Source of the DNA: Bdellovibrionota bacterium
GTDB lineage: Bacteria; Bdellovibrionota_C; UBA2361; OMII01
NCBI GenBank assembly: GCA_044356215.1
Contig: JBIKWQ010000014.1
Span: 1-50,962 of the forward strand
Direction: 5' to 3'
Length of the DNA stretch: 50,962 nt
The translations under genes were made by a program, and so were the position numbers. The notes under the pieces were generated by a model. That model saw only the letters and a program-made list of their open reading frames with translations, did no database searches and had not been told where the DNA came from. This document shows positions 1 to 50,962 of the stretch, one piece after another. The first letter of the stretch is position 1, and each line of letters opens with the position of its first letter.

Positions 1-53
1 GTGAGTCTGTGTGATTCAAGAACCTCGTGAGCTAAAGATCTACCATCCGTCAT
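1..53 (-). CDS. Partial IS630-family transposase (N-terminus only)
   Basis: ATG at 53, open to the window edge; N-terminal motif as above. Only 17 codons are visible. Confidence 0.55.
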   Translation of the reverse strand, partial: MTDGRSLAHEVLESHRL

Positions 54-124
54 ACGACGAAAGATAAACCTTTTTGAGGTTTTGCGCAGTAAGAAAAATG
101 TAAACTATCCCACGTTACCTACTA
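1..124 (-). mobile_element. Probable left end of an IS630-family insertion sequence (continues beyond the window edge)
   Basis: The MFS frame diverges right after a TA (123-124). A minus-strand ORF from ATG 53 reads MTDGRSLAHEVLESHRL, resembling the DGRxLxHxxLExxR N-terminus of IS630 transposases, which target TA. Confidence 0.65.
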
Positions 125-1181
125 TATTAGTCCCAAACTGCTCCGCTGACATCGTTATCAAGCAAGCCCAATAACCCGCTGTTAGTCCAAGCACTGATAC
201 CAACAAAAGATAAGCTAAGGCGCTTGTGAAGAAACCCGCCACCACTACTATTGAAACCACAAAATTAATCCCAACCAAAAAAACCAGCGGCTCTTTTCGT
301 CGTCGCGTTAACTGACTCATCACGCCCGCCAAAACATCGCCAATAGTTAAGCCCACGGAGACACACAGCATAACATCAGAAACTGATATCGTCTCGGTGA
401 TACCCAAAGCTGGAGCTAATTCTGGCGAGAAGACAGCGAATATACAGAAGGTCAGATAGATCGGCATCCCTGCCGCTACACAGCTTAGAAAGCGTAAAAG
501 CAGATCGGGCGTAGTTACTAATTGCTTGATAGAGCCTCTTTTAATCGAGTGATTATTGCTCATTTTTTCAAAGAGGCCTGAGTCATGGGTAAAAATCCGG
601 AGAAAAAAAAGAGCTAGGCCCAGACATCCGCCTACGAAAAAAGCTGTTCGCCACGAAAGATACTTTCCCATAAGGGCCGCCAAGATCGCCCCAGCCACCC
701 CAAGGCCGGTAACAAAGGTGGTACCTATTCCACGTTTATCCCGAGGCAGAATCTCGCAAACCAAGGTGATTCCGGCCCCTATCTCTCCAGCTAATCCGAC
801 TCCTGTGATAAACCTGAGAATCACGTATTGCGGCACAGATGTCACAAATGCGTTTAGAATGTTACCAACCGAATAGAGCAAGATAGAGCCAAACATCACG
901 CTCGCCCTACCTCTCTTGTCACCCATAACTCCCCAGACAACGCTGCCTACTAGGAGTCCAACTTGCTGATAATTAAGTAGCAAGGCGCCGGTATCAGTAA
1001 CCTGTTCGCCCGAAAGACCCAGATCACGTAAACTGGCGACTCTCAGGTTTGAAAAAAGCCATAGATCAGTAACGTCAACGAAGTAGCCTAGCGCTGCTAC
1101 CAAAACAGTTACCCAAACCCAGGTTCCATCATCCTTGCCCGGGGACTGGCTTTCAACACTTCGATCTATTGCACTGGCCAT
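105..1181 (-). pseudogene. MFS transporter, C-terminally truncated by an insertion
   Basis: MFS motifs GxxGDKRGR and GLAGE(I)GAG. The protein ends AEQFGTNI-VGNVG*, where this family normally continues through the last TM helices. Confidence 0.75.
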
Positions 1182-1327
1182 ATATTTTTTCTCTCTCGGT
1201 TCAGAGCTTATCTGCTTGCGGGTATGACCATAAACTAATCCAATTTAATTTCCAATAAAGACCGAATAGCCCTAATCATCCCCTGGTTACATCGAATACC
1301 TGCTGGTAAGAAATCGCTAAATTTAAC

Positions 1328-1490
1328 CGCGCGCGGTCTCTGAGAGGGCTAGAGGTTAGGCTAGAGGGGCTGTACTTTCAGCCACTTAGGGACTCAACCG
1401 CCCATTTTAAACGGCCGCCGACCCCTAAAACGAGACCCACCTGAGAGAACTCCCGCGCGGTCTCTGAGAGGGCGCGCGCGGTCTCTGAGA
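1328..1490 (+). repeat. Three copies of CGCGCGGTCTCTGAGA(GGGC)
   Basis: Copies at about 1330-1349, 1454-1473 and 1475-1490 in the MFS/rpsP intergenic region. Confidence 0.85.
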
Positions 1491-1577
1491 AGAGCGAGAA
1501 ACCCGGAGCCCTTTACCTGGGGGGTGGTTTTGGTGTAGCATCCGCCAGTTATCTTTGTGCCTTTTACAGGAGTTATC

Positions 1578-1943
1578 GTGGCAGTTGTTCTTCGTCTAGC
1601 TAGGCTTGGTAAGCATAAGTCACCAGCATACCGCGTTGTCGCGACCGACAAGCAAAATAAGCGTGATGGTAAATTTCTCGAAGTCGTCGGGACCTACAAT
1701 CCAGTGGCGTCACCAGCTCAAGTGTCCCTTAAAGAGGACAGAATTAAGAAGTGGCTAAATGCAGGAGCTTTGCCAACCGAGGTTGTGCGCTCACTCATCA
1801 AGCGCTCTCTTCCTGGTGTCATCGAGGCTCGCGAGGAGCACAAGAAGAAGAAGACTCAGGAGGCTCGTCGCAAGCGCAAGGAGCGTGTCGCTAAGAGCGG
1901 TGGCACAAAGAGCACTGCTAAGAAGGCTAAGGCCTCTAAGTAG
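1578..1943 (+). CDS. rpsP: 30S ribosomal protein S16 with Lys/Arg-rich C-terminal extension
   Basis: LRLARLG..YRVVATD..RDGKFLEVVGTYNP; GTG start after an AGGAG RBS. Confidence 0.97.
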   Translation: MAVVLRLARLGKHKSPAYRVVATDKQNKRDGKFLEVVGTYNPVASPAQVSLKEDRIKKWLNAGALPTEVVRSLIKRSLPGVIEAREEHKKKKTQEARRKRKERVAKSGGTKSTAKKAKASK

Positions 1944-1988
1944 TCCACCACTAGTTTGCTCCCCTGGGTTCTAGGGCAGCGCTCTTCT

Positions 1989-2025
1989 AAAAGCGGTCGT
2001 CTCCAATAGGAGCGGCCGCTTTTTT
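1989..2025 (+). terminator. Rho-independent terminator-like hairpin after rpsP
   Basis: AAAAGCGGTCG(T)CTCC-loop-GGAGCGGCCGC followed by a T run. Confidence 0.7.
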
Positions 2026-2042
2026 GTTAAACAAAACTTAAC

Positions 2043-2726
2043 ATGTGGAACATTGAGATCCTGACCATCTTCCCCGGAATCTTTGAGAGCTTCCTAAAAA
2101 CAAGCCTGGTAGCCAAAGCAATCACACGTGGGCTCCTCGCCGTTAAGACAACTAATATTCGCGATTTCTCATCCCCTCCTCATCACAAGGTTGACGATTC
2201 GCCTTACGGCGGAGGCGCCGGCATGGTGATGATGGTTGAGCCATTAGTCAAAGCGATCGAATCAGCGAAGGAGCGGCGACCATCTGCCAGAGTGATTCTA
2301 CTTAGCCCAGGTGGCCCCAGATTCACTCAAGCTAAAGCTAAAGAGCTATCGGAACTAGACTCGATCATATTCGTCTGCGGGCGCTATGAAGGCATCGATC
2401 AGCGCGCCATAGATCTCGCTATCGATGAGGAGCTCTCAATCGGTGACTTTGTTGTAATGGGCGGAGAGGTGCCAGCGATGCTTGTGATGGAAGCCAGCCT
2501 CAGACTCAGGCCCGATGTTATTCATAACGATGAATCAACCGCCTTTGAATCGTTCTCTCCAGCTCTTGGGGATGGCTCCCTAGTGGAATCACCCCAGTAT
2601 ACACGCCCAGAGGAATATCGCGGAAAGAAAGTCCCTGATATCCTTCTTTCAGGAAACCACAAAGCGATCTCCGATTGGCGCCTTGCAGAATCAAAAAGGA
2701 AAACGAGCAAGCTACGCCAACAGTGA
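2043..2726 (+). CDS. trmD: tRNA (guanine-N1)-methyltransferase TrmD
   Basis: VDDSPYGGGAGMV, CGRYEGID, SIGDFVVMGGE, PQYTRP and LLSGNH motifs. Confidence 0.97.
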   Translation: MWNIEILTIFPGIFESFLKTSLVAKAITRGLLAVKTTNIRDFSSPPHHKVDDSPYGGGAGMVMMVEPLVKAIESAKERRPSARVILLSPGGPRFTQAKAKELSELDSIIFVCGRYEGIDQRAIDLAIDEELSIGDFVVMGGEVPAMLVMEASLRLRPDVIHNDESTAFESFSPALGDGSLVESPQYTRPEEYRGKKVPDILLSGNHKAISDWRLAESKRKTSKLRQQ

Positions 2727-2761
2727 TATAAGAACAAAAACACCCGACTAGATCCTATTTT

Positions 2762-3337
2762 ATGACTCAACAATCCTCGAACTTCAGCTTAAACGTTGCC
2801 CTGCTTCACGACGGCATGGTTGATAAAACAGGGAAGACCGTCACAACATCCGTGACCTTAATCGACGTGCATGACATCTCCCGTAGTAGCAAGACCTACG
2901 GAGCCGACTCATTATTTGTCGTACACTCGTCACAAACGATGCGTGCTTTGGTCCGCACAATAAAGCAGCATTGGGACGGAGACTTTGGCTCGCGCTACAA
3001 TCCAAACCGCCAGGATGCCCTTGGCGTTTTATCTATCTCCGCTAGCCTCGACGAGGCACTAATGCAGATAGAGCGGAGAACTGGAAAGCTGCCTAAAATC
3101 ATCGCTACCTCCGCTAGAGATGGGGACGATCGCGTAAGCTACTCAGATATGCGCGCTAAGATGATATCTTCTGACGACTCATACCTCCTTATCTTTGGAA
3201 CAGGATGGGGTATGGGGCCAGAGCTGATGGCGCGAGCCGATTACATACTAAAACCGATCTACGGACCGACGCCGTACAATCACCTCTCTGTCCGTGCGGC
3301 GTGCGCGATTATTCTCGATCGACTGCTCGGGAAGTAG
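2762..3337 (+). CDS. SPOUT-family RNA methyltransferase (type found adjacent or fused to TrmD)
   Basis: DVHDISRS..TYG, ATSA, FGTGWG and YNHLSVRAA..IILDRL motifs. Confidence 0.85.
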   Translation: MTQQSSNFSLNVALLHDGMVDKTGKTVTTSVTLIDVHDISRSSKTYGADSLFVVHSSQTMRALVRTIKQHWDGDFGSRYNPNRQDALGVLSISASLDEALMQIERRTGKLPKIIATSARDGDDRVSYSDMRAKMISSDDSYLLIFGTGWGMGPELMARADYILKPIYGPTPYNHLSVRAACAIILDRLLGK

Positions 3338-3349
3338 GCTACAAGGTAG

Positions 3350-3946
3350 TTACGCCAGCGCTCTTAACAGACTTAAGACAGCCTGGCCACGGTGCGAAAG
3401 GAATGGCACCGTGGCAGAGTTATTGATAGCCAATAAATTCGCCAATGAGAGCGATTGCCCTTTGGGTATAAATACATAACTAAAGGGCAGGGTCCCCTTG
3501 GCTTTTACATCAGCCAGACCGAGCACTACATTTCCAGCCAGGGACTTAGTTACAGCAACCGACCGTCCCGAAGGTTCCGCATATGCTACGCAGCAAACTA
3601 GCCGCGCCTCTGCATTTCTTTTGCCGTTCAGCATCTTCCTGACACGCTCAAAACCGAAGCGCGCCGTAAAGACCCCAGGCAATCCCGCTAAACAATCGAT
3701 CTCTAATCCCGAATCATCAGCGAAACACGAGCGGCCGCTCCAGCTCGCATATGCCTTGGCTTTTATTACCGCGTTATCTTCGTACGAAATTCCGCTCTCA
3801 AGAACTGTAGGGGCATCGCTCAAGCTTCCTTGCTTCTCTGCTTCACCTAAGCCAATCAGGTCTATCTCAAATCGCTCCGCTAAGGTCTTTATCTCAGCTA
3901 GCTTCCCCGCGTTTGTCGTCCCGTATAGAAAATGCTTTTTTCTCAT
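3350..3946 (-). CDS. HAM1/RdgB-family non-canonical purine NTP pyrophosphatase (divergent)
   Basis: TTNAGKLAE, NAVIKA, ADDSGL, PGVFTARF and SHR motifs; start placed at MRKKH. Confidence 0.85.
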   Translation of the reverse strand: MRKKHFLYGTTNAGKLAEIKTLAERFEIDLIGLGEAEKQGSLSDAPTVLESGISYEDNAVIKAKAYASWSGRSCFADDSGLEIDCLAGLPGVFTARFGFERVRKMLNGKRNAEARLVCCVAYAEPSGRSVAVTKSLAGNVVLGLADVKAKGTLPFSYVFIPKGQSLSLANLLAINNSATVPFLSHRGQAVLSLLRALA

Positions 3947-4015
3947 AGACCCGCCAGGAAGCGCGCGAAAACTCAATCTAGCCGTCAGCTACGTTAAGGT
4001 GGTAACATCTACCTC

Positions 4016-4489
4016 ATGCACTCGGTTTTAGACGTTATCTCCAATAGTTTCAACCTTCCACTTATCCTCGCGGCCGTCCTTGGAGCTTTAATCGGTGTGG
4101 AGCGAGAGCTCGCAGGGAAGGACCCTAGCATCCGCACTTTTGCCCTAATCAGCATGGGCAGCTGCATGTTTGCGCTACTCTCCTGGGAATCCCTCGCGGT
4201 ATTCCAAGTTGGAGATCCATCTCGCATCGCCGCTCAGATTATCCCAGGTATCGGTTTTCTTGGAGCCGGAACTATATTTAGATCTAAGTACGGTGTATCT
4301 GGATTTACCACCGCGGCCCTGATGTGGGTCACCGCGGGGATCGGCATGGCTGTTGGCCTGAAACGGATAGATCTGGCGGTATCTGCTACTATCACCGCTT
4401 TATTTATAACCTTATCGCTACGGATAGTTCACAAATACGTCAGAGTTAAGCTTGGCCCAAAGAGGTTACCCGATCACTTCGACCAGTAA
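4016..4489 (+). CDS. MgtC/SapB-family membrane protein
   Basis: GALIGVERE, IRTF, DPSRIAAQI..GIGFLGAG, GFTTAA. Confidence 0.92.
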   Translation: MHSVLDVISNSFNLPLILAAVLGALIGVERELAGKDPSIRTFALISMGSCMFALLSWESLAVFQVGDPSRIAAQIIPGIGFLGAGTIFRSKYGVSGFTTAALMWVTAGIGMAVGLKRIDLAVSATITALFITLSLRIVHKYVRVKLGPKRLPDHFDQ

Positions 4490-4509
4490 ACACTTCCAGA
4501 GTCTGTTCC

Positions 4510-5841
4510 TTAAAAATCCCATCCAAGCTCTGCTAATGCCGGGTTAATAACCCGCTCACTGACGCCGATAAAATCATCATCTACGCCAGCTGCAAGCGCT
4601 TGCACCTCAGACACGAGCTGTCTTTGCGCCCGCTTCCTGATGCTATTCCAACGATCCATTACATAAGACAGATCCGGCGCGGACTCAGTTAGCAGGCCAC
4701 TTAACTTTTCCGCAACCAATTCCGCGCTGAAAGTGCTACGCGCATAGCTCTCACCCGCCAAAGCAACACCTCCAACAGGACTCCGCGCTAGCGCCTCCAA
4801 TATCAAGCGAAGCTGCATTGATTCATGGGTTCCAGGAGTAACACCAAAAACAACATCAGATGGGAAATCCTCACCTTGAGCTGAAAGCGCGACAACAGAT
4901 GGACATCCAGCTAAAAGAGAGCGTTGAATAAAAGGCGCCAGATGGCCAAATGGACTGGTATGTAGATGAAGAGCCACATCGCTCTCTGAAACCACATCTG
5001 ACCACACTTTATCCTCTCTAGAAGATAGAAAAACAACCTTGTCTTCAGAAATTCCGAATTCTCGAATCAGACTGTCCGCTCTCTCCCGCTCGCTATGATC
5101 TAGCATCCACACCAACTTCCATGGGAAATCTAACTCGCGAAGCACCGGTAGAACCTTGTGCATCCGACCCTCAATACCAGGTACTGATAAAGTAGAGATC
5201 GTAAACAGTTCCTTCTGTCTATCTTCGCGATTAACTGGATCTACTGGCAAATCAATTGGAACCTCGAGAACCTCAGATCTGTGCGAACCAGATGGGCTTT
5301 CCAAGCGGTTACAAACCATCCTGCTAAATTCATTAAGCGCCCAGCGTGAGCTAAAGAGCGTTACCGGAGATAGCGCCGTCTCACGGAAGGCTCGCGGCCA
5401 CAATTGATGAGGAGCCTTTAAGCGATCCGCAAAATCAAGTTTCGGATCGTAGAACTGCTTAATCGTCAACTCCCACGGCGATGTGTGACACGCCTCTGGT
5501 CCCAGATCGTTACAGAAGAGATCGTGCATCCAAACCACACCAGGCATTAGACCGATGTGCCCCCTGATAAAACGACATGCGCGCGAATCCTCAAGCTGAT
5601 AGAAGAAGAGATCAAACGGCCGCTCCGCGTGCCGCTGATACGCCTTTAAATAGTTATAATACGGAAGATTAAACGCGTCGCTTGAGTTATCAACTAAAGC
5701 CAGATCCGAGAAGACCTCGATCTGATGTTGCTTCGAAAGATATGGTAGTAAAAGACGAGAACAGTAAGTTGATAAACTCTCCGGACGCCCTATCGAGAGA
5801 TCGGAGAACCAAGCGATACGGAGTCCTGAGTTACTCACCAC
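4510..5841 (-). CDS. Glycosyltransferase (GT4-like, divergent)
   Basis: N-terminal RIAWFS, PGVVWMHD; abuts and is co-oriented with a GT4 and a methyltransferase. Confidence 0.65.
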   Translation of the reverse strand: MVSNSGLRIAWFSDLSIGRPESLSTYCSRLLLPYLSKQHQIEVFSDLALVDNSSDAFNLPYYNYLKAYQRHAERPFDLFFYQLEDSRACRFIRGHIGLMPGVVWMHDLFCNDLGPEACHTSPWELTIKQFYDPKLDFADRLKAPHQLWPRAFRETALSPVTLFSSRWALNEFSRMVCNRLESPSGSHRSEVLEVPIDLPVDPVNREDRQKELFTISTLSVPGIEGRMHKVLPVLRELDFPWKLVWMLDHSERERADSLIREFGISEDKVVFLSSREDKVWSDVVSESDVALHLHTSPFGHLAPFIQRSLLAGCPSVVALSAQGEDFPSDVVFGVTPGTHESMQLRLILEALARSPVGGVALAGESYARSTFSAELVAEKLSGLLTESAPDLSYVMDRWNSIRKRAQRQLVSEVQALAAGVDDDFIGVSERVINPALAELGWDF

Positions 5842-6939
5842 CTAGCCTCCGACCGCTACACCACATTTGCTCGTCGCGGCCAACGGCGATAATAGACGCT
5901 CTATTACCCTATCCCACCCAGACTCTGCGATTCCTGCCTTTTCTATAAAATCCCTTCCCTGTGAGCCGATCCTCTCCGCTAACGCACGATCCTGACGCAA
6001 TGCGTTGAATGCGCCCGCCACTGCTTCAGGAGTTGGTTGAGTGATAAAACCGTTGTAGCCATCCTGCACGAACTCAAGAGTGCCACCGCTATCAACAGCA
6101 GTGATAACCGGCTTACCGCTCGCCATCGCCTCAAGGGTTACGTACCCGTAATCCTCATTGTACGGGGCGTAAAAAACAGCCATAGACCGCGCATAAAGGT
6201 CAATCAGCTCCGAGTCACTAACACGACCCAGGAAATCCACCCTAGAATCAAGGTCGTGCTTCTTGATCTCATTCTTAAAAAACACGAGAGCGTCAGGTTC
6301 ATCCGGAACACCTACGATCTTAAGTCGTAAGCCAGGCGTTAACGCCAACGCGTTAATCATAATATCTAGTCGCTTAATGCGGCAGATACGACCTACTGAT
6401 AAGATGTATGGCTCAGACTTCTCACAACGATATAAATTACCAAGCGGCAACGGAGGATAGAGCACTTCAGAGGAGAGCCCGTTAAAGGCACTTAACCGAT
6501 CTGCAACATTCTTCGAGATGCTAGACCTGTAGGCACACTCACCAAGGACTTTCAGATCCCCATCTGTCAGCATACGCCTCATCGCCTCATCACGGGGATC
6601 ATCTCCTATATCAGAGTACTGACTTCCGTGAAGCTCATAGATCGACCGCTGTTGATGCACTAACCAGACACTCTTTCGTGGGTGCCTGGCGTAATAGCTC
6701 GGAAACTTGGTGGCGATAACTAGATCTATCTCCTTGCCACAGACATTCTCCAGATCAAGCGCGCGCCACATCGCAGCCTGCGTAATTAGATTTTGCTTAG
6801 GCAACGGATTGTACGGGAGTGCGATGACATCAGACTCGTGTCCCCTCTTCTGTAGCTCTTTAGCTAGAGTAGCTACCAGCACATCCTGACCACCGTGACT
6901 AAACGGCACCTTAACATTTAGAACTAAAACACGAGCCAT
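5842..6939 (-). CDS. Glycosyltransferase family 4
   Basis: VGRI..IKR and EDYGYVTLEAMASGKPVI (EX7E motif). Confidence 0.92.
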   Translation of the reverse strand: MARVLVLNVKVPFSHGGQDVLVATLAKELQKRGHESDVIALPYNPLPKQNLITQAAMWRALDLENVCGKEIDLVIATKFPSYYARHPRKSVWLVHQQRSIYELHGSQYSDIGDDPRDEAMRRMLTDGDLKVLGECAYRSSISKNVADRLSAFNGLSSEVLYPPLPLGNLYRCEKSEPYILSVGRICRIKRLDIMINALALTPGLRLKIVGVPDEPDALVFFKNEIKKHDLDSRVDFLGRVSDSELIDLYARSMAVFYAPYNEDYGYVTLEAMASGKPVITAVDSGGTLEFVQDGYNGFITQPTPEAVAGAFNALRQDRALAERIGSQGRDFIEKAGIAESGWDRVIERLLSPLAATSKCGVAVGG

Positions 6940-6944
6940 AAGAT

Positions 6945-8339
6945 CTAGGCCTCAAGAACTAGACAGTAATCCTGAAAGCCGTAGATCAATCTATTCAACT
7001 GCGAGATGTTCTCATTAATTCGATTGATCGAGTCAGCGACCGCCGGCGTATGCGATGAATCAACTGGGATCTCTTTTAACAAGTGATTAGGGCCAACCGG
7101 AGAAAGCATCTTTGTCTCGATAACCTTCAAACCCGCTAAGGTGGCCATGTACCCTAAAGTATCTGGATGCATCGGCCACACATGGGTCGGATCGCGAAAA
7201 TAGTTAGACGATAGAGCGAGAAGCGACTGAGGGTTAATCGTCTCAAAAGCTATCCTGCCACCTGTCTTAACTTTACGCTTAACCAACTCACAGAGCTCCT
7301 TTAGCTGCTCCCGCGTTAGATGTTCAACGACCTGCACCGCGACTACTCCACCAAGAGAGCTATCTTCTAAGGATCTTAGGTGAGCGATACCATCGCCGTA
7401 CATCGCTTTGCAGCCATTAGAATTAGCTACGTTCACCATTACCGTATCAAGATCAACGCCGTAAGCGTTAATTCCTGCGGCGCTAAACTGCTTTAAAAGC
7501 TCGCCGCGTCCACAACCTATATCGAGCACAGGACCACGAGCATCCCTAAAGAGAGCCGGGTAGATCTTCGTGCGTTGAGAGATCTCCGCCTCACTACCAC
7601 GAAAACGGTTCTCTAGAAGAAGATAAGATAACTTTGGAGCGCTTGCTTCTTCTGCATCCTGACCTTTAGCCTCCGCGGCCAAAGGAGGATTGGAATTTGT
7701 AACGGCCGCAAAGTTATTTATGATCCCCTCTAATCCTCGCACCATTGAATCGATCTTGCCCAGGCGCTCGTCAAACCCAGCAGCTAGATCTACCATCTGT
7801 CTCTTCACCGCGAAGAGCTCAGAGGTCTTCTCGTCATCTATCCGCCTAGCTAAAAGCTCAAGCTCTCTGGTTATGGCTTCATCTCGGGCATCTATATACC
7901 GACCAGTATCGTTTAGGTGCCGAACTAAATGCTCAACGAACTGCCTCTCGGAGACCAGGTACCTAGCGAATATGCTGTTACGCAGAAAGGAAGTTAGCTT
8001 GCGTTTAAAAACAACAACCAACTTACCAATTGGCCCTCGTCGATGAGTCTCTATCTCAGCCCCGGAGAGCTTGGTTTCGAATGAGTAATTAACATTTAAG
8101 AACCGTAGGTTCTCTGCGTGTTGGAGATCTCCATACTTTATTCCACGCGAATCAACGAATTTACCCGCTAGAGGTGATATCGAGATCCGCTCATCGCGAT
8201 GCTGCTCCATATCCTCTCGGATCCTCTGGCGGATCTCCTTCATTAGAGCCGCTACATCGATAGGCGCCTCTTTTGATTCCTGCTTAAGATTATTGGTGTT
8301 TGCTTCTGCCGCTTCAAACGGCCTAACCGGCTGTGACAT
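6945..8339 (-). CDS. Class I SAM methyltransferase with N-terminal coiled coil (O-antigen/polysaccharide-capping type)
   Basis: LENRFRGS, VLDIGCGRGE, QVVEHL, ETINP, DPTH. Start placed at MSQP because the longer ORF runs through a repeat element. Confidence 0.85.
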   Translation of the reverse strand: MSQPVRPFEAAEANTNNLKQESKEAPIDVAALMKEIRQRIREDMEQHRDERISISPLAGKFVDSRGIKYGDLQHAENLRFLNVNYSFETKLSGAEIETHRRGPIGKLVVVFKRKLTSFLRNSIFARYLVSERQFVEHLVRHLNDTGRYIDARDEAITRELELLARRIDDEKTSELFAVKRQMVDLAAGFDERLGKIDSMVRGLEGIINNFAAVTNSNPPLAAEAKGQDAEEASAPKLSYLLLENRFRGSEAEISQRTKIYPALFRDARGPVLDIGCGRGELLKQFSAAGINAYGVDLDTVMVNVANSNGCKAMYGDGIAHLRSLEDSSLGGVVAVQVVEHLTREQLKELCELVKRKVKTGGRIAFETINPQSLLALSSNYFRDPTHVWPMHPDTLGYMATLAGLKVIETKMLSPVGPNHLLKEIPVDSSHTPAVADSINRINENISQLNRLIYGFQDYCLVLEA

Positions 8340-8368
8340 TTTGCTCGCTAGATTAGAAATAACATGAC

Positions 8369-8556
8369 AGGGAAGCGAGGCAAAACCTACCCGTAGCGAG
8401 AAAGTGGAGGTTGAGTTGATATTCGATTTTCGAGATGGGGAAAAACCGCAAGTGTATCCACTGTGATACATTGAGGATTTTTCCCCATCTCGAAAACTCG
8501 AAGAGCGGCTCAAGATCCGCTTTCGCAGTAGGGAGGGGTTTTGACTCGCTTCCCTA
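8369..8556 (+). mobile_element. Palindromic MITE-like element family A, copy 1
   Basis: Terminal inverted repeats AGGGAAGCGAGGCAAAACC / GGTTTTGACTCGCTTCCCT; internal 19-bp stem; homologous to 11856-12112 (inverted) and 50843-50962. Confidence 0.9.
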
Positions 8557-8679
8557 GCTAATAGTCCGAAGTTACTGAATATTCGTCAATAGGCTGGGGC
8601 CGATATGCCCAGAAAAACCAAGCTTTGTACCGGTTTTTCCGTCACATAGGCGGTATATCCTCTTTATTACACCACATCA

Positions 8680-8741
8680 CCTGCTCGTGCTCGAAAACGT
8701 GAGACGTTTACGTCGACGTTATACGGTGCTGTGCACGACAG
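8680..8741 (+). repeat. ACGT/GTGCAC-rich palindromic repeat family C, copy 1
   Basis: About 63 nt aligning with 16858-16921 with about 7 differences. Confidence 0.85.
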
Positions 8742-8745
8742 ACGC

Positions 8746-9501
8746 TTAAGACTCCAACTCCGCGTACAAAGGCGCATGATCAGAAAGCTTACCCCAGGGC
8801 TCCCCTACCAGCGCCCGGCCGCCCACCATCGACAATCCACGAGCGTAGACGCGGTCTAATTTAAAGAGTGGATACACAGTCGGAAAGGTGGCTTGATAGG
8901 CACCGTGAAGATTCTGAAAGACCTCTTTGATTCCTAGCTCGCGCACTAGAACACCCGATGCTCGCTGCTGCCAATCGTTAAAGTCACCGGCCAAGATAAG
9001 AGGCTCCCCCTCGGGAACGCTATCTAAAACTCTCTTACATATCTTTCTTAGCTGCTCATCACGGCATTTTCTAAATAAACTTAGGTGAGCGCAGACGCAG
9101 TGAATGGTCGACTCCACTCCCGGAATCTCAATCTCTGCATGAAGTAACGCCCGACACTCCAGCGGGTTCGTTGAGATATCTATGTTCTCATAGCGTTTAA
9201 TCGGGAACCTACTTAAGATCGCGTTACCCTGATGACCATGTTCAAAAACAGAGGTTTTTCCGTAAGCCACATGCGGCCAAACACTACTGGCGATGTAATG
9301 GCTCTGCGGAAGATCTGGCCACAGCTCGACGTTCTTGGCATGCTTATCATGCTGCCCGATTACCTCCTGTAAAAAAACTATATCAGGAGCGACTGACGCG
9401 ATCGCTCCTCTTATATCAGGAAGGGTAAAGGTGCGGTTGCCGAAACCAAACCCCTTGTGAATATTGTATGACAGTACCTTAATTCGATTCTTCTCTGTCA
9501 T
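8746..9501 (-). CDS. Endonuclease/exonuclease/phosphatase family protein (YbhP-like)
   Basis: SYNIHKG, LQEV, GNAILSRFP, AGDFNDW, LDR and SDH motifs; follows clsB as in ybhO-ybhP. Confidence 0.9.
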   Translation of the reverse strand: MTEKNRIKVLSYNIHKGFGFGNRTFTLPDIRGAIASVAPDIVFLQEVIGQHDKHAKNVELWPDLPQSHYIASSVWPHVAYGKTSVFEHGHQGNAILSRFPIKRYENIDISTNPLECRALLHAEIEIPGVESTIHCVCAHLSLFRKCRDEQLRKICKRVLDSVPEGEPLILAGDFNDWQQRASGVLVRELGIKEVFQNLHGAYQATFPTVYPLFKLDRVYARGLSMVGGRALVGEPWGKLSDHAPLYAELES

Positions 9502-9520
9502 GAATCGTTCACTACTTCTG

Positions 9521-10720
9521 CTACAACACTCTACGCATCATTAAGAGCCCCTTACCCAAGGCTCTCTCGATCCACGGACGGTCTCGCCAGTTTCCAAGTG
9601 TAACCTCTTTGCTAGCTGCACAGTCGATCTCCAATTGAGCCGCCAAAGATCTCACAGCTTCTGCATCACCAAGAACGATATCAGCTTCAAGATCATGAAA
9701 CAGACTCCGGTGGTTTAGATTACTCGAGCCAACGATCCCCCAATCATCAATCACCATCGTCTTGGCATGCATCATTCTCCTATTATACTCGAAAATTCGC
9801 GCTCCCGCCTTTAATAATCCGACATGGAAAGCTGAAGTAACCCAAGGCATGAAAAAAACATCAGATTGCGCGGGCACAACGATACGAACATCGACACCGG
9901 ACTCTGCCGCCACCCCAAGGGCCTTAACCAGATCGGAATCCGGGACAAAATACGCGTTCTCAATCCAGATCCTTTGACGAGCGCCTAGGATCTTAACCAA
10001 TAGGTCTAGATAATTATCTCTCCGTTGAGAGCGCCTAATATTTAACCGCACCAGCACGCCTGATGAGATCGCCTGCCTGACCTTTCTTGCCAATCTTCTC
10101 CGACCAAGTCGCCTCTGCCAGAGCTCATTAAAACTATCGGCAAGAACCGAGACCTCACCCCCACTCACCATGGCGCCCGCATCGCGCCAAGCTAGCGCTC
10201 CTACAAACTCAGCGCAGTGATACTCGATAATATTAAGACTACCAACAAATGCCTTAAAGGAATCGACTATACACACCTTGCGGTGGTTTCGGCTGTTGAT
10301 TCTCGTGAAGACTTTGGAGAGTGAGCGCCCCTTGGGCAGAATCTTCTTTCCTCGAAACCACCGCTCCCATGGAAGCTCATGAAATATCCTAAGTAGGATC
10401 CCCGAACTGTGACATCTTCGTCTAAGATAAGGCAGCCATGTGCTAGAGCCGATCCCGTCAACGATTATCCGAACATCGACTCCCCTTTTAGCCGCATGGC
10501 CGAGCTCCGTTAAAATTCGCTCGCCTAACCGGTCGTTAGAGAAGATATAGCTCTCGATATGGATAGATCTCCGTGCGCTTTGGAATTCAGCGATCATCGC
10601 ACGGAAGAAGTCGTCGCCTTCGAAGAACAGCTGCAGGTTGCTCCAGGAGGAGGAGGTTGGAGTGGAAAGAGGAGTATCGGATCTGACACCCTCAATATCG
10701 TTAGTTGTACTTGAAGACAC
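9521..10720 (-). CDS. clsB: Cardiolipin synthase ClsB-type (phospholipase D family)
   Basis: Two HxK motifs (RNHRKVCIVD, MHAKTMVIDD), ESYIF, AYFVP. Confidence 0.85.
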   Translation of the reverse strand: MSSSTTNDIEGVRSDTPLSTPTSSSWSNLQLFFEGDDFFRAMIAEFQSARRSIHIESYIFSNDRLGERILTELGHAAKRGVDVRIIVDGIGSSTWLPYLRRRCHSSGILLRIFHELPWERWFRGKKILPKGRSLSKVFTRINSRNHRKVCIVDSFKAFVGSLNIIEYHCAEFVGALAWRDAGAMVSGGEVSVLADSFNELWQRRLGRRRLARKVRQAISSGVLVRLNIRRSQRRDNYLDLLVKILGARQRIWIENAYFVPDSDLVKALGVAAESGVDVRIVVPAQSDVFFMPWVTSAFHVGLLKAGARIFEYNRRMMHAKTMVIDDWGIVGSSNLNHRSLFHDLEADIVLGDAEAVRSLAAQLEIDCAASKEVTLGNWRDRPWIERALGKGLLMMRRVL

Positions 10721-10947
10721 CTGCGTACCTTAAGTGGGACGTTGACTAAGTAGTATACATCATAAGTCGTTAGTCGATCGTGAAAACCCTGCTCAAAAAG
10801 ATAGGGTCCGGACATTTCCTCCCCCCTGTCCCACTTAAATACACCTGACCTATTCCGCTCCAGCCCTAACTAACTGAATACACGTGAATTTATCGACTCA
10901 CGTCTTTTCCGCCCAAAAATACCTCGTAATTACAACCCATTACCCCT

Positions 10948-10963
10948 TGGCAAACCCCTTGCA
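10948..10963 (+). promoter_or_regulatory. Sigma54 (-24/-12) promoter
   Basis: TGGCAAACCCCTTGCA: GG(10949-50)-N10-GC(10961-62), matching TGGCAC-N5-TTGCA at all but one position. Confidence 0.75.
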
Positions 10964-10973
10964 ATAGCCAGGG

Positions 10974-11326
10974 TATGAAGTCGAAATACGAAACTCAAAA
11001 TACTCTGATCTTTAATGCCGGACGACCTTTGAGGTTCGTATTCAGCGTCTGCTTACGTAATAAGGTAGCCCAGTTGCCGAAAAGCGGAAGCACTTTGGCC
11101 GAAACGGGAGATTACTCTTTAGATCTGGTGATAAAAAACATCAGTCAGATAGAATCCCGCCAAGGTGGCGCGAACATTAACCAAAGGAATGCTACACAGT
11201 ACGAAGAACTCGTAATAACACTAAGTGAGAGTTGCGAGGGACGCGAACTAAAATAGCAAACCGAACTTAACTCTCCCCAAGGCATAAGCCGTGGGAGATG
11301 TAAGGTAAAGAAAGGGAGAAGGCGAA
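10974..11326 (+). ncRNA. Candidate structured RNA or long 5' leader
   Basis: Several stems: 10985-10999/11028-11042 (14 of 15 pairs), 11091-11099/11159-11167 with nested helices, CTCGTAA/TTGCGAG, TCTCCC/GGGAGA. Lies downstream of the sigma54 promoter. Confidence 0.5.
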
Positions 11327-11668
11327 ATGGAATCGAATATCATTGAACGCTTGTTCGCATCGTTTACTGAACTTGAGGGAGCGATCACCAAGGCTCGTGA
11401 GACGTTTAAATCGCGACCGACGATACCGGACTCAGTAATTAGACGCCTTGAATCCTACGACACGATTCTGGCCAAGCAGCGCTCATTAGCTGTATCTCTA
11501 TGCGAGGCTATCTCGCGTAAGAACTGGGATGAGGTCAACCGTAACGTTGGCTTAATCAACGGACTCTCTGTCATGATTCGCGATGACGCTAAGGCGATCC
11601 TAGCCGCGGTAGCGGTGAAGGACGAGGTTGAGCAGGTTGAGTTAGATGAGACTGAGAACTTCTGCTAG
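11327..11668 (+). CDS. Small helical hypothetical protein
   Basis: Purine-rich RBS (GGGAGAAGG), amphipathic helices, acidic tail, its own terminator. Confidence 0.85.
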   Translation: MESNIIERLFASFTELEGAITKARETFKSRPTIPDSVIRRLESYDTILAKQRSLAVSLCEAISRKNWDEVNRNVGLINGLSVMIRDDAKAILAAVAVKDEVEQVELDETENFC

Positions 11669-11714
11669 AAACTAAATCAAAATCTCGCCTACGCCATAGG
11701 CGCCGTTTCAAGAC

Positions 11715-11742
11715 AAACCCCGCTTCGGCGGGGTTTCTGTTT
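11715..11742 (+). terminator. Rho-independent terminator
   Basis: AAACCCCGC-TTCG-GCGGGGTTT followed by CTGTTT. Confidence 0.85.
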
Positions 11743-11855
11743 CCCGTAACTAATCACCGGATTTTTTGGGTCGTTCCAGTCATTATATCGCCAAATATGT
11801 TGTCCTCGTGCATCATGTTTTCCTTGATACCCGAGCGCTTCTTTAATATTCTCTT

Positions 11856-12112
11856 TAAGGAAGGCCGGCAAAACCCCTCCCTACTGCGAAAGCGGATCTT
11901 GAGCTGCTCTTCGAGTTTTCGAGATGGGAAAAAATCCTCAATGTATCACAGTGGATACATCTCCGGCCTTCGCTAAAGCTACGGCCGGCGAGGTTTTGTC
12001 GGACCAGACGTAGCCTTGGCGAAGGCTGGTGCGGTTTTTTCCCATCTCGAAAATCGAATATCAACTCAACCTCCACTTTCTCGCTACGGGTAGGTTTTGC
12101 CAGCCTTCCTTA
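11856..12112 (-). mobile_element. MITE-like family A, copy 2 (inverted), TA-flanked, carrying a 68-nt nested hairpin
   Basis: TIR TAAGGAAGGCCGGCAAAACC / GGTTTTGCCAGCCTTCCTTA; body is the reverse complement of 8369-8556 plus an insert at 11963-12030. Confidence 0.9.
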
Positions 12113-12127
12113 GGGAGCGTTGTTCTC

Positions 12128-12784
12128 ATGATTAAAAGATGGATCTCTAAAATAACTGGGAGAGCTTCAAACGTTGCCGCTAAAACGACTAGTGAGATCC
12201 CTGAGAGATTAGACGATCTACTAAGAACCCCCGGGCGCGCGTGCACCGCTACACTTCATTCAGTTGCTCAGTCTCTCTCTAAGGAGGATTTCTTAAATCT
12301 CGTTCACTGTCCTAGCTTGGTAGGGACGGCTGTTAGAGAGGGAGAGCTCGGCAAATCAAGCGCACGGATCGGCGACGCCTTAAATAATCCTACATTTCTC
12401 TTCACCGCCGCTCAGGTGGCATCTTTTGTCGATGGTGTGTCGATCGAGGAGTCTATCTTCCTTTTAAGAAAAGAAGCTAACAGGATATCAAGTCGTCCGA
12501 GCACTCATTTCGCTATCGGCAGAGCTAAGACCAACGATATCAGAATAGTTGATTTCGCCATATCGCGCTCTCACGCGCTAATTGAAAGCACGATAGATGG
12601 ATATAAGATCTCAGACTGCGACTCAAGAAACGGCACAAAGGTAAATGGTCGCACCATAAAACAGAAACCTGAGCTACTTAGCGACCGCGATACGATCACT
12701 CTCGGTCGATACGAGTTTTCGTTTTTACTACCCGAAACTCTCTATGAGAGATTGCGAGTAGGGAATCAGTCAATCTCAAAATAA
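12128..12784 (+). CDS. FHA-domain protein
   Basis: IGRAKTNDI, ISRSHA, D..SRNGTKVNG motifs; start placed at MIKRW, after the MITE. Confidence 0.9.
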   Translation: MIKRWISKITGRASNVAAKTTSEIPERLDDLLRTPGRACTATLHSVAQSLSKEDFLNLVHCPSLVGTAVREGELGKSSARIGDALNNPTFLFTAAQVASFVDGVSIEESIFLLRKEANRISSRPSTHFAIGRAKTNDIRIVDFAISRSHALIESTIDGYKISDCDSRNGTKVNGRTIKQKPELLSDRDTITLGRYEFSFLLPETLYERLRVGNQSISK

Positions 12785-12817
12785 TTTTCGGCCTCCTAAA
12801 TGTTTGGGGAGGGGAAA

Positions 12818-12950
12818 ACACGGAGGAGCACAGAGGATCTCAGAGGACACAGATAACCCCCCATAATTCCCCATAAAATGGCCGTTCTCTGTGTCCTCTG
12901 CGCCCTCTGTGGTGATAAAGAACTGAGACGCCCTAAGTACATAAAGGGAA
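12818..12950. repeat. REP-like family B (CACAGAG(G)ACACAGAG arms), copy 1
   Basis: Arms CAGAGGACACAGA / TCTGTGTCCTCTG...CTCTGTGGTG; homologous to 20900-21019. Confidence 0.85.
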
Positions 12951-12956
12951 TCGACC

Positions 12957-14225
12957 TCACCCTCTCTCCGCATCCGCCGCGCGACGCAACTCTATAACAA
13001 ATGAGCTCCCTTCCCCTACAACGCTACTGACCTTGATAGCTCCATGTAATTTCTCTACCAGCTTCTTTACCGCGGCGAGCCCAACACCGGAGCCCTCAAT
13101 CTTACTCTCACCACCACGTGCGAAGGGCTTAAATATAGAACCCAGATAGTGTTCTGAGATACCTCTTCCATTATCACTTACGACTATCACAGCTCGGCGT
13201 CTTGAGGTCCCCTCAGACATTTTTATAGATACAGATAATGATCTTGATTCATCCCTGTATTTAAGGGCGTTTCCGACTAAATTACTAAAGATCTGATAGA
13301 GCTGTGTCTTGTTTCCAAATACCCAAGGAAGTTTGGCGTCTACATCGATTCGCGCTCCGGCTTGCTCGAATTGCCACGCGAAATCACCTACGACCTCACC
13401 GATTACCTCACTTAAACTAACTGGAGCGGAATCGCGCTCTGTAGTAGAGACCTGCGCTAATTCAAGCACCCCTTTAACTAGAGCCTCTAAGCGAACCACG
13501 GCTTTGTCCATATATTCAAGCGGCTCGTTAAAGTCACCCTCTACACTACTTTTCGTGGCGCTCTCTCTAACGATCTCTAACATCCCCCTTAATGTAACTA
13601 TTGGAGCCTTTAGATCATGCGACAACATGTAGGTTAATTCATTTAAGTCTCTGTTCCTCTCCTCAAGTTTTAACTGCGCGTTTACTGAGGCAGTAACATC
13701 TAAAGTTATAGAGAGCGCCACATATCCATTTAGCTCAGGATCAAAGATGGGAACTGTTCTAGTCTCTAACCAGAGACATAAACCCGAACGGTGATAAAAC
13801 CTGTAGCGCGACTGAAACGATTCACCTGTCGCCACGATCGCCAAGGCTTTCGCTATCGACGCGCGATCATCCTCATGGACATGAGATGTAAAAAATCCGC
13901 CACGCTCATTATTGTATAGCTCTGAGAGCGAATACCCCGTCAGGACCTCCGTATACGGACTGCACCAAAGAACTTTGCCATCTGGATCGTGAATCACGAC
14001 CGCTGCGGCCATATTATCAGTTAGGATCTTATAGCGAGACTCGTTCTCTAGCGCCGATTGCTTAAGGCGTCTAACGCCCTCTGTAAGACGACCAATCGGA
14101 TCTCTAGGCCCCTTATATTGAGCATCGGACCTCTCAACTAATTTTAGTAGCCGCGCTATGCCGATCGCCAGATAAACTAGCACCAAAACAAGCGTCGCTA
14201 TAAAAAACTGTGAGAGCACAGGCAT
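12957..14225 (-). CDS. Membrane-anchored PAS sensor histidine kinase
   Basis: N-terminal TM, PAS (HEDDR), H-box SHDLKAP, N-box NLVGNALKY, G-boxes DNGRGI / GSGVGLA; TGATG overlap with the HDOD gene. Confidence 0.93.
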   Translation of the reverse strand: MPVLSQFFIATLVLVLVYLAIGIARLLKLVERSDAQYKGPRDPIGRLTEGVRRLKQSALENESRYKILTDNMAAAVVIHDPDGKVLWCSPYTEVLTGYSLSELYNNERGGFFTSHVHEDDRASIAKALAIVATGESFQSRYRFYHRSGLCLWLETRTVPIFDPELNGYVALSITLDVTASVNAQLKLEERNRDLNELTYMLSHDLKAPIVTLRGMLEIVRESATKSSVEGDFNEPLEYMDKAVVRLEALVKGVLELAQVSTTERDSAPVSLSEVIGEVVGDFAWQFEQAGARIDVDAKLPWVFGNKTQLYQIFSNLVGNALKYRDESRSLSVSIKMSEGTSRRRAVIVVSDNGRGISEHYLGSIFKPFARGGESKIEGSGVGLAAVKKLVEKLHGAIKVSSVVGEGSSFVIELRRAADAERG

Positions 14226-15154
14226 CACACCTTCCCCCACGCTTCGTAGTTCTGGAATTCCGCGTTAAAATCGAGCACTACCTCTTGCATTAACTTCTTC
14301 TGATCGCGCATATGAACGCCGAAATACGACCAGGCATCTTCTAGTAGAGGTGTATGAATTCTCTGATACGCCACCATGTCACGGGTAGCGCCTAATGAAT
14401 TAGCGTGAGTAATCAGATCGCTTAACTTTACTATACTTGCGAGGCTCCCCTGCTCTTGGTCGCTCCACGGCTTATGGTGATCTCCAATAGCGTCGTAGAG
14501 ATCTCTGGAAAAGTTCCACTTCTCCGCGATCAGTTGACCAACCTGAGTGTGATCGAATGGATAGACCGCCTGCTCCGCTTTGATCGATTCAAGCCCATCA
14601 GCTAATCCTTTCTTGATCACACGCTCATAGTTCTCAACGTGTTGTTGCAGAATTAAAAGCTTACCAACATCGTGCATCAGTCCAGCTAGAAAGATCTGAT
14701 CAACAAGTGATGGAATGAGTGATCTCGCCAACGTTTTAGCGGCTATTCCCGTGGCGATGTTGTGCGCCCAGAATTCCACTCTGAGATAATGCCTCACTGG
14801 AAACAATCCCGATAACGCGGTCGCGTTCATCAGGTTTCGCAGCTCAGCGATGCCTATTACATTCACCGCGTCGACTATTGTCTTACTCCCACCACCTCGG
14901 TCATAAAAAACCGAATTCGCGATCTTTAGAACTCGCGCGGAGAGCCCTTCATCGCCCTCGAGTAGGTCAATAAAATCACGCGCCTCCGCATTTGGGTTAG
15001 TAGCTATCTTAAAAGCCTCCTGAGCAGACCCAGGCATAATTGGAACGGACTTCAATCCGAGAGAGCGGAGGATGCTTTGCCTTAAAGCATCTGCCATAAG
15101 GGTCTCAGGAGATTCTGCAGGAGGTTTCCCAAATTTAAATAGTTTTTTAAGCAT
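14225..15154 (-). CDS. HDOD-domain protein
   Basis: D..LSARVLKIANS, FWAHN, AGLMHDVGKL, DHTQVG...W and HH motifs. Confidence 0.92.
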   Translation of the reverse strand: MLKKLFKFGKPPAESPETLMADALRQSILRSLGLKSVPIMPGSAQEAFKIATNPNAEARDFIDLLEGDEGLSARVLKIANSVFYDRGGGSKTIVDAVNVIGIAELRNLMNATALSGLFPVRHYLRVEFWAHNIATGIAAKTLARSLIPSLVDQIFLAGLMHDVGKLLILQQHVENYERVIKKGLADGLESIKAEQAVYPFDHTQVGQLIAEKWNFSRDLYDAIGDHHKPWSDQEQGSLASIVKLSDLITHANSLGATRDMVAYQRIHTPLLEDAWSYFGVHMRDQKKLMQEVVLDFNAEFQNYEAWGKV

Positions 15155-15202
15155 ATCAACTTATTACTCTATGACCCTGGCGACTCAGACTACTAAGTCT
15201 AC

Positions 15203-15230
15203 GACTCGACCAGAGTGATATTTTTCTTTA
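15203..15230 (-). promoter_or_regulatory. Sigma28-like promoter upstream of the HDOD-kinase operon
   Basis: TAAAG-N15-GTCGAGTC on the minus strand. Confidence 0.45.
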
Positions 15231-15418
15231 GTTGAAAGGGGCTTAGGCGAGGTTAGGCGCCAGCATGGAATGAATAATTTCAAGCTCTTACCCCTCTTCC
15301 TAATTCCAGGGTATTTGCGATAATCTCAGACGCGCAGTAATATCTCCATGTAATTGGGTTCTAATTAACGCGGCACCTCCCAAACCGCCCTAAATTTTTA
15401 GCCGCAATAAAAACACTT

Positions 15419-16759
15419 ATGGTACCGAACTTGGAAACCCTCTCTAGCTTTCACGACACCCTGGTCCTCGTTGTAGACGATGAAGCCAGCATAAGAAGCT
15501 CCCTAAGTGGGATTTTAAAGGATGAGGGAATATCTGTTATTGAAGCCGCCGATGGGGAGAGCGCGATATCGATGTTAATCGAACGCAATCCAGCACTTGT
15601 ACTACTCGATATCTGGATGCCCGGAATCGACGGATTAGAGACCCTCAAGAAGATAAAAGAGATTAGACCAAACACCCCAGTTGTAATGATTAGTGGTCAC
15701 GCTACCATCTCAACAGCGGTGGCCGCGACCAGACTTGGAGCATCCGACTTCTTAGAGAAGCCTCTAGGTCTTACATCAACGATCGAGGTGGTCCGACGCG
15801 CTCTAGAGATCGCTAAGGAACGCCAGGAGTCAACCGGACCAACATGGGAGAAGATCGAGCCCTCCTCTGTAGGTCCACTACGTCAATCACTCAACTTAAA
15901 ACCGATTGTTTTCGCCAATCAAGTAGCTCGCGGCGCGGCAAGACCTCAAAAGACTATCGCTCACGCGGCGATCCTTTACGGACAGGGATTGCACTCTGGT
16001 AGGAAGAGTGGACTGATACTAGAGCCCCTACCCGCCAACTCAGGAATTCACTTCGTTGGAGTATCAGAGACCACCACAGTACCAGCTCACGTTGATTTCG
16101 TTGAATCAACGGGATTTGCCACAACCGTCCGCTTAGGACACACACAAGCGGGAACAATCGAGCACCTGATGTCGGCACTGTGTGCCTACGGAATCTCAAA
16201 CCTTCTAATTAAATGTAACGGCGAAGTTCCAGTGATGGATGGATCGGCGAACGAGTTCTGTAAGCTTTTTGAACAGGTCGGACTAACAGAGCAGGATGGT
16301 GAGTGGTACGAAATAGCGATTAACGAGACTATTCAAGTTGGTAATGAGAAGGAATGGATCCGCATCGAGCCAGCCGATAGTTTTTCTGTTGATTATACCC
16401 TTAGGTATCCAGCTCCTGTCGGTGAGCAGCACTTTACATTTACTTTCAGCGACCCCGCGTCATTCCGCGCTGAGATCGCCCCATCGAGAACCTTTAGTTT
16501 TGTAAAAGATGTAGGCTATCTTCAGAAGCAGGGGCTAGCTTTAGGTGGCAGGTTCGATAATTTTTTACTGATCGGCACTGAAGGCGCGATTAACGACGCG
16601 TGGCGTTTTCCAAACGAGCCGGTGCGCCACAAGATCCTTGATGCTATTGGTGACCTCTATCTTTTAGGGAGACCGCTAAGAGGAAAAGTCACCGCATGCA
16701 TGACCGGCCACTCTGATAATATCGCGCTGCTTAAGAAAGTTAGAGAGTTGTTGGGGTGA
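15419..16759 (+). CDS. lpxC: Receiver domain-LpxC fusion (UDP-3-O-acyl-GlcNAc deacetylase)
   Basis: REC: VVDD, LDIWMPG, ISGH, EKP. LpxC: QKTI, G.GLHSG, TIEHLMSAL, PVMDGSA, IAPSRTF, HKILDAIGDL. Confidence 0.93.
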   Translation: MVPNLETLSSFHDTLVLVVDDEASIRSSLSGILKDEGISVIEAADGESAISMLIERNPALVLLDIWMPGIDGLETLKKIKEIRPNTPVVMISGHATISTAVAATRLGASDFLEKPLGLTSTIEVVRRALEIAKERQESTGPTWEKIEPSSVGPLRQSLNLKPIVFANQVARGAARPQKTIAHAAILYGQGLHSGRKSGLILEPLPANSGIHFVGVSETTTVPAHVDFVESTGFATTVRLGHTQAGTIEHLMSALCAYGISNLLIKCNGEVPVMDGSANEFCKLFEQVGLTEQDGEWYEIAINETIQVGNEKEWIRIEPADSFSVDYTLRYPAPVGEQHFTFTFSDPASFRAEIAPSRTFSFVKDVGYLQKQGLALGGRFDNFLLIGTEGAINDAWRFPNEPVRHKILDAIGDLYLLGRPLRGKVTACMTGHSDNIALLKKVRELLG

Positions 16760-16840
16760 TGGTGGGATTATCTGTAACTAGGGGTTACTTTCAACAGCGG
16801 TCAATCCCTGAATAGGCTTTACATGTAGTGGCCGCGCACG

Positions 16841-16931
16841 TAAACGTCGGTCGTGCTCCTGCTCGTGCACGAAAACGCGAAACGTTCACGTCGACGTTAC
16901 ACGGTGCCGTGCACGAGCAGGTGTACGTTTA
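16841..16931 (+). repeat. Family C palindromic repeat, copy 2
   Basis: CCTGCTCGTGCAC...GTGCACGAGCAGG stem, closed by TAAACGT / ACGTTTA. Confidence 0.85.
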
Positions 16932-16968
16932 CCCCCTTTCCGCCAAACACTACACCAGCCAGCCCAAA

Positions 16969-17050
16969 TTTAACGATTTTACACCGTAAATTCGTTAAAA
17001 CTATTTTTAATTTGCATTTTTTAACGAATTTTAGGATTATAATCGTTAAA
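16969..17050 (+). promoter_or_regulatory. Twin palindromic operators TTTAACGA-N15-TCGTTAAA overlapping the fic promoter
   Basis: Copies at 16969-16999 and 17020-17050; TTGCAT at 17012 and TATAAT at 17038. Confidence 0.8.
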
Positions 17051-17063
17051 CCCAAGGGACGAG

Positions 17064-17936
17064 ATGACAAACTCAGCGAAACGGATCTCCCAGATTATAG
17101 CCCTACGCAAAAGGTTCTTCGCCTCCAAGGTTGGGAAGGATCAGCTCCTTTCTATGATCGACCAGGCTGAGGTCAGTGAACACGTATACAACTCAAACGC
17201 TATCGAGAACAGCACCCTGTCTTTAGAAGAGACGGCGAAAATATTGCAACAGATTGACCTCGACCGCTTCATTTCGGAACGAGAGATATTTGAGGCGAAG
17301 AATCTGGCTCGGGTCGTTCAATACATCTCTAGCAAGGCGCCTGAGCATCAACTAGACCGTGAGATTATCCTTCTTTTACACAAGATGCTTATCTCAAATA
17401 TTCGAGATGAAGTCGCCGGACGATTTCGCGCACTTAACGAGTGGGTGCGAGTAGGGAATCATATTGGGAGCGCCCCCGCTGATATTGAAGCAGGAATTAC
17501 GGCTTTATTAACTACGTATCATGGTGACTCTAGCGAGCCGATCACGAGTCGCCTCGCTCGTTTTCATCTGGAGTTTGAATCAATCCATCCATTCGTTGAT
17601 GGCAACGGAAGAATCGGCCGCGTACTCGTCAATTACCTCCTTATAAGAGAAGGATATGTACCGATTAACATCGCTTTTGTGGATCGTTCCCGATATTACG
17701 ATGCGTTCAGTGAGTATCATAGACAACAGCGTATCAAGACTATGGAGGAGATAATTTTTCGCGCTCTCACTAATAGCTACCACAAGCGGCTAGCGTATTT
17801 GGAGGGACGCGAGATCATTACTCTGAATGCGTACGCCAAAAAACATAAACTCTCGCATGCGAATCTAATAAATAAAGCCAAACGACAAACTATCGAGGCT
17901 TTTGTTGAGCAGGGGGTTTGGAGGATTGGGGATTAA
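17064..17936 (+). CDS. Fic-family protein with inhibitory helix and small C-terminal putative DNA-binding domain
   Basis: HPFVDGNGRIGR; SNAIEN inhibitory motif; C-terminal ITLNAYAK...NLINKAKRQTI...GVWRI. Confidence 0.93.
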   Translation: MTNSAKRISQIIALRKRFFASKVGKDQLLSMIDQAEVSEHVYNSNAIENSTLSLEETAKILQQIDLDRFISEREIFEAKNLARVVQYISSKAPEHQLDREIILLLHKMLISNIRDEVAGRFRALNEWVRVGNHIGSAPADIEAGITALLTTYHGDSSEPITSRLARFHLEFESIHPFVDGNGRIGRVLVNYLLIREGYVPINIAFVDRSRYYDAFSEYHRQQRIKTMEEIIFRALTNSYHKRLAYLEGREIITLNAYAKKHKLSHANLINKAKRQTIEAFVEQGVWRIGD

Positions 17937-17946
17937 TCCCCGCCCC

Positions 17947-18723
17947 TCACACCACCCTATCCGCCCCACACCCCAGAAACGTCACAGCTTCATGCACAAC
18001 TGCTGTAATCTCCGGCCCCCAGGTACGTGGGTCGTTACGCATCGATGCGATATTCTCTAGCACCAACGATGTCGCGTAAGTCTTTCTAGTCGAGAGTGAC
18101 TCAATACTCACAGTCGATGTCCTCTGATCAAACGAGAATACCGCCGTGTCTAATTTGGCTTGGTTAGCTTGAAGAACGAATGCGTGGCTTAGCGGATCAC
18201 GAATCGATGACACTAACGCTAAAGTTGGCTCTGCGCGTTTAATAAAGCGTTCACTCGCTATCGCTACTCGGGTATAGGTGATAAAGAACGCCCTGAGATC
18301 GGATTCTTCTGACTGCGATAGAGCGCCGATATCACGGCCTTCAAAACGGGCTAGCAGCTCTGTTTTGCATGCGCTCCATAAATTAACACCTCTAAACTCA
18401 ATTCGCGCTAAATCCTCTCTTGGAACTCCTAGGATCCAGCGACTGGCAGTCCTAACATCATCTGGCGTGATCTCACGTGATACGCCACGAGCGGTTAACC
18501 CGCTCCAAGAAATTAACTGCTCTTGTTCACTGATACATCGCGAACATAGAAACGGGCCGCGCTCCTCGCCAACTAATCGGTCGCGACCACAGACTGGGAC
18601 CGCTCCATCGCATAACATCTGGCTAACTTCCGCGCCGTTCTTGGCTAAATAGTTGGCCACTAGATAAAGCAAGCTAGCTTCCTTATGCCCTTCTCCGTAA
18701 GGGGCGTAAACAACTACTTTCAT
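17947..18723 (-). CDS. Hypothetical protein with a Cys cluster (CxxxxxxC...CxxC)
   Basis: Long ORF, third of three overlapping or adjacent co-oriented genes; start placed at MKVVVY. Confidence 0.7.
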   Translation of the reverse strand: MKVVVYAPYGEGHKEASLLYLVANYLAKNGAEVSQMLCDGAVPVCGRDRLVGEERGPFLCSRCISEQEQLISWSGLTARGVSREITPDDVRTASRWILGVPREDLARIEFRGVNLWSACKTELLARFEGRDIGALSQSEESDLRAFFITYTRVAIASERFIKRAEPTLALVSSIRDPLSHAFVLQANQAKLDTAVFSFDQRTSTVSIESLSTRKTYATSLVLENIASMRNDPRTWGPEITAVVHEAVTFLGCGADRVV

Positions 18724-19484
18724 AATGCGCACACCGAAACAGGTCTCTTAGAAACTCGATCTCGTGAGAGGATGTAACACTCAACCTTACTATCTCTGTT
18801 TGGGATTACACCCCAAAACTTCTCCACTACCGCACGCCCCCATAATGTCTCATGAGATTGAGCGCCTTTGCAGAGGCTCTCATCAAGCGCGAATTCGACC
18901 GCCGACTCAGGAGCAACTGTGCCGATATGTAGCGGTGATTCCGCTCCTCTAAGAATATGTCTCAGATCAGGGCGGATTAACTCAGATGTAGAGTTCACTA
19001 TCACAAGCGATGGCACAACAGATTCATCCTCCACCGCTATCCATGACACGATCCCGTTTGACGGTGATACCTCTAAAGTTGGCTCCTCTTCGCTTTTTTC
19101 AGCGTTAACCTTAAACGGTGCCGCGCCGTAAGAGAGCGAAAATTCCGGCGACACCATCTCAATTACAACCCTTGAGTTGCGGAGATCAAGCCTACCCTGA
19201 GGACACTCCAGAGCGACTTCAATGCCGTACATCCCAGAGCCTTCGTTAGCTAAAGATGGAAACGCATCTTCTAACCTTATTCCATCAGGCTGATTTAGAC
19301 GGCCCCCTTCAAGTAGAACCGACCTACGCTCGATGCCTTTGCCAAAGAGGGTCAGATGACACGAAACAGGATAGTGACCAGCGGTGGTTCCTGCGGTTGG
19401 AAAGAAATGCACGCGCGAGCGAATCGCGCTGGTCATTACACAGAACGCCCGGGTTGAGACTGAGTTAGCGATAATTCGATCCAT
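18720..19484 (-). CDS. Hypothetical protein (beta-rich)
   Basis: Long ORF in operon; start uncertain (19484 or 19436). Confidence 0.7.
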   Translation of the reverse strand: MDRIIANSVSTRAFCVMTSAIRSRVHFFPTAGTTAGHYPVSCHLTLFGKGIERRSVLLEGGRLNQPDGIRLEDAFPSLANEGSGMYGIEVALECPQGRLDLRNSRVVIEMVSPEFSLSYGAAPFKVNAEKSEEEPTLEVSPSNGIVSWIAVEDESVVPSLVIVNSTSELIRPDLRHILRGAESPLHIGTVAPESAVEFALDESLCKGAQSHETLWGRAVVEKFWGVIPNRDSKVECYILSRDRVSKRPVSVCAL

Positions 19485-19494
19485 CACTACACCA

Positions 19495-20184
19495 TCACCA
19501 CGCGCAGACATTACGATACAAGATATTACCCTCTGTCTCACCCGGCAATTTTTCGATCATCTGACATACGATCGAAGACTGAGCTCTTGGAGAGATACGA
19601 AGATACCCTTGCGAGATGCCCTTCTGCCAGGACAGGTCATCAAAGGTCGACAACAACTCGTGCTCTAGCGACACAACCCGACAGCCGTAAGGTGGGATCT
19701 GGGTAGTCCACTCAGGTGACCTAGATCCGTAGAGGAGCCGTGTCACGACCTGGCAAACCTCTTCACCTGTATTGAGTAGCACTATTAAGTGCTCCCTCTT
19801 TGCTCCCAGCAAAAGCGGCATAAAAGCCATCTCTCTGTTCTTGATGACTTTTGGCTCAGAGAGAAGATCGACCTGTTTACCCAACTGTAATCTGCAGATC
19901 TGTCGTGTGTTGGCAGGGGTTGTAACAACTAGGTGACCCTGAGTAATACCTCCCTGAGTTTTGAGTCCAGCCATAAAAGGCTCAATCTCAACAATACCCA
20001 CCTCATTCGCTGGGAACTGCACATTAAAGCTCTGCGTCTTTGCGCCATCAACATCAAACAGCTCACAAGCCCCCTCTAGGGCCGCCCCTGAGCTATCCGC
20101 AGTCGCCGAAGAAATTAAAAGGGTCGATGAGAAGAGTGGCGGACCAGCGATCCAAAAATGATTTTTAACTGCGGTGTCAGTCAT
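19495..20184 (-). CDS. Hypothetical protein (beta-rich)
   Basis: 229-aa ORF heading the three-gene operon. Confidence 0.75.
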   Translation of the reverse strand: MTDTAVKNHFWIAGPPLFSSTLLISSATADSSGAALEGACELFDVDGAKTQSFNVQFPANEVGIVEIEPFMAGLKTQGGITQGHLVVTTPANTRQICRLQLGKQVDLLSEPKVIKNREMAFMPLLLGAKREHLIVLLNTGEEVCQVVTRLLYGSRSPEWTTQIPPYGCRVVSLEHELLSTFDDLSWQKGISQGYLRISPRAQSSIVCQMIEKLPGETEGNILYRNVCAW

Positions 20185-20272
20185 CTTTACAAATATCTCT
20201 ACAGCCTCGCTTTCGCGTAGCTAGACTCTACCAGATATCGCGCTACTTTACATCACTTAAACTAAAACTTAA

Positions 20273-20806
20273 CTACCGCAACGAAGCCGCAACTCTCTTC
20301 AAATCAAGCACCTGCGCTGCTGAATACCCGATATTGGAGCTCCAAACTATCCGGCCCTCCTTATCTAAAAGCACCGCATAGGCGCTTTGCGGGCGTTCAT
20401 TCCCTAGCGCCTGAATAATCTTATCGGCATCCTTATAAACAGTGACAACCGAGCCCCAGTCAGATTGGGGGATCCCGCTGCGCATCCCTCCGTCGATAAA
20501 CCCTTGGACCATCTGCGGCACCATCCCGGCGATTGTAGGCACTTCTACTATCTCTGCCTTTATATCAGCCTGAAGCGCCCCAAGAATCCAACGGTCGATG
20601 TCAAACTGGGCCTTCTGGAGATACCCAATTAGTAAAAGCGTGGTCTTTCCGGCGTAGCTTCCGGGTATATTAATCACCTCGCCCTTAAGGCTTGTCCCGA
20701 CTACAGATGGAAAGTTTGAGTTTTGAATATTACTCGGGGCCGCGACTTTAGAGGAGCAGCCAAGCAAAAGGGATATCGACAGAACCGAAGCTAGGATAGT
20801 TTTCAT
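20273..20806 (-). CDS. Lipoprotein with a thioredoxin-like fold, no CxxC
   Basis: Lipobox LLGC; FPSVVG.SL.G and LLDKEGRIVW resemble redoxin-like patterns. Confidence 0.7.
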   Translation of the reverse strand: MKTILASVLSISLLLGCSSKVAAPSNIQNSNFPSVVGTSLKGEVINIPGSYAGKTTLLLIGYLQKAQFDIDRWILGALQADIKAEIVEVPTIAGMVPQMVQGFIDGGMRSGIPQSDWGSVVTVYKDADKIIQALGNERPQSAYAVLLDKEGRIVWSSNIGYSAAQVLDLKRVAASLR

Positions 20807-20899
20807 GAGGCCATACTCTCGCAGGCCAAACGGAATACCGCAAGGGCAGGGCGTTGCAGTATTTTTGTCAAGCTGCTGGGATAATTAGTAGAAAATTTT

Positions 20900-21019
20900 A
20901 CCACAGAGGCCGCAGAGGACACAGAGAATAGCCATTTTATGAGCAATTATGGGGGTTTTCTCTGTGTCCTCTGCGTCCTCTGTGGTGAAAAAGAACTGCG
21001 ACTCCCTACCGCAAGGGAA
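20900..21019. repeat. REP-like family B, copy 2
   Basis: ACCACAGAGG.CGCAGAGGACACAGAGA / TCTCTGTGTCCTCTGCG.CCTCTGTGGT inverted arms. Confidence 0.9.
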
Positions 21020-21029
21020 CGCCACCTCT

Positions 21030-21980
21030 CTAGCGCCCAAGCCCAATCGAAACCCGCGGCTTCTCAGTGATCGCCGGCTGCTCCAATTCACCGAGCACCT
21101 TTGGGCTTCCCGGATTAACCTCTGTCTCAACCGCCTGCTCAGGTGTAGTAGGCAAAAGAGGCTCAGTCTGATGCTTATTCATCATCGATCCGAAACGATT
21201 GGCTCCATCAACCCCCGACTCCTCCATCATCCAACTACGCCTTACAGCGTCGAATGGATTACTCTCGGCGTATCCCAGATGCTTAACAGGGATCCGCTCT
21301 AAAGAGCCAGGCATACTTCCTCCGCGAATTAACTTAGCTAACTCACGGGTCTTGGTCATCTCAACCGATCCGGCAGAAAGGACCAGAGAAGTTGATGGCT
21401 CAATTAATCTAGCGTTTACATAAACTCTTTCAGGAGAGACGACGTAAGTTCCGACAACCACCGCGGCAAGATTCCGGTGACCACGCACCGCTCTCACATC
21501 GCGCGAGAGCGCGAACTCTCCAGAGGTGTCGAGAAATTGCAGAGCATCAGCGTGCCTTAGCTCAACTACATCAAACCCTTTCATAGCCAACTCACTCATA
21601 AGCTGCTCGCCTACCATGCGGCCAAAAGTTGAGCTTGCATAAAGGTCGTCTATGTTCACAAATGTAGTTACCCCGATCGGGCCCGGCGCCGCGCTGCGGT
21701 AGTATCGATCTATCTGAGCCGCCAAGAGCGCAGTCTTAAACCTTCCCGGGCCGTAATTGTCGTATTCCTTATTGGGGATCGGCCAATATTCAGGCATATC
21801 GTGATAGCGCGGGCTACAGCCTGCCAAGAGGACTCCACCTGCAAGCACAGTTATTCCTAGCGAATGGCACGCTCTTTGAACCGTATGCTTGAACGATTTA
21901 GTGAATGTACACGCCTTAAAGCTGGATATAAGCTGGCGGTAAATAGAATCCCAGGGAGTAATCATAGTAACCTCATGCAA
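21030..21980 (-). CDS. FlgO-family outer-membrane lipoprotein
   Basis: Lipobox LLAGC; VTTFVNIDDL..SSTFGR..EQLMSEL..GF.VVELR, GEFALSR, VVVGTY, VNARLI. Confidence 0.8.
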   Translation of the reverse strand: MHEVTMITPWDSIYRQLISSFKACTFTKSFKHTVQRACHSLGITVLAGGVLLAGCSPRYHDMPEYWPIPNKEYDNYGPGRFKTALLAAQIDRYYRSAAPGPIGVTTFVNIDDLYASSTFGRMVGEQLMSELAMKGFDVVELRHADALQFLDTSGEFALSRDVRAVRGHRNLAAVVVGTYVVSPERVYVNARLIEPSTSLVLSAGSVEMTKTRELAKLIRGGSMPGSLERIPVKHLGYAESNPFDAVRRSWMMEESGVDGANRFGSMMNKHQTEPLLPTTPEQAVETEVNPGSPKVLGELEQPAITEKPRVSIGLGR

Positions 21981-22013
21981 TTAGCTAGCTACCCGAGATC
22001 TTCAACGCTCTTA

Positions 22014-22664
22014 ATGAACGCTATCCGTAGCGTCATTTTTTTGACATGCACAGTCAGCATGACTAGCTGCGCCTATCTCGGTAATCACGTTGGAGAGTGG
22101 TGCAATACTCGGGCCTACGTAAGAACCGACATCCCGGCCTATATAGATCAACGATTTACCCCTAAAAGCCCGGTCCGTGTTGGAATCATCCCGTTTGATG
22201 TTCCGGCAAATCTTTCCACAAGAAGCGCTCAGATGCCGGGGCTTGGTAATCAATTAGCTTGGGCGGTTCACCGTGATCTCTTAGCTAGCGAGGTGTTTCC
22301 AATTATAGAGGTGTTTAACCGAGAGGACTGGCCACGCAAGAAAGAGCAGTTCTTCACCGGGAATTTTGGAGCACTCCAATTCGCCAAAGACGCGGGGTAC
22401 GACATGATCGTTGTCGGATATCTTGAGCCGATAACGAGGCTTGATACCTGGATAGTACACACCAAGATTATCGAGGTCGATTCAGGAACAACGATCTGGT
22501 ACGGCAGCTCAAAAGTGTATACGAACAGATCAGATATGCTCGAGACAAGCAGCTTTGTAGGTCTAACAGACCGCCGACCTGATATCTATTGGAATGATAA
22601 GCTTCTTGGTACCGTGTCTGAGTGTATCGCGCGGGATATGCTAAATGATCCGGAGGAGCCGTAG
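22014..22664 (+). CDS. Lipoprotein, probable CsgG/FlgO/TolB-N-like fold
   Basis: MTSC lipobox-like; RVGIIPF, AKDAGYDMIVVG, KIIEVDSGTTIW. Confidence 0.7.
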   Translation: MNAIRSVIFLTCTVSMTSCAYLGNHVGEWCNTRAYVRTDIPAYIDQRFTPKSPVRVGIIPFDVPANLSTRSAQMPGLGNQLAWAVHRDLLASEVFPIIEVFNREDWPRKKEQFFTGNFGALQFAKDAGYDMIVVGYLEPITRLDTWIVHTKIIEVDSGTTIWYGSSKVYTNRSDMLETSSFVGLTDRRPDIYWNDKLLGTVSECIARDMLNDPEEP

Positions 22665-22672
22665 GGAGGGCC

Positions 22673-23140
22673 TTACAACCCCTTCAAAACCCCCAGCACC
22701 TCCTCAGCATGACCATCTGGCTTAACATCTTCGAAGACATGAGCGATCTTCCCTGATTTATCGACGATGAAGGTGGTTCTGAATATTCCCTTATACACGC
22801 GTCCCATAAATTTCTTATCACCAAAAACTCCGTATGCCTTCGCGACTGAAAAATCGGTGTCCGAGACAAGCGCTACCTTTAAGTCGTATTTAGCGCAGAA
22901 TTTATCCTTGGTTTTTTGGTCGCCACCTGAGATCCCGATAACCTTAGCTTTGCGGCGCGTGAAATCTTTTAATGATGCTGAGAATCCTTGCGCCTCCAAA
23001 GTACACCCAGGGGTATTGTCCTTTGGGTAGAAGAAAAGGACTAGGTAATCACTCTTATCGAGGCCAACCCCGTGCTCCTCGCCATCTTTATCTATCAGTT
23101 TAAACTTTGGCGCTTTGTCTCCTACTTTTAACTTGCTCAT
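22673..23140 (-). CDS. bcp: Peroxiredoxin (Bcp/PrxQ)
   Basis: FYPKDNTPGCTLEA, GI.RTTFIVD. Confidence 0.93.
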   Translation of the reverse strand: MSKLKVGDKAPKFKLIDKDGEEHGVGLDKSDYLVLFFYPKDNTPGCTLEAQGFSASLKDFTRRKAKVIGISGGDQKTKDKFCAKYDLKVALVSDTDFSVAKAYGVFGDKKFMGRVYKGIFRTTFIVDKSGKIAHVFEDVKPDGHAEEVLGVLKGL

Positions 23141-23217
23141 GATTCCCCTTTTCTTTGACCGCTACCAGGAGTTTACCTATTTCCTCCAAAAGATCTATCA
23201 GGTATCTCTCTATAAGC

Positions 23218-24180
23218 ATGGAAATCACCCCGCCCCTTGATTGTATCCCCGCGCTCCCAGCACTAGCTCCGTGTGAGCATATCGCTGGTAATGAGAAATT
23301 TATCATCAAAGGATTCGCACTGCAGGAGCGGCACATATCCGACAACGGCCGATCTCTGGTTGATCTCACCCTAGACTTGGAAGATGGGGCTCCGGTAGGC
23401 AACGAGGAGCCGTTAAGAAAGCTCTGCGCACAACTGCTAAACAGTCCTGAGAACACCAAGAAACAAGCCGGCATCAGAATACATCCAACTGATTCGCCTC
23501 ACTGCGTAAGAGACCTGGAGGTGGTCCTCTCTGAGGCTGGACAAAATGTGAGCTATGTTACCATCCCTAAAGTCAGAGGCCCACGTGAAGTGCTCTGGTG
23601 TATCGGGTTGATTAAGCATTTCACCCGACGAGTAAAACTAACATCGCCTATCGCTGTTCATCTCCTTATTGAAACATCAGAGGCGCTAACCAACCTAGAT
23701 CAGTTGGCGGCTATCCCTGAGGTCGCCACGTTAGACTTTGGACTGATGGATTTTATAAGCCAACTGGGGGGCGCAGTCTCCTCTGATTGCATGAAAAGCC
23801 CCGGGCAATTCTCTAATCAGATTATTAGACAGACCAAAACAGCGATCTCTTTAGCTGCACTTAGATACAACAAGATCCCATCGCACAACGTGACCGTAGA
23901 TTTCCGAGATCCCAACATCGCACTATCTGATGCCAGACAAGCCCGCGGGGAATTCGGGTTTATGCGGATGTGGAGTATTCATCCAAATCAGATTGAGCCG
24001 ATTATTCAGGGGATGACCCCTACAAAAGATGAGATCTCCGAGGCTCGTGAGATCCTGAGCAAGGCCGCGGTCGCTAAATGGGGGCCAATAGAACACGGCG
24101 GACGGCTACACGATCGGGCCTCGTATCGCTATTATTGGGGGATCCTTAGATCTATTGGCCTTTTCTCTCTATCAAGCTAA
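23218..24180 (+). CDS. HpcH/HpaI aldolase / citrate lyase beta (CitE-like) protein
   Basis: CEHIAG, LDLEDGA, IPKV, LIET, DFGLMDF, WSIHP.QI, DRASYRY. Confidence 0.88.
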   Translation: MEITPPLDCIPALPALAPCEHIAGNEKFIIKGFALQERHISDNGRSLVDLTLDLEDGAPVGNEEPLRKLCAQLLNSPENTKKQAGIRIHPTDSPHCVRDLEVVLSEAGQNVSYVTIPKVRGPREVLWCIGLIKHFTRRVKLTSPIAVHLLIETSEALTNLDQLAAIPEVATLDFGLMDFISQLGGAVSSDCMKSPGQFSNQIIRQTKTAISLAALRYNKIPSHNVTVDFRDPNIALSDARQARGEFGFMRMWSIHPNQIEPIIQGMTPTKDEISEAREILSKAAVAKWGPIEHGGRLHDRASYRYYWGILRSIGLFSLSS

Positions 24181-24198
24181 TCTCCCCCTAGTCACAAG

Positions 24199-25230
24199 AT
24201 GAAGCGCTTAATACTTAAAAAAATACTCCCCTGGCTTATTACGTTCGGAGCCCTCTATCTAGCTTTTAGAGGGGTAGAATGGGATCTGCTGATCGGTCAC
24301 ATTAGCAATGCAAAGCCGCTCTACATACTGGTCGCGGTCGCTCTAACAGTGGCGTCTTATTGGCTGCGCGCGCTTCGTTGGCCACTCTTATTTCCGAAGG
24401 TATCACTTCCACTCTTGTCTTCGTGGAAGGTTTTAGTCCTCGGATTTTTCATGAATAACATCCTTCCAGCTCGCGCTGGAGAGTTGGTGCGTGCTCACCT
24501 AGGAGCTAAGGTGTTGGGCGTTGCTAGAACCTTAGTATTGGCGACTATAGCCAGCGAGAGACTTGCTGACGGCCTAACAATCAGCTTGTTCTTCGTTCTA
24601 ATCGTCGGATTTATCGGTCGAGGGAGCCTCGATCCAGAGATCTCCCAGAATCTACTTTACGTTGCGTATCTCTTCGCGGCGGTAGCGATTGGAGTGATTG
24701 CTGTGCTTCTGTGCCGCGATCTAATCATAAAAAATCTTGAGCGAGTCGCTTCCAGGATAGGGAAAAGCTCATCTTCATACGCGCTATCCAGAGTTCAGAT
24801 CTTTATTGATGGGCTTAGCCCGCTTAGCAAACCCAAACGCGCGGTTAAGATCGCCGTCTGGTCGTTTGTCATTTGGGGCGTTGAACTCGTTGCTTTCGCG
24901 GCCATTTCCAAGGCTTTCGGTGGTCAGATATTTCTCTCTGGAACTGTTCTATTTTTAGTCGCAGTTAATTTTAGCTCGCTAATACCAGCGGCTCCAGGTG
25001 GTTTCGGTGTGATTGAGCTGATTGCTAAGAGCGTCTTGGTATCTGCCGGTGTCGCGACCCCGGAGTTGGCTCTCAGTATGGTTCTTACTCAGCATATAAT
25101 TCAGTACGCGGTAATCGGAATTCCAGGGGCGTTCCTGCTATCTACTTTAAGAACTCAGTTAGCTGATATGTCAGATTCTGCGAAGCAGGAGCCTGTATCC
25201 GAAGCGTCGATCTCCGCTTCAATTTCTTAG
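24199..25230 (+). CDS. Lysylphosphatidylglycerol synthase TM / UPF0104 flippase-like protein
   Basis: RALRW, NNILPARAGE, ERLAD, PAAPGGFG. Confidence 0.88.
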   Translation: MKRLILKKILPWLITFGALYLAFRGVEWDLLIGHISNAKPLYILVAVALTVASYWLRALRWPLLFPKVSLPLLSSWKVLVLGFFMNNILPARAGELVRAHLGAKVLGVARTLVLATIASERLADGLTISLFFVLIVGFIGRGSLDPEISQNLLYVAYLFAAVAIGVIAVLLCRDLIIKNLERVASRIGKSSSSYALSRVQIFIDGLSPLSKPKRAVKIAVWSFVIWGVELVAFAAISKAFGGQIFLSGTVLFLVAVNFSSLIPAAPGGFGVIELIAKSVLVSAGVATPELALSMVLTQHIIQYAVIGIPGAFLLSTLRTQLADMSDSAKQEPVSEASISASIS

Positions 25231-25926
25231 CTTCAGGATCTCAGCCCCATTAAGATATGCCTCTCGATCCGAAGCTTTAACGCTTCTTAATTGATCGATC
25301 ATTCCTGACATGCGCTGGGCATCACTCTTAATCGCGGCGACGGCGCCAACAAATTTGGGATCACTCTTCGGTAGCTGTTCAACTAGGAAGCAATTTAGCA
25401 AGATCGCTGAAAGTGGCTGCCCAAGCTGATGCGCCGCCGTTCCAGCTAGTTGTCCTACCGCGATCTGACGCTCCTGCTCTACTAACCTATCTTGCGCCCG
25501 TCGCAGCTCCTCATTAGCTACTCTAAGGTCGTGATGAAGGTCGCGAATCCGGAGCAAGGCGCTGACTCGCGCTTGAAGCTCCTCGTAATTAAACGGCTTA
25601 GTGATGTAATCATCAACACCCTCGGATAAAGCTGTAACCTTGTCCCTTACCGTGTCTCGTTCTGTTAACATCAAAACGGGTAAGAAATCTCCGACGTGCC
25701 GACTTTTAATCGACTTGCAGATCTCAAAACCGCCAAGGTCGGGCATTCCGTAGTCCAGCACCACTAGATCGAAATTTCCCCGCTCAGACTCCTCAATTGC
25801 CTCGCGACCACTCTGCACTAACACCGGGCTGTGACCCAAAACAGAGATTACACTCGCTACGATGATCCGCGATTCCGGATCGACGTCTACGATCAATATG
25901 CGTCTTTTGCGGGGCTCGGCGCTCAT
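25219..25926 (-). CDS. Response regulator: receiver, coiled coil and HisKA-like H-box, no ATPase domain
   Basis: LDYGMP, DDYITKPF, AAHQLGQPL; the protein ends about 55 aa after the His. Confidence 0.85.
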   Translation of the reverse strand: MSAEPRKRRILIVDVDPESRIIVASVISVLGHSPVLVQSGREAIEESERGNFDLVVLDYGMPDLGGFEICKSIKSRHVGDFLPVLMLTERDTVRDKVTALSEGVDDYITKPFNYEELQARVSALLRIRDLHHDLRVANEELRRAQDRLVEQERQIAVGQLAGTAAHQLGQPLSAILLNCFLVEQLPKSDPKFVGAVAAIKSDAQRMSGMIDQLRSVKASDREAYLNGAEILKLRN

Positions 25927-26010
25927 AATATCCTACGAAAGGGGGCCAAATATGTTCTGGCCCAGCTTCGTTAAGATGCCTTAGCTCTAAAAAAGGATGG
26001 TCAGCCGAGT

Positions 26011-26331
26011 CTAGCAGCTCCTAATCGTGACCTCAGAGAGTATCTCGTCGCGTAAAACAGGGTCTGTTTCCAGCAGCTCTGCGAGGAAAGCTTTCATATC
26101 AGCTTGCTCGGCAGGATCATCCTCCAAGCGACCTACAACCTGCGAGAGCAGAACCTCAATCGCCTGGTCCTCTGAATTAAAAACCTGGCACTGTACTGCA
26201 CTTTCTGGACGCTGAGCCGGAGCTGCCTGCGCGCCTCTTTCTGCGGATCTAGCTGGAGAGTTAGTAAGACGCCCCTTATACTTGACTCCTGGCTTCTCTA
26301 ACGCCTTCAAATTCGTCTTGCTCTTAACCAT
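26011..26331 (-). CDS. Hypothetical protein at the end of the T3SS-like operon
   Basis: GGAGAGGAG RBS; basic N-terminus and acidic helical C-terminus. Confidence 0.75.
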   Translation of the reverse strand: MVKSKTNLKALEKPGVKYKGRLTNSPARSAERGAQAAPAQRPESAVQCQVFNSEDQAIEVLLSQVVGRLEDDPAEQADMKAFLAELLETDPVLRDEILSEVTIRSC

Positions 26332-26409
26332 TTTGCTCTCCTCTCCAACCGATACCCACAGAATTTACCACAGATTGAACTACTAAACCCAAAAAAATGC
26401 CGCTCTCGC

Positions 26410-27054
26410 CTAATATTTTAGACCTCCGACTTTTGCATCTTGGTTTGAGCCAAAACCGGCTTTGGAAGCCACAGGCTGAACACTCCCCCCTCTTTCATCC
26501 ACGGAACCAAGCCCCATCAAGTTGCCTCTTACCACTGGGTGCTTAGCTATTAAAATCGCTTTCTCTAATTCGTGAATCACCTCTATTTTAGGCCGACCCA
26601 GATCATACTCAAGTGCCACCCGATTATTTCTTAACGATGCGTTATCTGGCAGCGCCTCCAACGCCTCATTATAAAGCTTCTTAGCGAGCTCCCGATTGCC
26701 GATAATATCCTGTAATAACGCAAGGTTAGCCAGAGCTTGATCGTAAGTACGGTCCATCTCATAGGCGCGGTTAAAAAGCTCTTCTGCCCTTTGAAACTCC
26801 CCCTGCAGCAACGCCACGCACCCCTGACCGTCAATAGCGGCTGCCAACCCCGCTAGCTCTTCTGCCGTTGAAAATGACGCCCTGGCCTGGTCGAATTTAC
26901 CCCCTCGAATCTGCGAGGTGCCAAGGTCAACCAGCCGCTGGGCCTCTTTATACCTAGCCACGGGGATATCGGCGGACCTAAAACACCCCGTAAGCACCTG
27001 AATGCACAGACTTAACCCTATAAATACGATGAACTTTGCCATAGTATTCCTCAT
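26410..27054 (-). CDS. TPR lipoprotein (pilotin/TadD-like)
   Basis: Lipobox VLTGC; TPR patterns (ALANLALL...A...Y..AL...PDN...NN). Confidence 0.8.
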   Translation of the reverse strand: MRNTMAKFIVFIGLSLCIQVLTGCFRSADIPVARYKEAQRLVDLGTSQIRGGKFDQARASFSTAEELAGLAAAIDGQGCVALLQGEFQRAEELFNRAYEMDRTYDQALANLALLQDIIGNRELAKKLYNEALEALPDNASLRNNRVALEYDLGRPKIEVIHELEKAILIAKHPVVRGNLMGLGSVDERGGSVQPVASKAGFGSNQDAKVGGLKY

Positions 27055-27110
27055 GCTAAATAACTACTCTTTAGGTTATCGAGACCTCGAGTTACAAAGT
27101 TGCTTAGTCG

Positions 27111-29027
27111 TCACACAATCCCTTCTAATAAAGCCCGCCTCTGCTCGTCATCTTTTAGCTCTATCTGACCACACGGCTGGAAATCGAATCTTGGAGCGAT
27201 CTCCTCATGAGCTATAACGGGGACATCCGACCACCTCGTCCGAACGACATCACGTAAGTACGCGCGTGATCGCTTCGATGTCACCAGAGCTATATCTTTA
27301 TTCTCCAGAAGTCGCTCTACCTGATCGCAGATCAGGTCAACTAATTCGCCTGACACGAGAGAGCCACTGTCTTCAGATTTCCCTAGCGCGAGATCGACAA
27401 CTGGCTCAACGACCGCCCCTTTGATGACCCTTCCCCGCGCTACAGACGCGCTTACGACAGGGGCAAGCGCCGCGCGCACCTCCGCTAAGATCTGTCGCTC
27501 TGTTAATTTATTCCCCTGCTCAGCTATCGTCTGCATCACGATATCAAGGTGGCGAGTGGTAATCCCCTCTCGAAGTAACGCTCGCAAAAGAGTGGTAATC
27601 TGAGTCAGGCTCGCTACCGATGGCACGACACCATTAACTAAATCTGGAATCTCGCGCTCCACATAATCTAATGCTCGACGCGTAGTCCCGTCATCGATCA
27701 GCTCAACTCTGTAGAGATCGATCATCCGTCGAGTTTCTATCTCAACCTCGTCCCACAACTCAGACGAAACACCCTTCTCACACCGCACGACCTCCATTCC
27801 ACGAACTAGCACTCTAAAAGCACCTTCTGGTTCGCTCCACAAACCGATCCCCGGGCGCTGCAGGACTAATCCCCACCGTGTAAATGCGTACTCACGCAAA
27901 CTCTCCATCACCTTTGAAACCTGTTCGAGGGGCGGTATCAACGCCACTAAATCCGGCGCCAATTCAATCTGAATCGATTGAGCTAATTTCGGTTCAAATG
28001 GGGCTAAGCTTACTGACGAGGCCTCTGCCTTAATAGGCTCAGGTAAAAATAAAGAAGCTATCAGAGCTATACTTACAGAGAACAGGACCAGATGTGGCAT
28101 CCCTGGCAAACATCCCAGAATAAACGCCGCCGCCCCCACAAAGGTTCTCGCGATCTTAAACTGTCCGATCTGACCAAGGAGATCCCCCGCTAGTGTCGAC
28201 GATTCATCTACTTGTACCCGAGTTACTACAAGTCCAGCCGCGACCGAATTCAGTAGCGAAGGAATCTGCGAGAGCAATCCATCACCGATTGTCAGCACCG
28301 TATATCTGCGAACCGCTACTTCGAGATCTAATTGGTGCACAAGCACGCCAACCGCTAGGCCACCAATTATATTCACCGCGGTAATTACCAACCCCGCTAT
28401 GGCGTCCCCCTTAACGAACTTCATCGCGCCATCTAGAGCCCCGTAAAATCGTGACTCCATCTGAACATCCGCTCTCTTTTTACGAGCTGCCTCTGGATCA
28501 AGGGCACCGCTGCGAATCTCCGCGTCGATCGCCATCTGTTTTCCCGGAAGAGCATCCAAGGTAAAACGTGCGGACACCTCCGCGACTCTCTCCGCCCCCT
28601 TCGCCACTACGATAAACTGAATCAAACTTATCAGTAGGAACAGAACGAAACCAACTACCACGCTGCCTTGAATAACAATTGAGCCAAACGCCTCTACTGC
28701 CTGACCAGCGTGTCCAGAACTGAGAACCGCTCGTGTGGTCGCGATGTTAAGCGAGAGCCGCCACAGCGTCGCCATCAGAAGCAACGACGGCAACGTCGCG
28801 ACTTTCAGTGGATCTCGGATATGAAGAGCGCCGATGACAAGCAGCAAGGCGAAAAGCAGATTAGAGCAGAGGAAGACATCTAAGACCGCACCTGGAAGTG
28901 GAACTATCATGCATCCGACGATCAGCATCAGACCTATCGGTACGATCAGCTCCTTTCCGTTCAGCAAGCTCATTAAGGATATCTCCGTTGGGGAAACCGG
29001 GGCGCCCGGACTTATCAACCCGAGCAC
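27111..29027 (-). CDS. sctV: FHIPEP-family export gate (SctV/FlhA-like)
   Basis: KGAERVAEVSARFTLDALPGKQMAIDAE, FYGALDGAMKFVKGDAIAG, LTIGDGL..QIP; shortened cytoplasmic domain. Confidence 0.93.
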   Translation of the reverse strand: MLGLISPGAPVSPTEISLMSLLNGKELIVPIGLMLIVGCMIVPLPGAVLDVFLCSNLLFALLLVIGALHIRDPLKVATLPSLLLMATLWRLSLNIATTRAVLSSGHAGQAVEAFGSIVIQGSVVVGFVLFLLISLIQFIVVAKGAERVAEVSARFTLDALPGKQMAIDAEIRSGALDPEAARKKRADVQMESRFYGALDGAMKFVKGDAIAGLVITAVNIIGGLAVGVLVHQLDLEVAVRRYTVLTIGDGLLSQIPSLLNSVAAGLVVTRVQVDESSTLAGDLLGQIGQFKIARTFVGAAAFILGCLPGMPHLVLFSVSIALIASLFLPEPIKAEASSVSLAPFEPKLAQSIQIELAPDLVALIPPLEQVSKVMESLREYAFTRWGLVLQRPGIGLWSEPEGAFRVLVRGMEVVRCEKGVSSELWDEVEIETRRMIDLYRVELIDDGTTRRALDYVEREIPDLVNGVVPSVASLTQITTLLRALLREGITTRHLDIVMQTIAEQGNKLTERQILAEVRAALAPVVSASVARGRVIKGAVVEPVVDLALGKSEDSGSLVSGELVDLICDQVERLLENKDIALVTSKRSRAYLRDVVRTRWSDVPVIAHEEIAPRFDFQPCGQIELKDDEQRRALLEGIV

Positions 29028-29047
29028 CCATTTCTCACGTTATATGA

Positions 29048-29353
29048 CTATCCAACGCGCATATTTCTAATCGGCGCCATCTCAGTCTCATGTTGGGATT
29101 TAGATACGTTTGAGGCCATCGAAATGATCTGCATCTCACGCTGAATCTGAATCTGCATATTAAGAAGCTGAGTTAACTCAGCGCTGTTACTACCCAGCAT
29201 TGATCCCACGGCGTCCATGCCTGTATCAACGACTGCCTCTCCCCACTGCGCCAAGGAACTGCGAGGCTCTGGTAATGCTCTGGCGAGTACGGATCCTCCA
29301 ATATTAAGGCCAAGCCCAGTTAACATCGGTGTAATAGATATTGGTGAAGACAT
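29048..29353 (-). CDS. Small T3SS filament/rod-like protein (SctF/SctI/HrpA-like)
   Basis: 101 aa, GGAGG RBS; C-terminal helical hairpin LL.MQ..IQRE....SMASNVSKSQHETEMAPIRNMR resembling T3SS needle/rod/pilin ends. Confidence 0.6.
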   Translation of the reverse strand: MSSPISITPMLTGLGLNIGGSVLARALPEPRSSLAQWGEAVVDTGMDAVGSMLGSNSAELTQLLNMQIQIQREMQIISMASNVSKSQHETEMAPIRNMRVG

Positions 29354-29378
29354 CTTGATTCCTCCAAATAAATAGAAA

Positions 29379-29406
29379 TTATCGGGACACTGTAAGTAGA
29401 AGTTGC
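29379..29406 (-). promoter_or_regulatory. Sigma28-like internal promoter for the filament-like gene
   Basis: GCAAC-N15-CCCGATAA on the minus strand (7/8 match to GCCGATAA). Confidence 0.6.
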
Positions 29407-29434
29407 TGGATAGAAAGTCTCCTACGGAGACCAA

Positions 29435-29462
29435 ACAAAACATCGCCCAAGCGAGGTTTTGT
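29435..29462. repeat. Hairpin family D (ACAAAACATCGC-N4-GCGAGGTTTTGT), copy 1
   Basis: Identical arms recur at 45849-45876; only the loop differs. Confidence 0.85.
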
Positions 29463-29471
29463 CTCGCTTCT

Positions 29472-30290
29472 CTAATAGATCTCCAGAATCCTCACAGACA
29501 AACGATTATCTATCTGGTTGATCTCCCCGGTAGCTAAGGTTGTGGCGCCAATTCGTAGCGCGCACTTAAAAGGCATCTGTGCATCCAGCTCTATTCGACT
29601 CCCCGAGCGCAGTGCAGCTAGCTGAGAGAGAGAAAGCTCTATCTCTCCCAGATTTAGTTGAACCATAACTGAGTCACTCATTGAATTCATCTCGTTTGAC
29701 TGTTCCATAGATATTACTCCTTCGCTTGAAAATAAAAATCTAGCGGCTATTTGCTGCTCCTGGCACAAGACTACAAGCTCCGGCAGATCAACGGCCGCCC
29801 CTACATGGATCGATCTAGACCAAGAGATAAGAGCGTAAAGAGGCAGCCTGACCATTCTATAAATTTCCGGTTGCGTGATATTCAATAAAGATTGGGCCCC
29901 ATCATTCAAAGCTATAAATATCTCACTGTTATCGGACATTAACCGGTAAGAGCTCCATGAAGACGGGTAATTATCAACCAAGTGAAGCCGCAGATCGTCG
30001 CTACTATTTTCATCAAGGAAACACGCGATGGATTTGGCGTTGCGCACAAAGGCCAGCTTCTCGTTAAGTAATGAGCATTGGCCGTTTGAGTGTTTTATAT
30101 TTAGCGCAAAGCCCCACGTTTCCTGGCCGAACAACATCCACTTCGACGTAAAATTACCAACCGGATCATCCACTCGATCCACTCGTTGAACTGGTGCTGA
30201 GCCACCTATCGTCTCGATCAATACCTCAGCCAACCGAACCGCATTCGCAGCCTGAGAAAGCTCGTGCTTATTGGAAACGACAAGCATCAT
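29472..30290 (-). CDS. SctQ/FliM-FliN-like sorting-platform protein (C-terminal SpoA domain)
   Basis: VQLNLGEIELSLSQL..LRSGSRIEL..ATGEI..ID.RLSVRILE; ATGA overlap with the upstream gene. Confidence 0.8.
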   Translation of the reverse strand: MMLVVSNKHELSQAANAVRLAEVLIETIGGSAPVQRVDRVDDPVGNFTSKWMLFGQETWGFALNIKHSNGQCSLLNEKLAFVRNAKSIACFLDENSSDDLRLHLVDNYPSSWSSYRLMSDNSEIFIALNDGAQSLLNITQPEIYRMVRLPLYALISWSRSIHVGAAVDLPELVVLCQEQQIAARFLFSSEGVISMEQSNEMNSMSDSVMVQLNLGEIELSLSQLAALRSGSRIELDAQMPFKCALRIGATTLATGEINQIDNRLSVRILEIY

Positions 30291-30670
30291 GCCCCCAGGT
30301 CCTTGCACTCGTCGTCACTCATCCTAGCGATAGCCAGGCACACTGTCGAAGCCTCTAGCGGTCCGAGCTCCTCGAGCCGCTTAGTTTCCCGAATTACGCG
30401 CTCATCCAATATCGGCTCAAGCCTCAATCGAGTGGGATCGATACCTTCTAAAAAACAAGCAGCGGTGAGCCAGTGCGAGCCCGCGTATTCATCCGCGCGA
30501 TGATCAAGCTTGCCTAAGTCCTCATCCTTGGGCGGCAGATTCAACACCGAACTTCGCGAGCTCTCCCACTCTTCACTGGTAGGGACAATCCTAGCCCGGG
30601 TTAAAGACAGCTGAATACGGGTTATGAGTGCTCCTACGAATCCTTTATATGGCGCCATTTCAGACCTCAT
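30287..30670 (-). CDS. Hypothetical protein in the SctK position
   Basis: Lies between sctJ and sctQ, with a 1-nt gap on one side and an ATGA overlap on the other. Confidence 0.6.
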   Translation of the reverse strand: MRSEMAPYKGFVGALITRIQLSLTRARIVPTSEEWESSRSSVLNLPPKDEDLGKLDHRADEYAGSHWLTAACFLEGIDPTRLRLEPILDERVIRETKRLEELGPLEASTVCLAIARMSDDECKDLGA

Positions 30671-30671
30671 T

Positions 30672-31553
30672 CTAATCCTCTGACACCATTCCCGCTGGAA
30701 GCGAGAACACAACCCTCTTGTGTCGGAACCTCAAGATCCAGAAGCTAAATACACAAACGACTAAAGCGGCCAGGGCTGCAATCTCTGTCGTATACCGGCC
30801 GAGCGTTGGATCAATACTAGTTAAAGGCACGGACACGGCGGCGCTGCTCACTGACGGCTGCGCCACTATTACAGGTTGCCCCAACACAGGCTCGGCCGAA
30901 GACCCCGCCGCCTGACTTCTAAGTACTGAAACCTTACCTGCTGGAATCCCAGCGGCTCCACTGACAAGGGCCGCGATCTCATCATCTTTAGCGAACAGGG
31001 ATGAATCTGTGACTAGTAAAACCGAACCTGAACCTAGATTCTCTTTGCGAGTTCCAAAGAGCGGATCGCTCTCTGGTAGATTCAAATGCACACGTGCCTC
31101 TAACACGCCACGCATCGCCGCTAAACTCTCCTCTATAGAGAGGGCGACCGCGCGCTCATACCTGAATCTTTGTTCTTCTCGGCTTGGCACGAAGCCACTT
31201 TTATTCCCAGCTCCCGCGCCTGTTTGTCGCGGCGAAAGCACCCTGGTTGAATCCAGGAAATTCAATGATGGTACTACCGAATCCTTAGAAACAGAGATCG
31301 ACCACCGACCGTCTGATTGAATCACTTTTTTGGCTCGGAGATTCCCTGAACTGAGACGACTGAGCACCCGGTTAGCATCCTGCTCAGTAAGATCGTGCAG
31401 TATCGTCTCATCGCACCCGGTCAAGAAAGTCGCTAGAAAAATTGCTAGTAGTACACCCTTCGCCCTGTTGACCTCATTTAACTTTTTACTATGCCGCCAG
31501 GTCGGGCGCCACTTTCTGAATTTTCTGCCGTAACATATCAATCGCTTTATCAT
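30672..31553 (-). CDS. sctJ: SctJ/YscJ inner-membrane ring lipoprotein
   Basis: Lipobox LTGC, L.EQDAN, FVPSREEQRFRY, GVLEARVHL, LVSGAAGI, C-terminal TM; start codon uncertain. Confidence 0.88.
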   Translation of the reverse strand: MIKRLICYGRKFRKWRPTWRHSKKLNEVNRAKGVLLAIFLATFLTGCDETILHDLTEQDANRVLSRLSSGNLRAKKVIQSDGRWSISVSKDSVVPSLNFLDSTRVLSPRQTGAGAGNKSGFVPSREEQRFRYERAVALSIEESLAAMRGVLEARVHLNLPESDPLFGTRKENLGSGSVLLVTDSSLFAKDDEIAALVSGAAGIPAGKVSVLRSQAAGSSAEPVLGQPVIVAQPSVSSAAVSVPLTSIDPTLGRYTTEIAALAALVVCVFSFWILRFRHKRVVFSLPAGMVSED

Positions 31554-32319
31554 GCAACCTCGATACCCAAGACTTTGATAGACCAGCGAACTGCTCCGCG
31601 ACCTCAACAAACTTGCGGTCATGGAAATAATGCTGCTCTATAATTATTCGCTCTTTCTCGGGTAAAGTTGCCACTAATTCTCTTATTCTCTCGGAGCGCC
31701 GCTTTTTTTGAAGATTACTCTCTGGGTCAAATCTCTCTCTCTCGGCGATCCGCGCCTCCTCTTCCCCGTCGTACCCGAGCAGTTTAAAAGCGACCGCGAC
31801 TCTCTCTAGGTACTCCAGACCTTCCTTCGCCACTTTATCCTTGGTATCAGAACCAGTTCCTCGCGCGCCCCCTCTTCTAGTTAACTGATCTTCACGTAGC
31901 ATCTGCGCGGCCTCTAATGCGCGCAGTCGTCGATATGCTCGCGGGCTAAGCTCACAGGTTGACCGGACATAATCGATCACCGCTCCCCGTATTCTCAAGA
32001 AGGCAAAAGTTTTAAATTTCTCACCTCTCTCTGGATCGAAACGCCCGGCGGCTTCCACAAGTCCAAATAAACCCGCGGAGAGAAACTCCTCTCGCATCGC
32101 TCCCGGAAGCTGCATTGTTCGCATCAGCCCGTAAACGACGGTACTAACATAATCGTAGTACTCCTCTACAAGCGCATCGCGATCACCGGGAGCGGTTACT
32201 GATATATTGTCTGGCTTACTGCTTGGGCAGCCGACATCATCGCCTGACGCTACACTTCTTCCACTTACCTTTGACATCAAAGCCCTCCCCACGATTATGC
32301 TTAAAATTGGGACCGACAT
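31489..32319 (-). CDS. FliA/WhiG-family (sigma28-like) RNA polymerase sigma factor
   Basis: GLVEAAGRFDPERG.KFKTFA..RIRGAVID; LPEKER.II..Y; SKSWVSRLH. Confidence 0.92.
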   Translation of the reverse strand: MSVPILSIIVGRALMSKVSGRSVASGDDVGCPSSKPDNISVTAPGDRDALVEEYYDYVSTVVYGLMRTMQLPGAMREEFLSAGLFGLVEAAGRFDPERGEKFKTFAFLRIRGAVIDYVRSTCELSPRAYRRLRALEAAQMLREDQLTRRGGARGTGSDTKDKVAKEGLEYLERVAVAFKLLGYDGEEEARIAERERFDPESNLQKKRRSERIRELVATLPEKERIIIEQHYFHDRKFVEVAEQFAGLSKSWVSRLHDKAIDMLRQKIQKVAPDLAA

Positions 32320-32372
32320 ACTGCAGGTCCCCTATCATCCCGTGTTTACATCCCCGCGTTCACACTCGAAAC

Positions 32373-32400
32373 CAATCGATAGATCGTTAAAAAAAGTTGC
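32373..32400 (-). promoter_or_regulatory. Sigma28-like (possibly autoregulatory) promoter upstream of the sigma gene
   Basis: GCAAC-N15-ATCGATTG; same GCAACTT -35 and spacing as at 29379-29406. Confidence 0.45.
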
Positions 32401-32617
32401 GTAATTACTCTCCTGATTTTTGGATTGTTGCATTCATAGCATCGCTGAATCGGCTATTTTATCAATTTCGCTGCGCATTCTTGCATAACGGCGCCGAATT
32501 AAAACAAGTTTTTCGTGCCTCAGAGCCGGCATTTGAGGTCGGTCGAAAGCTTGAATCTTATCCCCTGATAAGCTACCGTTTCTCTTAATTTTTCAGCTTT
32601 ACCGGACATTCGCTGTT

Positions 32618-33601
32618 ATGACCTTTCCGATATCCCGCCCTCGTAGACTGCGCAGAAACCCAGCCATACGCGACATGGTTCGTGAGACCAGGGTTGAGGT
32701 TGCGAATTTAGTAGCTCCCCTCTTTGTTACTCCAGGCAGTGGGGTTAAGAACGAGGTCAAATCGATGCCTGGCCAATACCAGATGAGTGTCGATGTGACC
32801 GCTCGCAAAGTGGCCGATCTTCAGGAGCTAGGGATTAGGTCAGTGATCCTTTTTGCGATCCCCGAATCGAAGGATGAGATAGGTTCTTCCGCATGGGATC
32901 CATGCGGGGTTATTCCAAGCGCGATTAAGGCGATCAAGAAAACAACTCCAGAGATGTTAGTAACCACTGACCTGTGCTTCTGTGAGTATACCAGTCATGG
33001 ACACTGCGGAGTGATGAAGGATGGTGAGTTGTTAAACGACCCAACCCTGGAAAATCTACTTAAGCAAGCGCTTGTTCACGCTGAGGCAGGAGCTGACATA
33101 ATCGCGCCTAGCGGTATGATTGACGGAATGATCCGCACCCTACGACAGGGGCTCGATGATCATGGATTCGAGCAGCTTCCACTGATGAGCTACGCGGTTA
33201 AATACGCGTCCGCGTTTTACGGACCATTTCGCGACGCGGTACAATCCGCTCCTGAGTATGGCGACCGGAAAAGCTATCAGATGGATCCGGCCAACCGCGC
33301 TGAGGCTCTACGAGAGGCCGCGCTTGATGTCGAAGAGGGCGCTGATATGCTGATGGTGAAACCAGCTTTGGCGTTTTTAGATATAATCAGAGAGGTGAAA
33401 GACACCTTTGGGCTACCGACCGCCGCTTATAATGTAAGTGGCGAGTACGTGATGGTTATGGCTGCCGCGCGGAACGGATGGATCGACGAGCGAAGGATTA
33501 TGGTAGAGATTCTCACCAGCATTAAGCGCGCTGGAGCTGATATAATCCTCACCTACTTCGCTGAGGCTTTTGCTAAAATGAGGAAGCAGGGGCTAGCCTA
33601 A
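32618..33601 (+). CDS. hemB: Porphobilinogen synthase
   Basis: RPRRLR, DLCFCEYTSHGHCG, FYGPFRDA, MVKP, YNVSGEY. Confidence 0.97.
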   Translation: MTFPISRPRRLRRNPAIRDMVRETRVEVANLVAPLFVTPGSGVKNEVKSMPGQYQMSVDVTARKVADLQELGIRSVILFAIPESKDEIGSSAWDPCGVIPSAIKAIKKTTPEMLVTTDLCFCEYTSHGHCGVMKDGELLNDPTLENLLKQALVHAEAGADIIAPSGMIDGMIRTLRQGLDDHGFEQLPLMSYAVKYASAFYGPFRDAVQSAPEYGDRKSYQMDPANRAEALREAALDVEEGADMLMVKPALAFLDIIREVKDTFGLPTAAYNVSGEYVMVMAAARNGWIDERRIMVEILTSIKRAGADIILTYFAEAFAKMRKQGLA

Positions 33602-34218
33602 GGAAGGCCGGCCAATCCAAACTCACCTAAGCCGCTCATTAAATCACGGGGCTCTCGATACAACCTTGCGTGCCATCCAAGTTTTAGAGCCGCGTTGACG
33701 TTTTCCTCTCTATCGTCAAAAAAGAGAATCTCGCTGCCTGAGACACCCAAGTGCTTGGCTACCTCAATATAGATCTGCGCGCCTGGCTTCGCATGGCCGA
33801 CTATCTGTGAGGCGAAACGACGATCGAACTCACCCATAAACGAGTAACTACTTAAGAGCCGGTCCCAGTGAATTGAGTTGGTATTTGATAGACACCCTAT
33901 TTTTATTCGGTTCCGCAGATTCGGCAGAATATCTGCGGTTGAGTGTATAACGTCTCCCAGCTCCGCGTTAAGCGATTCGACTATCGCAAGCTCCGCTAGG
34001 TTAGTACCGAGCGCGTGGTTAATCTCTTGAGTAATCTGTTTGGGCAGATACTCTTTCGTTATAAAATCCGAATTAATTGGAACTTCGCGCAAAAGCGCCT
34101 CCCTGATTAATTCTACTGAACGCCCAGATTTGTGAGCTAAGCTAGCGAAAATTCGAGCTTGATCGACCTCCACTAGCACTCCTCCCAGATCAAAAAGGAC
34201 CCACTCAACTCTCTTCAT
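33598..34218 (-). CDS. HAD-family phosphatase (YihX-like)
   Basis: FDLGGVL, LSNTN, KP, FFDD. Confidence 0.9.
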
Positions 34219-34251
34219 CCGCTGTACCCATCCGTCAAAATAGGTTATAAA

Positions 34252-35370
34252 ATGAGCACACTTTTAAAGGATCTTAAAAAGATGCAAAACGATTCCTGCT
34301 GCTCTCGACCAAATTCGTGCGCCTCAACAGATAGTCATAATCACGCCTTTAGCGCCTCCTGCGCAACTGGTGTTAAAGCAGAAAGCGCTCACCCTGAGAT
34401 CCGCCACAACTGGACTCAGGAGGAGGCGATGGCGCTTTATGCCCTCCCCTTTCCCGACCTTATCTTCCAGGCACAAACGATCCACAGAAAATTCTTTAAT
34501 CCACTCGAGATTCAGCGCTCAACTCTCTTGTCAGTGAAAACAGGAGGCTGCCCAGAAGACTGCGCCTACTGCCCACAATCAGCTCACTATCAAACCGGTG
34601 TAGAGCGTCACGGTGTATTACCAGTGGACGTCGTCAAGTCGAAGGCCCTACAAGCTAAGGATTCAGGCTCCACTCGTTTCTGCATGGGAGCCGCGTGGCG
34701 TGAGGTTAAAGATGGAAAAGATTTCGACGCGATTCTAGAACTTGTTCGTGAAGTACGTGGTCTTGGAATGGAAGTCTGCTGCACCCTAGGAATGTTGACT
34801 CCATCTCAGGCAGAGCGCCTTAAGGAAGCCGGTTGTTATGCGTACAACCATAACCTCGACACCTCACCTGAGTATTATGGTGAGATTATCTCAACTCGTA
34901 CGTATGAGGATCGCTTAAAGACACTTGAGAATGTACGTCAGGCCGGTATGACCGTTTGCTGCGGCGGAATAGTTGGCATGGGAGAGGGACCGAAGGACCG
35001 CGTTGGGCTGTTAGCGCAGCTCGCCAATCAAGCGGTTCATCCAGAGAGCGTGCCGATCAATATGCTGGTGAAAGTTGAGGGAACCCCGCTTTCAAAAGAG
35101 GAGCAGGTGGATCCGATCGAATTTGTTCGTATGATCGCGACCGCGCGAGTCATGATGCCACGCTCAACGGTACGACTATCAGCGGGACGCATGGAGATGT
35201 CCGATGAGATGCAGGCGTTGTGCTTTGTAGCTGGAGCGAACTCAGTGTTCGCTGGTGAGAAGTTATTAACAACACCAAACCCAGGCGATAATCACGATAA
35301 TAAGCTGCTCAAGAGATTGGGCATGCGCTATATGGAGACAGGCTCCTGCAACCACGAGGTGGCGGCATAA
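34252..35370 (+). CDS. bioB: Biotin synthase
   Basis: [38 protein letters not shown]. Confidence 0.97.
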
Positions 35371-35382
35371 CTGGACGCTTAG

Positions 35383-36186
35383 CTATTGGCGCGGAAGTCT
35401 TCCTATCAACTGGTGCCTTTTTGTTCCTGGTAACCATCGCTCTGAATTTATATCTAGGCCACCTCGTCGCGTATAAAAGCACCCAACCCACAGGGATTCT
35501 GGGGCACACGCGCCGATTACGTCACTAAAGATACGCTCGCAGCACTCTTCATGAAAACCTTGGTAACTGCGATGAGCTGTGAGGTAGGTCATAAGTGAAT
35601 CGCGATCAAGGCGTTGGCCACGATACTTGATCACTAAAGTTCCCCAATCAGGCTGTGATGTGACCGGGCAGAGCGAACGCAACAAATTAGAGTATAATGT
35701 CTCTTCTACAATCTCGAGTCCCGACCTGAGCTGCGTGGAGAGATCTTTGTTTACCACTCTATCGTCTATGGAATCACCGAGATAATTTACGATTCCCATT
35801 TTCATCCATTCGTCGGGCAGAGCCACAGTGACTGAAACACTCTCGCTTTTTAGAACTTGGGAGAGCTCTCGGATGATAACAGACTCTACCTCGCTCTTGC
35901 TTTCATAGCGGGTAAAATTCATGCTCCCTAAAAACAGTTTTAAGCTCTTCGATTCCACCAGACACGGAGTGTCTGCCGGATACTCGATCGTAGCGATTCC
36001 AACCTTCGGCGTACCATCAGAATCTAGCCACGACATCTCATAACAGGTCCAACGATCCACTCCTTCAAACGGCAAACTGCCTTTGATACCGATCCGAACG
36101 CGGGCCTCGGCGCGGTCTATGGGGAATAGAAGTTTCGGATCAAACTCGGCACTGTACGGGACTGTCTTGCCTAACGGGTTACTCAT
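35383..36186 (-). CDS. queF: NADPH-dependent preQ0 reductase (bimodular QueF)
   Basis: VESKSLKL, SLCPVTSQPDW, FHE, YTRRGGLDIN. Confidence 0.95.
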   Translation of the reverse strand: MSNPLGKTVPYSAEFDPKLLFPIDRAEARVRIGIKGSLPFEGVDRWTCYEMSWLDSDGTPKVGIATIEYPADTPCLVESKSLKLFLGSMNFTRYESKSEVESVIIRELSQVLKSESVSVTVALPDEWMKMGIVNYLGDSIDDRVVNKDLSTQLRSGLEIVEETLYSNLLRSLCPVTSQPDWGTLVIKYRGQRLDRDSLMTYLTAHRSYQGFHEECCERIFSDVIGACAPESLWVGCFYTRRGGLDINSERWLPGTKRHQLIGRLPRQ

Positions 36187-36350
36187 GCGTTCTAGATTAG
36201 CTTCAACTCAGCCACGAAGAAACCCATGCTATTTTAGTAAGTTGCAGCGCATATCTGGGCCGCATCAGCATCTAATAACCATATGGCAGTAGGTGTGCAT
36301 AGGCATTCAATTAACTATATAAGAGCTTGATATTACTCGCTAATTATATT

Positions 36351-36378
36351 TTAAGTTATTCGTGATTTTGGCCGATTA
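36351..36378 (+). promoter_or_regulatory. Sigma28-like promoter upstream of the Tad pseudopilin operon
   Basis: TTAAG-N15-GCCGATTA. Confidence 0.65.
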
Positions 36379-36407
36379 AGCAAGTGGAGTGGTGCGTAAC
36401 TAATATT

Positions 36408-36929
36408 ATGTGTTCGGACAGCAAAAAAAATCAGTGTTCTACTGAAGCTGGCGCTGTAGTGGTTGAGGCCGCCGTAGTGCTACCGTTTTTTCTTATTGTT
36501 ATGTTCATTACTGTTAACGTGATGATCTTCTGCTTTCACATGTTGCGCTTTCAATACGAAGTAGCCGATATAACTAGGCAAACTTTTATTCTTAATGGCG
36601 AGAGCAGGGCCTCGGTGACAGAAGCTACCACCTCCCCAACTTGGAGGGACTTCCTAGTTAGTCAGATCAATTCACGCGCAGCGGACATCGGTATTAACAC
36701 ACCTGAACCCGCCTCATCATCAGGTACTGAGGTCTCGTTTTCACCCACCAGACTAAGCGGCTGCCAAGCCTGGAACTGCGCCGCATCAGCCGAAAGCGGC
36801 GACATCTTTACGATATCGATAACAATTAAGGAACCTGTTTTCGGAGCAAAGCTAGCTGGTATATCATGGCAAGAGATCGCGGTAAAACTGAAGGCTATCG
36901 CGTTCGTTCAACAGCCGGAGAGTGAATGA
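36408..36929 (+). CDS. TadE/TadG-family pseudopilin
   Basis: Prepilin motif G|AVVVEAAVVLP followed by a TM helix; start may be 36384. Confidence 0.85.
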   Translation: MCSDSKKNQCSTEAGAVVVEAAVVLPFFLIVMFITVNVMIFCFHMLRFQYEVADITRQTFILNGESRASVTEATTSPTWRDFLVSQINSRAADIGINTPEPASSSGTEVSFSPTRLSGCQAWNCAASAESGDIFTISITIKEPVFGAKLAGISWQEIAVKLKAIAFVQQPESE

Positions 36930-37594
36930 GTCGAACAGATAGCTCACAAACTCACGCAATTAGTGTTGAGCCAACGGGGGTCTTTAATAACCCTACTCCG
37001 CCAGCCAACGAGATTGGCGCGGTGATCATAGAATTTATTCTTGTAATCCCAATCCTGCTTACTATCCTCGGTTATTCGCTGCGGCTAACTCAGATACTTC
37101 AGGCTAATCAGATAGCCATGGTTATAAGTCGAGAAGCGGCTACTGAGGCGTTTCGATTGTGCACCGACCTAACAATTCAGCTCCCATCATGCGATGCGTC
37201 GGCGAACGTGTGCGTAGACGCGGTTAAGACTAAAGCAGCAACCGAGTACTGCCTAGGAAAAATCAAGGAGAAGTACGAGGCTCTCTGGCCAATTGCTAAG
37301 CCATCGGCGAGCTCTAGCGACTCCGCTCCTACCATCGACGTAGAGGTCTATCGCTATGACCTAGGAAGTTTCGTGACCTTGAATAATTGTATTGGCGATG
37401 AGAGCAAGGTTTCACGATTCACAACAATAACATCATCACAACCATACCAGATAAGCGCTGCTGCTTTATGCGTAAGAAACCGCGTATCACGCGCGAAGAT
37501 ATCATTTAAAATTAAACCGACATCGGCATTCCTCAATCTTTCCGGGGGTGTCGCTGATTCAGATTTAACTGTAGTAGACGAGACGATGCTGTGA
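36926..37594 (+). CDS. TadE/TadF-family pseudopilin
   Basis: G|AVIIEFILVIP and SREAA; ATGA overlap with the upstream gene. Confidence 0.85.
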   Translation: MSRTDSSQTHAISVEPTGVFNNPTPPANEIGAVIIEFILVIPILLTILGYSLRLTQILQANQIAMVISREAATEAFRLCTDLTIQLPSCDASANVCVDAVKTKAATEYCLGKIKEKYEALWPIAKPSASSSDSAPTIDVEVYRYDLGSFVTLNNCIGDESKVSRFTTITSSQPYQISAAALCVRNRVSRAKISFKIKPTSAFLNLSGGVADSDLTVVDETML

Positions 37595-40167
37595 CTATGA
37601 GAGATAAAGCAGGAAAAATAGAAGCCGGTGTTATCTTAATCGTTTTTGTAATGACCATTCCCTGCTTACTGGGGCTGATGGCGCTCGCGATCGATTCTGG
37701 TAACCTTTATCTCGCGAAGCTGCGCCTCACAAAAGTAGCTAGGATCTCGTCCGCGACAGCGCTCAACATGATGGCGCTACGTGGCTGGGGAGCGATGGTC
37801 GCCGATCCTTTATCCTCTCCTGATGATCTGAATTTAGGGCTTAAAACCGCCAATTTAGATTACTCGAATCCAGATGATACTCTGGCTAATCAAGCGGTGC
37901 TCAAAGAGATGCGAAACGCCGCGATAGAAGCTTTAAAGAAGTATTACCCTGCGTCTGATTTTGCAGTAAATAATCCTGACGACCCTATGGCTCTGCCCGA
38001 GTATTTGCAATACGTAAGATACTCGGACGACGGGGCAACCGCCATGAATTCTCTGCCTTTAAGCGCACTAGACCTCCTTGATTCAAGCATAAAGGCCTCA
38101 TTTAGGTACTCAGCAAAAACTTACCTTTTAGGCGCGATATCTCAGATCCTTGGTGGCACTGGCCCATGCTCTAAATCAGAATCCGATTCGTCTGCAAGAT
38201 GTTGGGTCGAAAGCTCGTCACCACCAGATCGCAAGACTGGCAAGATGCGGCCGGCGAATGTCTTTATGCTACTCGATGTCTCTGGATCAATGAATGAGAT
38301 GGTATCTGAGAACAGCACAAAAACTAAAAAGACAGCTCTGGATGAGGCAGCCGCGACGTTTATAGACATGTTTAATCCTCTAAGTGATAAGTTCTCCATC
38401 ATTCCGTACGCCACCACCGCTGATAATGGCGATGATCCGGTTATGCCAGCGGTGCTTATTACCCCGAGCCCGCCAGGTATTCCGGACTATCTTGAAGATA
38501 AGTATAAGATCAGAAATCAAGACCGGTTCAAAGTGGGTGGGCAGACTAATCCTTGCGACGCACTACTGCAGGTCGCGAGAGCGATTCAAGCGGATACTTC
38601 CACAAAAGATCCTTTATATGACCACAAGACGCCCAAATTTGTCTTACTATTCACGGACGGAGCCCCAAACGTCTACCGCCTAGAGTTTTGCAAAGACGGC
38701 GACTGTCAACGGAATCCGACACTGATAGATGCCGCTTTAACAAAAGGTGGCGCGAACACCTCGGATGACCGTGGATGGTATGGTTGGACGGTTAAATGGG
38801 ATAAGAGGTCTGTTTTCAGGATGGGCCCGGCGAGCGGAGTACAAGACGATTTCTGCGGGTCAAACGAATTCGACATCGATCCGGATAGACCTAGCATCTC
38901 TCGCTGCGATCCGGTCTGGGCTTTCCCCAGAGTAATTAAAAATGACCAACAGGAGTTAACATACTCGGAAGTCTCCTCCAATCTACGCCTGAATGAGGAT
39001 GGGGAGTTCTATTTTATTGACGGAGAGTATGCGGGAAACACTATTTCTCAACTGGGCTTTAGTCTCAAATTTGAGGATCAGAGCACCACAACCCTACGGG
39101 ACTATCAGAGGTCGGACGCCTACCGCTGGAATGGGCCGAGTTACCTTACTCACGCGAGCTTTATAATTCCTCGGGGGCTCTCGCTAACCGATCGATTACC
39201 ACGGATTCTTGATGTTCCAAATGGAAGAGCCCCAATAACGTGCGGCCCAGGTTCCCGCTCCACGCCTCAGGAATATCCAGGATCTCTGATAACAAAGGCT
39301 CCCCGCGTAGCCGATAAATACAACCACTCGCTCTACTTCGCCTCGAGAGCCATCGACGCGAATTGGAGAACCGAGGGTAACGTTACTGATGAGAGTGGAG
39401 GCAAGGCATCAAAGGTCGCCCTAAGTCAGGACCACCTTAAAAATGCCCCAGCCTACTTCGAGAAACCACACGTCCTACGTCCGCATCCAGACGACTCCCC
39501 TGGATGCTTAACAGACTTAACGGCTAAGATTCCTTTCTCCTCATCCGCGAATATCTATCTGGGAGCTAACTTCGTATCAAACCCGGAGGAAACTATTCAC
39601 ACCAGAGGAGAAGCGTTAAAAACAGCGGAGCTTCCATACCACTGCGCGCTTCGAGCGGCGGATTGGCTAAGATCAGAGTATAATGTTGTAATATTCGTTG
39701 TTGGCTTAGGCCCTAGCGCCACTTCCATATACGATCAAAGTGAGGACACGCCATGCGAGGATCCACTGCAAAACGCGCTAGATCCGAATAGTCGTAAGGA
39801 TCGTTTCCTGAGAAGATTAGCTCTCGCCCCAGAGTCTCTTAGCGATCCAGAGCAGTTCTTAAAGGATTCATCAAACGAAGATGTTAGTTGGTCACCAACG
39901 AGTGATTTCAGATTTCGTCGTAACGTTTCTCTTTCCAACTGCGTTAATCATCCCCTCGCTGGATTAGCGGTCGAGCTGGGATACAGCGAGGCTTATAGTG
40001 AGTCTATGTTCTCAAATGTCGCGACTGGCCCATTTGGATACTCGCCCAGCGATCATAAATTCACAAAATACCACCTGGGAGGATACTACGGAGCTGAAGA
40101 TCCCGCCCAGCTAAAGATGATCTTTGGAGAGATCGCCAAGCGGATCCTGCTGCGCTTATCTTCATGA
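37591..40167 (+). CDS. TadG-like protein with a vWA domain and a large insertion
   Basis: G|VILIVF..LAIDSG Tad N-terminus; MIDAS DVSGS, GQTN, LFTDG, IFVVGLG. Confidence 0.85.
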   Translation: MTMRDKAGKIEAGVILIVFVMTIPCLLGLMALAIDSGNLYLAKLRLTKVARISSATALNMMALRGWGAMVADPLSSPDDLNLGLKTANLDYSNPDDTLANQAVLKEMRNAAIEALKKYYPASDFAVNNPDDPMALPEYLQYVRYSDDGATAMNSLPLSALDLLDSSIKASFRYSAKTYLLGAISQILGGTGPCSKSESDSSARCWVESSSPPDRKTGKMRPANVFMLLDVSGSMNEMVSENSTKTKKTALDEAAATFIDMFNPLSDKFSIIPYATTADNGDDPVMPAVLITPSPPGIPDYLEDKYKIRNQDRFKVGGQTNPCDALLQVARAIQADTSTKDPLYDHKTPKFVLLFTDGAPNVYRLEFCKDGDCQRNPTLIDAALTKGGANTSDDRGWYGWTVKWDKRSVFRMGPASGVQDDFCGSNEFDIDPDRPSISRCDPVWAFPRVIKNDQQELTYSEVSSNLRLNEDGEFYFIDGEYAGNTISQLGFSLKFEDQSTTTLRDYQRSDAYRWNGPSYLTHASFIIPRGLSLTDRLPRILDVPNGRAPITCGPGSRSTPQEYPGSLITKAPRVADKYNHSLYFASRAIDANWRTEGNVTDESGGKASKVALSQDHLKNAPAYFEKPHVLRPHPDDSPGCLTDLTAKIPFSSSANIYLGANFVSNPEETIHTRGEALKTAELPYHCALRAADWLRSEYNVVIFVVGLGPSATSIYDQSEDTPCEDPLQNALDPNSRKDRFLRRLALAPESLSDPEQFLKDSSNEDVSWSPTSDFRFRRNVSLSNCVNHPLAGLAVELGYSEAYSESMFSNVATGPFGYSPSDHKFTKYHLGGYYGAEDPAQLKMIFGEIAKRILLRLSS

Positions 40168-40203
40168 CCCATAGAGGCGAGACAGATTTGCCTACTCAGG
40201 TAT

Positions 40204-41238
40204 TTAGTTGCGCAGCCAGTGGCATGTATATCCGTCTGGATGCTTCTGAAGGTAGTCCTGATGATACTCCTCGGCGGGATACCACTCGCTGGCAGCAATC
40301 ACCTCAGTTACAATTGGATCGTTCCACTTCTTTGAAGTGCCGACCTCTTGAATGATCCGCTCAGCTGTCTCTCTTTGGCCCTCACTAGTAAAAAATATCG
40401 CTGACCGATACTGAGTTCCACGGTCGTTGCCTTGTCGATTCAAGGTAGTAGGGTCATGCAGCCTAAAGAAGTACCTGAGTAAATCAGCATACGATAGCAG
40501 AGCTGGATTGAACTCAATTCTTATACTCTCCGCGTGTCCCGTAGCCCCTGTTGAGATCCGCTCATAGGTCGGATTAGGGACTCTTCCACCGGTGTATCCG
40601 ACCTCTGTTGATATCACCCCTGGCAGTTTACGGATAAGCTCTTCCACTCCCCAGAAGCATCCGCCAGCTAACACAGCTACCTCACTACTCTTTGACACGT
40701 TAGCTTTTGTAGCGATTTTCTCACTCCTATCAAAATCCCGCACGTACTCTCCGTATCCTTCAGCCTCCAAGCGCTCGGCAGGGATGAAACGAAGAGACGC
40801 TGAATTTATACAATATCTCAGACCCTCTGGACCGGGACCGTCCGGGAAAACATGTCCCAAATGCGAGTCGGCTTTTGCTGAGCGAATTTCTGTTCGGATC
40901 ATCCCGTGACTGACATCGCGCTTCTCTGCTAACACATCGCGCTTTATCGGCTTGGTAAAGCTTGGCCACCCTGTACCTGAATCAAACTTATCTAGTGAGC
41001 TAAATAGAGGATCACCAGAAACTATATCAACATAGATCCCTGGGGAATGGTTATCCCAGTATTCATTGCTAAACGGAGGCTCCGTTCCACACTGCTGGGT
41101 TACAGTGTATTGGAGAGGACTTAGCCGCTGCTTTAGATCGCCAGATTTATTTTTAGTATCTTCCGCCATAATCACCGAGCTCCAAAACATAACCAGCGCT
41201 ATTACCGTCGTAAACGCGCTGGAACTATTCGCTACCAT
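40204..41238 (-). CDS. msrAB: Secreted MsrB-MsrA fusion (methionine sulfoxide reductase)
   Basis: Signal peptide; MsrB GWPSF, HLGHVF, RYCINS; MsrA GCFWG, EEYHQDY. Confidence 0.95.
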
Positions 41239-41243
41239 ATCAA

Positions 41244-42542
41244 CTATTCCCCACTTTTTGGGACCACAGGGATCAACATGAATGGGCTTTCTTCAGTATC
41301 ACCACCCAATCCCGCGTCGACTCCATTTTGACGCTCAAGTAACCTAGTTAATTCATGGCTAATTTTCTGACTAATGGAGTAGGATATCTCCTGAGCTAAA
41401 TTATCGCCGATACCATTTAATCCGTTAGGAAACGCTTCTTTTAAACCTTCGGCGCAGATCCTTTCCACTGATTGCCTTAAATCAATTAACTCCGGCTGCA
41501 CCGCGATCTTTCTGCGCCACCTTTCAAACTGAGCTAACCCGTACTCGATCACCATCTCCGCGTCCTTAGCCGCGGCCTCTCTTAGCTCCATATTACTCGT
41601 GGCAACATTAGACAGGTCGTCGATATTATAGAGATACACGTTGTCAATATTCGCTAGATCTGCGGAGAAGTTACGAGGGACTCCTAGATCAATCAGAAAA
41701 AGCGGCCGACTCGAGCGGCGTCTCTTTATCATTGACGCGCTAACAATCGGCCGGTCGATACTAATCGAGCCAATGACGATGTCAGCGCTATCAATCACTC
41801 GATCGACATCAGACAAAGACACCGCTAAACCACTAAATCTCTCGGCTAACGCCGCGGCACGCTCTAATGTGCGGTTGGCTACAACTATCTTGCTGCACCC
41901 TTGCGAACAGAGGTGTAATACCGCCAACTCTGCCATCTCACCACTACCAACCACAACGACTGTAACATCCGCCAGGTCAGCGAATATCTGCCTAGCTAAT
42001 TGAACAGCGACGTAACTTAAAGAGACTCCGTGAGCTGAGATCTCGGTGTGAGAGCGCACTTTCTTAGCTACATTGAAAGCGCTCTGAAATAAATGGTGGA
42101 GGTGAGCCCCAACACTCCCGGCCTGAACCGCTTGCTGATATGCGCGCTTAACTTGCCCGAGGATCTGAGCCTCTCCGAGGACCATCGAATCAAGGCTACT
42201 TGAAACACGATAGATGTGCCTAACCGCTGAGGCGTCTCTATACTGATATAAAGCATCTCCTAGATCCTCTGACGCCCCTAGCAGAGATTCGAAGAATGCT
42301 TTTATTCCACCACCATCGCCTCCTACGGAGACTATCTCAAAGCGGTTGCACGTCGATAGAACCGCCGCCTCACGGGCCATTCCTCGCTTAACAATTTTGT
42401 CTCCGATTGATTCAGGAGTCGGCGCCACTTTAGCTAGGCGCTCGCGCCATTCAACGCTCAGAGTCCTAAAGCTTACTCCGGTCACAAGAAGGCCCGGTTC
42501 ATATGATGGCGCGCCGAGAGACTGAACTAAATCACTTCCCAT
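41244..42542 (-). CDS. hemA: Glutamyl-tRNA reductase
   Basis: [35 protein letters not shown]. Confidence 0.95.
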
Positions 42543-42549
42543 AAACTTC

Positions 42550-43401
42550 CTACGACCAGAGCGCCGCGTGGGTCACGCGCCCCGAGACCACCAATACGAT
42601 AAATACTGAAATGATAAAGGATCCGGCGACCCAAAGGGTTAACCGAGACACTCTTTTAGGGGACCACCGCAGAACTATTCGAGCGAAAAGAATCGCCGCC
42701 AAAAATACCCAAGTTAATAAACCCGATACAACTGATGTGTCCGCCGTAAACACCGATTTGCGCTCCAAAACCGCCCACAATCCGCCACTTACAATTACTA
42801 GCGATATCGCCACAAATCCGATCTTGGCTAGGTGAGCGTTGAGACGATCTAGCTGCTGCAAACTTACTCCACTGCCAGCTAATGAGAGAGCTTTCCTTGC
42901 CTTTAAGCGGCGCTCAACAATCAAGAAAGCGACGCTCACACCCAGCGCCAAAACTAGGCTCACAACTGCCACCAAGGCCGGCACTCCGTGAAGCAGAGAG
43001 ACAACTAGATCCTGTTTCCTTTCCTCAGGGCCAGAACCCACAAGCGATGCGGCGTCCTGATGTAGCAGATAAGACGAGCTGCTCATAAAGAGCACTATCG
43101 CTGAACATATGAACGCCCCAAGCAGGGGATAGTTAAACCAGCGCCTAAAAAAGAGGAATACAAACGCCAAAAGCCACGATACGCAGAGACAATAATCAGC
43201 GCCGTTCTCAAGAGCGAAGAATCGCGACTCACTTAACACAAGAGAGAGAGTAACTGTGTGGAAGATAAAGCCCAGGAGCACCCCCGCAGCTGCTACCTTA
43301 TCGGTATTCCCAGTGCGGCTTGGACGCCACAACCTAAGCAAACTAAACAAGGTGGCGACCAGATAGAGTGAGATGCTAAGAACTGCCGCCAGGTGAGTCA
43401 C
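42550..43401 (-). CDS. Cytochrome c assembly family membrane protein (CcsA/HemX-like)
   Basis: About 8 TM helices, conserved His, ERRLK..SLQQLD, SGGLW; lies upstream of hemA. Confidence 0.8.
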   Translation of the reverse strand: MTHLAAVLSISLYLVATLFSLLRLWRPSRTGNTDKVAAAGVLLGFIFHTVTLSLVLSESRFFALENGADYCLCVSWLLAFVFLFFRRWFNYPLLGAFICSAIVLFMSSSSYLLHQDAASLVGSGPEERKQDLVVSLLHGVPALVAVVSLVLALGVSVAFLIVERRLKARKALSLAGSGVSLQQLDRLNAHLAKIGFVAISLVIVSGGLWAVLERKSVFTADTSVVSGLLTWVFLAAILFARIVLRWSPKRVSRLTLWVAGSFIISVFIVLVVSGRVTHAALWS

Positions 43402-43403
43402 TG

Positions 43404-44423
43404 CTAGGCCCCCTTCACTAAATCAACTAACCTCTCTACGTTTTCTACAGGCGCATGGGGCAGAATGCCGTGTCCTAAATTAAATACATGCCCCGAGACC
43501 TCTTTTGCCTCACCCAGGATCTGACGCGCCGATCTCTCTACATAACTCCAAGCCCCAGTTAATATCTGAGGATCAAGATTTCCCTGGAGAGGAACATCCC
43601 TGCCCAACAGAGCTCTTGCTTGAGGCAATGTTAACCTCCAATCAACTCCGTAAGCATCAGCGCCTAATTTAGCCAATCTTGGAAAAAGTCCCGCGACACC
43701 AGTGGCAAAAAACACAACGGGAACGTCTGTGCGCGCTCGGACCTGCTCAAATAGTGATCTTAAATATGGCTCCACAAAAGTGTCGTATTCCCTCGGGCCA
43801 ACAGATCCCAACCAGGAATCAAATATCTGCAACGCTTCACACCCCGCCTCAACTTGCGCAATCAGATAATCAGCAGAAAGTTTAGCAAGCTTTGTTTGCA
43901 GGGAATGCCAAGCTTCAGGCTCGCCGAGCATCATCCCTTTGGTGTGCTGCAGGTCCCCCGGGCTCTGTCCCTCTATAAGATAGCTCGCCAGTGTAAACGG
44001 CGCTCCGCAGAACCCGATCAGAGGAGTCTTGCCATTAAGCTCATTCACAACAAGCTTAATCGCGTCCAGGGTGTATCCGACATTATCTTTCGGATCAGGC
44101 ACTCGTAGACGATCTACATCCGCGGCCAAACGCACAGGGTTATCAATTACTGGTCCCTCGCCTTTGCGGAATTCAAGATTAGCGCCCATTCCAATTAATG
44201 GCGTCAGGATATCCGCGAAGATAATACCTGCATCTAACTTAAACCGTCTAAGAGGCTGCAGAGTAACTTCACAAGCTAACTCAGGTGTCATTACCATCTG
44301 GAGCATCGAGTTACGCTCGCGTAGAGCGCGATACTCCGGCAAATAACGACCAGCCTGACGCATTAACCAGATAGGCGTCTCTGAGGATCTCTTACCTTTT
44401 AACGTATCTATAAAGAGCGACAA
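43404..44423 (-). CDS. hemE: Uroporphyrinogen decarboxylase
   Basis: PIWLMRQAGRYLPEY, FADIL, QGNLDP, FNLGHG. Confidence 0.97.
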   Translation of the reverse strand: MSLFIDTLKGKRSSETPIWLMRQAGRYLPEYRALRERNSMLQMVMTPELACEVTLQPLRRFKLDAGIIFADILTPLIGMGANLEFRKGEGPVIDNPVRLAADVDRLRVPDPKDNVGYTLDAIKLVVNELNGKTPLIGFCGAPFTLASYLIEGQSPGDLQHTKGMMLGEPEAWHSLQTKLAKLSADYLIAQVEAGCEALQIFDSWLGSVGPREYDTFVEPYLRSLFEQVRARTDVPVVFFATGVAGLFPRLAKLGADAYGVDWRLTLPQARALLGRDVPLQGNLDPQILTGAWSYVERSARQILGEAKEVSGHVFNLGHGILPHAPVENVERLVDLVKGA

Positions 44424-44447
44424 TTTTTTAAGACCTTATTAATCAAA

Positions 44448-45728
44448 CTAATTTTTCGGCGTTATCAACTCTTGTCCACCCATGTAAGGACGTAAAGCTT
44501 TTGGTATAGTTATCGATCCATCCTGATTCTGGTGGTTTTCAAGAAGCGGAATCAATATTCGCGGGGACGCGATACAGGTGTTATTCAGAGTGTAGCAGAA
44601 TACATTCTTGCCGTTCTCATCTTTGTAACGGGTATTTAGTCTCCGCGCCTGGAAATCATAGAATGACGAACAGCTATGAGTCTCTCCGTAAGCCTTACGT
44701 GAAGGCATCCACGCCTCGATATCATGCTTAAAAACCTGTCCCTGTCCCATATCGCCAGTGCATACATCCACAACACGATAAGGAAGCTCTAGCATCTGCA
44801 TTACGGCCTCAGCATTGCCCAAAAGCTCGTAATGAAACTTCATACTCTCGTCGGCGTCTGCCCTACACAGCACCACCTGCTCAACCTTATAGAATTGGTG
44901 AACTCGGTAGAGTCCGTAAGTATCCTTGCCGTAGGCCCCAGCCTCGCGACGATAGCATGGCGAATAGCCAGCGTAGCGCTTTGGTAATTCATCTAACGCC
45001 AAGATCTCGTCAGAGTGATACGAGGCCACGGGAACCTCGGCTGTTCCGATCAAATGGAAACCATCATCTCGTTGATCAAGGTGATAGGCCATCTCCTCAC
45101 CTCCCGGGAAATATCCGGTCGACAACATCGCTTTGTAACTGACGATATGAGGAGGATCCATCAATGTGTAGCCCTGCTTGTGCAGATGATCCATCGCCAA
45201 GCTCATCACCGCATGCGAAAGCCTCGCGCCATCTCCCTTAAGAAAATAGCCACGGGTTCCCGCTATCTTCACGCCGCGCTCTATGTCGAAAAGATCCAAG
45301 CCCTTTGATAACTGAACGTGATCGCGCAGATCGAAATCACGCGCTACTATCTCACCCCACGATCTTACAGGACGATTTTCCGAGTCATCTTTTCCAACTG
45401 GTACGCTCGATAGTGGGATCGATGGAATACGATGCTGTGCCTTTGTCCAATTCTCCTCCAGCTCTTTCAATATGGCGTTGGCTTCCTTGAGCTGCTCCGA
45501 TAGCTGCTTCATCTGCGCCAACTTGGCTTCCTTCTCCGCGCCCTGTAGTTTGGGTATCTCTTTACTGACGGCGTTCTGCTCGGCGCGCTGAGTCTCTACA
45601 TCGGTACGAGCCTTTCTGTACCTAGTGTCTAGATCCAGAAACTCTTTAACATCAAATTTAATACCTTTAATATCACAAGCCCTCTGGTACTCATCAGGCC
45701 GCGACCGCAGGTCATGAAGATCTATCAT
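44448..45728 (-). CDS. serS: Serine--tRNA ligase
   Basis: N-terminal coiled arm, GTAEV, CYRREAG, RVHQF.KVE, DIEAWMP, ETHSCS. Confidence 0.97.
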   Translation of the reverse strand: MIDLHDLRSRPDEYQRACDIKGIKFDVKEFLDLDTRYRKARTDVETQRAEQNAVSKEIPKLQGAEKEAKLAQMKQLSEQLKEANAILKELEENWTKAQHRIPSIPLSSVPVGKDDSENRPVRSWGEIVARDFDLRDHVQLSKGLDLFDIERGVKIAGTRGYFLKGDGARLSHAVMSLAMDHLHKQGYTLMDPPHIVSYKAMLSTGYFPGGEEMAYHLDQRDDGFHLIGTAEVPVASYHSDEILALDELPKRYAGYSPCYRREAGAYGKDTYGLYRVHQFYKVEQVVLCRADADESMKFHYELLGNAEAVMQMLELPYRVVDVCTGDMGQGQVFKHDIEAWMPSRKAYGETHSCSSFYDFQARRLNTRYKDENGKNVFCYTLNNTCIASPRILIPLLENHQNQDGSITIPKALRPYMGGQELITPKN

Positions 45729-45823
45729 GATAAAACAATCCCAGGATACACCGTTACGTTTGATGCTAGCTCAGGGCCCATTTTTTTTCAATAAAGCCGA
45801 GGGGTTCTAAGAGAGACGGGGCA

Positions 45824-45876
45824 AAACGGCGCGAACGCGCCGTTTCTAACAAAACATCGCGTGAGCGAGGTTTTGT
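45824..45876. repeat. Double hairpin including family D copy 2
   Basis: AAACGGCGCG-AA-CGCGCCGTTT followed by ACAAAACATCGC-GTGA-GCGAGGTTTTGT, between hemD and serS. Confidence 0.8.
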
Positions 45877-45884
45877 CGCCCTTA

Positions 45885-46649
45885 CTAAGACACTAAGACC
45901 TTTAAGACTCCATCTTCTGAATGCTCTTGAGCCTCGCGCCAGACTGTTAGACCAGCCTGTTTTATCGCCTGCGTTGTAATCGGCCCGATCGACACGATTT
46001 TGTCGGTTCCTAAGCTCCCTTGAAGGACCCTTGCCGCTGCAGCAACCGCAGAAGGGCTCATAAAGACAATAGCTGCACCTTCCTGTACAAAGCTTCTGTA
46101 ACTATCTAAAGACTCTTTGTTAATTCCGTTAGCTTCCAACCTGTAGATATCAATACCACTAGCACCAAATCCAGCAACCCGCAGTATAGGCGCGAAAAGA
46201 TCCCTGCCGTCCGCTGATTGAGGTACTATCACTGCCCTATTAGGGGGAAGCGCACGAACGAACTCTCTGGCGAACTCCTCAGCCACGAAAACTGAAGGGG
46301 TAAAATCCGGGACCCTATTGAGACACTCGCTAACTGCCTTAGCGGTTCCACTACCCTGTACCGCTATCATCGCTCTCTGTGTAGCGCTCGCCAGTACGGA
46401 GTCACCCGCGATCAGATCGCTCCAGACCCAGACAGCCGTTGGCGAGAGAAAGGCAAGCCATCCGCCAGGGTCTTGTTGCAGCGACTGTATGATTAACGAC
46501 CGATCGCGCGCGGACAGATCAAGCGGCACGCACTTAAGAAGCGGTAATTCAAAGACCTCAATACCCACGGCCTCTAACTTGCCCGCTAAACGCTTCGAGC
46601 CACTGTACGGCCCAGAGGGGCGGGTGATAACAACTCTTTTTACCTGCAC
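45885..46649 (-). CDS. hemD: Uroporphyrinogen-III synthase
   Basis: VVITRP, FLSPTAV, G.GTA, FMSPSAV, SIGPIT. Confidence 0.9.
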   Translation of the reverse strand: MQVKRVVITRPSGPYSGSKRLAGKLEAVGIEVFELPLLKCVPLDLSARDRSLIIQSLQQDPGGWLAFLSPTAVWVWSDLIAGDSVLASATQRAMIAVQGSGTAKAVSECLNRVPDFTPSVFVAEEFAREFVRALPPNRAVIVPQSADGRDLFAPILRVAGFGASGIDIYRLEANGINKESLDSYRSFVQEGAAIVFMSPSAVAAAARVLQGSLGTDKIVSIGPITTQAIKQAGLTVWREAQEHSEDGVLKVLVS

Positions 46650-46652
46650 TTC

Positions 46653-47582
46653 TTACAGATCCTTAAATCCTCGTGATAAAACCTCTTCAGCCATTGCGAT
46701 TCCCAGCTGGCGGGAACCGGATAGATCAGCTTCTCCACTTACCTCGATAGTACGAGTGCCATCAAAGGAAACGCACCGGCCGACAAAAGAAACATACTCA
46801 CTTCCATCTCTCTTCACGATCCGAGCTAGCGCGGCGACCGGAGTATTACAACCAGCCTCAAGCGCGGCCAAGAACGCGCGCTCGGCCGTAACCTCAACCT
46901 CAGTTGGGACGTGATGGATCGCTCTCAAAATTCCTAACAACCACTCATCGTCGGCGCGACATTCAACTCCCAAAGCCCCCTGGCCGGGAGCGGGCAGCAT
47001 ATCGTGGCAGCTTAAGATCTCCGAAGCCTCGTGCGCTAAGCCAAGCCTATTAAGCCCTGCACGAGCCAGCACGGCCGCGTCGTACTGCCCAGCGATATCT
47101 CTTGTCTTACGAATTCGAGTATCAACATTCCCCCGAATGTGGGCGATCTTCAGATCGGGTCGCAATTTAAGAAGCTGAGAAGAACGCCGTGGACTTGATG
47201 TGCCGATAACAGCACCTTGTGGAAGGTTCATCAAGCTCAAGCCACTTCGAGAAATAACTACATCCTCGACCGCCTCGCGCTCTGGAATTGCACCTAATAC
47301 AAACTCGCCGGCCAGCGCGGTTGGGAGATCTTTAAGGCAGTGCACCGCGAGATCTATCTCTCTATCTCTCAGCGCCTGCTCTAGCTCCGCTGTGAAAAGC
47401 CCCTTACCACCGATCTCTGGCAATGGAATTGAGGCGTCCTGAGTGCGATCTCCCTGTGTGACAAAATGCTTAAGCGTTATAACAAGCTCCGGATAGCGCG
47501 CCACTAAGAGAGCTTTGATGTATTCGCTCTGCCAGAGCGCTAACGCGCTTTTTCTCGTTCCAATAACTATTTCAGTACGCAT
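46653..47582 (-). CDS. hemC: Hydroxymethylbilane synthase
   Basis: GTRKSALALWQ, GKGLFT, GTSS.RR, RGNVDTR, PAPGQGAL, AGC.TP. Confidence 0.97.
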   Translation of the reverse strand: MRTEIVIGTRKSALALWQSEYIKALLVARYPELVITLKHFVTQGDRTQDASIPLPEIGGKGLFTAELEQALRDREIDLAVHCLKDLPTALAGEFVLGAIPEREAVEDVVISRSGLSLMNLPQGAVIGTSSPRRSSQLLKLRPDLKIAHIRGNVDTRIRKTRDIAGQYDAAVLARAGLNRLGLAHEASEILSCHDMLPAPGQGALGVECRADDEWLLGILRAIHHVPTEVEVTAERAFLAALEAGCNTPVAALARIVKRDGSEYVSFVGRCVSFDGTRTIEVSGEADLSGSRQLGIAMAEEVLSRGFKDL

Positions 47583-47715
47583 AATTATAACCGCTACGAT
47601 AAATTATCGTATTTCCCTAATGGAAGATCCTAACCGTCGGCCCCTAAGAGCCACAACTACTAGCATTGACTAAGTTTAGGGACAAATCGAAACCTAACAT
47701 AAATCCCTCAATCTC

Positions 47716-47743
47716 TAAAGTTTTGAGAAATTTAGGCCGTAGT
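47716..47743 (+). promoter_or_regulatory. Sigma28-like promoter upstream of the subtilase
   Basis: TAAAG(TTT)-N15-GCCGTAGT. Confidence 0.55.
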
Positions 47744-47748
47744 ACCAG

Positions 47749-50700
47749 GTGATGAGGTATAGTTGGAACGGACCCAGGCTGGTCTCCTTAGTAGTAGCCG
47801 TCCTGGTCACAGCACTGCTTAGCTTAATACGCGAATGCGCTGCGGATAGCTGGGTGTATCCCGGAGCTATCATTAGCGTTAGGGGTAAATCCTCGGCATT
47901 TAGCACTGTTGATTCCGGATTGGCTACTGTCAAACCCGCAAACATGACCACTGAAAGAATCGCTCGCGGTGTTACGCTGCTTCAGGATCGCCCTAAGAAA
48001 AGCAAACCAAGTTCAGCGAACCTTCGGATTTACAATCGAAAAAACGATCCATGCAACCGGGCTACCGTTCGCCGTGTACTGAAAAAGATCCGAGGGCACG
48101 CTACCTGCTCACCAAATAGCGCCGTTTTCGCCAGCGCTGTTCCAAACGACCCAGACTATTCCTCATTGTACGCGCCCGTCACCATGGATCTCCCTCTCTG
48201 TTGGGACATTACTGTCGGCAGCCCGAACGCTTTAGTAATGATCGTCGATACGGGGGTCCAGTACACCCATCCAGATTTAATAGCTAATATCTGGTCTAAC
48301 CCGGGAGAAACCGCGGGCAACGGAATAGACGATGATAACAATGGATATATTGACGATGTCCACGGGATCAACGCGATCACTAACGTCGGAGACCCAGCGG
48401 ACGATAACGGTCACGGTACTCACGTAGCCGGTATTATCGGCGCCAAAGGTAATAACGGCGTTGGCGCTACGGGTGTTAACTGGACCGTTAAAATGATCGC
48501 CGCAAAGTTCCTAGCGAGCAACGGCTCCGGTTCAATAGCTAATGCGATAAAAGCGATCGATTACGGCACCAACCTGCGACTCGCTGGATATCCTGTTATA
48601 GTGAGCAACAACTCATGGGGTGGACAGATTACCAACATCTCTACCAGAGCCGCGCTGCAATCAGCGATCCAGAGCGCCATGAACGCTGGGATCCTATTTG
48701 TCGCCGCCGCGGGCAACCTCTCTACAAATATTGATTCTTCTCCTTCTTATCCCGCTAGCTTCAACCTGGCGAATCTGATTACGGTCGCCTCAACTGACTC
48801 GAGCAACAACCTATCAAGCTTCTCAAACTACGGGGCTCAAAGTGTGCACATAGCGGCTCCTGGTAGCTCGATATACAGCACATACCTGGCGAGTACATAC
48901 TCGACCCTAAACGGAACCTCGATGGCAGCTCCGCAGGTATCAGGCATAGCGGCTCTAGCCGCCGCGGCATGTGGCAATACCCTAACTTACGACCAGATTC
49001 GAGCTCTCATACTAAACAATGGAACTATTCACAGCAATCTAAGCGCCTCTGTCAGTACGTCAGCCGTAGCCAATGCTTACGGAGCAGTTACAGCAGCTTT
49101 AACCGCGTGTCCGACCCCAAGCGCAGGTGCAACAGCGACCCCTACAAGCACAAGGACACCGACAGCGACGCCTACCTATACTTTTACTCCAACCAGAACC
49201 CCAACCCCAACAGTCACTCCAACACCTAGCCCTTCTCCAACATACACACCCACCAACACTCCAGGTTTCTCTCTGTCATTGCCTTCTAGCGGTGGCTCTT
49301 CTAACTCAGGCTGCTGCGATCCAAACCTGTGCAGAAGTAGAAGTTGCAAAAACGCGTGCTTAGCTTGCTTAGCGAGGCCACCTGCGACCACACCATCAGC
49401 GGGAGGTGCGCCAACTCCCGTTGTCATCAATCCACCCCCTTTAAACGGACCTTGCTGCCTCTACTGCACCAGCAGGACCTGCAGACGCTCATGCACATAC
49501 GCGAACTGCTATCCAGCCACCGTAACTCCAACTAGCACACCAACAATGAGCCCGACCGCTACCCCTACTTGGGTGGTTGATTGGCGAAACGATCCAGCAC
49601 GCTCACTTACCATCTTTGTATCTTCCGTTGATTTCGATGCCACTCAATCCTACAACGGCATACAGGGTGGCCTCGGAGCGGCGCGCGAGTTCTGTCAGAT
49701 CCGCGCCGCCGCTGCTGGGTTAGCCGACACAGGCAGACAGTGGTTCCCATTAATGTCGAGCTCAACATACGACGCCCAGGAAGTGACAGGTGCATTGCCG
49801 TCATCGGCCACGATATTTAATACTCACGGCGAAGTGGTGGCTCTCTCTCGTGAGCACCTATGGGATCGGAGCGCTCCTCTATCAAACGCGGTGCGCTACG
49901 ATGAGTTTGAGCAGGTAAGCGCCGAAACCAGCGCCGCCACTGGCAGCTTATCGACAGGAATAAAAGTATCGTCAGATTCGACTAACATGTGTCTCGATTG
50001 GAGTTCACGTAACGCGGCGTATAATTATATCCGCACGGGAAACCCAGCGCTAGTTGATTCCGAATGGTTCGCTAAGAGCGAAACGTTATCGTGCGCAGGC
50101 ACATATCCGATTTATTGTATCGGATATTCATCAAGAACCCCTCTTGAAATCCCCACAAATACTCCAACGGCGTCAGCTACTCCAACTGTATCGCCTACAC
50201 CAACAGCATCAGATACACCAACCGTGACCGTTACGCCTACCGCTACTCCAACACATACTCATTCAAATACGCCGACTGATACTCCAACACAAACACCGAC
50301 TAATACTCCAACTGATACCCCTACAGCATCTCCGACACCTACTTTCACCTTAACTCATACACCTACAGATACGCCGACGGATACCCCAACCCCAACCGAT
50401 ACTCCTACGCCTTCTCCAACACCAACTATTACTCCTACTTACACCTCCACAGATACCCCGACTATTACTCCGACAGCGACAGATACACCAACAGATTCAC
50501 CTACTCCTACCGCCACCGATACTCCTACAGTGTCACCGACCGCTACTGAGACTCCAACCGTTACGCCAACTAACACACCTACAATTACTCCAACAAGCAC
50601 TCCGATTCCGCCAACTCATACACCCACAGATACGCCAACTCCTACAGCTACCCCTACTATCACGAACACGCCGACCCCTACCAATACCCCAATCACAGGC

Positions 50701-50763
50701 GCAGTCTGCTGCTCATTCTGCTTAAGCAAAACTTGCAGAAGAACGTGCAATCCGGCGTGCTAG
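47749..50763 (+). CDS. Secreted S8 subtilase with Pro/Thr linkers, a DUF1554-like domain and three Cys-rich modules
   Basis: Signal peptide; [11 protein letters not shown] and GTSMAAP catalytic triad; IFVS..G..GGL..A..FC...AAAAGL domain; long TP repeats. Confidence 0.9.
50152..50697 (+). repeat. Degenerate coding tandem repeat (TPTxTPT)
   Basis: Long run of ACN-CCN codons; a shorter block occurs at about 49110-49263. Confidence 0.9.
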
Positions 50764-50783
50764 CCAGCAACTAAATCTATCCA

Positions 50784-50810
50784 TTTAGATTTTCCGTGAT
50801 CTGCCGATAA
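50784..50810 (+). promoter_or_regulatory. Possible sigma28 promoter pointing out of the window
   Basis: TTTAG-N14-GCCGATAA (perfect -10 box). Confidence 0.45.
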
Positions 50811-50817
50811 ATACAGC

Positions 50818-50962
50818 TAGGGAAGCGAGGCCTTTGCTTCCCTAGGGAAGCGAGGCAAAACCTACCCGTAGCGAGAAAGTGGAGATTGAGTTGATATTTG
50901 ATTTTCGTGATGAGAAAAAACCGCAGATGTATCCTCTGAGATACATTGAGGATTTTTTCTCG
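50818..50962 (+). mobile_element. MITE-like family A: collapsed TIR-only copy (50818-50844) plus copy 3 (from 50843, cut off by the window)
   Basis: TAGGGAAGCGAGGCCTTTGCTTCCCTA, then TAGGGAAGCGAGGCAAAACCTACCCGTAGCGAG..., homologous to 8369 onward. Confidence 0.9.

Follow-up and report, generated by a model that had tools for sequence, protein, structure and literature searches.

The window analyzed here, a stretch of 50,962 nucleotides, comes from an uncultured freshwater Bdellovibrionota bacterium. Positions 10827-11745 are best explained as a self-contained transcription unit that encodes a small cytoplasmic protein, conserved and built of three helices, and the elements that frame this unit are as follows.

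10827-10843, no strand assigned: activator dyad TGT-N11-ACA, centered at about -139 from the predicted +1.
10846-10862, no strand assigned: second, degenerate dyad TGA-N11-CCA.
10867-10879, no strand assigned: TAAC-N4-TGAAT block, occupying conserved alignment columns.
10948-10963, plus strand: sigma54 -24/-12 promoter TGGCAAACCCCTTGCA, with a predicted +1 at about 10973-10975.
10974-11326, plus strand: 5' leader (about 353 nt) that precedes the ORF in the sigma54 transcript, supported by RNA contigs from four runs and by its fold z-score.
11313-11322, plus strand: Shine-Dalgarno region AGGGAGAAGG, in which GGGAGA/GGAGA is conserved before the AUG.
11327-11668, plus strand: gene encoding a 113-aa three-helix protein that is conserved and belongs to no named family.
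11718-11742, plus strand: intrinsic terminator CCCCGC-UUCG-GCGGGG followed by a T run, with RNA contigs ending at 11745 and 11766.

An earlier, sequence-only reading had described most of these elements and had interpreted them as a novel cis-regulatory leader or an sRNA/protein unit. The observation is confirmed by the present analysis, and the interpretation is partly supported: a sigma54-driven structured leader and an orphan protein are indeed present, but the unit is better read as an mRNA with tandem promoters.

The sigma54 promoter, which shows the GG-N10-GC spacing, was surveyed in 90 non-redundant loci. The strict motif TGGCN-N6-TTGC is present within 600 nt upstream of the gene at all 34 genus loci and at 34 of the 41 order-level loci, as well as at 2/15 paralog loci, while the controls (the reverse strand and a downstream stretch) gave 0-2 matches per group. 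Leader length has a median of 335.5 nt among genus loci (range 237-381 nt) and of 198 nt among order-level loci (range 58-512 nt). Further upstream, the TGT-N11-ACA dyad is found in 28/33 genus loci at a distance of 102-133 nt from the TGG (114-133 nt in 26 of the 28), and the degenerate second dyad aligns with a full TGT-N11-ACA in some relatives. The TAAC-N4-TGAAT block resembles an IHF site on the opposite strand.

The genome possesses one rpoN, recognized as a Sigma54_DBD gene, and six bEBP genes (Sigma54_activat, E <= 1e-48), none of which lies on this contig. Its other sigma54-type promoters are located upstream of flagellar genes. Apart from this site, the genome has a single further tandem dyad arrangement, on contig C13, which lies inside a gene without a sigma54 promoter and was taken as chance. 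A 454-aa response regulator encoded beside the gene in some relatives was likewise set aside as the sigma54 activator, since it is a REC-LpxC fusion. Judged by its conservation across genomes, the enhancer-dependent sigma54 promoter is real, as the sequence-only reading had proposed for this -24/-12 element.

Transcription of the unit is visible in river metatranscriptomes. Twelve runs, which measure only 230-350 million letters, contain 70-76% of the sampled words of 10900-11760. In four runs, RNA contigs begin at 10988 or 10989, without a loose end at the start, and pass through both the leader and the ORF to end at 11646, 11745, 11766, and 11811, at word depths of 11-14. No RNA cover was detected in these four runs over the 388 nt upstream (10600-10987). 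The contig starts fall 14-15 nt after the predicted +1, although contigs give approximate ends only and carry no strand; a start close to 11327 is not what they show. The contigs fit one transcript that extends from the sigma54 start (~10974) to the terminator. Each contig carries a single depth figure, however, and cannot show a second 5' end. The UUCG-capped terminator noted earlier stands at the end of this transcript, and a hairpin of -9 kcal/mol or lower before a T run, no more than 130 nt from the stop codon, is present at 26/34 genus loci, where the 113-aa gene is monocistronic.

These data bear on the possibility that the leader is a trans-acting or dual-function RNA, that is, an abundant regulatory product of the sigma54 promoter, perhaps released from the mRNA by processing, with the small protein as its second output. 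Detection of the unit in 12 such small runs, together with the absence of cover on the neighboring DNA in four of the runs analyzed, would suit an abundant RNA of this kind; yet the runs were selected by this very stretch, and depth cannot rank the unit against other genes. Hairpins that present GGA in a loop provide a further point in its favor, as they number 31 in the leaders of sister families against 9.1 expected, and csrA is present in the genome of the window. In the genus, however, the corresponding figures are 20 and 14.6, and the nine other leaders of the window's own clade (L002-L008, L046, and L049) contain none, so that this clade shows no excess. The window leader itself was considered as a CsrA-bound leader with at least two GGA loops, one of them at the Shine-Dalgarno sequence, and was rejected with a single site. 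In addition, the leader is mostly variable in sequence and in length among relatives, no terminator was found between the leader or its conserved core and the ORF, and in all four runs a single contig covers both the leader and the ORF. No separate small RNA was seen, even if contigs cannot exclude one. A trans-acting or dual-function leader is therefore considered improbable, and the leader is instead regarded as the 5' part of an mRNA.

Within the leader lies a further open reading frame.

10975-11256, plus strand: 93-aa ORF.

Were this ORF a translated leaderless gene, the leader would really be a first cistron. Its ATG coincides with the predicted +1, and in each of the five nearest relatives the frame runs on for 84-93 codons without a stop. 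Against this, those five split between two different reading frames over the last third, and variable columns are distributed over codon positions 1, 2, and 3 as 30/26/31, without codon periodicity, as opposed to 18/9/87 for the 113-aa gene in the same five genomes. Moreover, the ORF is absent from the genus member L049, the other four further members examined have unrelated short ORFs only, and its product matches no family in Pfam or NCBIfam. By these comparative measures the 93-aa ORF is not a conserved protein gene and bears no coding signature, and we regard a leaderless gene at this position as very improbable.

In contrast to the 93-aa ORF, the gene at 11327-11668 has the substitution pattern of a real gene, and the earlier claim of a helical 113-aa ORF holds: the product is predicted to be all-helical. 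The protein is present in 41/41 genomes searched in the order, and in a large protein collection 196 of 205 candidates reached E <= 0.001, the named ones being nearly all hypothetical. Across 21 aligned members, LINGLS..IRDDA..IL and a Cys at the C-terminus are invariant, and the AlphaFold prediction is a three-helix bundle (pLDDT 82.8). No family was assigned by curated profiles, for which the best E-values were 0.02 (Pfam), 0.066 (NCBIfam), 0.028 (PADLOC), and 0.063 (PHROGs). The PDB profile search yielded no solved relative (best E 0.16), Foldseek against the PDB returned generic helical bundles only (best E 0.68), the ESM Atlas returned unnamed clusters only, and no longer fused forms were found.

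The small protein is strongly conserved, and it is also genetically tied to a gene for a GspK-like pseudopilin. Outside the genus, 32 loci extend 500 nt or more past the small gene, and in 30 of them a GspK-like gene (assigned through Pfam T2SSK) is located downstream on the same strand; in 29 of those 30 it lies within 600 nt of the small gene. In the window's genome the GspK-like gene is unlinked (C12:14668-15762). A predicted complex between the 113-aa protein and this GspK-like protein scored 0.02, a value that speaks neither for nor against binding.

The leader of about 350 nt had been claimed to be structured, and this is borne out by folding: 10974-11330 is more stable than dinucleotide shuffles, with a z-score of -2.90 and only 1/100 shuffles as good. 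At the gathering score, Rfam 15 gave no family match anywhere in the window, in keeping with the earlier failure to recognize RNase P, tmRNA, 6S, or a known riboswitch, and a permissive scan of 10700-12100 returned only sub-threshold matches at chance level. Outside the best-conserved region of the leader, which is treated below, three structures can be delimited.

10985-11042, plus strand: first leader hairpin, 10985-10999/11028-11042, in which 14/15 positions pair and one is mismatched.
11105-11159, plus strand: upstream leader domain of CGGGA/UCCCG and CUAU/AUAG-type pairs, enclosing a CUGGUG/CAUCAG hairpin (11125-11144).
11271-11300, plus strand: hairpin CUCUCCC/GGGAGAU, which precedes the ribosome-binding site and is peculiar to this sequence.

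All stems listed in the sequence-only reading, which counted at least four strong ones, are present in the window, but they differ in their conservation. The CGGGA/TCCCG, ATCTG/CAGAT, and CTCGTAA/TTGCGAG stems are kept or covary in relatives. The stem 11091-11099/11159-11167 is not kept, as the nearest relatives alter its 5' strand and not its 3' strand. The TCTCCC/GGGAGA sequence is similarly not kept in the aligned relatives, which form different hairpins at the same place. The first hairpin appears in the centroid fold and is absent from the MFE structure; it is retained only in the nearest relatives, whose changes are wobble-compatible. For the domain at 11105-11159, RNAalifold gives 11 pairs, five with compensatory changes, at a weak energy of -1.86, and the CUGG hairpin covaries in other groups. 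This domain is nevertheless less well supported than the compound hairpin described next.

The compound hairpin was first seen as a common feature of single-sequence folds, measures 63-87 nt within the genus, and consists of four paired elements.

11188-11259, plus strand: compound hairpin P1-P4, supported by its fold z-score and by the covariance model R2.
11190-11194/11254-11258, plus strand: P1, pairing GCNAC with a distal GUNGC.
11198-11203/11244-11249, plus strand: P2, variable.
11209-11216/11231-11238, plus strand: P3, pairing YCGYAA with UURCGR.
11219-11221/11225-11227, plus strand: P4, a small hairpin after UAAC.

In the window, the element folds with a z-score of -3.74, none of 200 shuffles being as good, and with an MFE frequency of 0.50; 15 of the 21 elements folded have z <= -2. 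These z-scores are flattered, because complementarity to GCNAC decided where each folded piece ended on its 3' side. An initial covariance model (R1, from seven sequences) proved too narrow, and a second, R2, was built from 12 true hits. In the window's genome R2 hits 11188-11259 alone (E 2.3e-9); in the genus it recovers 24 elements, all at the expected place, together with three echoes on the opposite strand. Ten of the 34 genus loci have no R2 match, and neither has any of 56 loci outside the genus, where the core motif sits in different local folds.

In an alignment of 27 rows, which was fitted by the covariance model and thus leans towards structure, 80.7% of cells pair as opposed to 22-40% with the partners slid, and the covariation score is 0.303 as opposed to at most 0.067. 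Compensatory changes are present in 12 of the 21 pairs; one P1 pair, for example, occurs as AU (14), UA (9), and UG (2), and one P3 pair as CG (9), UA (6), and UG (2). Approximately 35 G-U cells fit the plus strand only. When cognate and non-cognate pairing were compared without an alignment, the p-value was only ~0.016. RNAalifold, run on a plain MAFFT alignment of 25 elements, returned no pairs, which is attributed to misalignment of the 3' halves. Taken together, the comparative evidence argues that P1-P4 is a new RNA motif absent from Rfam, with covariation support within the genus. Covarying structure in orthologs, on which the earlier interpretation depended, thus exists, with the genus as its limit.

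The 5' arm of this hairpin coincides with the best-conserved block of the leader.

11190-11219, plus strand: conserved core, promoter-like TGYNACA-N17-NATAAC, ungapped in 20/20 loci, with a predicted start at about 11225-11228.
11190-11196, plus strand: -35-like (T)GCTACA, followed by a 17-nt spacer.
11214-11219, plus strand: -10-like AATAAC, after the 17-nt spacer.

The block at 11188-11219 reads as AATGC[ATG]ACA, a variable run of fixed length, and (Y)CGYAATAAC. The bipartite element is found in 33 of the 34 genus loci and in only 14/41 order-level loci, and its spacer measures 17 nt in 33/33 genus matches and in 11 of the 14 order matches, the other three having 16 nt. In the sister families, 11 of the 14 order loci place the AUG 34-43 nt beyond the end of the -10 block.

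Both blocks turn up together elsewhere in the genome. The pattern TG[CT]NAC-N17..19-[AC]ATAAC has 26 sites, as opposed to 7 for the reversed pattern, and 19 of the 26 lie outside long ORFs, where the expected fraction is 0.19 (binomial p 4e-9). An ORF begins within 300 nt downstream of 13 of them. The distribution of spacer lengths peaks sharply at 17 nt, with 19 sites (16 intergenic), while the remaining spacings between 12 and 22 nt have 0-7 each. Across 41 genomes, TGTCACA-N16..18-CATAAC gives 37 matches as opposed to 2 in controls. TGTCACA-N17-CATAAC may accordingly be put forward as a candidate promoter class that spans the lineage and keeps sharply to a 17-nt spacing, of which the window version, GCTACA/AATAAC, is weaker than the class core TGTCACA/CATAAC.

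Since the motif, its exact 17-nt spacing, and its intergenic placement are shared with sites before other genes, and since in sister families it stands at a promoter's distance from the start codon, the core at 11190-11219 is most likely a second promoter, which would serve a sigma factor of the sigma70 family. The inner -10 (NATAAC) lacks the final T of the housekeeping -10. Twelve stretches of the genome match the sigma70 region-2 profile, 10 of them above the cut-off, and there are consequently several candidate sigma factors for the inner promoter. Two other explanations of the core were examined and rejected. As a mini-ORF (ATG, eight codons, and TAA) it fails in relatives, L006 having AAG for ATG, L024 a spacing 1 nt shorter, and L026 an earlier in-frame stop. 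AAUAAC as an ARN site for Hfq finds no Hfq gene in the genome, which is 96% complete.

The most serious alternative is that the conserved core and the hairpin function at the RNA level only, by binding a protein or a small ligand in a single sigma54 transcript, and that their resemblance to sites elsewhere in the genome has nothing to do with promoters. The covariation described above favors such an element, as do the stable folds of 15 of the 21 elements and the existence of the long transcript. Furthermore, an unpaired AAU before P1 and an unpaired UAAC between P3 and P4 are highly conserved and flanked by variable stems, and conserved unpaired nucleotides beside variable stems are typical of RNAs that bind ligands or proteins. 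Such an element would be new, given that no Rfam family matches it. However, the same two blocks, at the same 17-nt spacing, are present without a pairing partner at 16 other intergenic places, and their enrichment extends to the genomes of relatives. In other families it is the sequence of the motif and its distance to the AUG that are kept, and not the fold. In addition, no consistent expression platform, either a terminator or sequestration of the Shine-Dalgarno sequence tied to the core, was found: 2-11 of 13 positions of the Shine-Dalgarno region are paired in the predicted folds, the region being mostly unpaired and without a common pattern. On these grounds, a purely RNA element seems rather unlikely. 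The feature that the leader does share with riboswitches, a conserved core with covarying stems, is confined to the genus. The leader is not a riboswitch of known class, and a stand-alone small RNA is probably not what it represents.

A tandem-promoter mRNA is preferred to a riboswitch or a small RNA because most of the 350 nt is unconserved beyond close relatives, and because the best-conserved block resembles a promoter and is also found before other genes. We accordingly lean towards reading the whole as a tandem-promoter unit in which the long sigma54 transcript folds over the inner promoter. The distal sigma54 promoter gives a long mRNA that carries the folded leader and the ORF and stops at the intrinsic terminator, and the inner promoter, starting at ~11226, would give a short mRNA with a leader of ~100 nt. 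In the genus, the DNA of the inner promoter would also encode the 5' arm of P1-P4, and the beginning of the short mRNA would be the 3' arm, which in the long isoform is paired with the promoter-bearing arm. With one arm deriving from promoter DNA and the other forming the beginning of the short mRNA, each isoform is expected to fold in its own way. The long leader would then act in cis: the sigma54-made mRNA would have a 5' fold unlike that of its short counterpart and would probably differ from it in stability or rate of translation. As to translation, an effect is something that we only infer, since masking of the ribosome-binding site is not consistently predicted.

A more ambitious form of this proposal is a "promoter inside hairpin" device, in which the choice of promoter switches the leader and thereby controls a new small protein with a GspK-like pseudopilin partner, the hairpin and the promoter class both being new. 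This is offered tentatively and, taken in its entirety, is unlikely. A full-text literature search returned nothing on this unit or lineage. For an uncultured freshwater order of Bdellovibrionota, the locus provides a sigma54 enhancer-promoter, a candidate promoter class, an RNA hairpin, and a small protein. Expression of the unit in rivers means that raw reads of metatranscriptomes that already exist could be used to investigate how it is regulated. The case also shows that a promoter can pass for a conserved RNA motif inside a long leader.

Several known systems resemble this unit in part. Pxr of Myxococcus, Qrr of Vibrio, GlmY/Z, and CrcZ are sigma54-dependent stand-alone small RNAs with their own terminators. 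As in these cases, the unit places a structured RNA under a sigma54 promoter and its enhancer sites; unlike them, the structured part here continues into an mRNA and matches no Rfam model. Hairpins with GGA in the loop are the kind of site that CsrA binds, as in the CsrA-controlled mRNA leaders of glgC and hag/flaA. The sister-family leaders of the same gene are similar in having at least two such hairpins with covarying stems, while the window leader differs, with one GGA-in-loop hairpin as opposed to 0.34 expected.

The glnA gene of enteric bacteria is transcribed from tandem promoters, glnAp1 and glnAp2, one of the sigma70 type and one dependent on sigma54. The present unit is alike in combining, on one gene, a sigma54 promoter that has activator dyads with a second promoter of another sigma class, which results in different leaders. 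It is unlike glnA in that the sigma54 promoter is the distal one and that the long transcript has a conserved RNA hairpin whose 5' arm contains the putative inner promoter.

The attack-phase promoters of FliA (sigma28) in Bdellovibrio bacteriovorus are given as TTAAG-N16-CCGATA (PMC3627812). The -35 half of the class described here, TGTCACA/TGCNACA, does not resemble TTAAG or TAAA, and the class is therefore not assigned to sigma28. The -10 half, (C)CATAAC, is by contrast close to CCGATA(A), and both are bipartite, lineage-wide classes that stand before many lineage-specific genes of Bdellovibrionota.

The unit lies divergent from a pair of genes whose synteny was kept in all of the genus loci with flanks examined (10/10), and the start of the PLD-like gene is about 100 nt from the TGT-N11-ACA-type enhancer dyads.

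8746-10720, minus strand: PLD-like (cardiolipin-synthase-type) gene and endonuclease/exonuclease/phosphatase-family gene

On the other side, directly downstream of the small-protein gene, several genus members carry a 454-aa fusion of a receiver (response-regulator) domain to LpxC, as in the following loci of relatives.

L059:4122-5486: receiver-LpxC fusion
L063:3417-4781: receiver-LpxC fusion
L052 and L055, minus strand: receiver-LpxC fusion

Outside the genus, a GspK-like gene (type II secretion system protein K) follows the small-protein gene on the same strand in L076, L079, L095, L101 and about 26 more loci, overlapping it in some. The two genes form a pair there, with no other type II secretion genes alongside, and this pair is split in the window's genus.

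BLAST placed a repeat of about 236 nt 3' of the unit and twice more in the window.

11850-12090: repeat copy
8390-8556, inverted: repeat copy
50865-50959: repeat copy

Genome-wide, the repeat has many near-identical copies and returned 272 BLAST segments, and full-length copies at 96-98% identity occur on contigs C44, C9, C13, C25, C79 and C62 of the same genome. River RNA contigs carrying many differences also cover it. Its appearance is that of a small element, non-autonomous mobile or REP-like.

Within the leader, the 93-codon frame (10975-11256) is open in the five nearest relatives, although about 40% of the columns vary and codon periodicity is absent. Its persistence may be accidental, or a by-product of the constraints on the RNA.

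Elsewhere in the genome, promoter-like sites of the TGTCACA-N17-CATAAC class precede genes that are mostly lineage-specific and often secreted-looking or lipoprotein-like; examples are listed below. In five relatives, a site of this class lies about 220 nt from a small-protein paralog and is oriented away from it.

C2:1723-1752
C6:1472-1501
C8:27651-27680
C16:27337-27366
C120:14285-14314

In this organism, flagellar genes are probably under sigma54 control, since sigma54-type promoters precede genes whose N-termini, judged by eye, are hook-, flagellin- and hook-cap-like.

C9:33382: sigma54-type promoter
C42:25704, minus strand: sigma54-type promoter
C55:36268, minus strand: sigma54-type promoter

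Finally, the order-level leaders (for example L029, L085, L092, L025 and L082) contain two covarying hairpins with A-N-GGA-W loops, and such GGA-loop hairpins are found 31 times, as against 9.1 expected.

Near the 5' end: GCACGGAUNGC
Farther along: GACANGGAUUGUC

Judged against the consensus of such sites, these hairpins look like CsrA/Rsm binding sites.

What the first reader, a model, noticed from the sequence alone, without database searches (positions are those of the whole stretch)
15203..50810. Putative sigma28-like regulon linking a reduced T3SS, Tad pseudopilins, a secreted protease and a signalling operon
Seen: five intergenic sites share the geometry NNAA(G/C)-N15-N(C/T)CG, each oriented towards a gene start. 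They are TAAAG..GTCGAG (HDOD/kinase, 15230-15203), GCAAC..CCCGATAA (filament-like gene, 29406-29379), GCAAC..ATCGAT (sigma gene, 32400-32373), TTAAG..GCCGATTA (Tad operon, 36351-36378) and TAAAG..GCCGTAG (subtilase, 47716-47743); a sixth with N14 spacing lies at 50784-50810. Known: the FliA consensus is TAAA-N15-GCCGATAA, and in Myxococcus xanthus a Tad-like Kil apparatus works with an atypical T3SS in contact-dependent prey killing. Inference: the T3SS-linked FliA-like sigma has been repurposed to co-express a T3SS, Tad pilus and protease programme, possibly for predation or host attack. The motif is short and was found by eye.
Basis: partly seen in the sequence, partly recalled or inferred. 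Interest (0 to 1): 0.9.

Follow-up and report, generated by a model that had tools for sequence, protein, structure and literature searches.

The report
Two sigma-28-type promoter classes, not one
The six look-alike sites belong to two different promoter families: the ordinary flagellar sigma-28 type, and a new type tied to a second sigma-28-like factor that appears to switch on a needle-less secretion machine together with DNA-uptake genes.

Summary
The geometry that unites them is chance-level: 117 matches in the window against 111.5 expected.

They split into two real promoter classes, each enriched at one spacing only in non-coding DNA genome-wide.

Class A (T[ACT]AAG-N15-GCCGA) is the canonical sigma-28 box. 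The genome has a bona fide fliA elsewhere, plus flagellins. Class A precedes flagellin, flgM, fliS and chemotaxis genes. In the window it plausibly serves the Tad-like operon and the subtilase. This matches published Bdellovibrio biology. The HDOD site is unsupported and the sixth site is uncertain.

Class B (GCAACTT-N14/15-CGAT, about 75 sites) is new. It precedes:
- the window's own FliA-paralog sigma gene, the only one of 11 sigma genes so marked;
- a 101-residue gene, which carries the best class B site in the genome;
- every dispersed part of the second, T3SS-like export apparatus;
- a competence set (dprA, ssb, comEC, comM, radC, comF, pilB, pilC, a pilin).

The boxes are conserved upstream of orthologs across many families.

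I read class B as the regulon of the paralog sigma (about 65%). The single-regulon interpretation is only partly supported.

The parts
32371..32401 (-). Class B promoter-like box (CGCAACTTTT...TATCGATTGGT) about 50 nt before the sigma gene ATG (32319)
   Evidence: matrix score 21.9-22.3. It is the only one of 11 sigma-family genes with a class B box within 300 nt upstream. The same kind of box lies upstream of the sigma ortholog in 20 of 25 related loci.
29377..29407 (-). Class B box (AGCAACTTCT...TCCCGATAATT) 23 nt before the ATG (29353) of the 101-aa gene
   Evidence: It scores 26.0, the highest class B score in the whole genome. A box of this kind lies upstream of the ortholog in 15 of 16 loci that hold the gene.
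27074..27104 (-).
   Evidence: score 21.9-22.4. It is present at the same place in 2 (L021, L023) of the 15 related loci that hold the TPR gene.
31643..31672 (-). Candidate internal class B box inside the 3' end of the sigma gene, about 20 nt before the longest SctJ-like ORF start (31622)
   Evidence: score 18.5. The same string type occurs in 11 of 25 related loci. It overlaps the codons for the conserved LPEKERII of sigma region 4, so its conservation may be a coding constraint.
31489..32319 (-). FliA/WhiG-like sigma factor paralog (276 aa)
   Evidence: Sigma70_r2 and r4 domains. FliA_WhiG 108.2 bits, below the 189.6 cut-off. Best solved relatives are WhiG and FliA, at E about 1e-19. The recognition helix SKSW[VIM][SA][RK][LIV][HR] (SKSW strictly invariant) is kept in all 26 family members, against TESRASQIRS in this genome's canonical FliA.
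30672..31622 (-). SctJ-like inner-membrane ring lipoprotein gene (start uncertain)
   Evidence: YscJ_FliF 54.3 bits. TIGR02544 SctJ 87.1 bits against FliF 22.2.
30287..30712 (-). 141-aa gene of unknown family inside the cluster
   Evidence: No Pfam or NCBIfam match. Weakly conserved, found by tblastn in L021 only.
29472..30308 (-). SctQ/FliN-like gene (278 aa)
   Evidence: FliMN_C 37.5 bits. SpaO_YscQ 33.5 bits, below cut-off.
29048..29353 (-).
   Evidence: 17 orthologs with a C-terminal ...SN.EKS.HET.MA.[VI]RN[IM]R.[GAS]. No Pfam match and no solved-structure sequence match. The AF2 model is two helices at pLDDT 62. No Foldseek match.
27111..29027 (-). SctV/FlhA-like export gate gene (638 aa), one of three FHIPEP genes in the genome
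   Evidence: FHIPEP 483 bits. hrcV 445 against FlhA 435 bits, both below cut-off. The other two copies lie on C131 and on C71/C123.
26410..27054 (-). TPR protein gene (214 aa), syntenic with the cluster
25219..26331 (-). 106-aa gene and receiver-HisKA gene that follow the cluster in relatives too
   Evidence: p106 in 7 loci, RR-HisKA in 3 loci.
36350..36380 (+). Class A (sigma-28 type) box TTAAG-N15-GCCGATTA, about 30 nt before the ATG at 36408 of the Tad-like operon
   Evidence: It belongs to the pattern class with 25 non-coding hits at N15 against 2-6 at other spacers. Matrix score 12.9-13.1, a zone where about half of hits are chance. A class A box lies at the same place in 3 of 6 orthologous operons, plus one TTAAG-N15-GACGAC variant.
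36384..40167 (+). Three-gene operon: two weak TadE-like genes and a VWA (TadG-like) gene
   Evidence: TadE at E 0.0028 and 0.0011, both below Pfam's cut-off. VWA_2 26.6 bits against a cut-off of 27.
47716..47743 (+). Class A variant box TAAAG-N15-GCCGTAG, ending 8 nt before the ATG at 47752 of the subtilase gene (near-leaderless)
   Evidence: T[ACT]AAG-N15-GCCGTA has 5 non-coding hits at N15 against 0-3 at other spacers. The two closest orthologs carry TTTAG-N15-[AG]CCGACGT at the same distance from their ATG. Of the four other related subtilase upstream regions, 2 score 16.3 and 18.9. A paralog on C100 scores 19.1.
47749..50763 (+). Subtilase gene (1004 aa), one of 8 paralogs in the genome
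   Evidence: Peptidase_S8 169 bits. Eight matches in the own genome.
50784..50810 (+). TTTAG-N14-GCCGATAA: perfect -10, off-spacing -35; target gene unknown
   Evidence: N14 is not enriched. It is followed by a hairpin and a repeat that also opens contig C113, and the contig ends at 50962.
15203..15230 (-). TAAAG-N15-GTCGAG before the HDOD/PAS-kinase operon: not supported as a sigma-28-type site
   Evidence: The variant is not enriched. Matrix score 7.8. None of 24 orthologous upstream regions holds a class A (>=7) or class B (>=10) box.

Best explanation
The window holds promoters of two sigma-28-family regulons.

Class A (T[ACT]AAG-N15-GCCGA/GCCGTA) is read by the canonical flagellar FliA, which is encoded on another contig. 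In this predatory-type lineage it drives late flagellar genes and also non-flagellar genes. In the window those are, plausibly, the Tad-like minor-pilin operon and the subtilase.

That sigma keeps the sigma-28-like region 2 and so keeps a CGA-centred -10. It has an invariant changed recognition helix in region 4.2 and so has a new -35. It transcribes its own gene, which gives positive autoregulation. It also transcribes the strongly boxed 101-aa gene and all operons of a second, dispersed export apparatus with SctJ, Q, V, L, N, R and U parts. The same box precedes a natural-competence set (dprA, ssb, comEC, comM/yifB, radC, comF, pilB, pilC, a pilin) and many mobile-element genes.

Shown here: the two motif classes, their enrichment, their target gene sets and their conservation. 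Inferred: which sigma reads which class, and that the boxes fire.
For: Genome context. A canonical FliA exists (243.8 bits, over the cut-off), against 108 bits for the window's sigma. There are six flagellin-family genes and three FHIPEP genes.

Class A.
- In non-coding DNA, consensus matches with at most 1 mismatch number 7 at N15 and 0 at N14 and N16.
- T[ACT]AAG-Nx-GCCGA gives 25 at N15 against 2-6 at other spacers.
- The matrix gives 32 sites at score >=16 at N15, against 2-7 at eight other spacers.
- Of 40 downstream genes scanned, the hits include flagellin, two FlgM, FliS, a CheA-like kinase, receiver proteins, a second subtilase, RcpC and the PP2C gene of a Tad locus.
- In B. bacteriovorus, TTAAG-N16-CCGATA sits in 92 of 140 attack-phase promoters, including proteases (PMC3627812, passages). 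The Tad operon promoter there responds to FliA in an E. coli reporter (PMC5430801, passages).

Class B.
- CAACT-Nx-CGAT in non-coding DNA gives 13 and 23 at N15 and N16, against 0-5 at 14 other spacers.
- GCAACTT-Nx-CGAT in the whole genome gives 13 and 19, against 0-2.
- The matrix gives 28+47 sites at score >=16, against 1-5 per control spacer.
- Of those 75 sites, 70 have a same-strand ORF starting within 300 nt, at a median distance of 42 nt.
- Only the window's sigma, 1 of 11 sigma genes, has a class B box upstream.
- Boxes precede every T3SS-like operon found: three in the window, FliH plus the SctN-type ATPase on C9, and the FliP operon and FlhB C-terminal piece on C99.
- The synteny sigma-SctJ-...-101aa-SctV-TPR holds in 25 loci from more than 20 families. 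Boxes lie upstream of sigma in 20 of 25 and upstream of the 101-aa gene in 15 of 16.
- A box lies upstream of dprA in 20 of 29 order-level loci, against 17 hits in 190 kb elsewhere in those loci.
- The recognition helix signature (SKSW invariant) is kept in all 26 orthologs, against TESRASQIRS in FliA. Region 2 RIRGAxxD is kept.
- The nearest solved relatives of the sigma are WhiG and FliA.
- The base after CG in the -10 is A, as in sigma-28 boxes (matrix).
Against: No transcript data exist. No RNA run was listed for this DNA, so no start site is mapped.

The sigma-to-class-B assignment rests on autoregulation-type placement, co-conservation and a changed recognition helix. None of these excludes another sigma.

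The class B layout (AAC ... CG at 16-17 nt) also resembles ECF-type promoters as I recall them, and the genome has about five ECF-like sigmas.

A phylogenetic profile has no power here. Every genome of the phylum that I examined seems to carry the cluster, down to 26% sigma identity. The exact-pattern counts in relatives (genus mean 19.2 against control 2.7; class-level relatives 6.5 against 2.5) are confounded by kinship and by GAAAC variants that the pattern misses.

The class A matrix was trained on pattern-selected sites and cannot see GCCGT variants. It finds boxes upstream of only 2 of 6 flagellin-family genes.

The Tad site scores only about 13, and 2 of 6 orthologous operons show no box at all.

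My gene calls are a simple longest-ORF caller, and 'non-coding' includes the first 90 nt of ORFs. Some class B sites are copies upstream of repeated transposase genes.
Confidence: 0.65

Rival explanations
1. Class B is read by a different sigma. This could be one of the ECF-like sigmas, or the canonical FliA helped by an activator. The T3SS-linked sigma gene would then be only one more target, a step in a cascade, with a still unknown promoter specificity of its own.
For: The AAC...CG layout at 16-17 nt resembles ECF promoters (recalled). The genome has five or so ECF-like sigma genes. No direct binding or transcription evidence exists.
Against: None of the other 10 sigma genes has a class B box upstream, although ECF sigmas are usually autoregulated. 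The -10 core is CGA[TA], not CGT. The paralog's recognition helix is invariant over the same lineages in which the -35 is invariant. Six boxes drive exactly the apparatus that the sigma gene is embedded in.
Confidence: 0.2
2. One reading: one sigma-28-like regulon, run by the T3SS-linked sigma, co-expresses the T3SS, the Tad pseudopilins, the protease and the HDOD signalling operon.
For: Both classes share AA in the -35 and CGA in the -10 at the same distance. Sigma-28 paralogs could overlap in specificity.
Against: The shared geometry is at chance level. A canonical FliA and flagellins exist. The Tad and subtilase sites carry the box found at flagellin, flgM and fliS. The class B sites score 2.7 and -7.5 on the class A matrix. 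The HDOD site is unsupported.
Confidence: 0.07
3. Class B boxes are not promoters. They would be a binding site of a transcription factor, or part of a dispersed repeat.
For: A few sites are identical copies in front of repeated RAYT/IS-type genes. No start sites are mapped.
Against: It has a strict orientation towards genes and a median of 42 nt to the start codon. Its positions are conserved upstream of orthologs while the spacer sequence drifts. It has no dyad symmetry.
Confidence: 0.05

Closest known systems
FliA (sigma-28) attack-phase regulon of Bdellovibrio bacteriovorus (Karunker et al. 2013, PMC3627812; Avidan et al. 2017, PMC5430801)
   Same: Class A has the same box (TTAAG-N16-CCGATA there). 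It has the same breadth: flagellar genes plus proteases, surface proteins and a Tad operon. The window's Tad-like and subtilase sites fit this pattern.
   Different: It is a different, uncultured lineage, titled 'Bdellovibrionota bacterium' in the record titles of relatives. Nothing here is tested by expression. The T3SS-like cluster is not part of this regulon.
Sigma-28 / FliA-WhiG family sigma factors (TIGR02479; solved: E. coli FliA 6pmi, WhiG 6pfv)
   Same: The window's sigma has regions 2 and 4. Its best solved relatives are WhiG and FliA. It keeps RIRGAxxD in region 2, and its presumed -10 keeps the CGA core.
   Different: It scores 108 bits against a cut-off of 189.6. The recognition helix reads SKSWVSRLH instead of TESRASQIRS, and the DWLPRS stretch of FliA is replaced. 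The presumed -35 is G[CA]AACTT instead of TAAAG. It is not linked to flagellar genes.
Needle-less T3SS* of Myxococcus xanthus working with the Tad-like Kil system (review PMC12428579, passages)
   Same: This is also a non-flagellar, reduced T3SS-like apparatus in a predatory-type deltaproteobacterial relative. The genome also has a Tad locus with FHA, Ser/Thr kinase and PP2C genes, beside a third FHIPEP gene.
   Different: The review says Kil plus T3SS* co-occurrence appears restricted to Cystobacterinae. Here the T3SS-like genes are dispersed over three contigs and have their own sigma. Their box is shared with competence genes, while the Tad loci carry the class A box. No orthology to the Myxococcus genes was tested.
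ComX (sigma-X) late-competence regulon of streptococci (Slager et al. 2019, PMC6560143, passages)
   Same: An alternative sigma box precedes dprA, ssb, comEC, comF, radC and pilus genes. The -10-like core there (..TTMCGAATA..) resembles class B -10 variants such as TCGAATAAT and CCGAACATA.
   Different: ComX is not a sigma-28-family protein, and no homology is claimed. The organism here is Gram-negative. No -35 element is described for ComX in the passages read. Competence itself is untested.
TfoX-dependent co-regulation of a killing device (T6SS) with DNA uptake in Vibrio cholerae
   Same: The logic is shared: a contact-dependent secretion machine and the DNA-uptake machinery lie in one regulon.
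   Different: The machine differs (T3SS-like here) and so does the regulator type (a sigma factor, not TfoX/QstR). Killing by this apparatus is pure conjecture.

Membership tests
Sigma-28 (FliA)-dependent promoter, class A | Bipartite TAAA(G)-N15-GCCGATAA-like box with a fixed spacer, enriched at that spacer only | tested here: met
   As a class, non-coding matches number 25 at N15 against 2-6 elsewhere, and 32 against 2-7 at matrix score >=16. Per site: 36351 fits (score about 13). 47716 fits the GCCGTA variant (5 against 0-3). 15230 (GTCGA variant, 6 against 1-8) and 50784 (N14) do not fit.
Sigma-28 (FliA)-dependent promoter, class A | A cognate FliA is encoded, and the same box precedes late flagellar genes | tested here: met
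   FliA at C123 scores 243.8 bits, over the cut-off. Boxes precede a flagellin, two flgM, fliS and a CheA-like gene among the 40 targets scanned.
Sigma-28 (FliA)-dependent promoter, class A | Box conserved upstream of orthologs of the window's genes | tested here: inconclusive
   Tad-like operon: 3 of 6, plus 1 variant. Subtilase: 2 of 2 closest orthologs carry a TTTAG variant, and 2 of 4 further relatives carry class A. HDOD: 0 of 24.
Sigma-28 (FliA)-dependent promoter, class A | Transcription start a few nt after the -10, dependent on FliA | not testable with these tools
   No RNA run was listed for this DNA.
FliA/WhiG sigma family (TIGR02479), for the window's sigma | Score over the curated cut-off | tested here: not met
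   108.2 bits against a cut-off of 189.6; 108.1 bits in the genome-wide search.
FliA/WhiG sigma family (TIGR02479), for the window's sigma | Nearest relatives among characterised sigmas are sigma-28 proteins; regions 2 and 4 are present | tested here: met
   Sigma70_r2 and r4 are present. The best solved hits are WhiG (6pfv, 7e-20) and FliA (6pmi, 5e-19).
FliA/WhiG sigma family (TIGR02479), for the window's sigma | FliA-type region 4.2 recognition helix (..ESR.SQ..) | tested here: not met
   SKSWVSRLH in the window; the SKSW core is strictly invariant in all 26 orthologs and later positions vary conservatively. This genome's FliA reads TESRASQIRS.
[quoted passage not shown] | Export apparatus and sorting parts: SctV, SctJ, SctQ, SctN, SctL, SctR, SctU, separate from the flagellar set | tested here: met
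   SctV, SctJ and SctQ lie in the window. FliH-like plus a FliI/YscN-family ATPase (457.5 bits, cut-off 379.5) lie on C9. A second FliP and a split FlhB lie on C99. The flagellar set lies on C71, C123 and C29. SctS and SctT were not looked for.
[quoted passage not shown] | Secretin (SctC), needle (SctF) and translocators | not tested
   No search for a secretin was run. The 101-aa protein has no detectable family. Its C-terminus reminded me of needle proteins, but that is recollection, not a test.
Competence (late com-type) sigma regulon | One sigma-type box in front of the DNA-uptake and processing genes | tested here: met
   Class B boxes precede DprA (221 bits, over cut-off), SSB, RadC, YifB/ComM (all over cut-off), ComEC N-terminal domain, ComF/GntX-like, PilB-like, PilC-like and a pilin gene. 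At dprA the box is kept in 20 of 29 order-level loci.
Competence (late com-type) sigma regulon | The organism is naturally transformable and the sigma is needed for it | not testable with these tools
   The lineage is uncultured and known only from assemblies.

The most novel reading that the evidence does not exclude
An uncharacterised sigma-28 paralog family, now auto-annotated as flagellar FliA, is the master switch of a 'contact, lyse and take up DNA' programme in an uncultured Bdellovibrionota-like phylum. It would fire a needle-less T3SS-like machine, type IV pilus genes, ComEC/DprA/SSB/ComM/RadC and single-strand-specific transposases from one new promoter type. This would be a sigma-driven competence regulon in a Gram-negative lineage, coupled to a secretion device as T6SS is coupled to competence in Vibrio. 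The T3SS-like export gate might also gate the sigma itself, in a FlgM-like logic.
Probability: 0.3. Interest if true: 0.85.

Novelty: new variant of a known kind. Interest (0 to 1): 0.72.

Why it matters
The class A part is ordinary. It extends to an uncultured lineage what is published for Bdellovibrio, where FliA acts as a broad regulator that includes a Tad operon and proteases.

The class B part is not in the papers I could search. It offers four things.
- A second sigma-28-family factor with an invariant altered recognition helix and a matching new -35. This gives a clean, directly testable sigma-promoter pair.
- A regulon that joins a reduced T3SS-like apparatus with the core natural-transformation genes. 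If confirmed, this would be a sigma-controlled competence programme outside the Firmicutes.
- A hint at what needle-less T3SS-like machines are used for.
- A correction of annotation: 411 metagenomic proteins match at E <= 1e-20, and many of the 120 listed are labelled 'sigma factor for flagellar operon FliA'.

Tried and rejected

(2) Mismatch counting to the E. coli consensus is informative only at 0-1 mismatch. At 2 mismatches N15 (24) equals N14 and N16 (18, 25).

I rewrote it in vectorised form.

(4) A phylogenetic profile of sigma ortholog against class B pattern counts could not be used as a test. I found no clear negative genomes, and the cluster reaches class-level relatives at 26% identity. 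The exact pattern also misses GAAAC lineages.

(5) I looked for covariation between GCAAC/GAAAC and the recognition helix and found none. Both forms occur within one locus, and the helix is invariant.

(6) The 101-aa protein stays unassigned. It has no Pfam or NCBIfam match even at E 5. A profile search of solved structures gave only E > 1 noise. The AF2 model has pLDDT 62. Foldseek against PDB gave nothing at E <= 0.001.

(7) Complex prediction for the paralog sigma with the 101-aa protein, to probe a FlgM-like anti-sigma idea, returned no verdict (score 0.02, mark 0.32). It counts neither for nor against.

(8) For RNA evidence, no RNA holder was listed for window 26000-32600.

(9) The first window pattern for class B used the wrong spacer and found 0 matches. 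The corrected pattern found 3.

(10) Two alignment calls failed on rows with an in-frame stop. I dropped those two rows (L022, L108), so alignment A2 holds 23 of the 25 sequences.

(11) Literature searches: 'Bdellovibrionota' + 'type III secretion' (13 papers, 9 listed); competence + alternative sigma + dprA + comEC (93 papers, 12 listed, all Firmicutes or reviews); Bdellovibrio + natural transformation + comEC + dprA. No listed title or abstract start described such a sigma or regulon, and I read none of those papers in full. Supplementary tables of PMC3627812 (promoter lists) were not opened.

Full report
WHAT IS IN THE WINDOW

The window is the whole of contig C70 of a 3.24-Mb, 131-contig assembly with 49.5% G+C.

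The minus strand between 25.2 and 32.3 kb carries these genes in order:
- a FliA/WhiG-like sigma (31489-32319)
- an SctJ-like ring lipoprotein
- a 141-aa unknown
- an SctQ/FliN-like gene
- a 101-aa unknown with likely ATG at 29353
- an SctV/FlhA-like gate
- a TPR protein
- a 106-aa unknown
- a receiver-HisKA protein

Further right lie housekeeping genes (hemB, bioB-like, queF). After them comes a three-gene operon of two weak TadE-like proteins and a VWA protein (36384-40167). Heme-synthesis genes and serS follow, and then a 1004-aa subtilase (47749-50763). To the left lies an HDOD/PAS-kinase operon (12957-15154).

Record titles of the closest relatives call them Bdellovibrionota MAGs.

THE OBSERVATION

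All six strings are present as described. The degenerate geometry that was said to unite them carries about 10 bits (my own arithmetic). It matches 117 times in the window against 111.5 +/- 11 in shuffles. Twelve of those matches lie in the 3.76 kb of non-coding DNA. As stated, the shared pattern is therefore chance.

THE GENOME HAS A SEPARATE FLAGELLAR SYSTEM

- TIGR02479 finds a canonical FliA on C123 at 243.8 bits (cut-off 189.6). It lies just after the 3' half of a flhA that is split between contigs C71 and C123. The window's sigma scores 108.
- There are six flagellin-family genes.
- There are three FHIPEP genes, three FliP-like genes, two FlhB sets of which one is split, and two FliI/YscN-family ATPases over the cut-off.

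TWO PROMOTER CLASSES

I called ORFs with a simple longest-ORF routine. I took as 'non-coding' everything outside ORFs plus their first 90 nt, which gives 613 kb per strand. Other spacer lengths served as the internal control.

Class A:
- TAAAG-Nx-CCGA gives 16 hits at x=16 against 0-6 at 15 other spacers.
- T[ACT]AAG-Nx-GCCGA gives 25 at N15 against 2-6.
- Consensus matches with at most 1 mismatch give 7 at N15, and 0 at N14 and N16.
- A matrix trained without the window gives 32 sites at score >=16 against 2-7 at other spacers, and 61 at >=14 against 11-24.

Class B:
- CAACT-Nx-CGAT gives 13 and 23 at x=15 and 16 against 0-5.
- GCAACTT-Nx-CGAT over the whole genome gives 13 and 19 against 0-2.
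- The matrix gives 28+47 sites at score >=16 against 1-5 per control spacer.
- At >=14 there are 91 sites after removing overlaps.
CCGAACA[TA] is a common -10 variant.
- Of the 75 sites at >=16, 70 have a same-strand ORF of at least 40 aa starting within 300 nt, at a median of 42 nt.

In the window, GCAACT-N15/16-CGAT occurs three times against 0.25 expected, and 0 of 100 shuffles reach 3.

WHICH OF THE SIX SITES BELONGS WHERE

- Sites 29406 and 32400 are class B, with scores 26.0 (the genome's best) and 22.3. On the class A matrix they score 2.7 and -7.5.
- Site 36351 (Tad-like operon) fits the enriched class A pattern and the published Bdellovibrio consensus. Its matrix score is only about 13, a zone with about half noise. 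Orthologous operons carry a class A box at the same place in 3 of 6 cases. A fourth has TTAAG-N15-GACGAC.
- Site 47716 (subtilase) has GCCGTA. My matrix cannot score that variant, because its training pattern demanded CCGA. T[ACT]AAG-N15-GCCGTA is itself enriched: 5 against 0-3.
  - By eye the same variant precedes two flagellin genes, in the sequences (one is scored 10.6).
  - The two closest subtilase orthologs carry TTTAG-N15-[AG]CCGACGT at the same 8-9 nt from their ATG.
  - Two of four further relatives score 16.3 and 18.9.
  - A paralog on C100 scores 19.1.
  - The mRNA would be nearly leaderless.
- Site 15230 (HDOD) is in the GTCGA variant, which is not enriched: 6 against 1-8. It scores 7.8. 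None of 24 orthologous upstream regions has a box. A GTCGA[GC] string recurs in about ten of those regions without a TAAAG partner, so it belongs to something else.
- Site 50784 has a perfect -10 but N14 spacing, which is not enriched. It is followed by a hairpin and a repeat that also opens contig C113, and the contig ends there, so its target is unknown.

WHAT THE TWO CLASSES DRIVE

Class A. I scanned 40 of the 47 downstream ORFs of at least 60 aa at score >=14. Seven lower-ranked or short ORFs were left out. The scanned set holds:
- a flagellin, two FlgM, FliS and a CheA-like kinase
- three receiver proteins
- a hybrid kinase and a cNMP-binding protein
- a second subtilase and an FG-GAP protein
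- RcpC of a Tad locus
- the PP2C gene that heads a Tad locus with FHA, Ser/Thr kinase, TadZ-like, RcpC, TadA, TadB and TadC, next to the third FHIPEP gene
- several housekeeping genes that are probably noise

This is the profile published for B. bacteriovorus. There, TTAAG-N16-CCGATA marks 92 of 140 attack-phase promoters, including proteases and surface proteins (PMC3627812, abstract and passages). The Tad operon promoter there responds to FliA in an E. coli reporter (PMC5430801, abstract and passages).

Class B. I scanned 59 of the 62 ORFs of at least 60 aa at score >=16 outside the window. Three short ORFs were left out for room. The scanned set holds:
- DprA (221 bits, over cut-off), SSB, RadC and YifB/ComM (all over cut-off)
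- a ComEC N-terminal domain protein and a ComF/GntX-like protein
- PilB-like and PilC-like proteins and an N-methyl pilin
- an SNF2 helicase
- FliH followed by the second FliI/YscN ATPase (C9)
- the 88-aa FlhB C-terminal piece (C99)
- a PAS kinase, a receiver-kinase, an M48 peptidase and a weak Pesticin/lysozyme-like protein
- many mobile-element genes: four ORF6N, four RAYT-like and one IS200-like Y1 transposase, an IS91 piece, an integrase, HipA, HicB, SocA, Gp49 and Bro-N

A further box at C99:17588-17618 heads the operon with the second FliP and the FlhB N-terminal part. All T3SS-like operons that I could find therefore sit behind class B boxes. So does the core natural-transformation set.

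CONSERVATION

Five related MAG loci with sigma at 53-61% identity all have the box upstream of sigma. The two loci that reach far enough also have it before the 101-aa gene and before the TPR gene.

I then took 20 more loci from other families of the order and one from another family of the class. The synteny sigma-SctJ-...-101aa-SctV-TPR(-106aa-RR/HisKA) holds throughout.

A loose pattern, [CA]AAC[TC]-N15/16-CGA, has about 0.03 expected per 250 nt. It lies upstream of sigma in 20 of 25 loci. One more is weak and four have none. It lies upstream of the 101-aa gene in 15 of 16 loci.

The -35 is GCAAC or GAAAC, and both can occur within one locus.

Upstream of dprA, 20 of 29 order-level loci have a class B box at score >=12, within 11.5 kb of upstream windows. 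Elsewhere in those loci there are 17 hits in 190 kb. The three same-genus loci are among the nine without a box.

The exact pattern GCAACTT-N14/15-CGAT is frequent in the 34 same-genus genomes: mean 19.2, against 2.7 for the reversed-pattern control. In 33 class-level relatives the means are 6.5 and 2.5. Kinship and the GAAAC variant make this only descriptive.

WHO READS CLASS B

Among 11 sigma-family genes, only the window's sigma has a class B box within 300 nt upstream. None has a class A box at score >=11.

The paralog family keeps RIRGAxxD in region 2. It carries the region 4.2 signature SKSW[VIM][SA][RK][LIV][HR] (SKSW strictly invariant) in all 26 sequences, down to 26% overall identity. 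This genome's FliA has TESRASQIRS there, and solved FliA proteins have ESR.SQ. As I recall sigma-70 structures, these are the positions that touch the -35.

The FliA stretch DWLPRS after region 2 is also replaced. This fits the loss of the GC preference before CGA, but that is inference.

A changed helix with a changed -35, a kept region 2 with a kept CGA core, a self-placed box, and six boxes on the very apparatus the gene sits in make the paralog the most economical reader. I put this at about 65%.

An ECF-type or other sigma remains possible at about 20%. The single-regulon reading stands at about 7%.

THE T3SS-LIKE APPARATUS AND THE 101-AA PROTEIN

SctJ rather than FliF (87 against 22 bits) argues for a non-flagellar type. 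SctV and the ATPase score equally well on flagellar and injectisome models. I did not search for a secretin or for SctS/SctT.

The 101-aa protein is conserved. Its invariant positions are L63, Q67, Q71, N82, H88, E89, M92, R96, N97 and R99. It has no detectable family. Its function is open: needle or rod-like, substrate, or regulator.

NOVELTY

Class A is already known in kind.

For class B and the paralog sigma, three literature searches turned up nothing. The sigma-driven competence regulons listed there are in Firmicutes. The review of contact-dependent predation places needle-less T3SS* with Kil only in Cystobacterinae. Relatives of the sigma number 411 at E <= 1e-20. All come from assemblies, and many are auto-named flagellar FliA.

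I class it as a new variant of a known kind: a sigma-28-family paralog with new specificity and an unexpected regulon.

LIMITS

- There is no expression evidence.
- Gene calls are home-made.
- Matrices were trained on pattern-selected sites.
- Related genomes are not independent.
- Supplementary promoter tables of the Bdellovibrio papers were not read.

Noticed in passing
G000 contig C99:10413-14703 (locus L088): The second FlhB/SctU is split. A 260-aa N-terminal membrane part (13921-14703) and an 88-aa C-terminal part (10413-10679) are separated by a 1042-aa GAF/PAS histidine kinase gene. The C-terminal piece has its own class B box.
   Followed up: partly
G000 contig C131:10249-22325 (locus L089): A third, full-length FHIPEP gene (701 aa, 581 bits) lies directly beside a Tad locus (TadB, TadC, TadA-like, RcpC, ParA/TadZ-like) with Ser/Thr kinase, FHA and PP2C genes. 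The locus is headed by a class A box. The layout recalls the Myxococcus Kil system.
   Followed up: partly
G000 C45:32013-32207 and C117:1147-1509: There are two FlgM-like anti-sigma-28 genes (64 and 120 aa), both behind class A boxes. With two sigma-28-family factors in the genome, one FlgM might serve the paralog.
   Followed up: no
window 31643-31672 (-): A class B-scoring string (18.5) lies inside the sigma gene's region 4 codons (LPEKERII), about 20 nt before the SctJ-like ORF start. It recurs in 11 of 25 related loci. It could be an internal promoter or only a coding constraint.
   Followed up: partly
G000 C37:35650, C80:46839, C101:317, C9:44597, C21:17880, C101:22947: Several REP-associated tyrosine transposase-like (RAYT) genes and an IS200-like Y1 transposase carry class B boxes. 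These enzymes act on single-stranded DNA, and here they sit in the same presumed regulon as the DNA-uptake genes.
   Followed up: partly
window 50811-50962 and G000 C113:1-120: The window ends in a hairpin plus a repeat that also opens contig C113, which continues into another subtilase paralog at C113:358. It is probably a MITE-like element that broke the assembly.
   Followed up: partly
window 36384-40167: The Tad-like operon encodes three proteins: two TadE-like and one VWA/TadG-like. The number and kind match the three-minor-pilin 'Tips' described for the Myxococcus Kil pilus in review PMC12428579.
   Followed up: no
window 32440-32462 and G000 C54:12615-12645: The string AAAATAGCCGATTCAGCGATGC upstream of the sigma gene recurs on contig C54. 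It is a short dispersed repeat of unknown meaning.
   Followed up: no
window 15419-16759: An LpxC deacetylase domain is fused to an N-terminal response-regulator receiver (446 aa). This is an unusual architecture for the committed step of lipid A synthesis.
   Followed up: no
HDOD ortholog upstream regions (L203, L205, L206, L209-L211, L213-L216) and window 15203-15215: A GTCGA[GC] string with conserved flanks (TGTCGAGTAGTTACG or TGTCGACCCCTGTAC) recurs 60-110 nt before HDOD orthologs without a sigma-28-type -35. It is possibly another promoter type or a leader element.
   Followed up: no
G000 whole genome: GCAACT-N10-CGAT also shows a peak: 24 whole-genome matches and 7 non-coding, against 5-9 and 0-2 at neighbouring spacers. 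It may reflect a repeat.
   Followed up: no

Follow-up and report, generated by a model that had tools for sequence, protein, structure and literature searches.

The sole LpxC of the genome considered here, from a phylum labelled Bdellovibrionota in public records, is fused to a receiver domain (REC) of the NtrX type, and on balance it seems probable that its gene belongs to a family derived from an NtrX-LpxC fusion and that the sensor kinase NtrY controls LpxC via an aspartate, D64, of the fused receiver. The gene lies in the stretch of 50,962 nucleotides that was analysed, called the window in what follows, and its sequence suggests that a freshwater bacterium's sensor kinase may switch the synthesis of outer-membrane lipids directly, at the level of the protein. 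LpxC catalyses the committed step in the making of lipid A and sets the flux into lipid A, and its control outside the Enterobacteria is a live question in envelope biology. A 2025 review lists control of LpxC by proteolysis, by protein partners and at transcription, and the parts of it drawn on here make no mention of 'receiver', 'fusion', 'fused' or 'response regulator' (PMC12444477). If the present reading is true, a receiver permanently joined to the one LpxC that a whole phylum has would bring a fourth mode, direct phospho-control. A search of the literature outside subscription journals and about 1.7 million PMC articles found no paper on a REC-LpxC fusion, and the NtrX descent of its receiver is new here.

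A receiver and LpxC in one reading frame

The fusion gene (15419..16759, + strand) is a single open reading frame of 446 amino acids with an ATG start. Pfam profile searches place a receiver at residues 16-123 (15464..15787, + strand; Response_reg PF00072, 103.8 bits against a cut-off of 30.2) and an LpxC deacetylase domain at residues 177-441 (15947..16741, + strand; PF03331, 275.5 bits against a cut-off of 27), and in NCBIfam the lpxC equivalog TIGR00325 is matched at 231.4 bits, its cut-off being 187.25. An earlier reading of this DNA from the sequence only, that an intact receiver and a full LpxC share one frame, is borne out by this, and the receiver residues and zinc ligands that it named are all present and conserved across 46 sequences, while the linker that it put at about 45 amino acids is 53 by the Pfam borders (residues 124-176; 15788..15946, + strand).

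The receiver has the acidic pocket (D20, D21), D64 (in LLDIWMPG) and the Ser and Lys switch residues (S92, K114), and D64 (codon 15608..15610, + strand) is the predicted phospho-acceptor. On the LpxC side E248, H249, T358, H404, K405, D408, D412 and H431 are present, with the general base and zinc ligand E248-H249 encoded at 16160..16165, the zinc ligands H and D of H404-K405-I-L-D408 at 16628..16642 and H431 at 16709..16711, all on the + strand. We take E248/H249 to be E78/H79 of E. coli, H404/D408 to be H238/D242 and H431 to be H265, the zinc and catalytic set of the E. coli enzyme presumably being E78, H79, T191, H238, K239, D242, D246 and H265. In an alignment of 46 family sequences, whose overall identity goes down to 31%, no variation is seen at D21, S92, K114, E248, H249, H404, K405, D408, D412 or H431, while D20, D64 and T358 are at least 90% conserved, and even the most divergent lineage (L113) keeps these receiver residues. 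In a Foldseek search of the PDB the LpxC fold matches the solved E. coli, P. aeruginosa and A. aeolicus enzymes (target TM 0.84-0.96, rmsd 1.3-2.1). The protein ends 15 residues past H431, with 0 amino acids beyond the LpxC domain envelope.

Is there another LpxC on which the cell could rely? The fusion is the only PF03331 match in the whole genome, which is 96.5% complete, so that the check for a further lpxC that had been proposed came out in favour of a sole copy. LpxA and LpxB are also present, and the protein is predicted from its sequence to be the genome's one UDP-3-O-acyl-GlcNAc deacetylase. Across the phylum, represented by 124 genomes (class-level and phylum-level samples gave identical genomes), LpxC is matched in 119, once per genome save for contig-end pieces and one second match of 41.8 bits in genome G059, and in 106 of the 124 a single uninterrupted match covers both receiver and LpxC.

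An AlphaFold2 model (pTM 0.81) has helix alpha-5 of the receiver running on to residue 137, disorder only at 141-153, and order again at 161-176, where residues 171-174 form a strand. Such a model, with so short a disordered stretch, hints at a fixed packing of receiver on LpxC. Linker length and sequence vary among orthologues. That the linker might be the remnant of a helix-turn-helix (HTH) domain was considered and, at BLASTP sensitivity, rejected: comparison with a REC-HTH_8-LpxC form, P0144, aligns only 16-130 and 170-442.

Two 151-nt metatranscriptome contigs map to 15373-15523 and 15691-15841, too little to show transcription, the place where a transcript begins or an internal start. 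In a consensus scan of 15100-17100, itself weak evidence, the + strand had no sigma-70-like site ahead of the gene or within it, and the - strand had a single weak terminator-like hairpin.

NtrX ancestry and the graded series of fusions

From what kind of regulator did the receiver come? Its best match among NCBIfam receiver families is NtrX (NF051870), at 129.3 bits for the REC part only, the full-length cut-off of 600 not being reached, and the REC-AAA+-HTH architecture of NtrX is absent, Pfam finding only REC and LpxC. It is 51-60% identical to the receivers of out-group NtrX-like regulators, proteins of about 455 amino acids which do have REC-AAA+-HTH and themselves score best against NtrX (470-513 bits, likewise below the cut-off of 600). 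Within its genome the fused receiver is the top match to three such NtrX-like receivers, with 135-143 bits against at most 85 for the others. As judged from match ranking and profile scores, it is an orthologue of the NtrX receiver and descended from NtrX.

The out-group loci show what the separate genes look like. In 43 of 71 of them lpxC and the NtrX-like gene share a strand, with lpxC upstream by 2.46-4.6 kb, a count that is biased upward because the loci were picked by patterns taken from the two halves of the query. In 16 of the 71 the region upstream of the NtrX-like gene has no lpxC for at least 4.2 kb. Three annotated out-group clusters have lpxC, then an NtrY-type kinase of about 750 amino acids, then the NtrX-like regulator, and in one of the three a DUF4390 gene precedes the kinase.

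The survey of REC-LpxC architectures that the sequence-only reading had called for turned up fused forms of three sizes: a long one, REC-Sigma54_activat-AAA_lid-(HTH_8)-LpxC, of 650-736 amino acids, a middle one, REC-HTH_8-LpxC, of 491-505, and the short REC-LpxC of 419-456. At five metagenome loci the long form comes immediately after an NtrY-type kinase of 744 amino acids, the gap measuring between 10 and about 250 bp, at a sixth only the C-terminal end of the kinase is seen, just before the fusion, and in four of these long-form loci there is a DUF4390-like ORF upstream. Contigs of Nitrospinota type read DUF4390-ntrY-(REC-AAA+-LpxC). According to the ESM Atlas, it is in Nitrospinota that the longer NtrX-LpxC fusions are commonest, and related fusions occur in Nitrospinota, Binatota and Myxococcota clusters, these being cluster-level taxa.

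A quick maximum-likelihood tree of LpxC, midpoint-rooted, with SH-aLRT support only and with a sample biased by being drawn from the top matches of one query, sets 45 fused sequences and 2 short 'stand-alone' ones apart from 31 stand-alone and 5 LpxC-FabZ sequences (SH-aLRT 96), and within it the short fused forms nest among the long ones. In 45/45 fused forms at most 10 amino acids follow the LpxC domain, and in 20/33 stand-alone forms at least 18 do. On these sequences a single origin of the fusion family is most likely.

The course of events would then have been that a whole NtrX (REC, sigma-54 AAA+ module and HTH), behind DUF4390 and ntrY, was joined to LpxC on one occasion, a state that would survive in the Nitrospinota-type contigs, after which the AAA+ and HTH parts would have been lost repeatedly, so that receiver, linker and LpxC are what would remain in the phylum labelled Bdellovibrionota. 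The fusion gene would also have left ntrY, which, with its DUF4390-like upstream gene, would stay on as an orphan kinase with no ntrX. From separate genes, through fusion of the whole regulator, to fusion of the receiver only, a transcriptional circuit would have been shortened into a post-translational one, and the graded series supports the idea that NtrY/NtrX is an envelope system at heart.

Candidate kinases and routes to LpxC

The genome has one clear ntrY orthologue (G000:C98:32655-34868; 352 bits against 99 for the next match), with NtrY_N, HAMP, PAS, HisKA and HATPase_c domains, preceded by a weak DUF4390-like ORF and followed by an FBPase gene. It is on another contig than REC-lpxC, which does not directly follow it, and the window is in that sense the uncoupled case, where kinase and fused regulator are no longer neighbours. 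NtrY is present in 113/124 genomes of the phylum, and no NtrX-like gene was found within about 3.5 kb of ntrY in 24/24 loci. Eight genomes have LpxC without NtrY at E <= 1e-50 (G076, G085, G041, G042, G049, G056, G065 and G072), and G041, G049 and G065 among them, at 80-92% completeness, have full-length fusions. An argument from co-loss was set aside: G090, one contig and 82% complete, has neither LpxC nor NtrY yet has LpxA and LpxB, and so gives no clean phylogenetic-profile support to the pairing. Because of the ancestry of the receiver, and because kinase and fused receiver are both orphans, the unlinked NtrY is the most likely partner of the fused receiver as far as sequence can tell.

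What is known of NtrYX elsewhere accords with an interest in lpxC. NtrYX lowers the lpxC transcript in R. sphaeroides, where the mutant is 8.8-fold up, and in C. crescentus (PMC7240162, PMC12444477). In R. sphaeroides the region upstream of lpxC has no NtrX site, which makes the link there an indirect one (PMC7240162). NtrYX systems have been proposed to include a third, periplasmic component, the DUF4390 protein PlrP (PMC13001219).

NtrY would phosphorylate or dephosphorylate D64 of the fused receiver, and the state of the receiver would change LpxC output post-translationally, the likeliest route being an altered packing of the receiver and the ordered pre-LpxC segment on the deacetylase, and the alternative a changed stability of LpxC. 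Such control would stand in for two known ones, the transcriptional link by which NtrYX acts on lpxC in alphaproteobacteria and the proteolysis by FtsH/LapB in E. coli. We infer the phosphotransfer from NtrY, and likewise the direction and manner in which LpxC is affected.

Might the receiver act on the abundance or location of LpxC and not on catalysis, for instance by offering FtsH, Lon or ClpXP a phospho-dependent degron or adaptor site, or by dimerising and so sequestering the enzyme? Receiver domains do act in regulated proteolysis, as with RssB and CpdR. The fused forms, all 45 of them, are without the C-terminal tail and would need another handle for turnover, FtsH is present in the genome, and in E. 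coli LpxC is under proteolysis (PMC12444477). However, the overall confidence of the model and its ordered segment before LpxC fit intramolecular contact at least as well, and control of abundance or location is unlikely. The contrast with FtsH/LapB control that the sequence-only reading had drawn stands in part: there is no long C-terminal degron tail, but FtsH is there. The LapB-type zinc ribbon PF18073 had 0 matches in the 96.5%-complete genome, its 28-position model being an unspecific one that also matches control genomes without LPS.

For input to the receiver, attention had been drawn to a kinase nearer to hand. On the - strand, with the intergenic region 15155..15418 between them and REC-lpxC, are the genes of an HDOD-domain protein (14225..15154; Pfam HDOD, 153 bits) and of a PAS-HisKA-HATPase_c histidine kinase (12957..14240; Pfam). 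The ORF list confirms their divergent transcription from REC-lpxC, and no receiver gene was detected next to the kinase in the window, as had been claimed. Could this PAS kinase be the cognate one, as sole input or as a second beside NtrY? Within the genus its place is steady: the HDOD gene is adjacent to and divergent from REC-lpxC at 7/7 loci, the PAS kinase is seen in all 5 that are long enough to reach it, and in the sister genus (G100) one contig has it some 3 kb away from REC-lpxC. It is an orphan here, because the small single-domain receiver that goes with it has no orthologue in the window's genome detectable by tblastn at E <= 1e-6. Against this, the adjacency is gone at 22/22 loci of other lineages, which retain the intact fusion (HDOD gene adjacent at 0/22), and no histidine-kinase family was found among 150 of the 159 neighbour ORFs there that were scanned (E <= 1e-5), REC-lpxC following purA in most of the phylum's families. 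Orthologues of the PAS kinase are in 94/124 genomes, outside the window's family on other contigs or 50-900 kb away. Elsewhere in the phylum it is paired with the HDOD gene at 12/12 loci, a conserved and independent two-gene module that in 4 of the 12 is followed by its own single-domain receiver, and the NtrX-type ancestry of the fused receiver, with long-form relatives directly behind NtrY, points to NtrY. The proposal that the neighbouring operon supplies the partner fares poorly on this evidence; the PAS kinase is a less likely partner than NtrY, and a cognate role for it is quite improbable. That the receiver is a convergence point of two orphan kinases, with NtrY ancestral and, in the window's family, the PAS kinase, having lost its own receiver, rewired onto REC-LpxC once the fusion gene had moved beside it, is a decidedly doubtful proposition.

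One could see the receiver as a relic, a phosphorylation-independent structural appendage left from the NtrX fusion, given that AAA+ and HTH parts decayed or were lost in the family and that in most of the phylum's families no kinase is linked to the gene, but the receiver residues conserved across the 46 sequences, L113 included, and the retention of an orphan NtrY in so many genomes make a receiver with no signalling role very improbable. That the gene is an artefact, either a chimera of assembly or a pair of genes in which an internal start yields free LpxC, as the sequence-only reading had itself put forward for refutation, is scarcely credible, as the same frame recurs in 106 of 124 independent assemblies, contigs from two other public runs bridge the REC/LpxC junction with no indels or joints and refute a chimera, there is no in-frame ATG, GTG or TTG in the 35 codons before Q177 and no Met between residues 90 and 251, and among 28 orthologues only 2 have a start codon with a Shine-Dalgarno-like motif before the LpxC domain, at non-conserved positions, so that no internal start is conserved. 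Because the fusion is real, its residues intact, its lpxC the sole one and an internal start not conserved, a direct two-component input to LpxC is a fair inference from sequence.

Comparison with known systems

With NtrY/NtrX of alphaproteobacteria, and with PlrS/PlrR of Bordetella and its DUF4390 protein PlrP, the window's protein shares the receiver type, and its genome shares the NtrY_N-HAMP-PAS-HisKA-HATPase_c kinase behind a DUF4390-like ORF; earlier work links that system to lpxC and to the envelope (PMC7240162, PMC12444477). Unlike NtrX, the window's protein has no AAA+ module or DNA-binding domain and its output is the enzyme itself, its gene is away from ntrY, and the known NtrYX-lpxC link is transcriptional. 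With the longer NtrX-LpxC fusions it has in common the receiver type, the LpxC clade and the missing C-terminal tail, whereas it has lost AAA+/HTH and left the ntrY operon.

A response regulator dedicated to lpxC has a counterpart in the two-component system DVU2931-DVU2934 of Desulfovibrio vulgaris, where lpxC is given as the single mapped target of DVU2934 (PMC3333781). The out-group clusters resemble that system in having lpxC beside the operon of an NtrX-like, sigma-54-type regulator, orthology with DVU2934 not being implied, but control by DVU2934 is transcriptional and by a separate protein, whereas in the window regulator and target are fused. LpxC that stands alone, as in E. coli, P. 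aeruginosa and A. aeolicus, has the same fold and catalytic residues, to which the window's protein adds an N-terminal receiver while being without the long C-terminal tail. LpxC-FabZ, of Bacteroidota and others, is another natural LpxC fusion (P0208, P0221 and P0225 are among the matches), but there the fusion is C-terminal and the partner is an enzyme of the pathway instead of a signalling domain, and it is on the other side of the tree.

Response regulators whose output is an enzyme include CheB (REC-methylesterase), PleD and WspR (REC-GGDEF), and RpfG (REC-HD-GYP). Their layout of receiver, linker and catalytic domain is that seen here, and they serve as a model for how phospho-gating of an enzyme might work. 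Their output domains are non-homologous to that in the window, where the output, in contrast, is no signalling enzyme but a biosynthetic one, from the essential pathway to lipid A.

The fused gene and its distribution

The gene at window 15419..16759 (+) is one open reading frame that starts with ATG and encodes 446 aa, with a receiver domain (REC; residues 16-123, Pfam 103.8 bits) ahead of an LpxC domain (residues 177-441, Pfam 275.5 bits). Its C-terminal part exceeds the NCBIfam lpxC equivalog cut-off (231.4 vs 187.25), and the top NCBIfam receiver family for the REC part, at 129 bits and covering that part only, is NtrX. The protein belongs to both the LpxC and the receiver families but falls outside NtrX as NCBIfam defines it, even though its receiver descends from NtrX, since AAA+ and HTH parts are missing and its score is far under the cut-off. 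The receiver residues named by the sequence-only reading are all found (D20, D21, D64, S92, K114), as are, intact, those of LpxC (E248-H249, T358, H404-K405, D408, D412, H431), and in a 46-sequence alignment with identity down to 31% the key residues of both parts are invariant or at least 90% conserved. Mean pLDDT is 89.6 and pTM 0.81 in an AlphaFold2 model made from this alignment, with pLDDT below 50 for residues 1-4 and 141-153 only; residues 161-176 are ordered in it, a strand at 171-174 immediately preceding the first LpxC strand, and the modelled LpxC part superposes on solved LpxC structures with target TM 0.84-0.96 and rmsd 1.3-2.1.

Could the joint be an assembly chimera, or could an internal start yield free LpxC? 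Both readings are rejected, because contigs of two other public lake-water runs (one of 3,096 nt covering window 15300-15991, the other of 285 nt covering 15781-16065) bridge the REC/LpxC junction without indels or joints, because Met codons are absent between residues 90 and 251, as are in-frame ATG, GTG and TTG within the 35 codons preceding the LpxC domain, and because no such site is conserved in orthologues: an ATG occurs within that stretch in 10 of 28, and a start codon with a Shine-Dalgarno-like motif before the LpxC domain in two of the 28 only, at positions that are not conserved.

As to whether this is the only lpxC, the single LpxC match in the window's genome (3.24 Mb, 131 contigs, 96.5% complete), which also encodes LpxA, LpxB and FtsH, is the fused gene itself. 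The fusion is present in all 40 relatives first compared. Close relatives have public records labelled Bdellovibrionota, Pseudomonadota or 'delta proteobacterium' MAGs. Drawing genomes by class and by phylum gave the identical 124, and the phylum is therefore a single class. LpxC was detected in 119 of these, one each save for contig-end fragments and a weak second match (41.8 bits) in genome G059, and in 106 of the 124, as counted from the match table, an uninterrupted single match extends over both domains; among the remaining 13 LpxC-positive genomes, G027 and G053 have both parts or the LpxC part within a long open frame, and the others are truncated by contig ends.

Ancestry of the receiver and grades of fusion

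Outside the phylum, in Desulfuromonadales, Syntrophobacterales, Desulfobacterales, Methylomirabilota and others, a stand-alone lpxC lies 2.46-4.6 kb upstream of an NtrX-like gene on the same strand in 43 of 71 named-genome loci, a proportion that is biased upward because patterns of the query's two halves were used to pick the loci; in 16 lpxC is absent from at least the nearest 4.2 kb upstream, and 12 are too short to judge. The receivers of the NtrX-like genes in the 43 are 51-60% identical to the fused REC. Three annotated clusters have the order lpxC, a kinase of ~750 aa (HAMP, PAS, HisKA and HATPase_c, with NtrY_N in one of the two scanned against Pfam) and a ~455-aa REC-AAA+-HTH regulator, with a DUF4390 gene ahead of the kinase in one of the three. 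The top NCBIfam family of the regulators is NtrX, at 470-513 bits, under the 600 cut-off. In the window's genome the top match to NtrX-like receivers is the fused REC, 135-143 bits versus at most 85 for any other. As judged from these similarities, the fused receiver descends from the receiver of NtrX.

When 1.84 billion representatives were searched and matches scanned with Pfam, three grades of fusion emerged: a long form, REC-Sigma54_activat-AAA_lid_14-(HTH_8)-LpxC, of 650-736 aa, whose AAA+ matches are weak or partial in several cases; a middle form, REC-HTH_8-LpxC, of 491-505 aa; and the short form, REC-LpxC, of 419-456 aa. All 381 members of the ESM Atlas long-form cluster, in which Nitrospinota is commonest, have Sigma54_activat, AAA_lid_14 and LpxC; the short architecture has 17 ESM Atlas hits, Binatota and Myxococcota being the commonest phyla among the three clusters listed. 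In five metagenome loci the long form is directly behind a 744-aa NtrY-type kinase (gaps of 10 to ~250 bp; 52-53% identity to the Pelovirga kinase), and in a sixth the C-terminal end alone of the kinase is just ahead of the fusion; a DUF4390-like ORF is upstream in four of these loci. On one metagenome contig (L118:2602-4805) a long REC-AAA+-LpxC is split into two overlapping ORFs of 267 and 493 aa, pointing to a frameshift or faulty assembly.

One branch (SH-aLRT 96) of a quick maximum-likelihood tree built on 83 LpxC domains, midpoint rooted and sampled from the top matches of one query, divides all 45 fused and two short 'stand-alone' LpxCs from 31 stand-alone and five LpxC-FabZ, and the short and REC-HTH forms nest among the long ones. 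The two, P0195 (290 aa) and P0213 (283 aa), are of stand-alone length within the fused clade and may be secondary receiver losses or truncated gene calls. Twelve of 13 phylum sequences form one clade (support 98), with the divergent L113 elsewhere. That locus (L113:5404-6642) represents genomes G041 and G042 (family f22, 1.2-1.8 Mb), whose REC-LpxC is very divergent (31-37% identity; 412 aa in G041) and keeps the receiver and LpxC key residues.

Two kinases without a neighbouring regulator

What became of the kinase? The window's genome has one gene clearly orthologous to that of the out-group kinase, G000:C98:32655-34868 (737 aa; 352 bits versus 99 for the next), encoding NtrY_N, HAMP, PAS, HisKA and HATPase_c. 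Ahead of it are ruvA, ruvB and an ORF of 191 aa whose DUF4390 match is below threshold (24 bits, cut-off 27); the gene after it is for fructose-bisphosphatase, not ntrX. NtrY orthologues occur in 113 of the 124 phylum genomes (E <= 1e-50), and no NtrX-like regulator was found within ~3.5 kb of ntrY in any of 24 loci (20 from other genera and families, four from the window's genus); throughout the phylum, NtrY is thus an orphan, and LpxC carries the only NtrX-type receiver. Co-occurrence is not perfect: eight LpxC-positive genomes (G076, G085, G041, G042, G049, G056, G065, G072) have no NtrY at E <= 1e-50, and in two NtrY-positive ones, G087 and G043, LpxC was not detected.

The sequence-only reading looked instead to the adjacent, divergent HDOD gene (window 14225..15154 (-)) and PAS kinase gene (12957..14240 (-)). 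As a conserved partner this pair falls away, neither gene being next to the fusion in any of 22 loci of other lineages, where the usual order, on one strand, is rbfA, a DHH-family gene, truB, purA and REC-lpxC, with purA immediately upstream in 15; no histidine-kinase family was found among their neighbour ORFs (150 of 159 scanned, the nine shortest left out; E <= 1e-5). Within the genus, HDOD adjoins REC-lpxC in 7/7 loci, with the PAS kinase present in all five that extend far enough to include it. PAS kinase orthologues occur in 94 of the 124 genomes; outside the window's family they are either separated from the fusion by 50-900 kb or on a different contig, and HDOD precedes the kinase in 12/12 loci of other families; the pair is a conserved module across the phylum. 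Four of those 12 have, after the kinase, its own single-domain receiver (L221:3531-3938, L223:3474-3926, L231:3607-3993, L232:3516-3920, all (-); PF00072, 39-50 bits; 129-151 aa). No orthologue of it was detected in the window's genome (tblastn, E <= 1e-6), so the PAS kinase is an orphan there and, in the window's family, could conceivably be an input to REC-LpxC.

Single in-frame stops occur in PAS kinase orthologues (TAG in G003, G082, G030 and G035; TAA in G105 and G120) and in NtrY orthologues (TAG in G030, TAA in G061), G030 having TAG in both. Genome G090, of the window genome's order (single contig, 2.3 Mb, 82% complete), has LpxA and LpxB, no LpxC candidates at all, no NtrY at E <= 1e-50, and a split PAS kinase orthologue with a TGA in frame; either the assembly is incomplete or the lipid A pathway of this lineage is unusual.

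Directly downstream of REC-lpxC is a Fic/DOC-family gene (window 17064..17936 (+); PF02661, 72.6 bits) with no homologue found in the relatives' loci compared for neighbourhood. Three consecutive ORFs follow at 17947..20184 (-), of 261, 273 and 229 aa, the first two without a Pfam match at E <= 0.01 and the first having a homologue, 60% identical, at one locus of the same genus, L004. Converging on the PAS kinase gene is one with an FHA domain (12029..12784 (+); PF00498, 60.4 bits), the long N-terminal part of its product having no family match. In two deep-branching families the genes after REC-lpxC are for the envelope: those for a Mur ligase, MurB and an FtsQ-like protein in one (L111:8280-11708), and that for a lipid A acyltransferase (PF03279) in the other (L112:8927-9925).

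A proposed route from expression control to a fused enzyme

NtrYX lowers the lpxC transcript in R. sphaeroides, where the mutant has it 8.8-fold up and more LPS and where no NtrX site lies upstream of lpxC (PMC7240162); a review describes the same lowering in C. crescentus (PMC12444477). For the D. vulgaris response regulator DVU2934, lpxC is the one target mapped (PMC3333781), and DUF4390, or PlrP, has been proposed to be the third, periplasmic component in systems of the NtrYX family (PMC13001219). An ancestral envelope circuit acting on lpxC expression was probably shortened through fusion of regulator and enzyme. On gene content and ancestry NtrY is the likely kinase for REC-LpxC; it would set the phosphorylation state of D64, and that state would change LpxC output post-translationally. 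The high pTM and the ordered segment before LpxC are compatible with a defined intramolecular contact that phosphorylation could alter. That the receiver controls LpxC stability instead is a live alternative, because the fused forms are missing the C-terminal tail: all 45 end at most 10 residues beyond the LpxC domain, and 20 of 33 stand-alone LpxCs have tails of at least 18. By analogy with the lowering of lpxC expression by NtrYX, one might guess that the effect of phosphorylation is inhibitory.

No published account of a REC-LpxC or NtrX-LpxC fusion was found, most subscription journals and supplements being outside the search, and 'receiver', 'fusion', 'fused' and 'response regulator' do not occur in a 2025 review of lipid A regulation (PMC12444477). 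Here an entire phylum has such a fusion as its sole LpxC, uncoupled from an ntrY that persists as an orphan, and in one family the fused gene has moved beside a second orphan kinase module, HDOD-PAS kinase. The known kinds to which it is akin are NtrYX envelope signalling and the enzyme-output response regulators, others of which are CheB and PleD, a model for phosphorylation altering an intramolecular contact.

Follow-up and report, generated by a model that had tools for sequence, protein, structure and literature searches.

Which kind of type III export apparatus is encoded by an operon that combines a sigma factor with an inner-membrane ring protein, a cytoplasmic-ring protein and an export gate, and from which many canonical parts are missing? 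This question was raised by a run of genes on the minus strand of a contig from an uncultured, Bdellovibrio-like lineage of the Bdellovibrionota (positions 26011-32319 of the window, i.e., the whole stretch of 50,962 nucleotides analyzed here). We consider it likely that this core operon belongs to a type III export apparatus that is functional, non-flagellar and specific to the lineage, for which the term "S system" was used throughout the text.

Gene content and organization of the operon

From its first to its last gene the operon encodes a sigma-28 paralog, SctJ, a small ORF, SctQ, a protein of approximately 100 amino acids, the export-gate protein SctV-S, a TPR lipoprotein and a protein of 106 amino acids. 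Neighboring ORFs overlap or are separated by gaps of 20-78 nt, which bears out the minus-strand run with tight couplings in its first half that the initial annotation had described. The operon genes, the promoter motifs and the receiver-HisKA gene listed below are all located on this strand.

SctJ (30672-31622) is a lipoprotein of the inner-membrane ring whose C-terminus carries a membrane helix (YscJ_FliF 54.3 bits; TIGR02544 87.1 bits, below the cut-off of 162 bits). The long ORF overlaps the sigma factor ORF, and the true start is probably located further in. In SctJ as well as in the TPR protein a cysteine ends the N-terminal hydrophobic stretch, in the window protein and in 19 of the 19 orthologs printed per family; for SctJ the motif following the lipobox cysteine was also kept in all 19. 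Model match and lipobox cysteine agree with the earlier assignment to an SctJ-type ring rather than to FliF. The ORF between sctJ and sctQ (30287-30712) had been labeled by its SctK position, a label that had to be dropped, as no detectable likeness to SctK or to any other family was found. Its product comprises 59-75 amino acids in most relatives and 113-141 in the own genus, and is poorly conserved (mean column identity 23%). SctQ (29472-30308) carries a C-terminal SpoA domain (FliMN_C/SpoA, PF01052, 37.5 bits, above the cut-off, which was also exceeded by 4 of 6 orthologs tested) and evolves fast, with a dN of 0.8-0.9 versus the nearest species.

The next ORF was called with 131 codons (29048-29443), and most likely begins at its residue 31, position 29353, which leaves a probable extent of 29048-29353. 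The resulting protein of about 100 amino acids is predicted to be disordered at its N-terminus and to fold into a helical hairpin (model pLDDT 60.7, helices 33-52 and 57-100). The annotation as filament-like found no significant support and is kept as a lead. Atlas leads pointed to T3SS_needle_F and HrpA clusters (0.84-0.87), but PDB profile matches were found at an E-value of about 1 only, the hhalign comparison with the SctI-like family gave a probability of 2.6%, a Foldseek search with the low-confidence model gave nothing, and none of 7 family members matched a Pfam model. From these predictions it is a candidate for a needle or rod (SctF-like) protein or an SctX-like export substrate.

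Downstream of the SctV-S gene (27111-29027), the TPR lipoprotein gene (26410-27054), present in 19 of 20 relatives' loci, encodes TPR repeats with weak likeness to PilW/Tgl/GltE-type lipoproteins. The last gene (26011-26331) encodes the 106-amino acid protein, which matches no family. Beyond it, a gene for a response-regulator receiver plus HisKA protein without ATPase domain (25219-25926) is a frequent neighbor (in 8 of the 20 loci of relatives it was found within approximately 2-5 kb), and possibly encodes a regulator of the S system.

Partner genes at other loci and a second T3SS-like gene set

FliP/SctR, FlhB/SctU, FliI/SctN and a secretin were not found in the window; genome-wide family searches placed the matches on other contigs. 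A Pfam scan of the 39 further window ORFs revealed no SctR-, SctU-, SctN- or secretin-type gene. Both results agree with the initial annotation, which had found SctR/S/T/U, SctN, SctL, secretin and hook/rod genes to be missing from the window. A FlgO-family protein (21030-21980) was the sole flagellar-named match among these ORFs. As the assembly consists of 131 contigs and is 96.5% complete, absences from the genome are not absolute.

The suspected split of the system was supported, with the sctI-like gene, sctRSTU and sctLN residing at two other loci. Contig C99 carries the SctI-like gene, a gene for a possible ruler of approximately 300 amino acids, sctR, sctS, sctT, and an sctU split at the autocleavage site. 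The SctU membrane half stops just before the NPTH site, an 88-amino acid gene product carries the part after the site (TIGR00789 flhB_rel, 48.8 bits), and the two halves flank the gene of a hybrid histidine kinase. The matches of the C99 SctR/S/T/U all stayed under the curated equivalog cut-offs, and the SctI-like protein matched PF17001 below threshold in 5 of 8 members. A C99-type cluster was present in all 8 distant genomes examined, with the kinase-split SctU in 6 of them and in G000. The sctL-sctN pair is located at C9:34831-36701 (FliH/SctL Pfam 44 bits; SctN TIGR01026 457 bits, above the cut-off), and Walker A, Walker B and the catalytic glutamate of SctN read as intact. SctN was found in 5 of 5 loci examined. 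No SctN or FliI was detected at E≤1e-60 in G008 (94% complete) and G009 (97% complete), both operon carriers; thus, the ATPase was not always retained.

A T3SS secretin (SctC) was not found, since the two genome matches of PF00263 are GspD of a gspC-H cluster and PilQ; the system is secretin-less, in line with the absence from the window noted before. For the S set, an SctD partner of SctJ was not found, SctK, SctO and SctW were not recognized, and no tip or translocon families were seen among the ORFs scanned. An FHA/YscD_cpl protein is encoded in the window (12029-12784), but its domain order differs from that of SctD.

FHA/YscD_cpl proteins accompany a second T3SS-like set of the genome, consisting of a cluster on contig C111 and an SctV2 gene inside a Tad pilus operon. 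Could both sets form one composite machine? A single non-flagellar SctL-SctN pair is available for the two sets, most genomes of the order have retained both sets, and in unrooted trees a branch with a support of 97-99 has SctV-S and SctV2 together on one side. Nevertheless, each set has its own SctJ, SctQ, SctR, SctS and SctV plus SctT/SctU candidates, and in none of the 20 and 11 loci read was an S-type operon adjacent to the Tad operon. Moreover, G025 (a closed 2.28-Mb contig) keeps the C111-type cluster and SctV2, but is devoid of the S operon with SctV-S, of the C99-type SctR and of SctN. We therefore consider one composite machine very unlikely; the second set is a system separate from the S operon. 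The partnership of the operon with the loci on C99 and C9 is based on this one informative genome and on a common promoter motif (see below), not on physical linkage.

Conservation of the operon

All 20 loci compared, which come from distant families of the order, share this gene order. Using phmmer, SctV was found in 20 of these loci, the TPR protein and SctJ in 19 each, the sigma factor and the ~100-amino acid protein in 18 each. Within the order, 82 of 91 genomes gave a SctV-S match at E≤1e-95, and within the phylum-level group 105 of 124 did so. The operon also occurs in other orders of this small group, in line with the lineage specificity assumed before.

The operon might also be a decaying remnant of a formerly complete system. 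Many canonical parts are missing from it, SctQ and the small ORF between sctJ and sctQ evolve fast, and a few orthologs (e.g., in G013 and G011) contain a single in-frame stop. On the other hand, the ORFs are intact and in the same order across 21 families, dN versus the nearest species is low for SctV-S (0.14) and the ~100-amino acid protein (0.16-0.18) with dS saturated, and both the FHIPEP core motifs (invariant) and the promoters are conserved. Furthermore, the missing parts, among them sctRSTU and an sctN with motifs read as intact, are located elsewhere. Decay, which would have refuted the initial annotation, is strongly disfavored and hardly credible.

SctV-S, its phylogeny and the relation to flagella

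SctV-S is a short FHIPEP protein (FHIPEP 483 bits) scoring almost equally with the SctV (445.3 bits) and FlhA (435.3 bits) models, and at 445 and 435 bits it stays under both cut-offs (TIGR01399, 692 bits; TIGR01398, 772 bits). Judging from its orthologs (617-623 amino acids), translation probably begins near position 28973. Its cytoplasmic domain lacks about 45-52 residues, presumably at subdomain SD2, which belongs to the chaperone-cargo docking site. Among 50%-identity representatives, more than 100 clusters matched SctV-S full-length in a single stretch.

SctV trees were calculated with LG+G4 and with a site-mixture model and gave the same placement. The S clade (support 100) lies outside the FlhA clade (99-100), which includes the FlhA of the order itself, and outside the injectisome clade (96-99), while sequences from Archangium, Polyangiaceae and delta-MAGs are found across a branch (support 97-99) from S. 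As judged by these trees, SctV-S forms an SctV clade of its own that falls neither within crown FlhA nor within injectisome SctV or myxobacterial SctV. A position between flagella and injectisomes, which the initial annotation had named for myxobacterial T3SSs, is no more than putative for SctV-S, and a tree joining S as sister to FlhA was not rejected (p-AU 0.41).

This last result, together with the almost equal FlhA and SctV scores, would fit an accessory or second flagellar-type export apparatus serving the flagellum or a flagellum-derived structure. The sigma-28 type of both regulator and promoter, and a FlgE-like gene adjoining sctL-sctN in G000 and G081, point in the same direction. Against this reading, the ring protein is an SctJ-type lipoprotein and not FliF, and a complete flagellar set (FlhA, FliP, FlhB, FliF, FliI, FliM/N, FliA) is encoded elsewhere in the genome. 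In addition, searches of G008, G009 and G010 for FlhA, FliI, hook and rod genes were negative, yet all three retain the operon; the C99-type cluster is likewise present in the latter two, in which a search detected no flagellar FliP. The FlgE-like gene is absent from all three genomes and is thus not part of the S system. The S system is independent of flagellar genes, and a flagellar-type accessory apparatus is extremely unlikely.

Sigma factor, promoter motif and predicted anti-sigma factor

The first gene of the operon (31489-32319) encodes a sigma factor with regions 2 and 4 (Sigma70_r2 and r4), for which FliA/WhiG was the top-scoring family (TIGR02479, 108.2 bits, below the curated cut-off of 189.6 bits). 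The true FliA of the genome is encoded beside flhA (C123:2441-3109, 243.8 bits), and this FliA and the FlgM candidates are encoded away from the operon, so that the operon indeed possesses a sigma factor of its own. The sigma factor gene adjoins the SctJ gene in 18 of 20 relatives' loci; in G028 it is located 5.3 kb upstream.

A sigma-28-type promoter motif, GCAACTT-N15-CGAT (32375-32400), is located 56 nt upstream of the sigma factor gene, and a second one, GCAACTT-N15-CGATAA (27078-27103), within the 56-nt gap between the SctV-S and TPR genes. The motif occurs at the orthologous position in many relatives, and its form AAACTT-N-CCGATAA is, as we assume, very near the sigma-28 consensus. In the form G[CA]AACTT-N14/15-CGA[TA] it was found upstream of the sigma factor gene, the TPR gene, the C99 cluster, the FlhB_C gene and sctL. 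Genome-wide, 39 intergenic-upstream sites were counted versus 2-4 for three control patterns, and in G000 the motif also precedes approximately 34 other genes, including those for ComEC, ComM, SSB, RadC and a pilin. It was enriched in G025 despite the missing operon (33 sites versus 10 control sites) and not enriched in the operon carriers G024 and G014; hence, the true FliA, retained even in genomes without flagellar genes, could be its reader. The motif is not specific to the operon sigma factor.

The last gene had been left as hypothetical. No family match was indeed obtained, including FlgM (Pfam model, no match in the window at E≤1) and any named atlas entry, but its product is probably a FlgM-like anti-sigma partner of the operon sigma factor, as suggested by structure prediction. 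The 106-amino acid protein has a basic disordered N-terminus and C-terminal helices in the alignment, and its predicted complex with the sigma factor scored 0.89 (runs 0.82, 0.89 and 0.89) versus 0.37 for the best control. At least 94% of the contacts agreed between runs, the partner pLDDT was at least 67, and residues 61-101 were placed on sigma regions 2, 3 and 4. In the calibration of the complex score, 116 of 157 solved complexes attained this mark, as did 2 of 215 mismatched pairs. The score stands for the likeness of a predicted binding mode rather than for binding itself, and the prediction may owe its success to resemblance with solved sigma-28/FlgM structures.

An operon beginning with a sigma factor gene and ending with a predicted anti-sigma gene could also encode a signaling device, i.e., a type III gate that mostly exports its own anti-sigma factor and whose main task would not be effector delivery. 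An outside cue, perceived via the kinase and receiver proteins, would open export and switch on a sigma-28-type regulon. The motif before the system's own loci would provide positive feedback, and in G000 it also precedes the other genes mentioned; the hybrid kinase gene inside the split sctU and the receiver-HisKA gene beside the operon are consistent with such an input. The lack of the SctV-S region that we place at the chaperone-cargo docking site also counts in favor of this reading. However, the rod-like, needle-like and possible ruler genes were kept, which would be superfluous for a pure switch, the tie of the motif to the operon sigma factor is putative, and anti-sigma export itself is purely hypothetical. 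A device mainly for signaling is unlikely.

Proposed mode of action of the S system

For the preferred reading, a functional export apparatus, we infer that the products of the three loci assemble into one machine. The window operon would contribute the SctJ inner ring, the SctQ cytoplasmic ring, the SctV-S gate, a needle-like or early-substrate protein and the periplasmic TPR lipoprotein, plus a private regulatory pair of sigma-28 paralog and FlgM-like anti-sigma factor. C99 would add the SctI-like rod protein, a possible ruler, SctR/S/T and the split SctU, and C9 would add SctL and SctN. The machine would assemble in the inner membrane, without a secretin or a recognizable translocon, and release exported proteins into the periplasm or feed them into a short axial structure. 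Once the anti-sigma factor is exported, as FlgM is in flagella, the sigma factor would be set free and raise the expression of the system's own loci and of further genes. Further secreted cargo and a role in predation may be envisaged.

Comparison with known type III systems

With injectisomes (Ysc, Inv-Mxi-Spa, Esc, Hrc, Rhc, chlamydial Cds) the S system shares the SctJ lipoprotein ring, the SpoA-domain SctQ, SctRSTUV, SctL, SctN and an SctI-like protein, and the SctV model scored slightly above the FlhA model for SctV-S. It differs by the missing SctC secretin and by SctD, SctK, SctW, tip and translocon, which were not recognized. Moreover, except for SctN (TIGR01026) its matches to Sct models stayed far under the curated cut-offs, and SctV-S is placed outside the injectisome clade. 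The flagellar export apparatus with its FliA-FlgM checkpoint resembles the S system in a factor of the sigma-28 family whose anti-sigma partner (predicted for the S system) wraps around it, a near-sigma-28 promoter, a FHIPEP gate and a SpoA protein. Here, however, no FliF, FliG, hook, rod or filament genes accompany the system, which is kept in genomes without flagellar genes and whose sigma factor is a paralog.

Chlamydiae possess an orphan short FlhA adjacent to a sigma-28 gene, an arrangement similar to the short FHIPEP protein and sigma-28-type gene found here (NCBIfam PRK05910 and PRK05911). PRK05910 (584 positions) aligned end to end with SctV-S in one stretch, whereas the alignments of the SctV and FlhA models were split in two. 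Compared by model score alone, the window proteins remained far from the cut-offs (246.8 versus 670 and 64.9 versus 378), and none of 24 sampled SctV-S family representatives reached that of PRK05910 (best 271.5).

Myxobacteria offer a further comparison. The "needleless" T3SS* of Myxococcus xanthus (mxan_2434-2464) cooperates with the Kil Tad-like pilus in prey lysis (PMC12075869 and PMC12428579, where Thiery 2022 is cited). As far as described there, it is a non-flagellar type III basal body with sorting platform and export apparatus and no secretin or translocon, like the S system, which is known from its genes; each belongs to a lineage with known bacterial predators. Locus L031 of myxobacteria likewise contains a separate FlhB_C-like gene behind sctU, and its sctV is preceded by a TPR gene. 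In contrast, SctV-S does not group with myxobacterial SctV sequences, the S genes occupy three loci versus one cluster, and the S system has a split SctU, an SctV lacking approximately 50 residues and a predicted sigma/anti-sigma pair of its own. The genetic link to a Tad pilus belongs here to SctV2 and not to the S operon. As candidate rod-like and needle-like genes, a further difference, are present, the term "needleless" is uncertain for the S system.

Finally, the 88-amino acid C99 gene product, which carries the SctU/FlhB part after the autocleavage site, resembles the stand-alone FlhB C-terminal domain proteins (TIGR00789), which we take to be of the YlqH type. In contrast to these, it is paired with an SctU lacking that domain, and in 6 of 8 relatives and G000 the kinase gene lies between the two.

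Gene content and annotation of the operon

The eight open reading frames of the core operon run on the minus strand from position 32319 down to 26011 and either overlap or are separated by gaps of 20–78 nt. Using Pfam and NCBIfam for family assignment, the first gene was found to encode a sigma-70-family protein (best family FliA/WhiG, 108 bits against a cut-off of 189.6), followed by a SctJ/YscJ-type protein, a small ORF, a SctQ-like protein with a SpoA domain at its C-terminus, a 131-aa ORF, the FHIPEP export-gate protein SctV-S, a TPR protein and a final 106-aa ORF. The ORF between sctJ and sctQ, the 131-aa ORF and the 106-aa ORF matched no family in either database. The first of these had been termed a SctK-position ORF in the initial annotation, and showed no likeness to SctK. 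The gene run described there was recovered, and SctR, SctS, SctT, SctU, SctN, SctL, secretin, hook and rod genes, stated to be absent, were indeed placed nowhere within the window by genome-wide family searches and by Pfam analysis of its ORFs. A cysteine ending a signal-like stretch was observed in SctJ and in the TPR protein, in the window sequence as well as in all 19 orthologs displayed for each; judged from sequence, both are lipoproteins. SctJ carries a membrane helix at its C-terminal end, and the TPR protein weakly resembles PilW/Tgl/GltE-type TPR lipoproteins.

SctV-S scored 445 bits with the SctV model and 435 bits with the FlhA model, both far below the cut-offs. In sources naming such proteins they are labelled "flagellar biosynthesis component FlhA" or "type III secretion protein V", the former label being misleading. 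SctV-S lacks a block corresponding to residues 416–468 of an Escherichia albertii EscV and 445–489 of a Vibrio FlhA, which is present in SctV2, the export-gate protein of a second non-flagellar set. By the domain limits of Salmonella FlhA we take this block of about 50 residues to be subdomain SD2. In FlhA, SD2 contributes to the site at which chaperone-cargo complexes dock.

The protein of about 100 aa encoded upstream of sctV-S begins with a disordered stretch that includes a PEP motif, and its C-terminal helix is strongly conserved in the alignments. Its model, a helical hairpin, was of low confidence (pLDDT 60.7) and gave no Foldseek match; Pfam likewise gave none. The only named look-alikes were needle and Hrp-pilin clusters (0.84–0.87, taken as leads), and PDB profile matches at an E-value of about 1 were AscX and a 43-residue chain, presumably a needle fragment. 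Alignment with the SctI-like family yielded an hhalign probability of 2.6%. Possible roles are those of a needle or rod subunit or of a SctX-like early substrate.

Conservation of the operon

A SctV-S match at E≤1e-95 was found in 82 of 91 species genomes (21 families) of the source genome's order, and most of the nine genomes without a match are incomplete. Over the whole phylum-level group in the collection the count was 105 of 124 genomes; outside the order, some of these matches span only the first ~500 residues and may represent other paralogs. Homologs of SctV-S formed more than 120 clusters at 56–90% identity, mostly of 617–623 aa. The gene order sigma factor, sctJ, small ORF, sctQ, ~100-aa gene, sctV-S, TPR gene and ~105-aa gene was retained in all 20 loci from distant families, where phmmer recognized SctV in 20, the TPR protein and SctJ in 19 each, and the sigma factor and the ~100-aa protein in 18 each. 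Compared to the three nearest species, dN was 0.14 for SctV-S and 0.16–0.18 for the ~100-aa protein, while SctQ evolves fast (dN 0.8–0.9 against the nearest species). As dS was saturated, dN/dS ratios were not computable for most pairs. In a search of 1.84 billion representatives, SctV-S was matched over its full length in a single stretch (590–660 aa) by well over 100 clusters at 50% identity; all 24 of these that were sampled fell below both the SctV and the FlhA cut-offs. The operon is conserved and not decaying, and its initial description as lineage-specific is borne out by its distribution and constant gene order within the order.

Partner loci in the source genome

The source genome (3.24 Mb in 131 contigs, 96.5% complete) was found by genome-wide family searches to carry three sets of type III genes. 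The flagellar set lies on contigs C71 and C123 (fliM/N, fliP, flhB, flhA, fliA) and C29 (fliF, fliI). As partners of the window operon we assigned sctR, sctS and sctT on contig C99, where they are accompanied by a SctI-like 97-aa gene (PF17001 below threshold in five of eight family members), a ~300-aa gene with a single FliK-C hint and an sctU gene encoding the membrane domain only. This sctU is followed by a gene for a 1042-aa hybrid histidine kinase and, beyond it, by an 88-aa gene encoding an FlhB/SctU C-terminal domain. At C99:10413-14703 the two parts of SctU, a membrane part of 260 aa and a C-terminal part of 88 aa, are encoded on either side of the kinase gene; the membrane half ends immediately ahead of where the NPTH autocleavage site would lie, and the 88-aa protein begins right behind it. 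In distant relatives the C99-type cluster was found in eight of eight loci, six of which have the kinase between the SctU halves; in genome G076 the halves adjoin with no kinase. Just upstream of the cluster, at C99:17749-27388, a gene for a tyrosine recombinase is accompanied by a type I-F CRISPR-Cas system (Cas1f, Csy4, Csy3, Csy2).

A lone sctL-sctN pair is located on contig C9. The Walker A and Walker B motifs and the catalytic glutamate of this SctN read as intact, and SctN was present in all five loci of distant relatives examined. An FlgE-like gene beside the pair was rejected as a component: flagellated genomes carry it as one of their two hook paralogs, and genomes G008, G009 and G010 lack it.

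The apparatus is split, a possibility already raised in the initial annotation, with the sctI-like gene and sctRSTU on C99 and sctL-sctN on C9. Genome G025, a single closed contig, lacks SctV-S, the C99-type SctR and any SctN, and nonetheless keeps the gene cluster and the SctV2 of the second set. Due to this co-absence and a common promoter motif, the window operon, the C99 cluster and the C9 pair appear to form one system, the tie being one informative genome and the shared motif rather than physical linkage. Genomes G008 and G009 keep the operon, but SctN/FliI was not found in them at E≤1e-60, which counts against a simple picture. SctT was rejected as a phyletic marker, since it evolves too fast (24–30% identity across the order).

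Relation to flagella and phylogeny of SctV

Genomes G008, G009 and G010 (92–97% complete) keep the operon, and in G009 and G010 the C99-type cluster and SctV2 are also kept. No FlhA, FliI, hook or rod genes were found in the three genomes, and no flagellar FliP in G009 or G010, the two searched for it. The system is not flagellar. A true FliA above the family cut-off is retained in all three despite these flagellar gene absences, so FliA may have a non-flagellar regulon in this lineage.

Unrooted trees were calculated for 83 FHIPEP proteins (LG+G4) and for 46 with a quick version of a site-mixture model. References were loci from a genome-contig scan with the SctV-S alignment, which returned, among the matches listed, FHIPEP proteins of all kinds and two clade members (L019, L021); 40 of 78 references were labelled with NCBIfam. 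The SctV-S clade and the SctV2 clade each had a support of 100, and a branch with support 97–99 separated the two together from the clades of FlhA and injectisome SctV and from the SctV sequences of myxobacteria. The order's own FlhA fell within the FlhA clade (support 99–100), next to one from Bdellovibrionaceae, and the SctV-S clade stood apart from that clade; a position inside FlhA had been named beforehand as counting against the initial reading. A tree uniting SctV-S with all FlhA cost only 6.1 log-likelihood units and was not rejected (p-AU 0.41, LG+G4); long branches are also involved, and the deep position of the clade in these trees is tentative.

A group of short SctV proteins of 652–660 aa from Novosphingobium, Sphingomonas, Roseateles and a proteobacterial MAG (loci L045, L057, L059, L071) scored just below the SctV cut-off and was nested inside the injectisome clade, hence short SctV forms arose more than once.

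Promoter motif and a putative sigma/anti-sigma switch

The operon has its own sigma factor, as initially annotated, while the true FliA of the source genome (243.8 bits) adjoins flhA on C123. Upstream of the window sigma gene (32375-32400) stands the motif G[CA]AACTT-N14/15-CGA[TA], presumably a sigma-28-type promoter with a one-base difference from the consensus in the -35 box and equal spacing. The same motif was found upstream of the TPR gene (27078-27103), of the first gene of the C99 cluster, of the 88-aa gene and of sctL, and at equivalent places in many relatives. The source genome holds 39 intergenic, correctly oriented sites, compared to 4 for the reversed pattern and 3 and 2 for two wrong spacings. 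Flagellin promoters were heterogeneous, with a TAAAG-N-GCCGAAT site in one of six. The motif was enriched in G025, which lacks the operon, and in genomes G029 and G049. It showed no enrichment in G024 and G014, two genomes that have the operon. This, too, speaks against a simple picture, and the promoter may therefore be read by the true FliA; motif counts did not discriminate between the two sigma factors as its readers.

Outside the system, the motif also precedes a competence-like group of genes (ComEC, ComM, SSB, RadC and pilin), two kinase genes, several mobile-element (transposase, integrase) and toxin-antitoxin genes, and one gene each for pesticin/lysozyme-like and DUF1521 proteins (example sites C78:40491, C84:27849, C34:39018, C126:20091, C68:22454, C37:35822 and C55:25311). 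DUF1521 occurs in NopE, a rhizobial T3SS effector. We treat these genes, the pesticin/lysozyme-like and DUF1521 genes included, as leads only, that is, as candidate cargo or regulon members.

The 106-aa protein encoded by the last gene begins with a disordered basic stretch and has conserved helices towards its C-terminus; a search of a named-cluster atlas gave no usable match. FlgM candidates of the source genome lie on contigs C117, C68 and C45. Co-folding of the sigma factor and the 106-aa protein, both as alignments, scored 0.89 (runs 0.82, 0.89 and 0.89) against 0.37 for the best control; the runs agreed in at least 94% of contacts with a partner pLDDT of at least 67. In the calibration of this score, 116 of 157 solved complexes attained the mark, as did 2 of 215 mismatched pairs. 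Residues 61–101 of the 106-aa protein are predicted to touch sigma regions 2, 3 and 4, which we take to be the way FlgM holds sigma-28. We are aware of the fact that the pass may reflect likeness to the solved sigma-28/FlgM complex, and that a predicted complex does not show binding. On this modelling, the system probably has its own sigma/anti-sigma pair.

By analogy with FlgM, the 106-aa protein would be exported through the finished apparatus and the sigma factor released. In a more far-reaching reading, which we consider rather unlikely, contact or kinase signalling would open a gate that is devoid of the usual cargo-docking subdomain and equipped with a pre-cleaved SctU. Export of the FlgM-like protein would then switch on the regulon of the private sigma factor, which would comprise the machine itself, the DNA-uptake genes and the candidate lytic or secreted proteins (pesticin/lysozyme-like, DUF1521).

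The second non-flagellar set

A second T3SS-like core occupies C111:49-7008 and starts with an FHA/YscD-like gene and sctJ2, followed by two small genes and by sctQ2, sctR2 and sctS2; the remaining genes encode two membrane proteins, of which one gives a weak FlhB hint, and a SctY/LcrH-like TPR chaperone. This cluster was found in five of five relatives' loci and is present in G025. SctV2 (701 aa) is encoded separately, by the penultimate gene of a Tad/Flp pilus operon (C131:7866-22215) with CpaE, Flp, CpaB, TadA and two TadB/C-like genes; the gene after it encodes a protein of ~800 aa with HEAT repeats. The position of SctV2 within a Tad operon was retained in all 11 distant loci read.

Other genes of the window

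A single ORF at 15419-16759 on the plus strand fuses a response-regulator receiver to a full LpxC (UDP-3-O-acyl-GlcNAc deacetylase) domain, by its domain composition possibly an unusual way of putting lipid A synthesis under phosphorelay control. A row of five genes at 17947-21980 on the minus strand starts with an FlgO-family protein, the other four having no Pfam match at E≤1e-8. The row also lies near the operon in G049 and genome G028, and three of its genes stand beside the second T3SS-like cluster in genome G003. With only two of 20 relatives' loci showing it near the operon, it was not adopted as an outer-membrane part. A 251-aa protein encoded at 12029-12784 on the plus strand carries an FHA/YscD-cytoplasmic-like domain at its C-terminus, as do many FHA proteins of this genome; its order of domains is not that of SctD.

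Comparison with known type III systems

The secretin claimed to be missing from the window is missing from the genome as well, the only secretins being PilQ and a GspD that belongs to a type II cluster. Current schemes of type III machines comprise flagella, injectisome families and the myxobacterial needleless systems. The system described here is a real, conserved, lineage-specific type III variant, encoded in three loci, secretin-less and with unusual forms of SctU and SctV. It adds a further, deeply separate and widespread type III lineage (over 100 metagenomic clusters at 50% identity), with genes spread over three loci under one promoter type, no secretin, probably a private sigma/anti-sigma pair, and a SctU split in the genome where other systems cut it by autocleavage. 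Thereby the role of a type III basal body without an outer-membrane channel becomes testable, as does the question whether an FlgM-type secretion checkpoint operates outside flagella. No description of a non-flagellar T3SS in Bdellovibrionota was found in the literature covered, most subscription journals lying outside it.

Among described systems, the needleless T3SS* of Myxococcus xanthus comes closest in kind. T3SS* has no secretin, needle or translocon and acts together with the Tad-like Kil pilus in prey lysis (PMC12075869). A 2025 review restricts the co-occurrence of Tad and T3SS to one myxobacterial suborder. We consider it rather unlikely that the full picture holds in which an uncultured Bdellovibrio-like phylum carries two independent secretin-less T3SS descendants, that of the window acting as a self-regulating switch and forming, with its Tad-linked sister, a second independently evolved version of the Tad-plus-T3SS killing apparatus of Myxococcus. 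If the lineage is predatory, the system and its Tad-linked sister would show that pili and type III cores are paired beyond Myxococcus as well.
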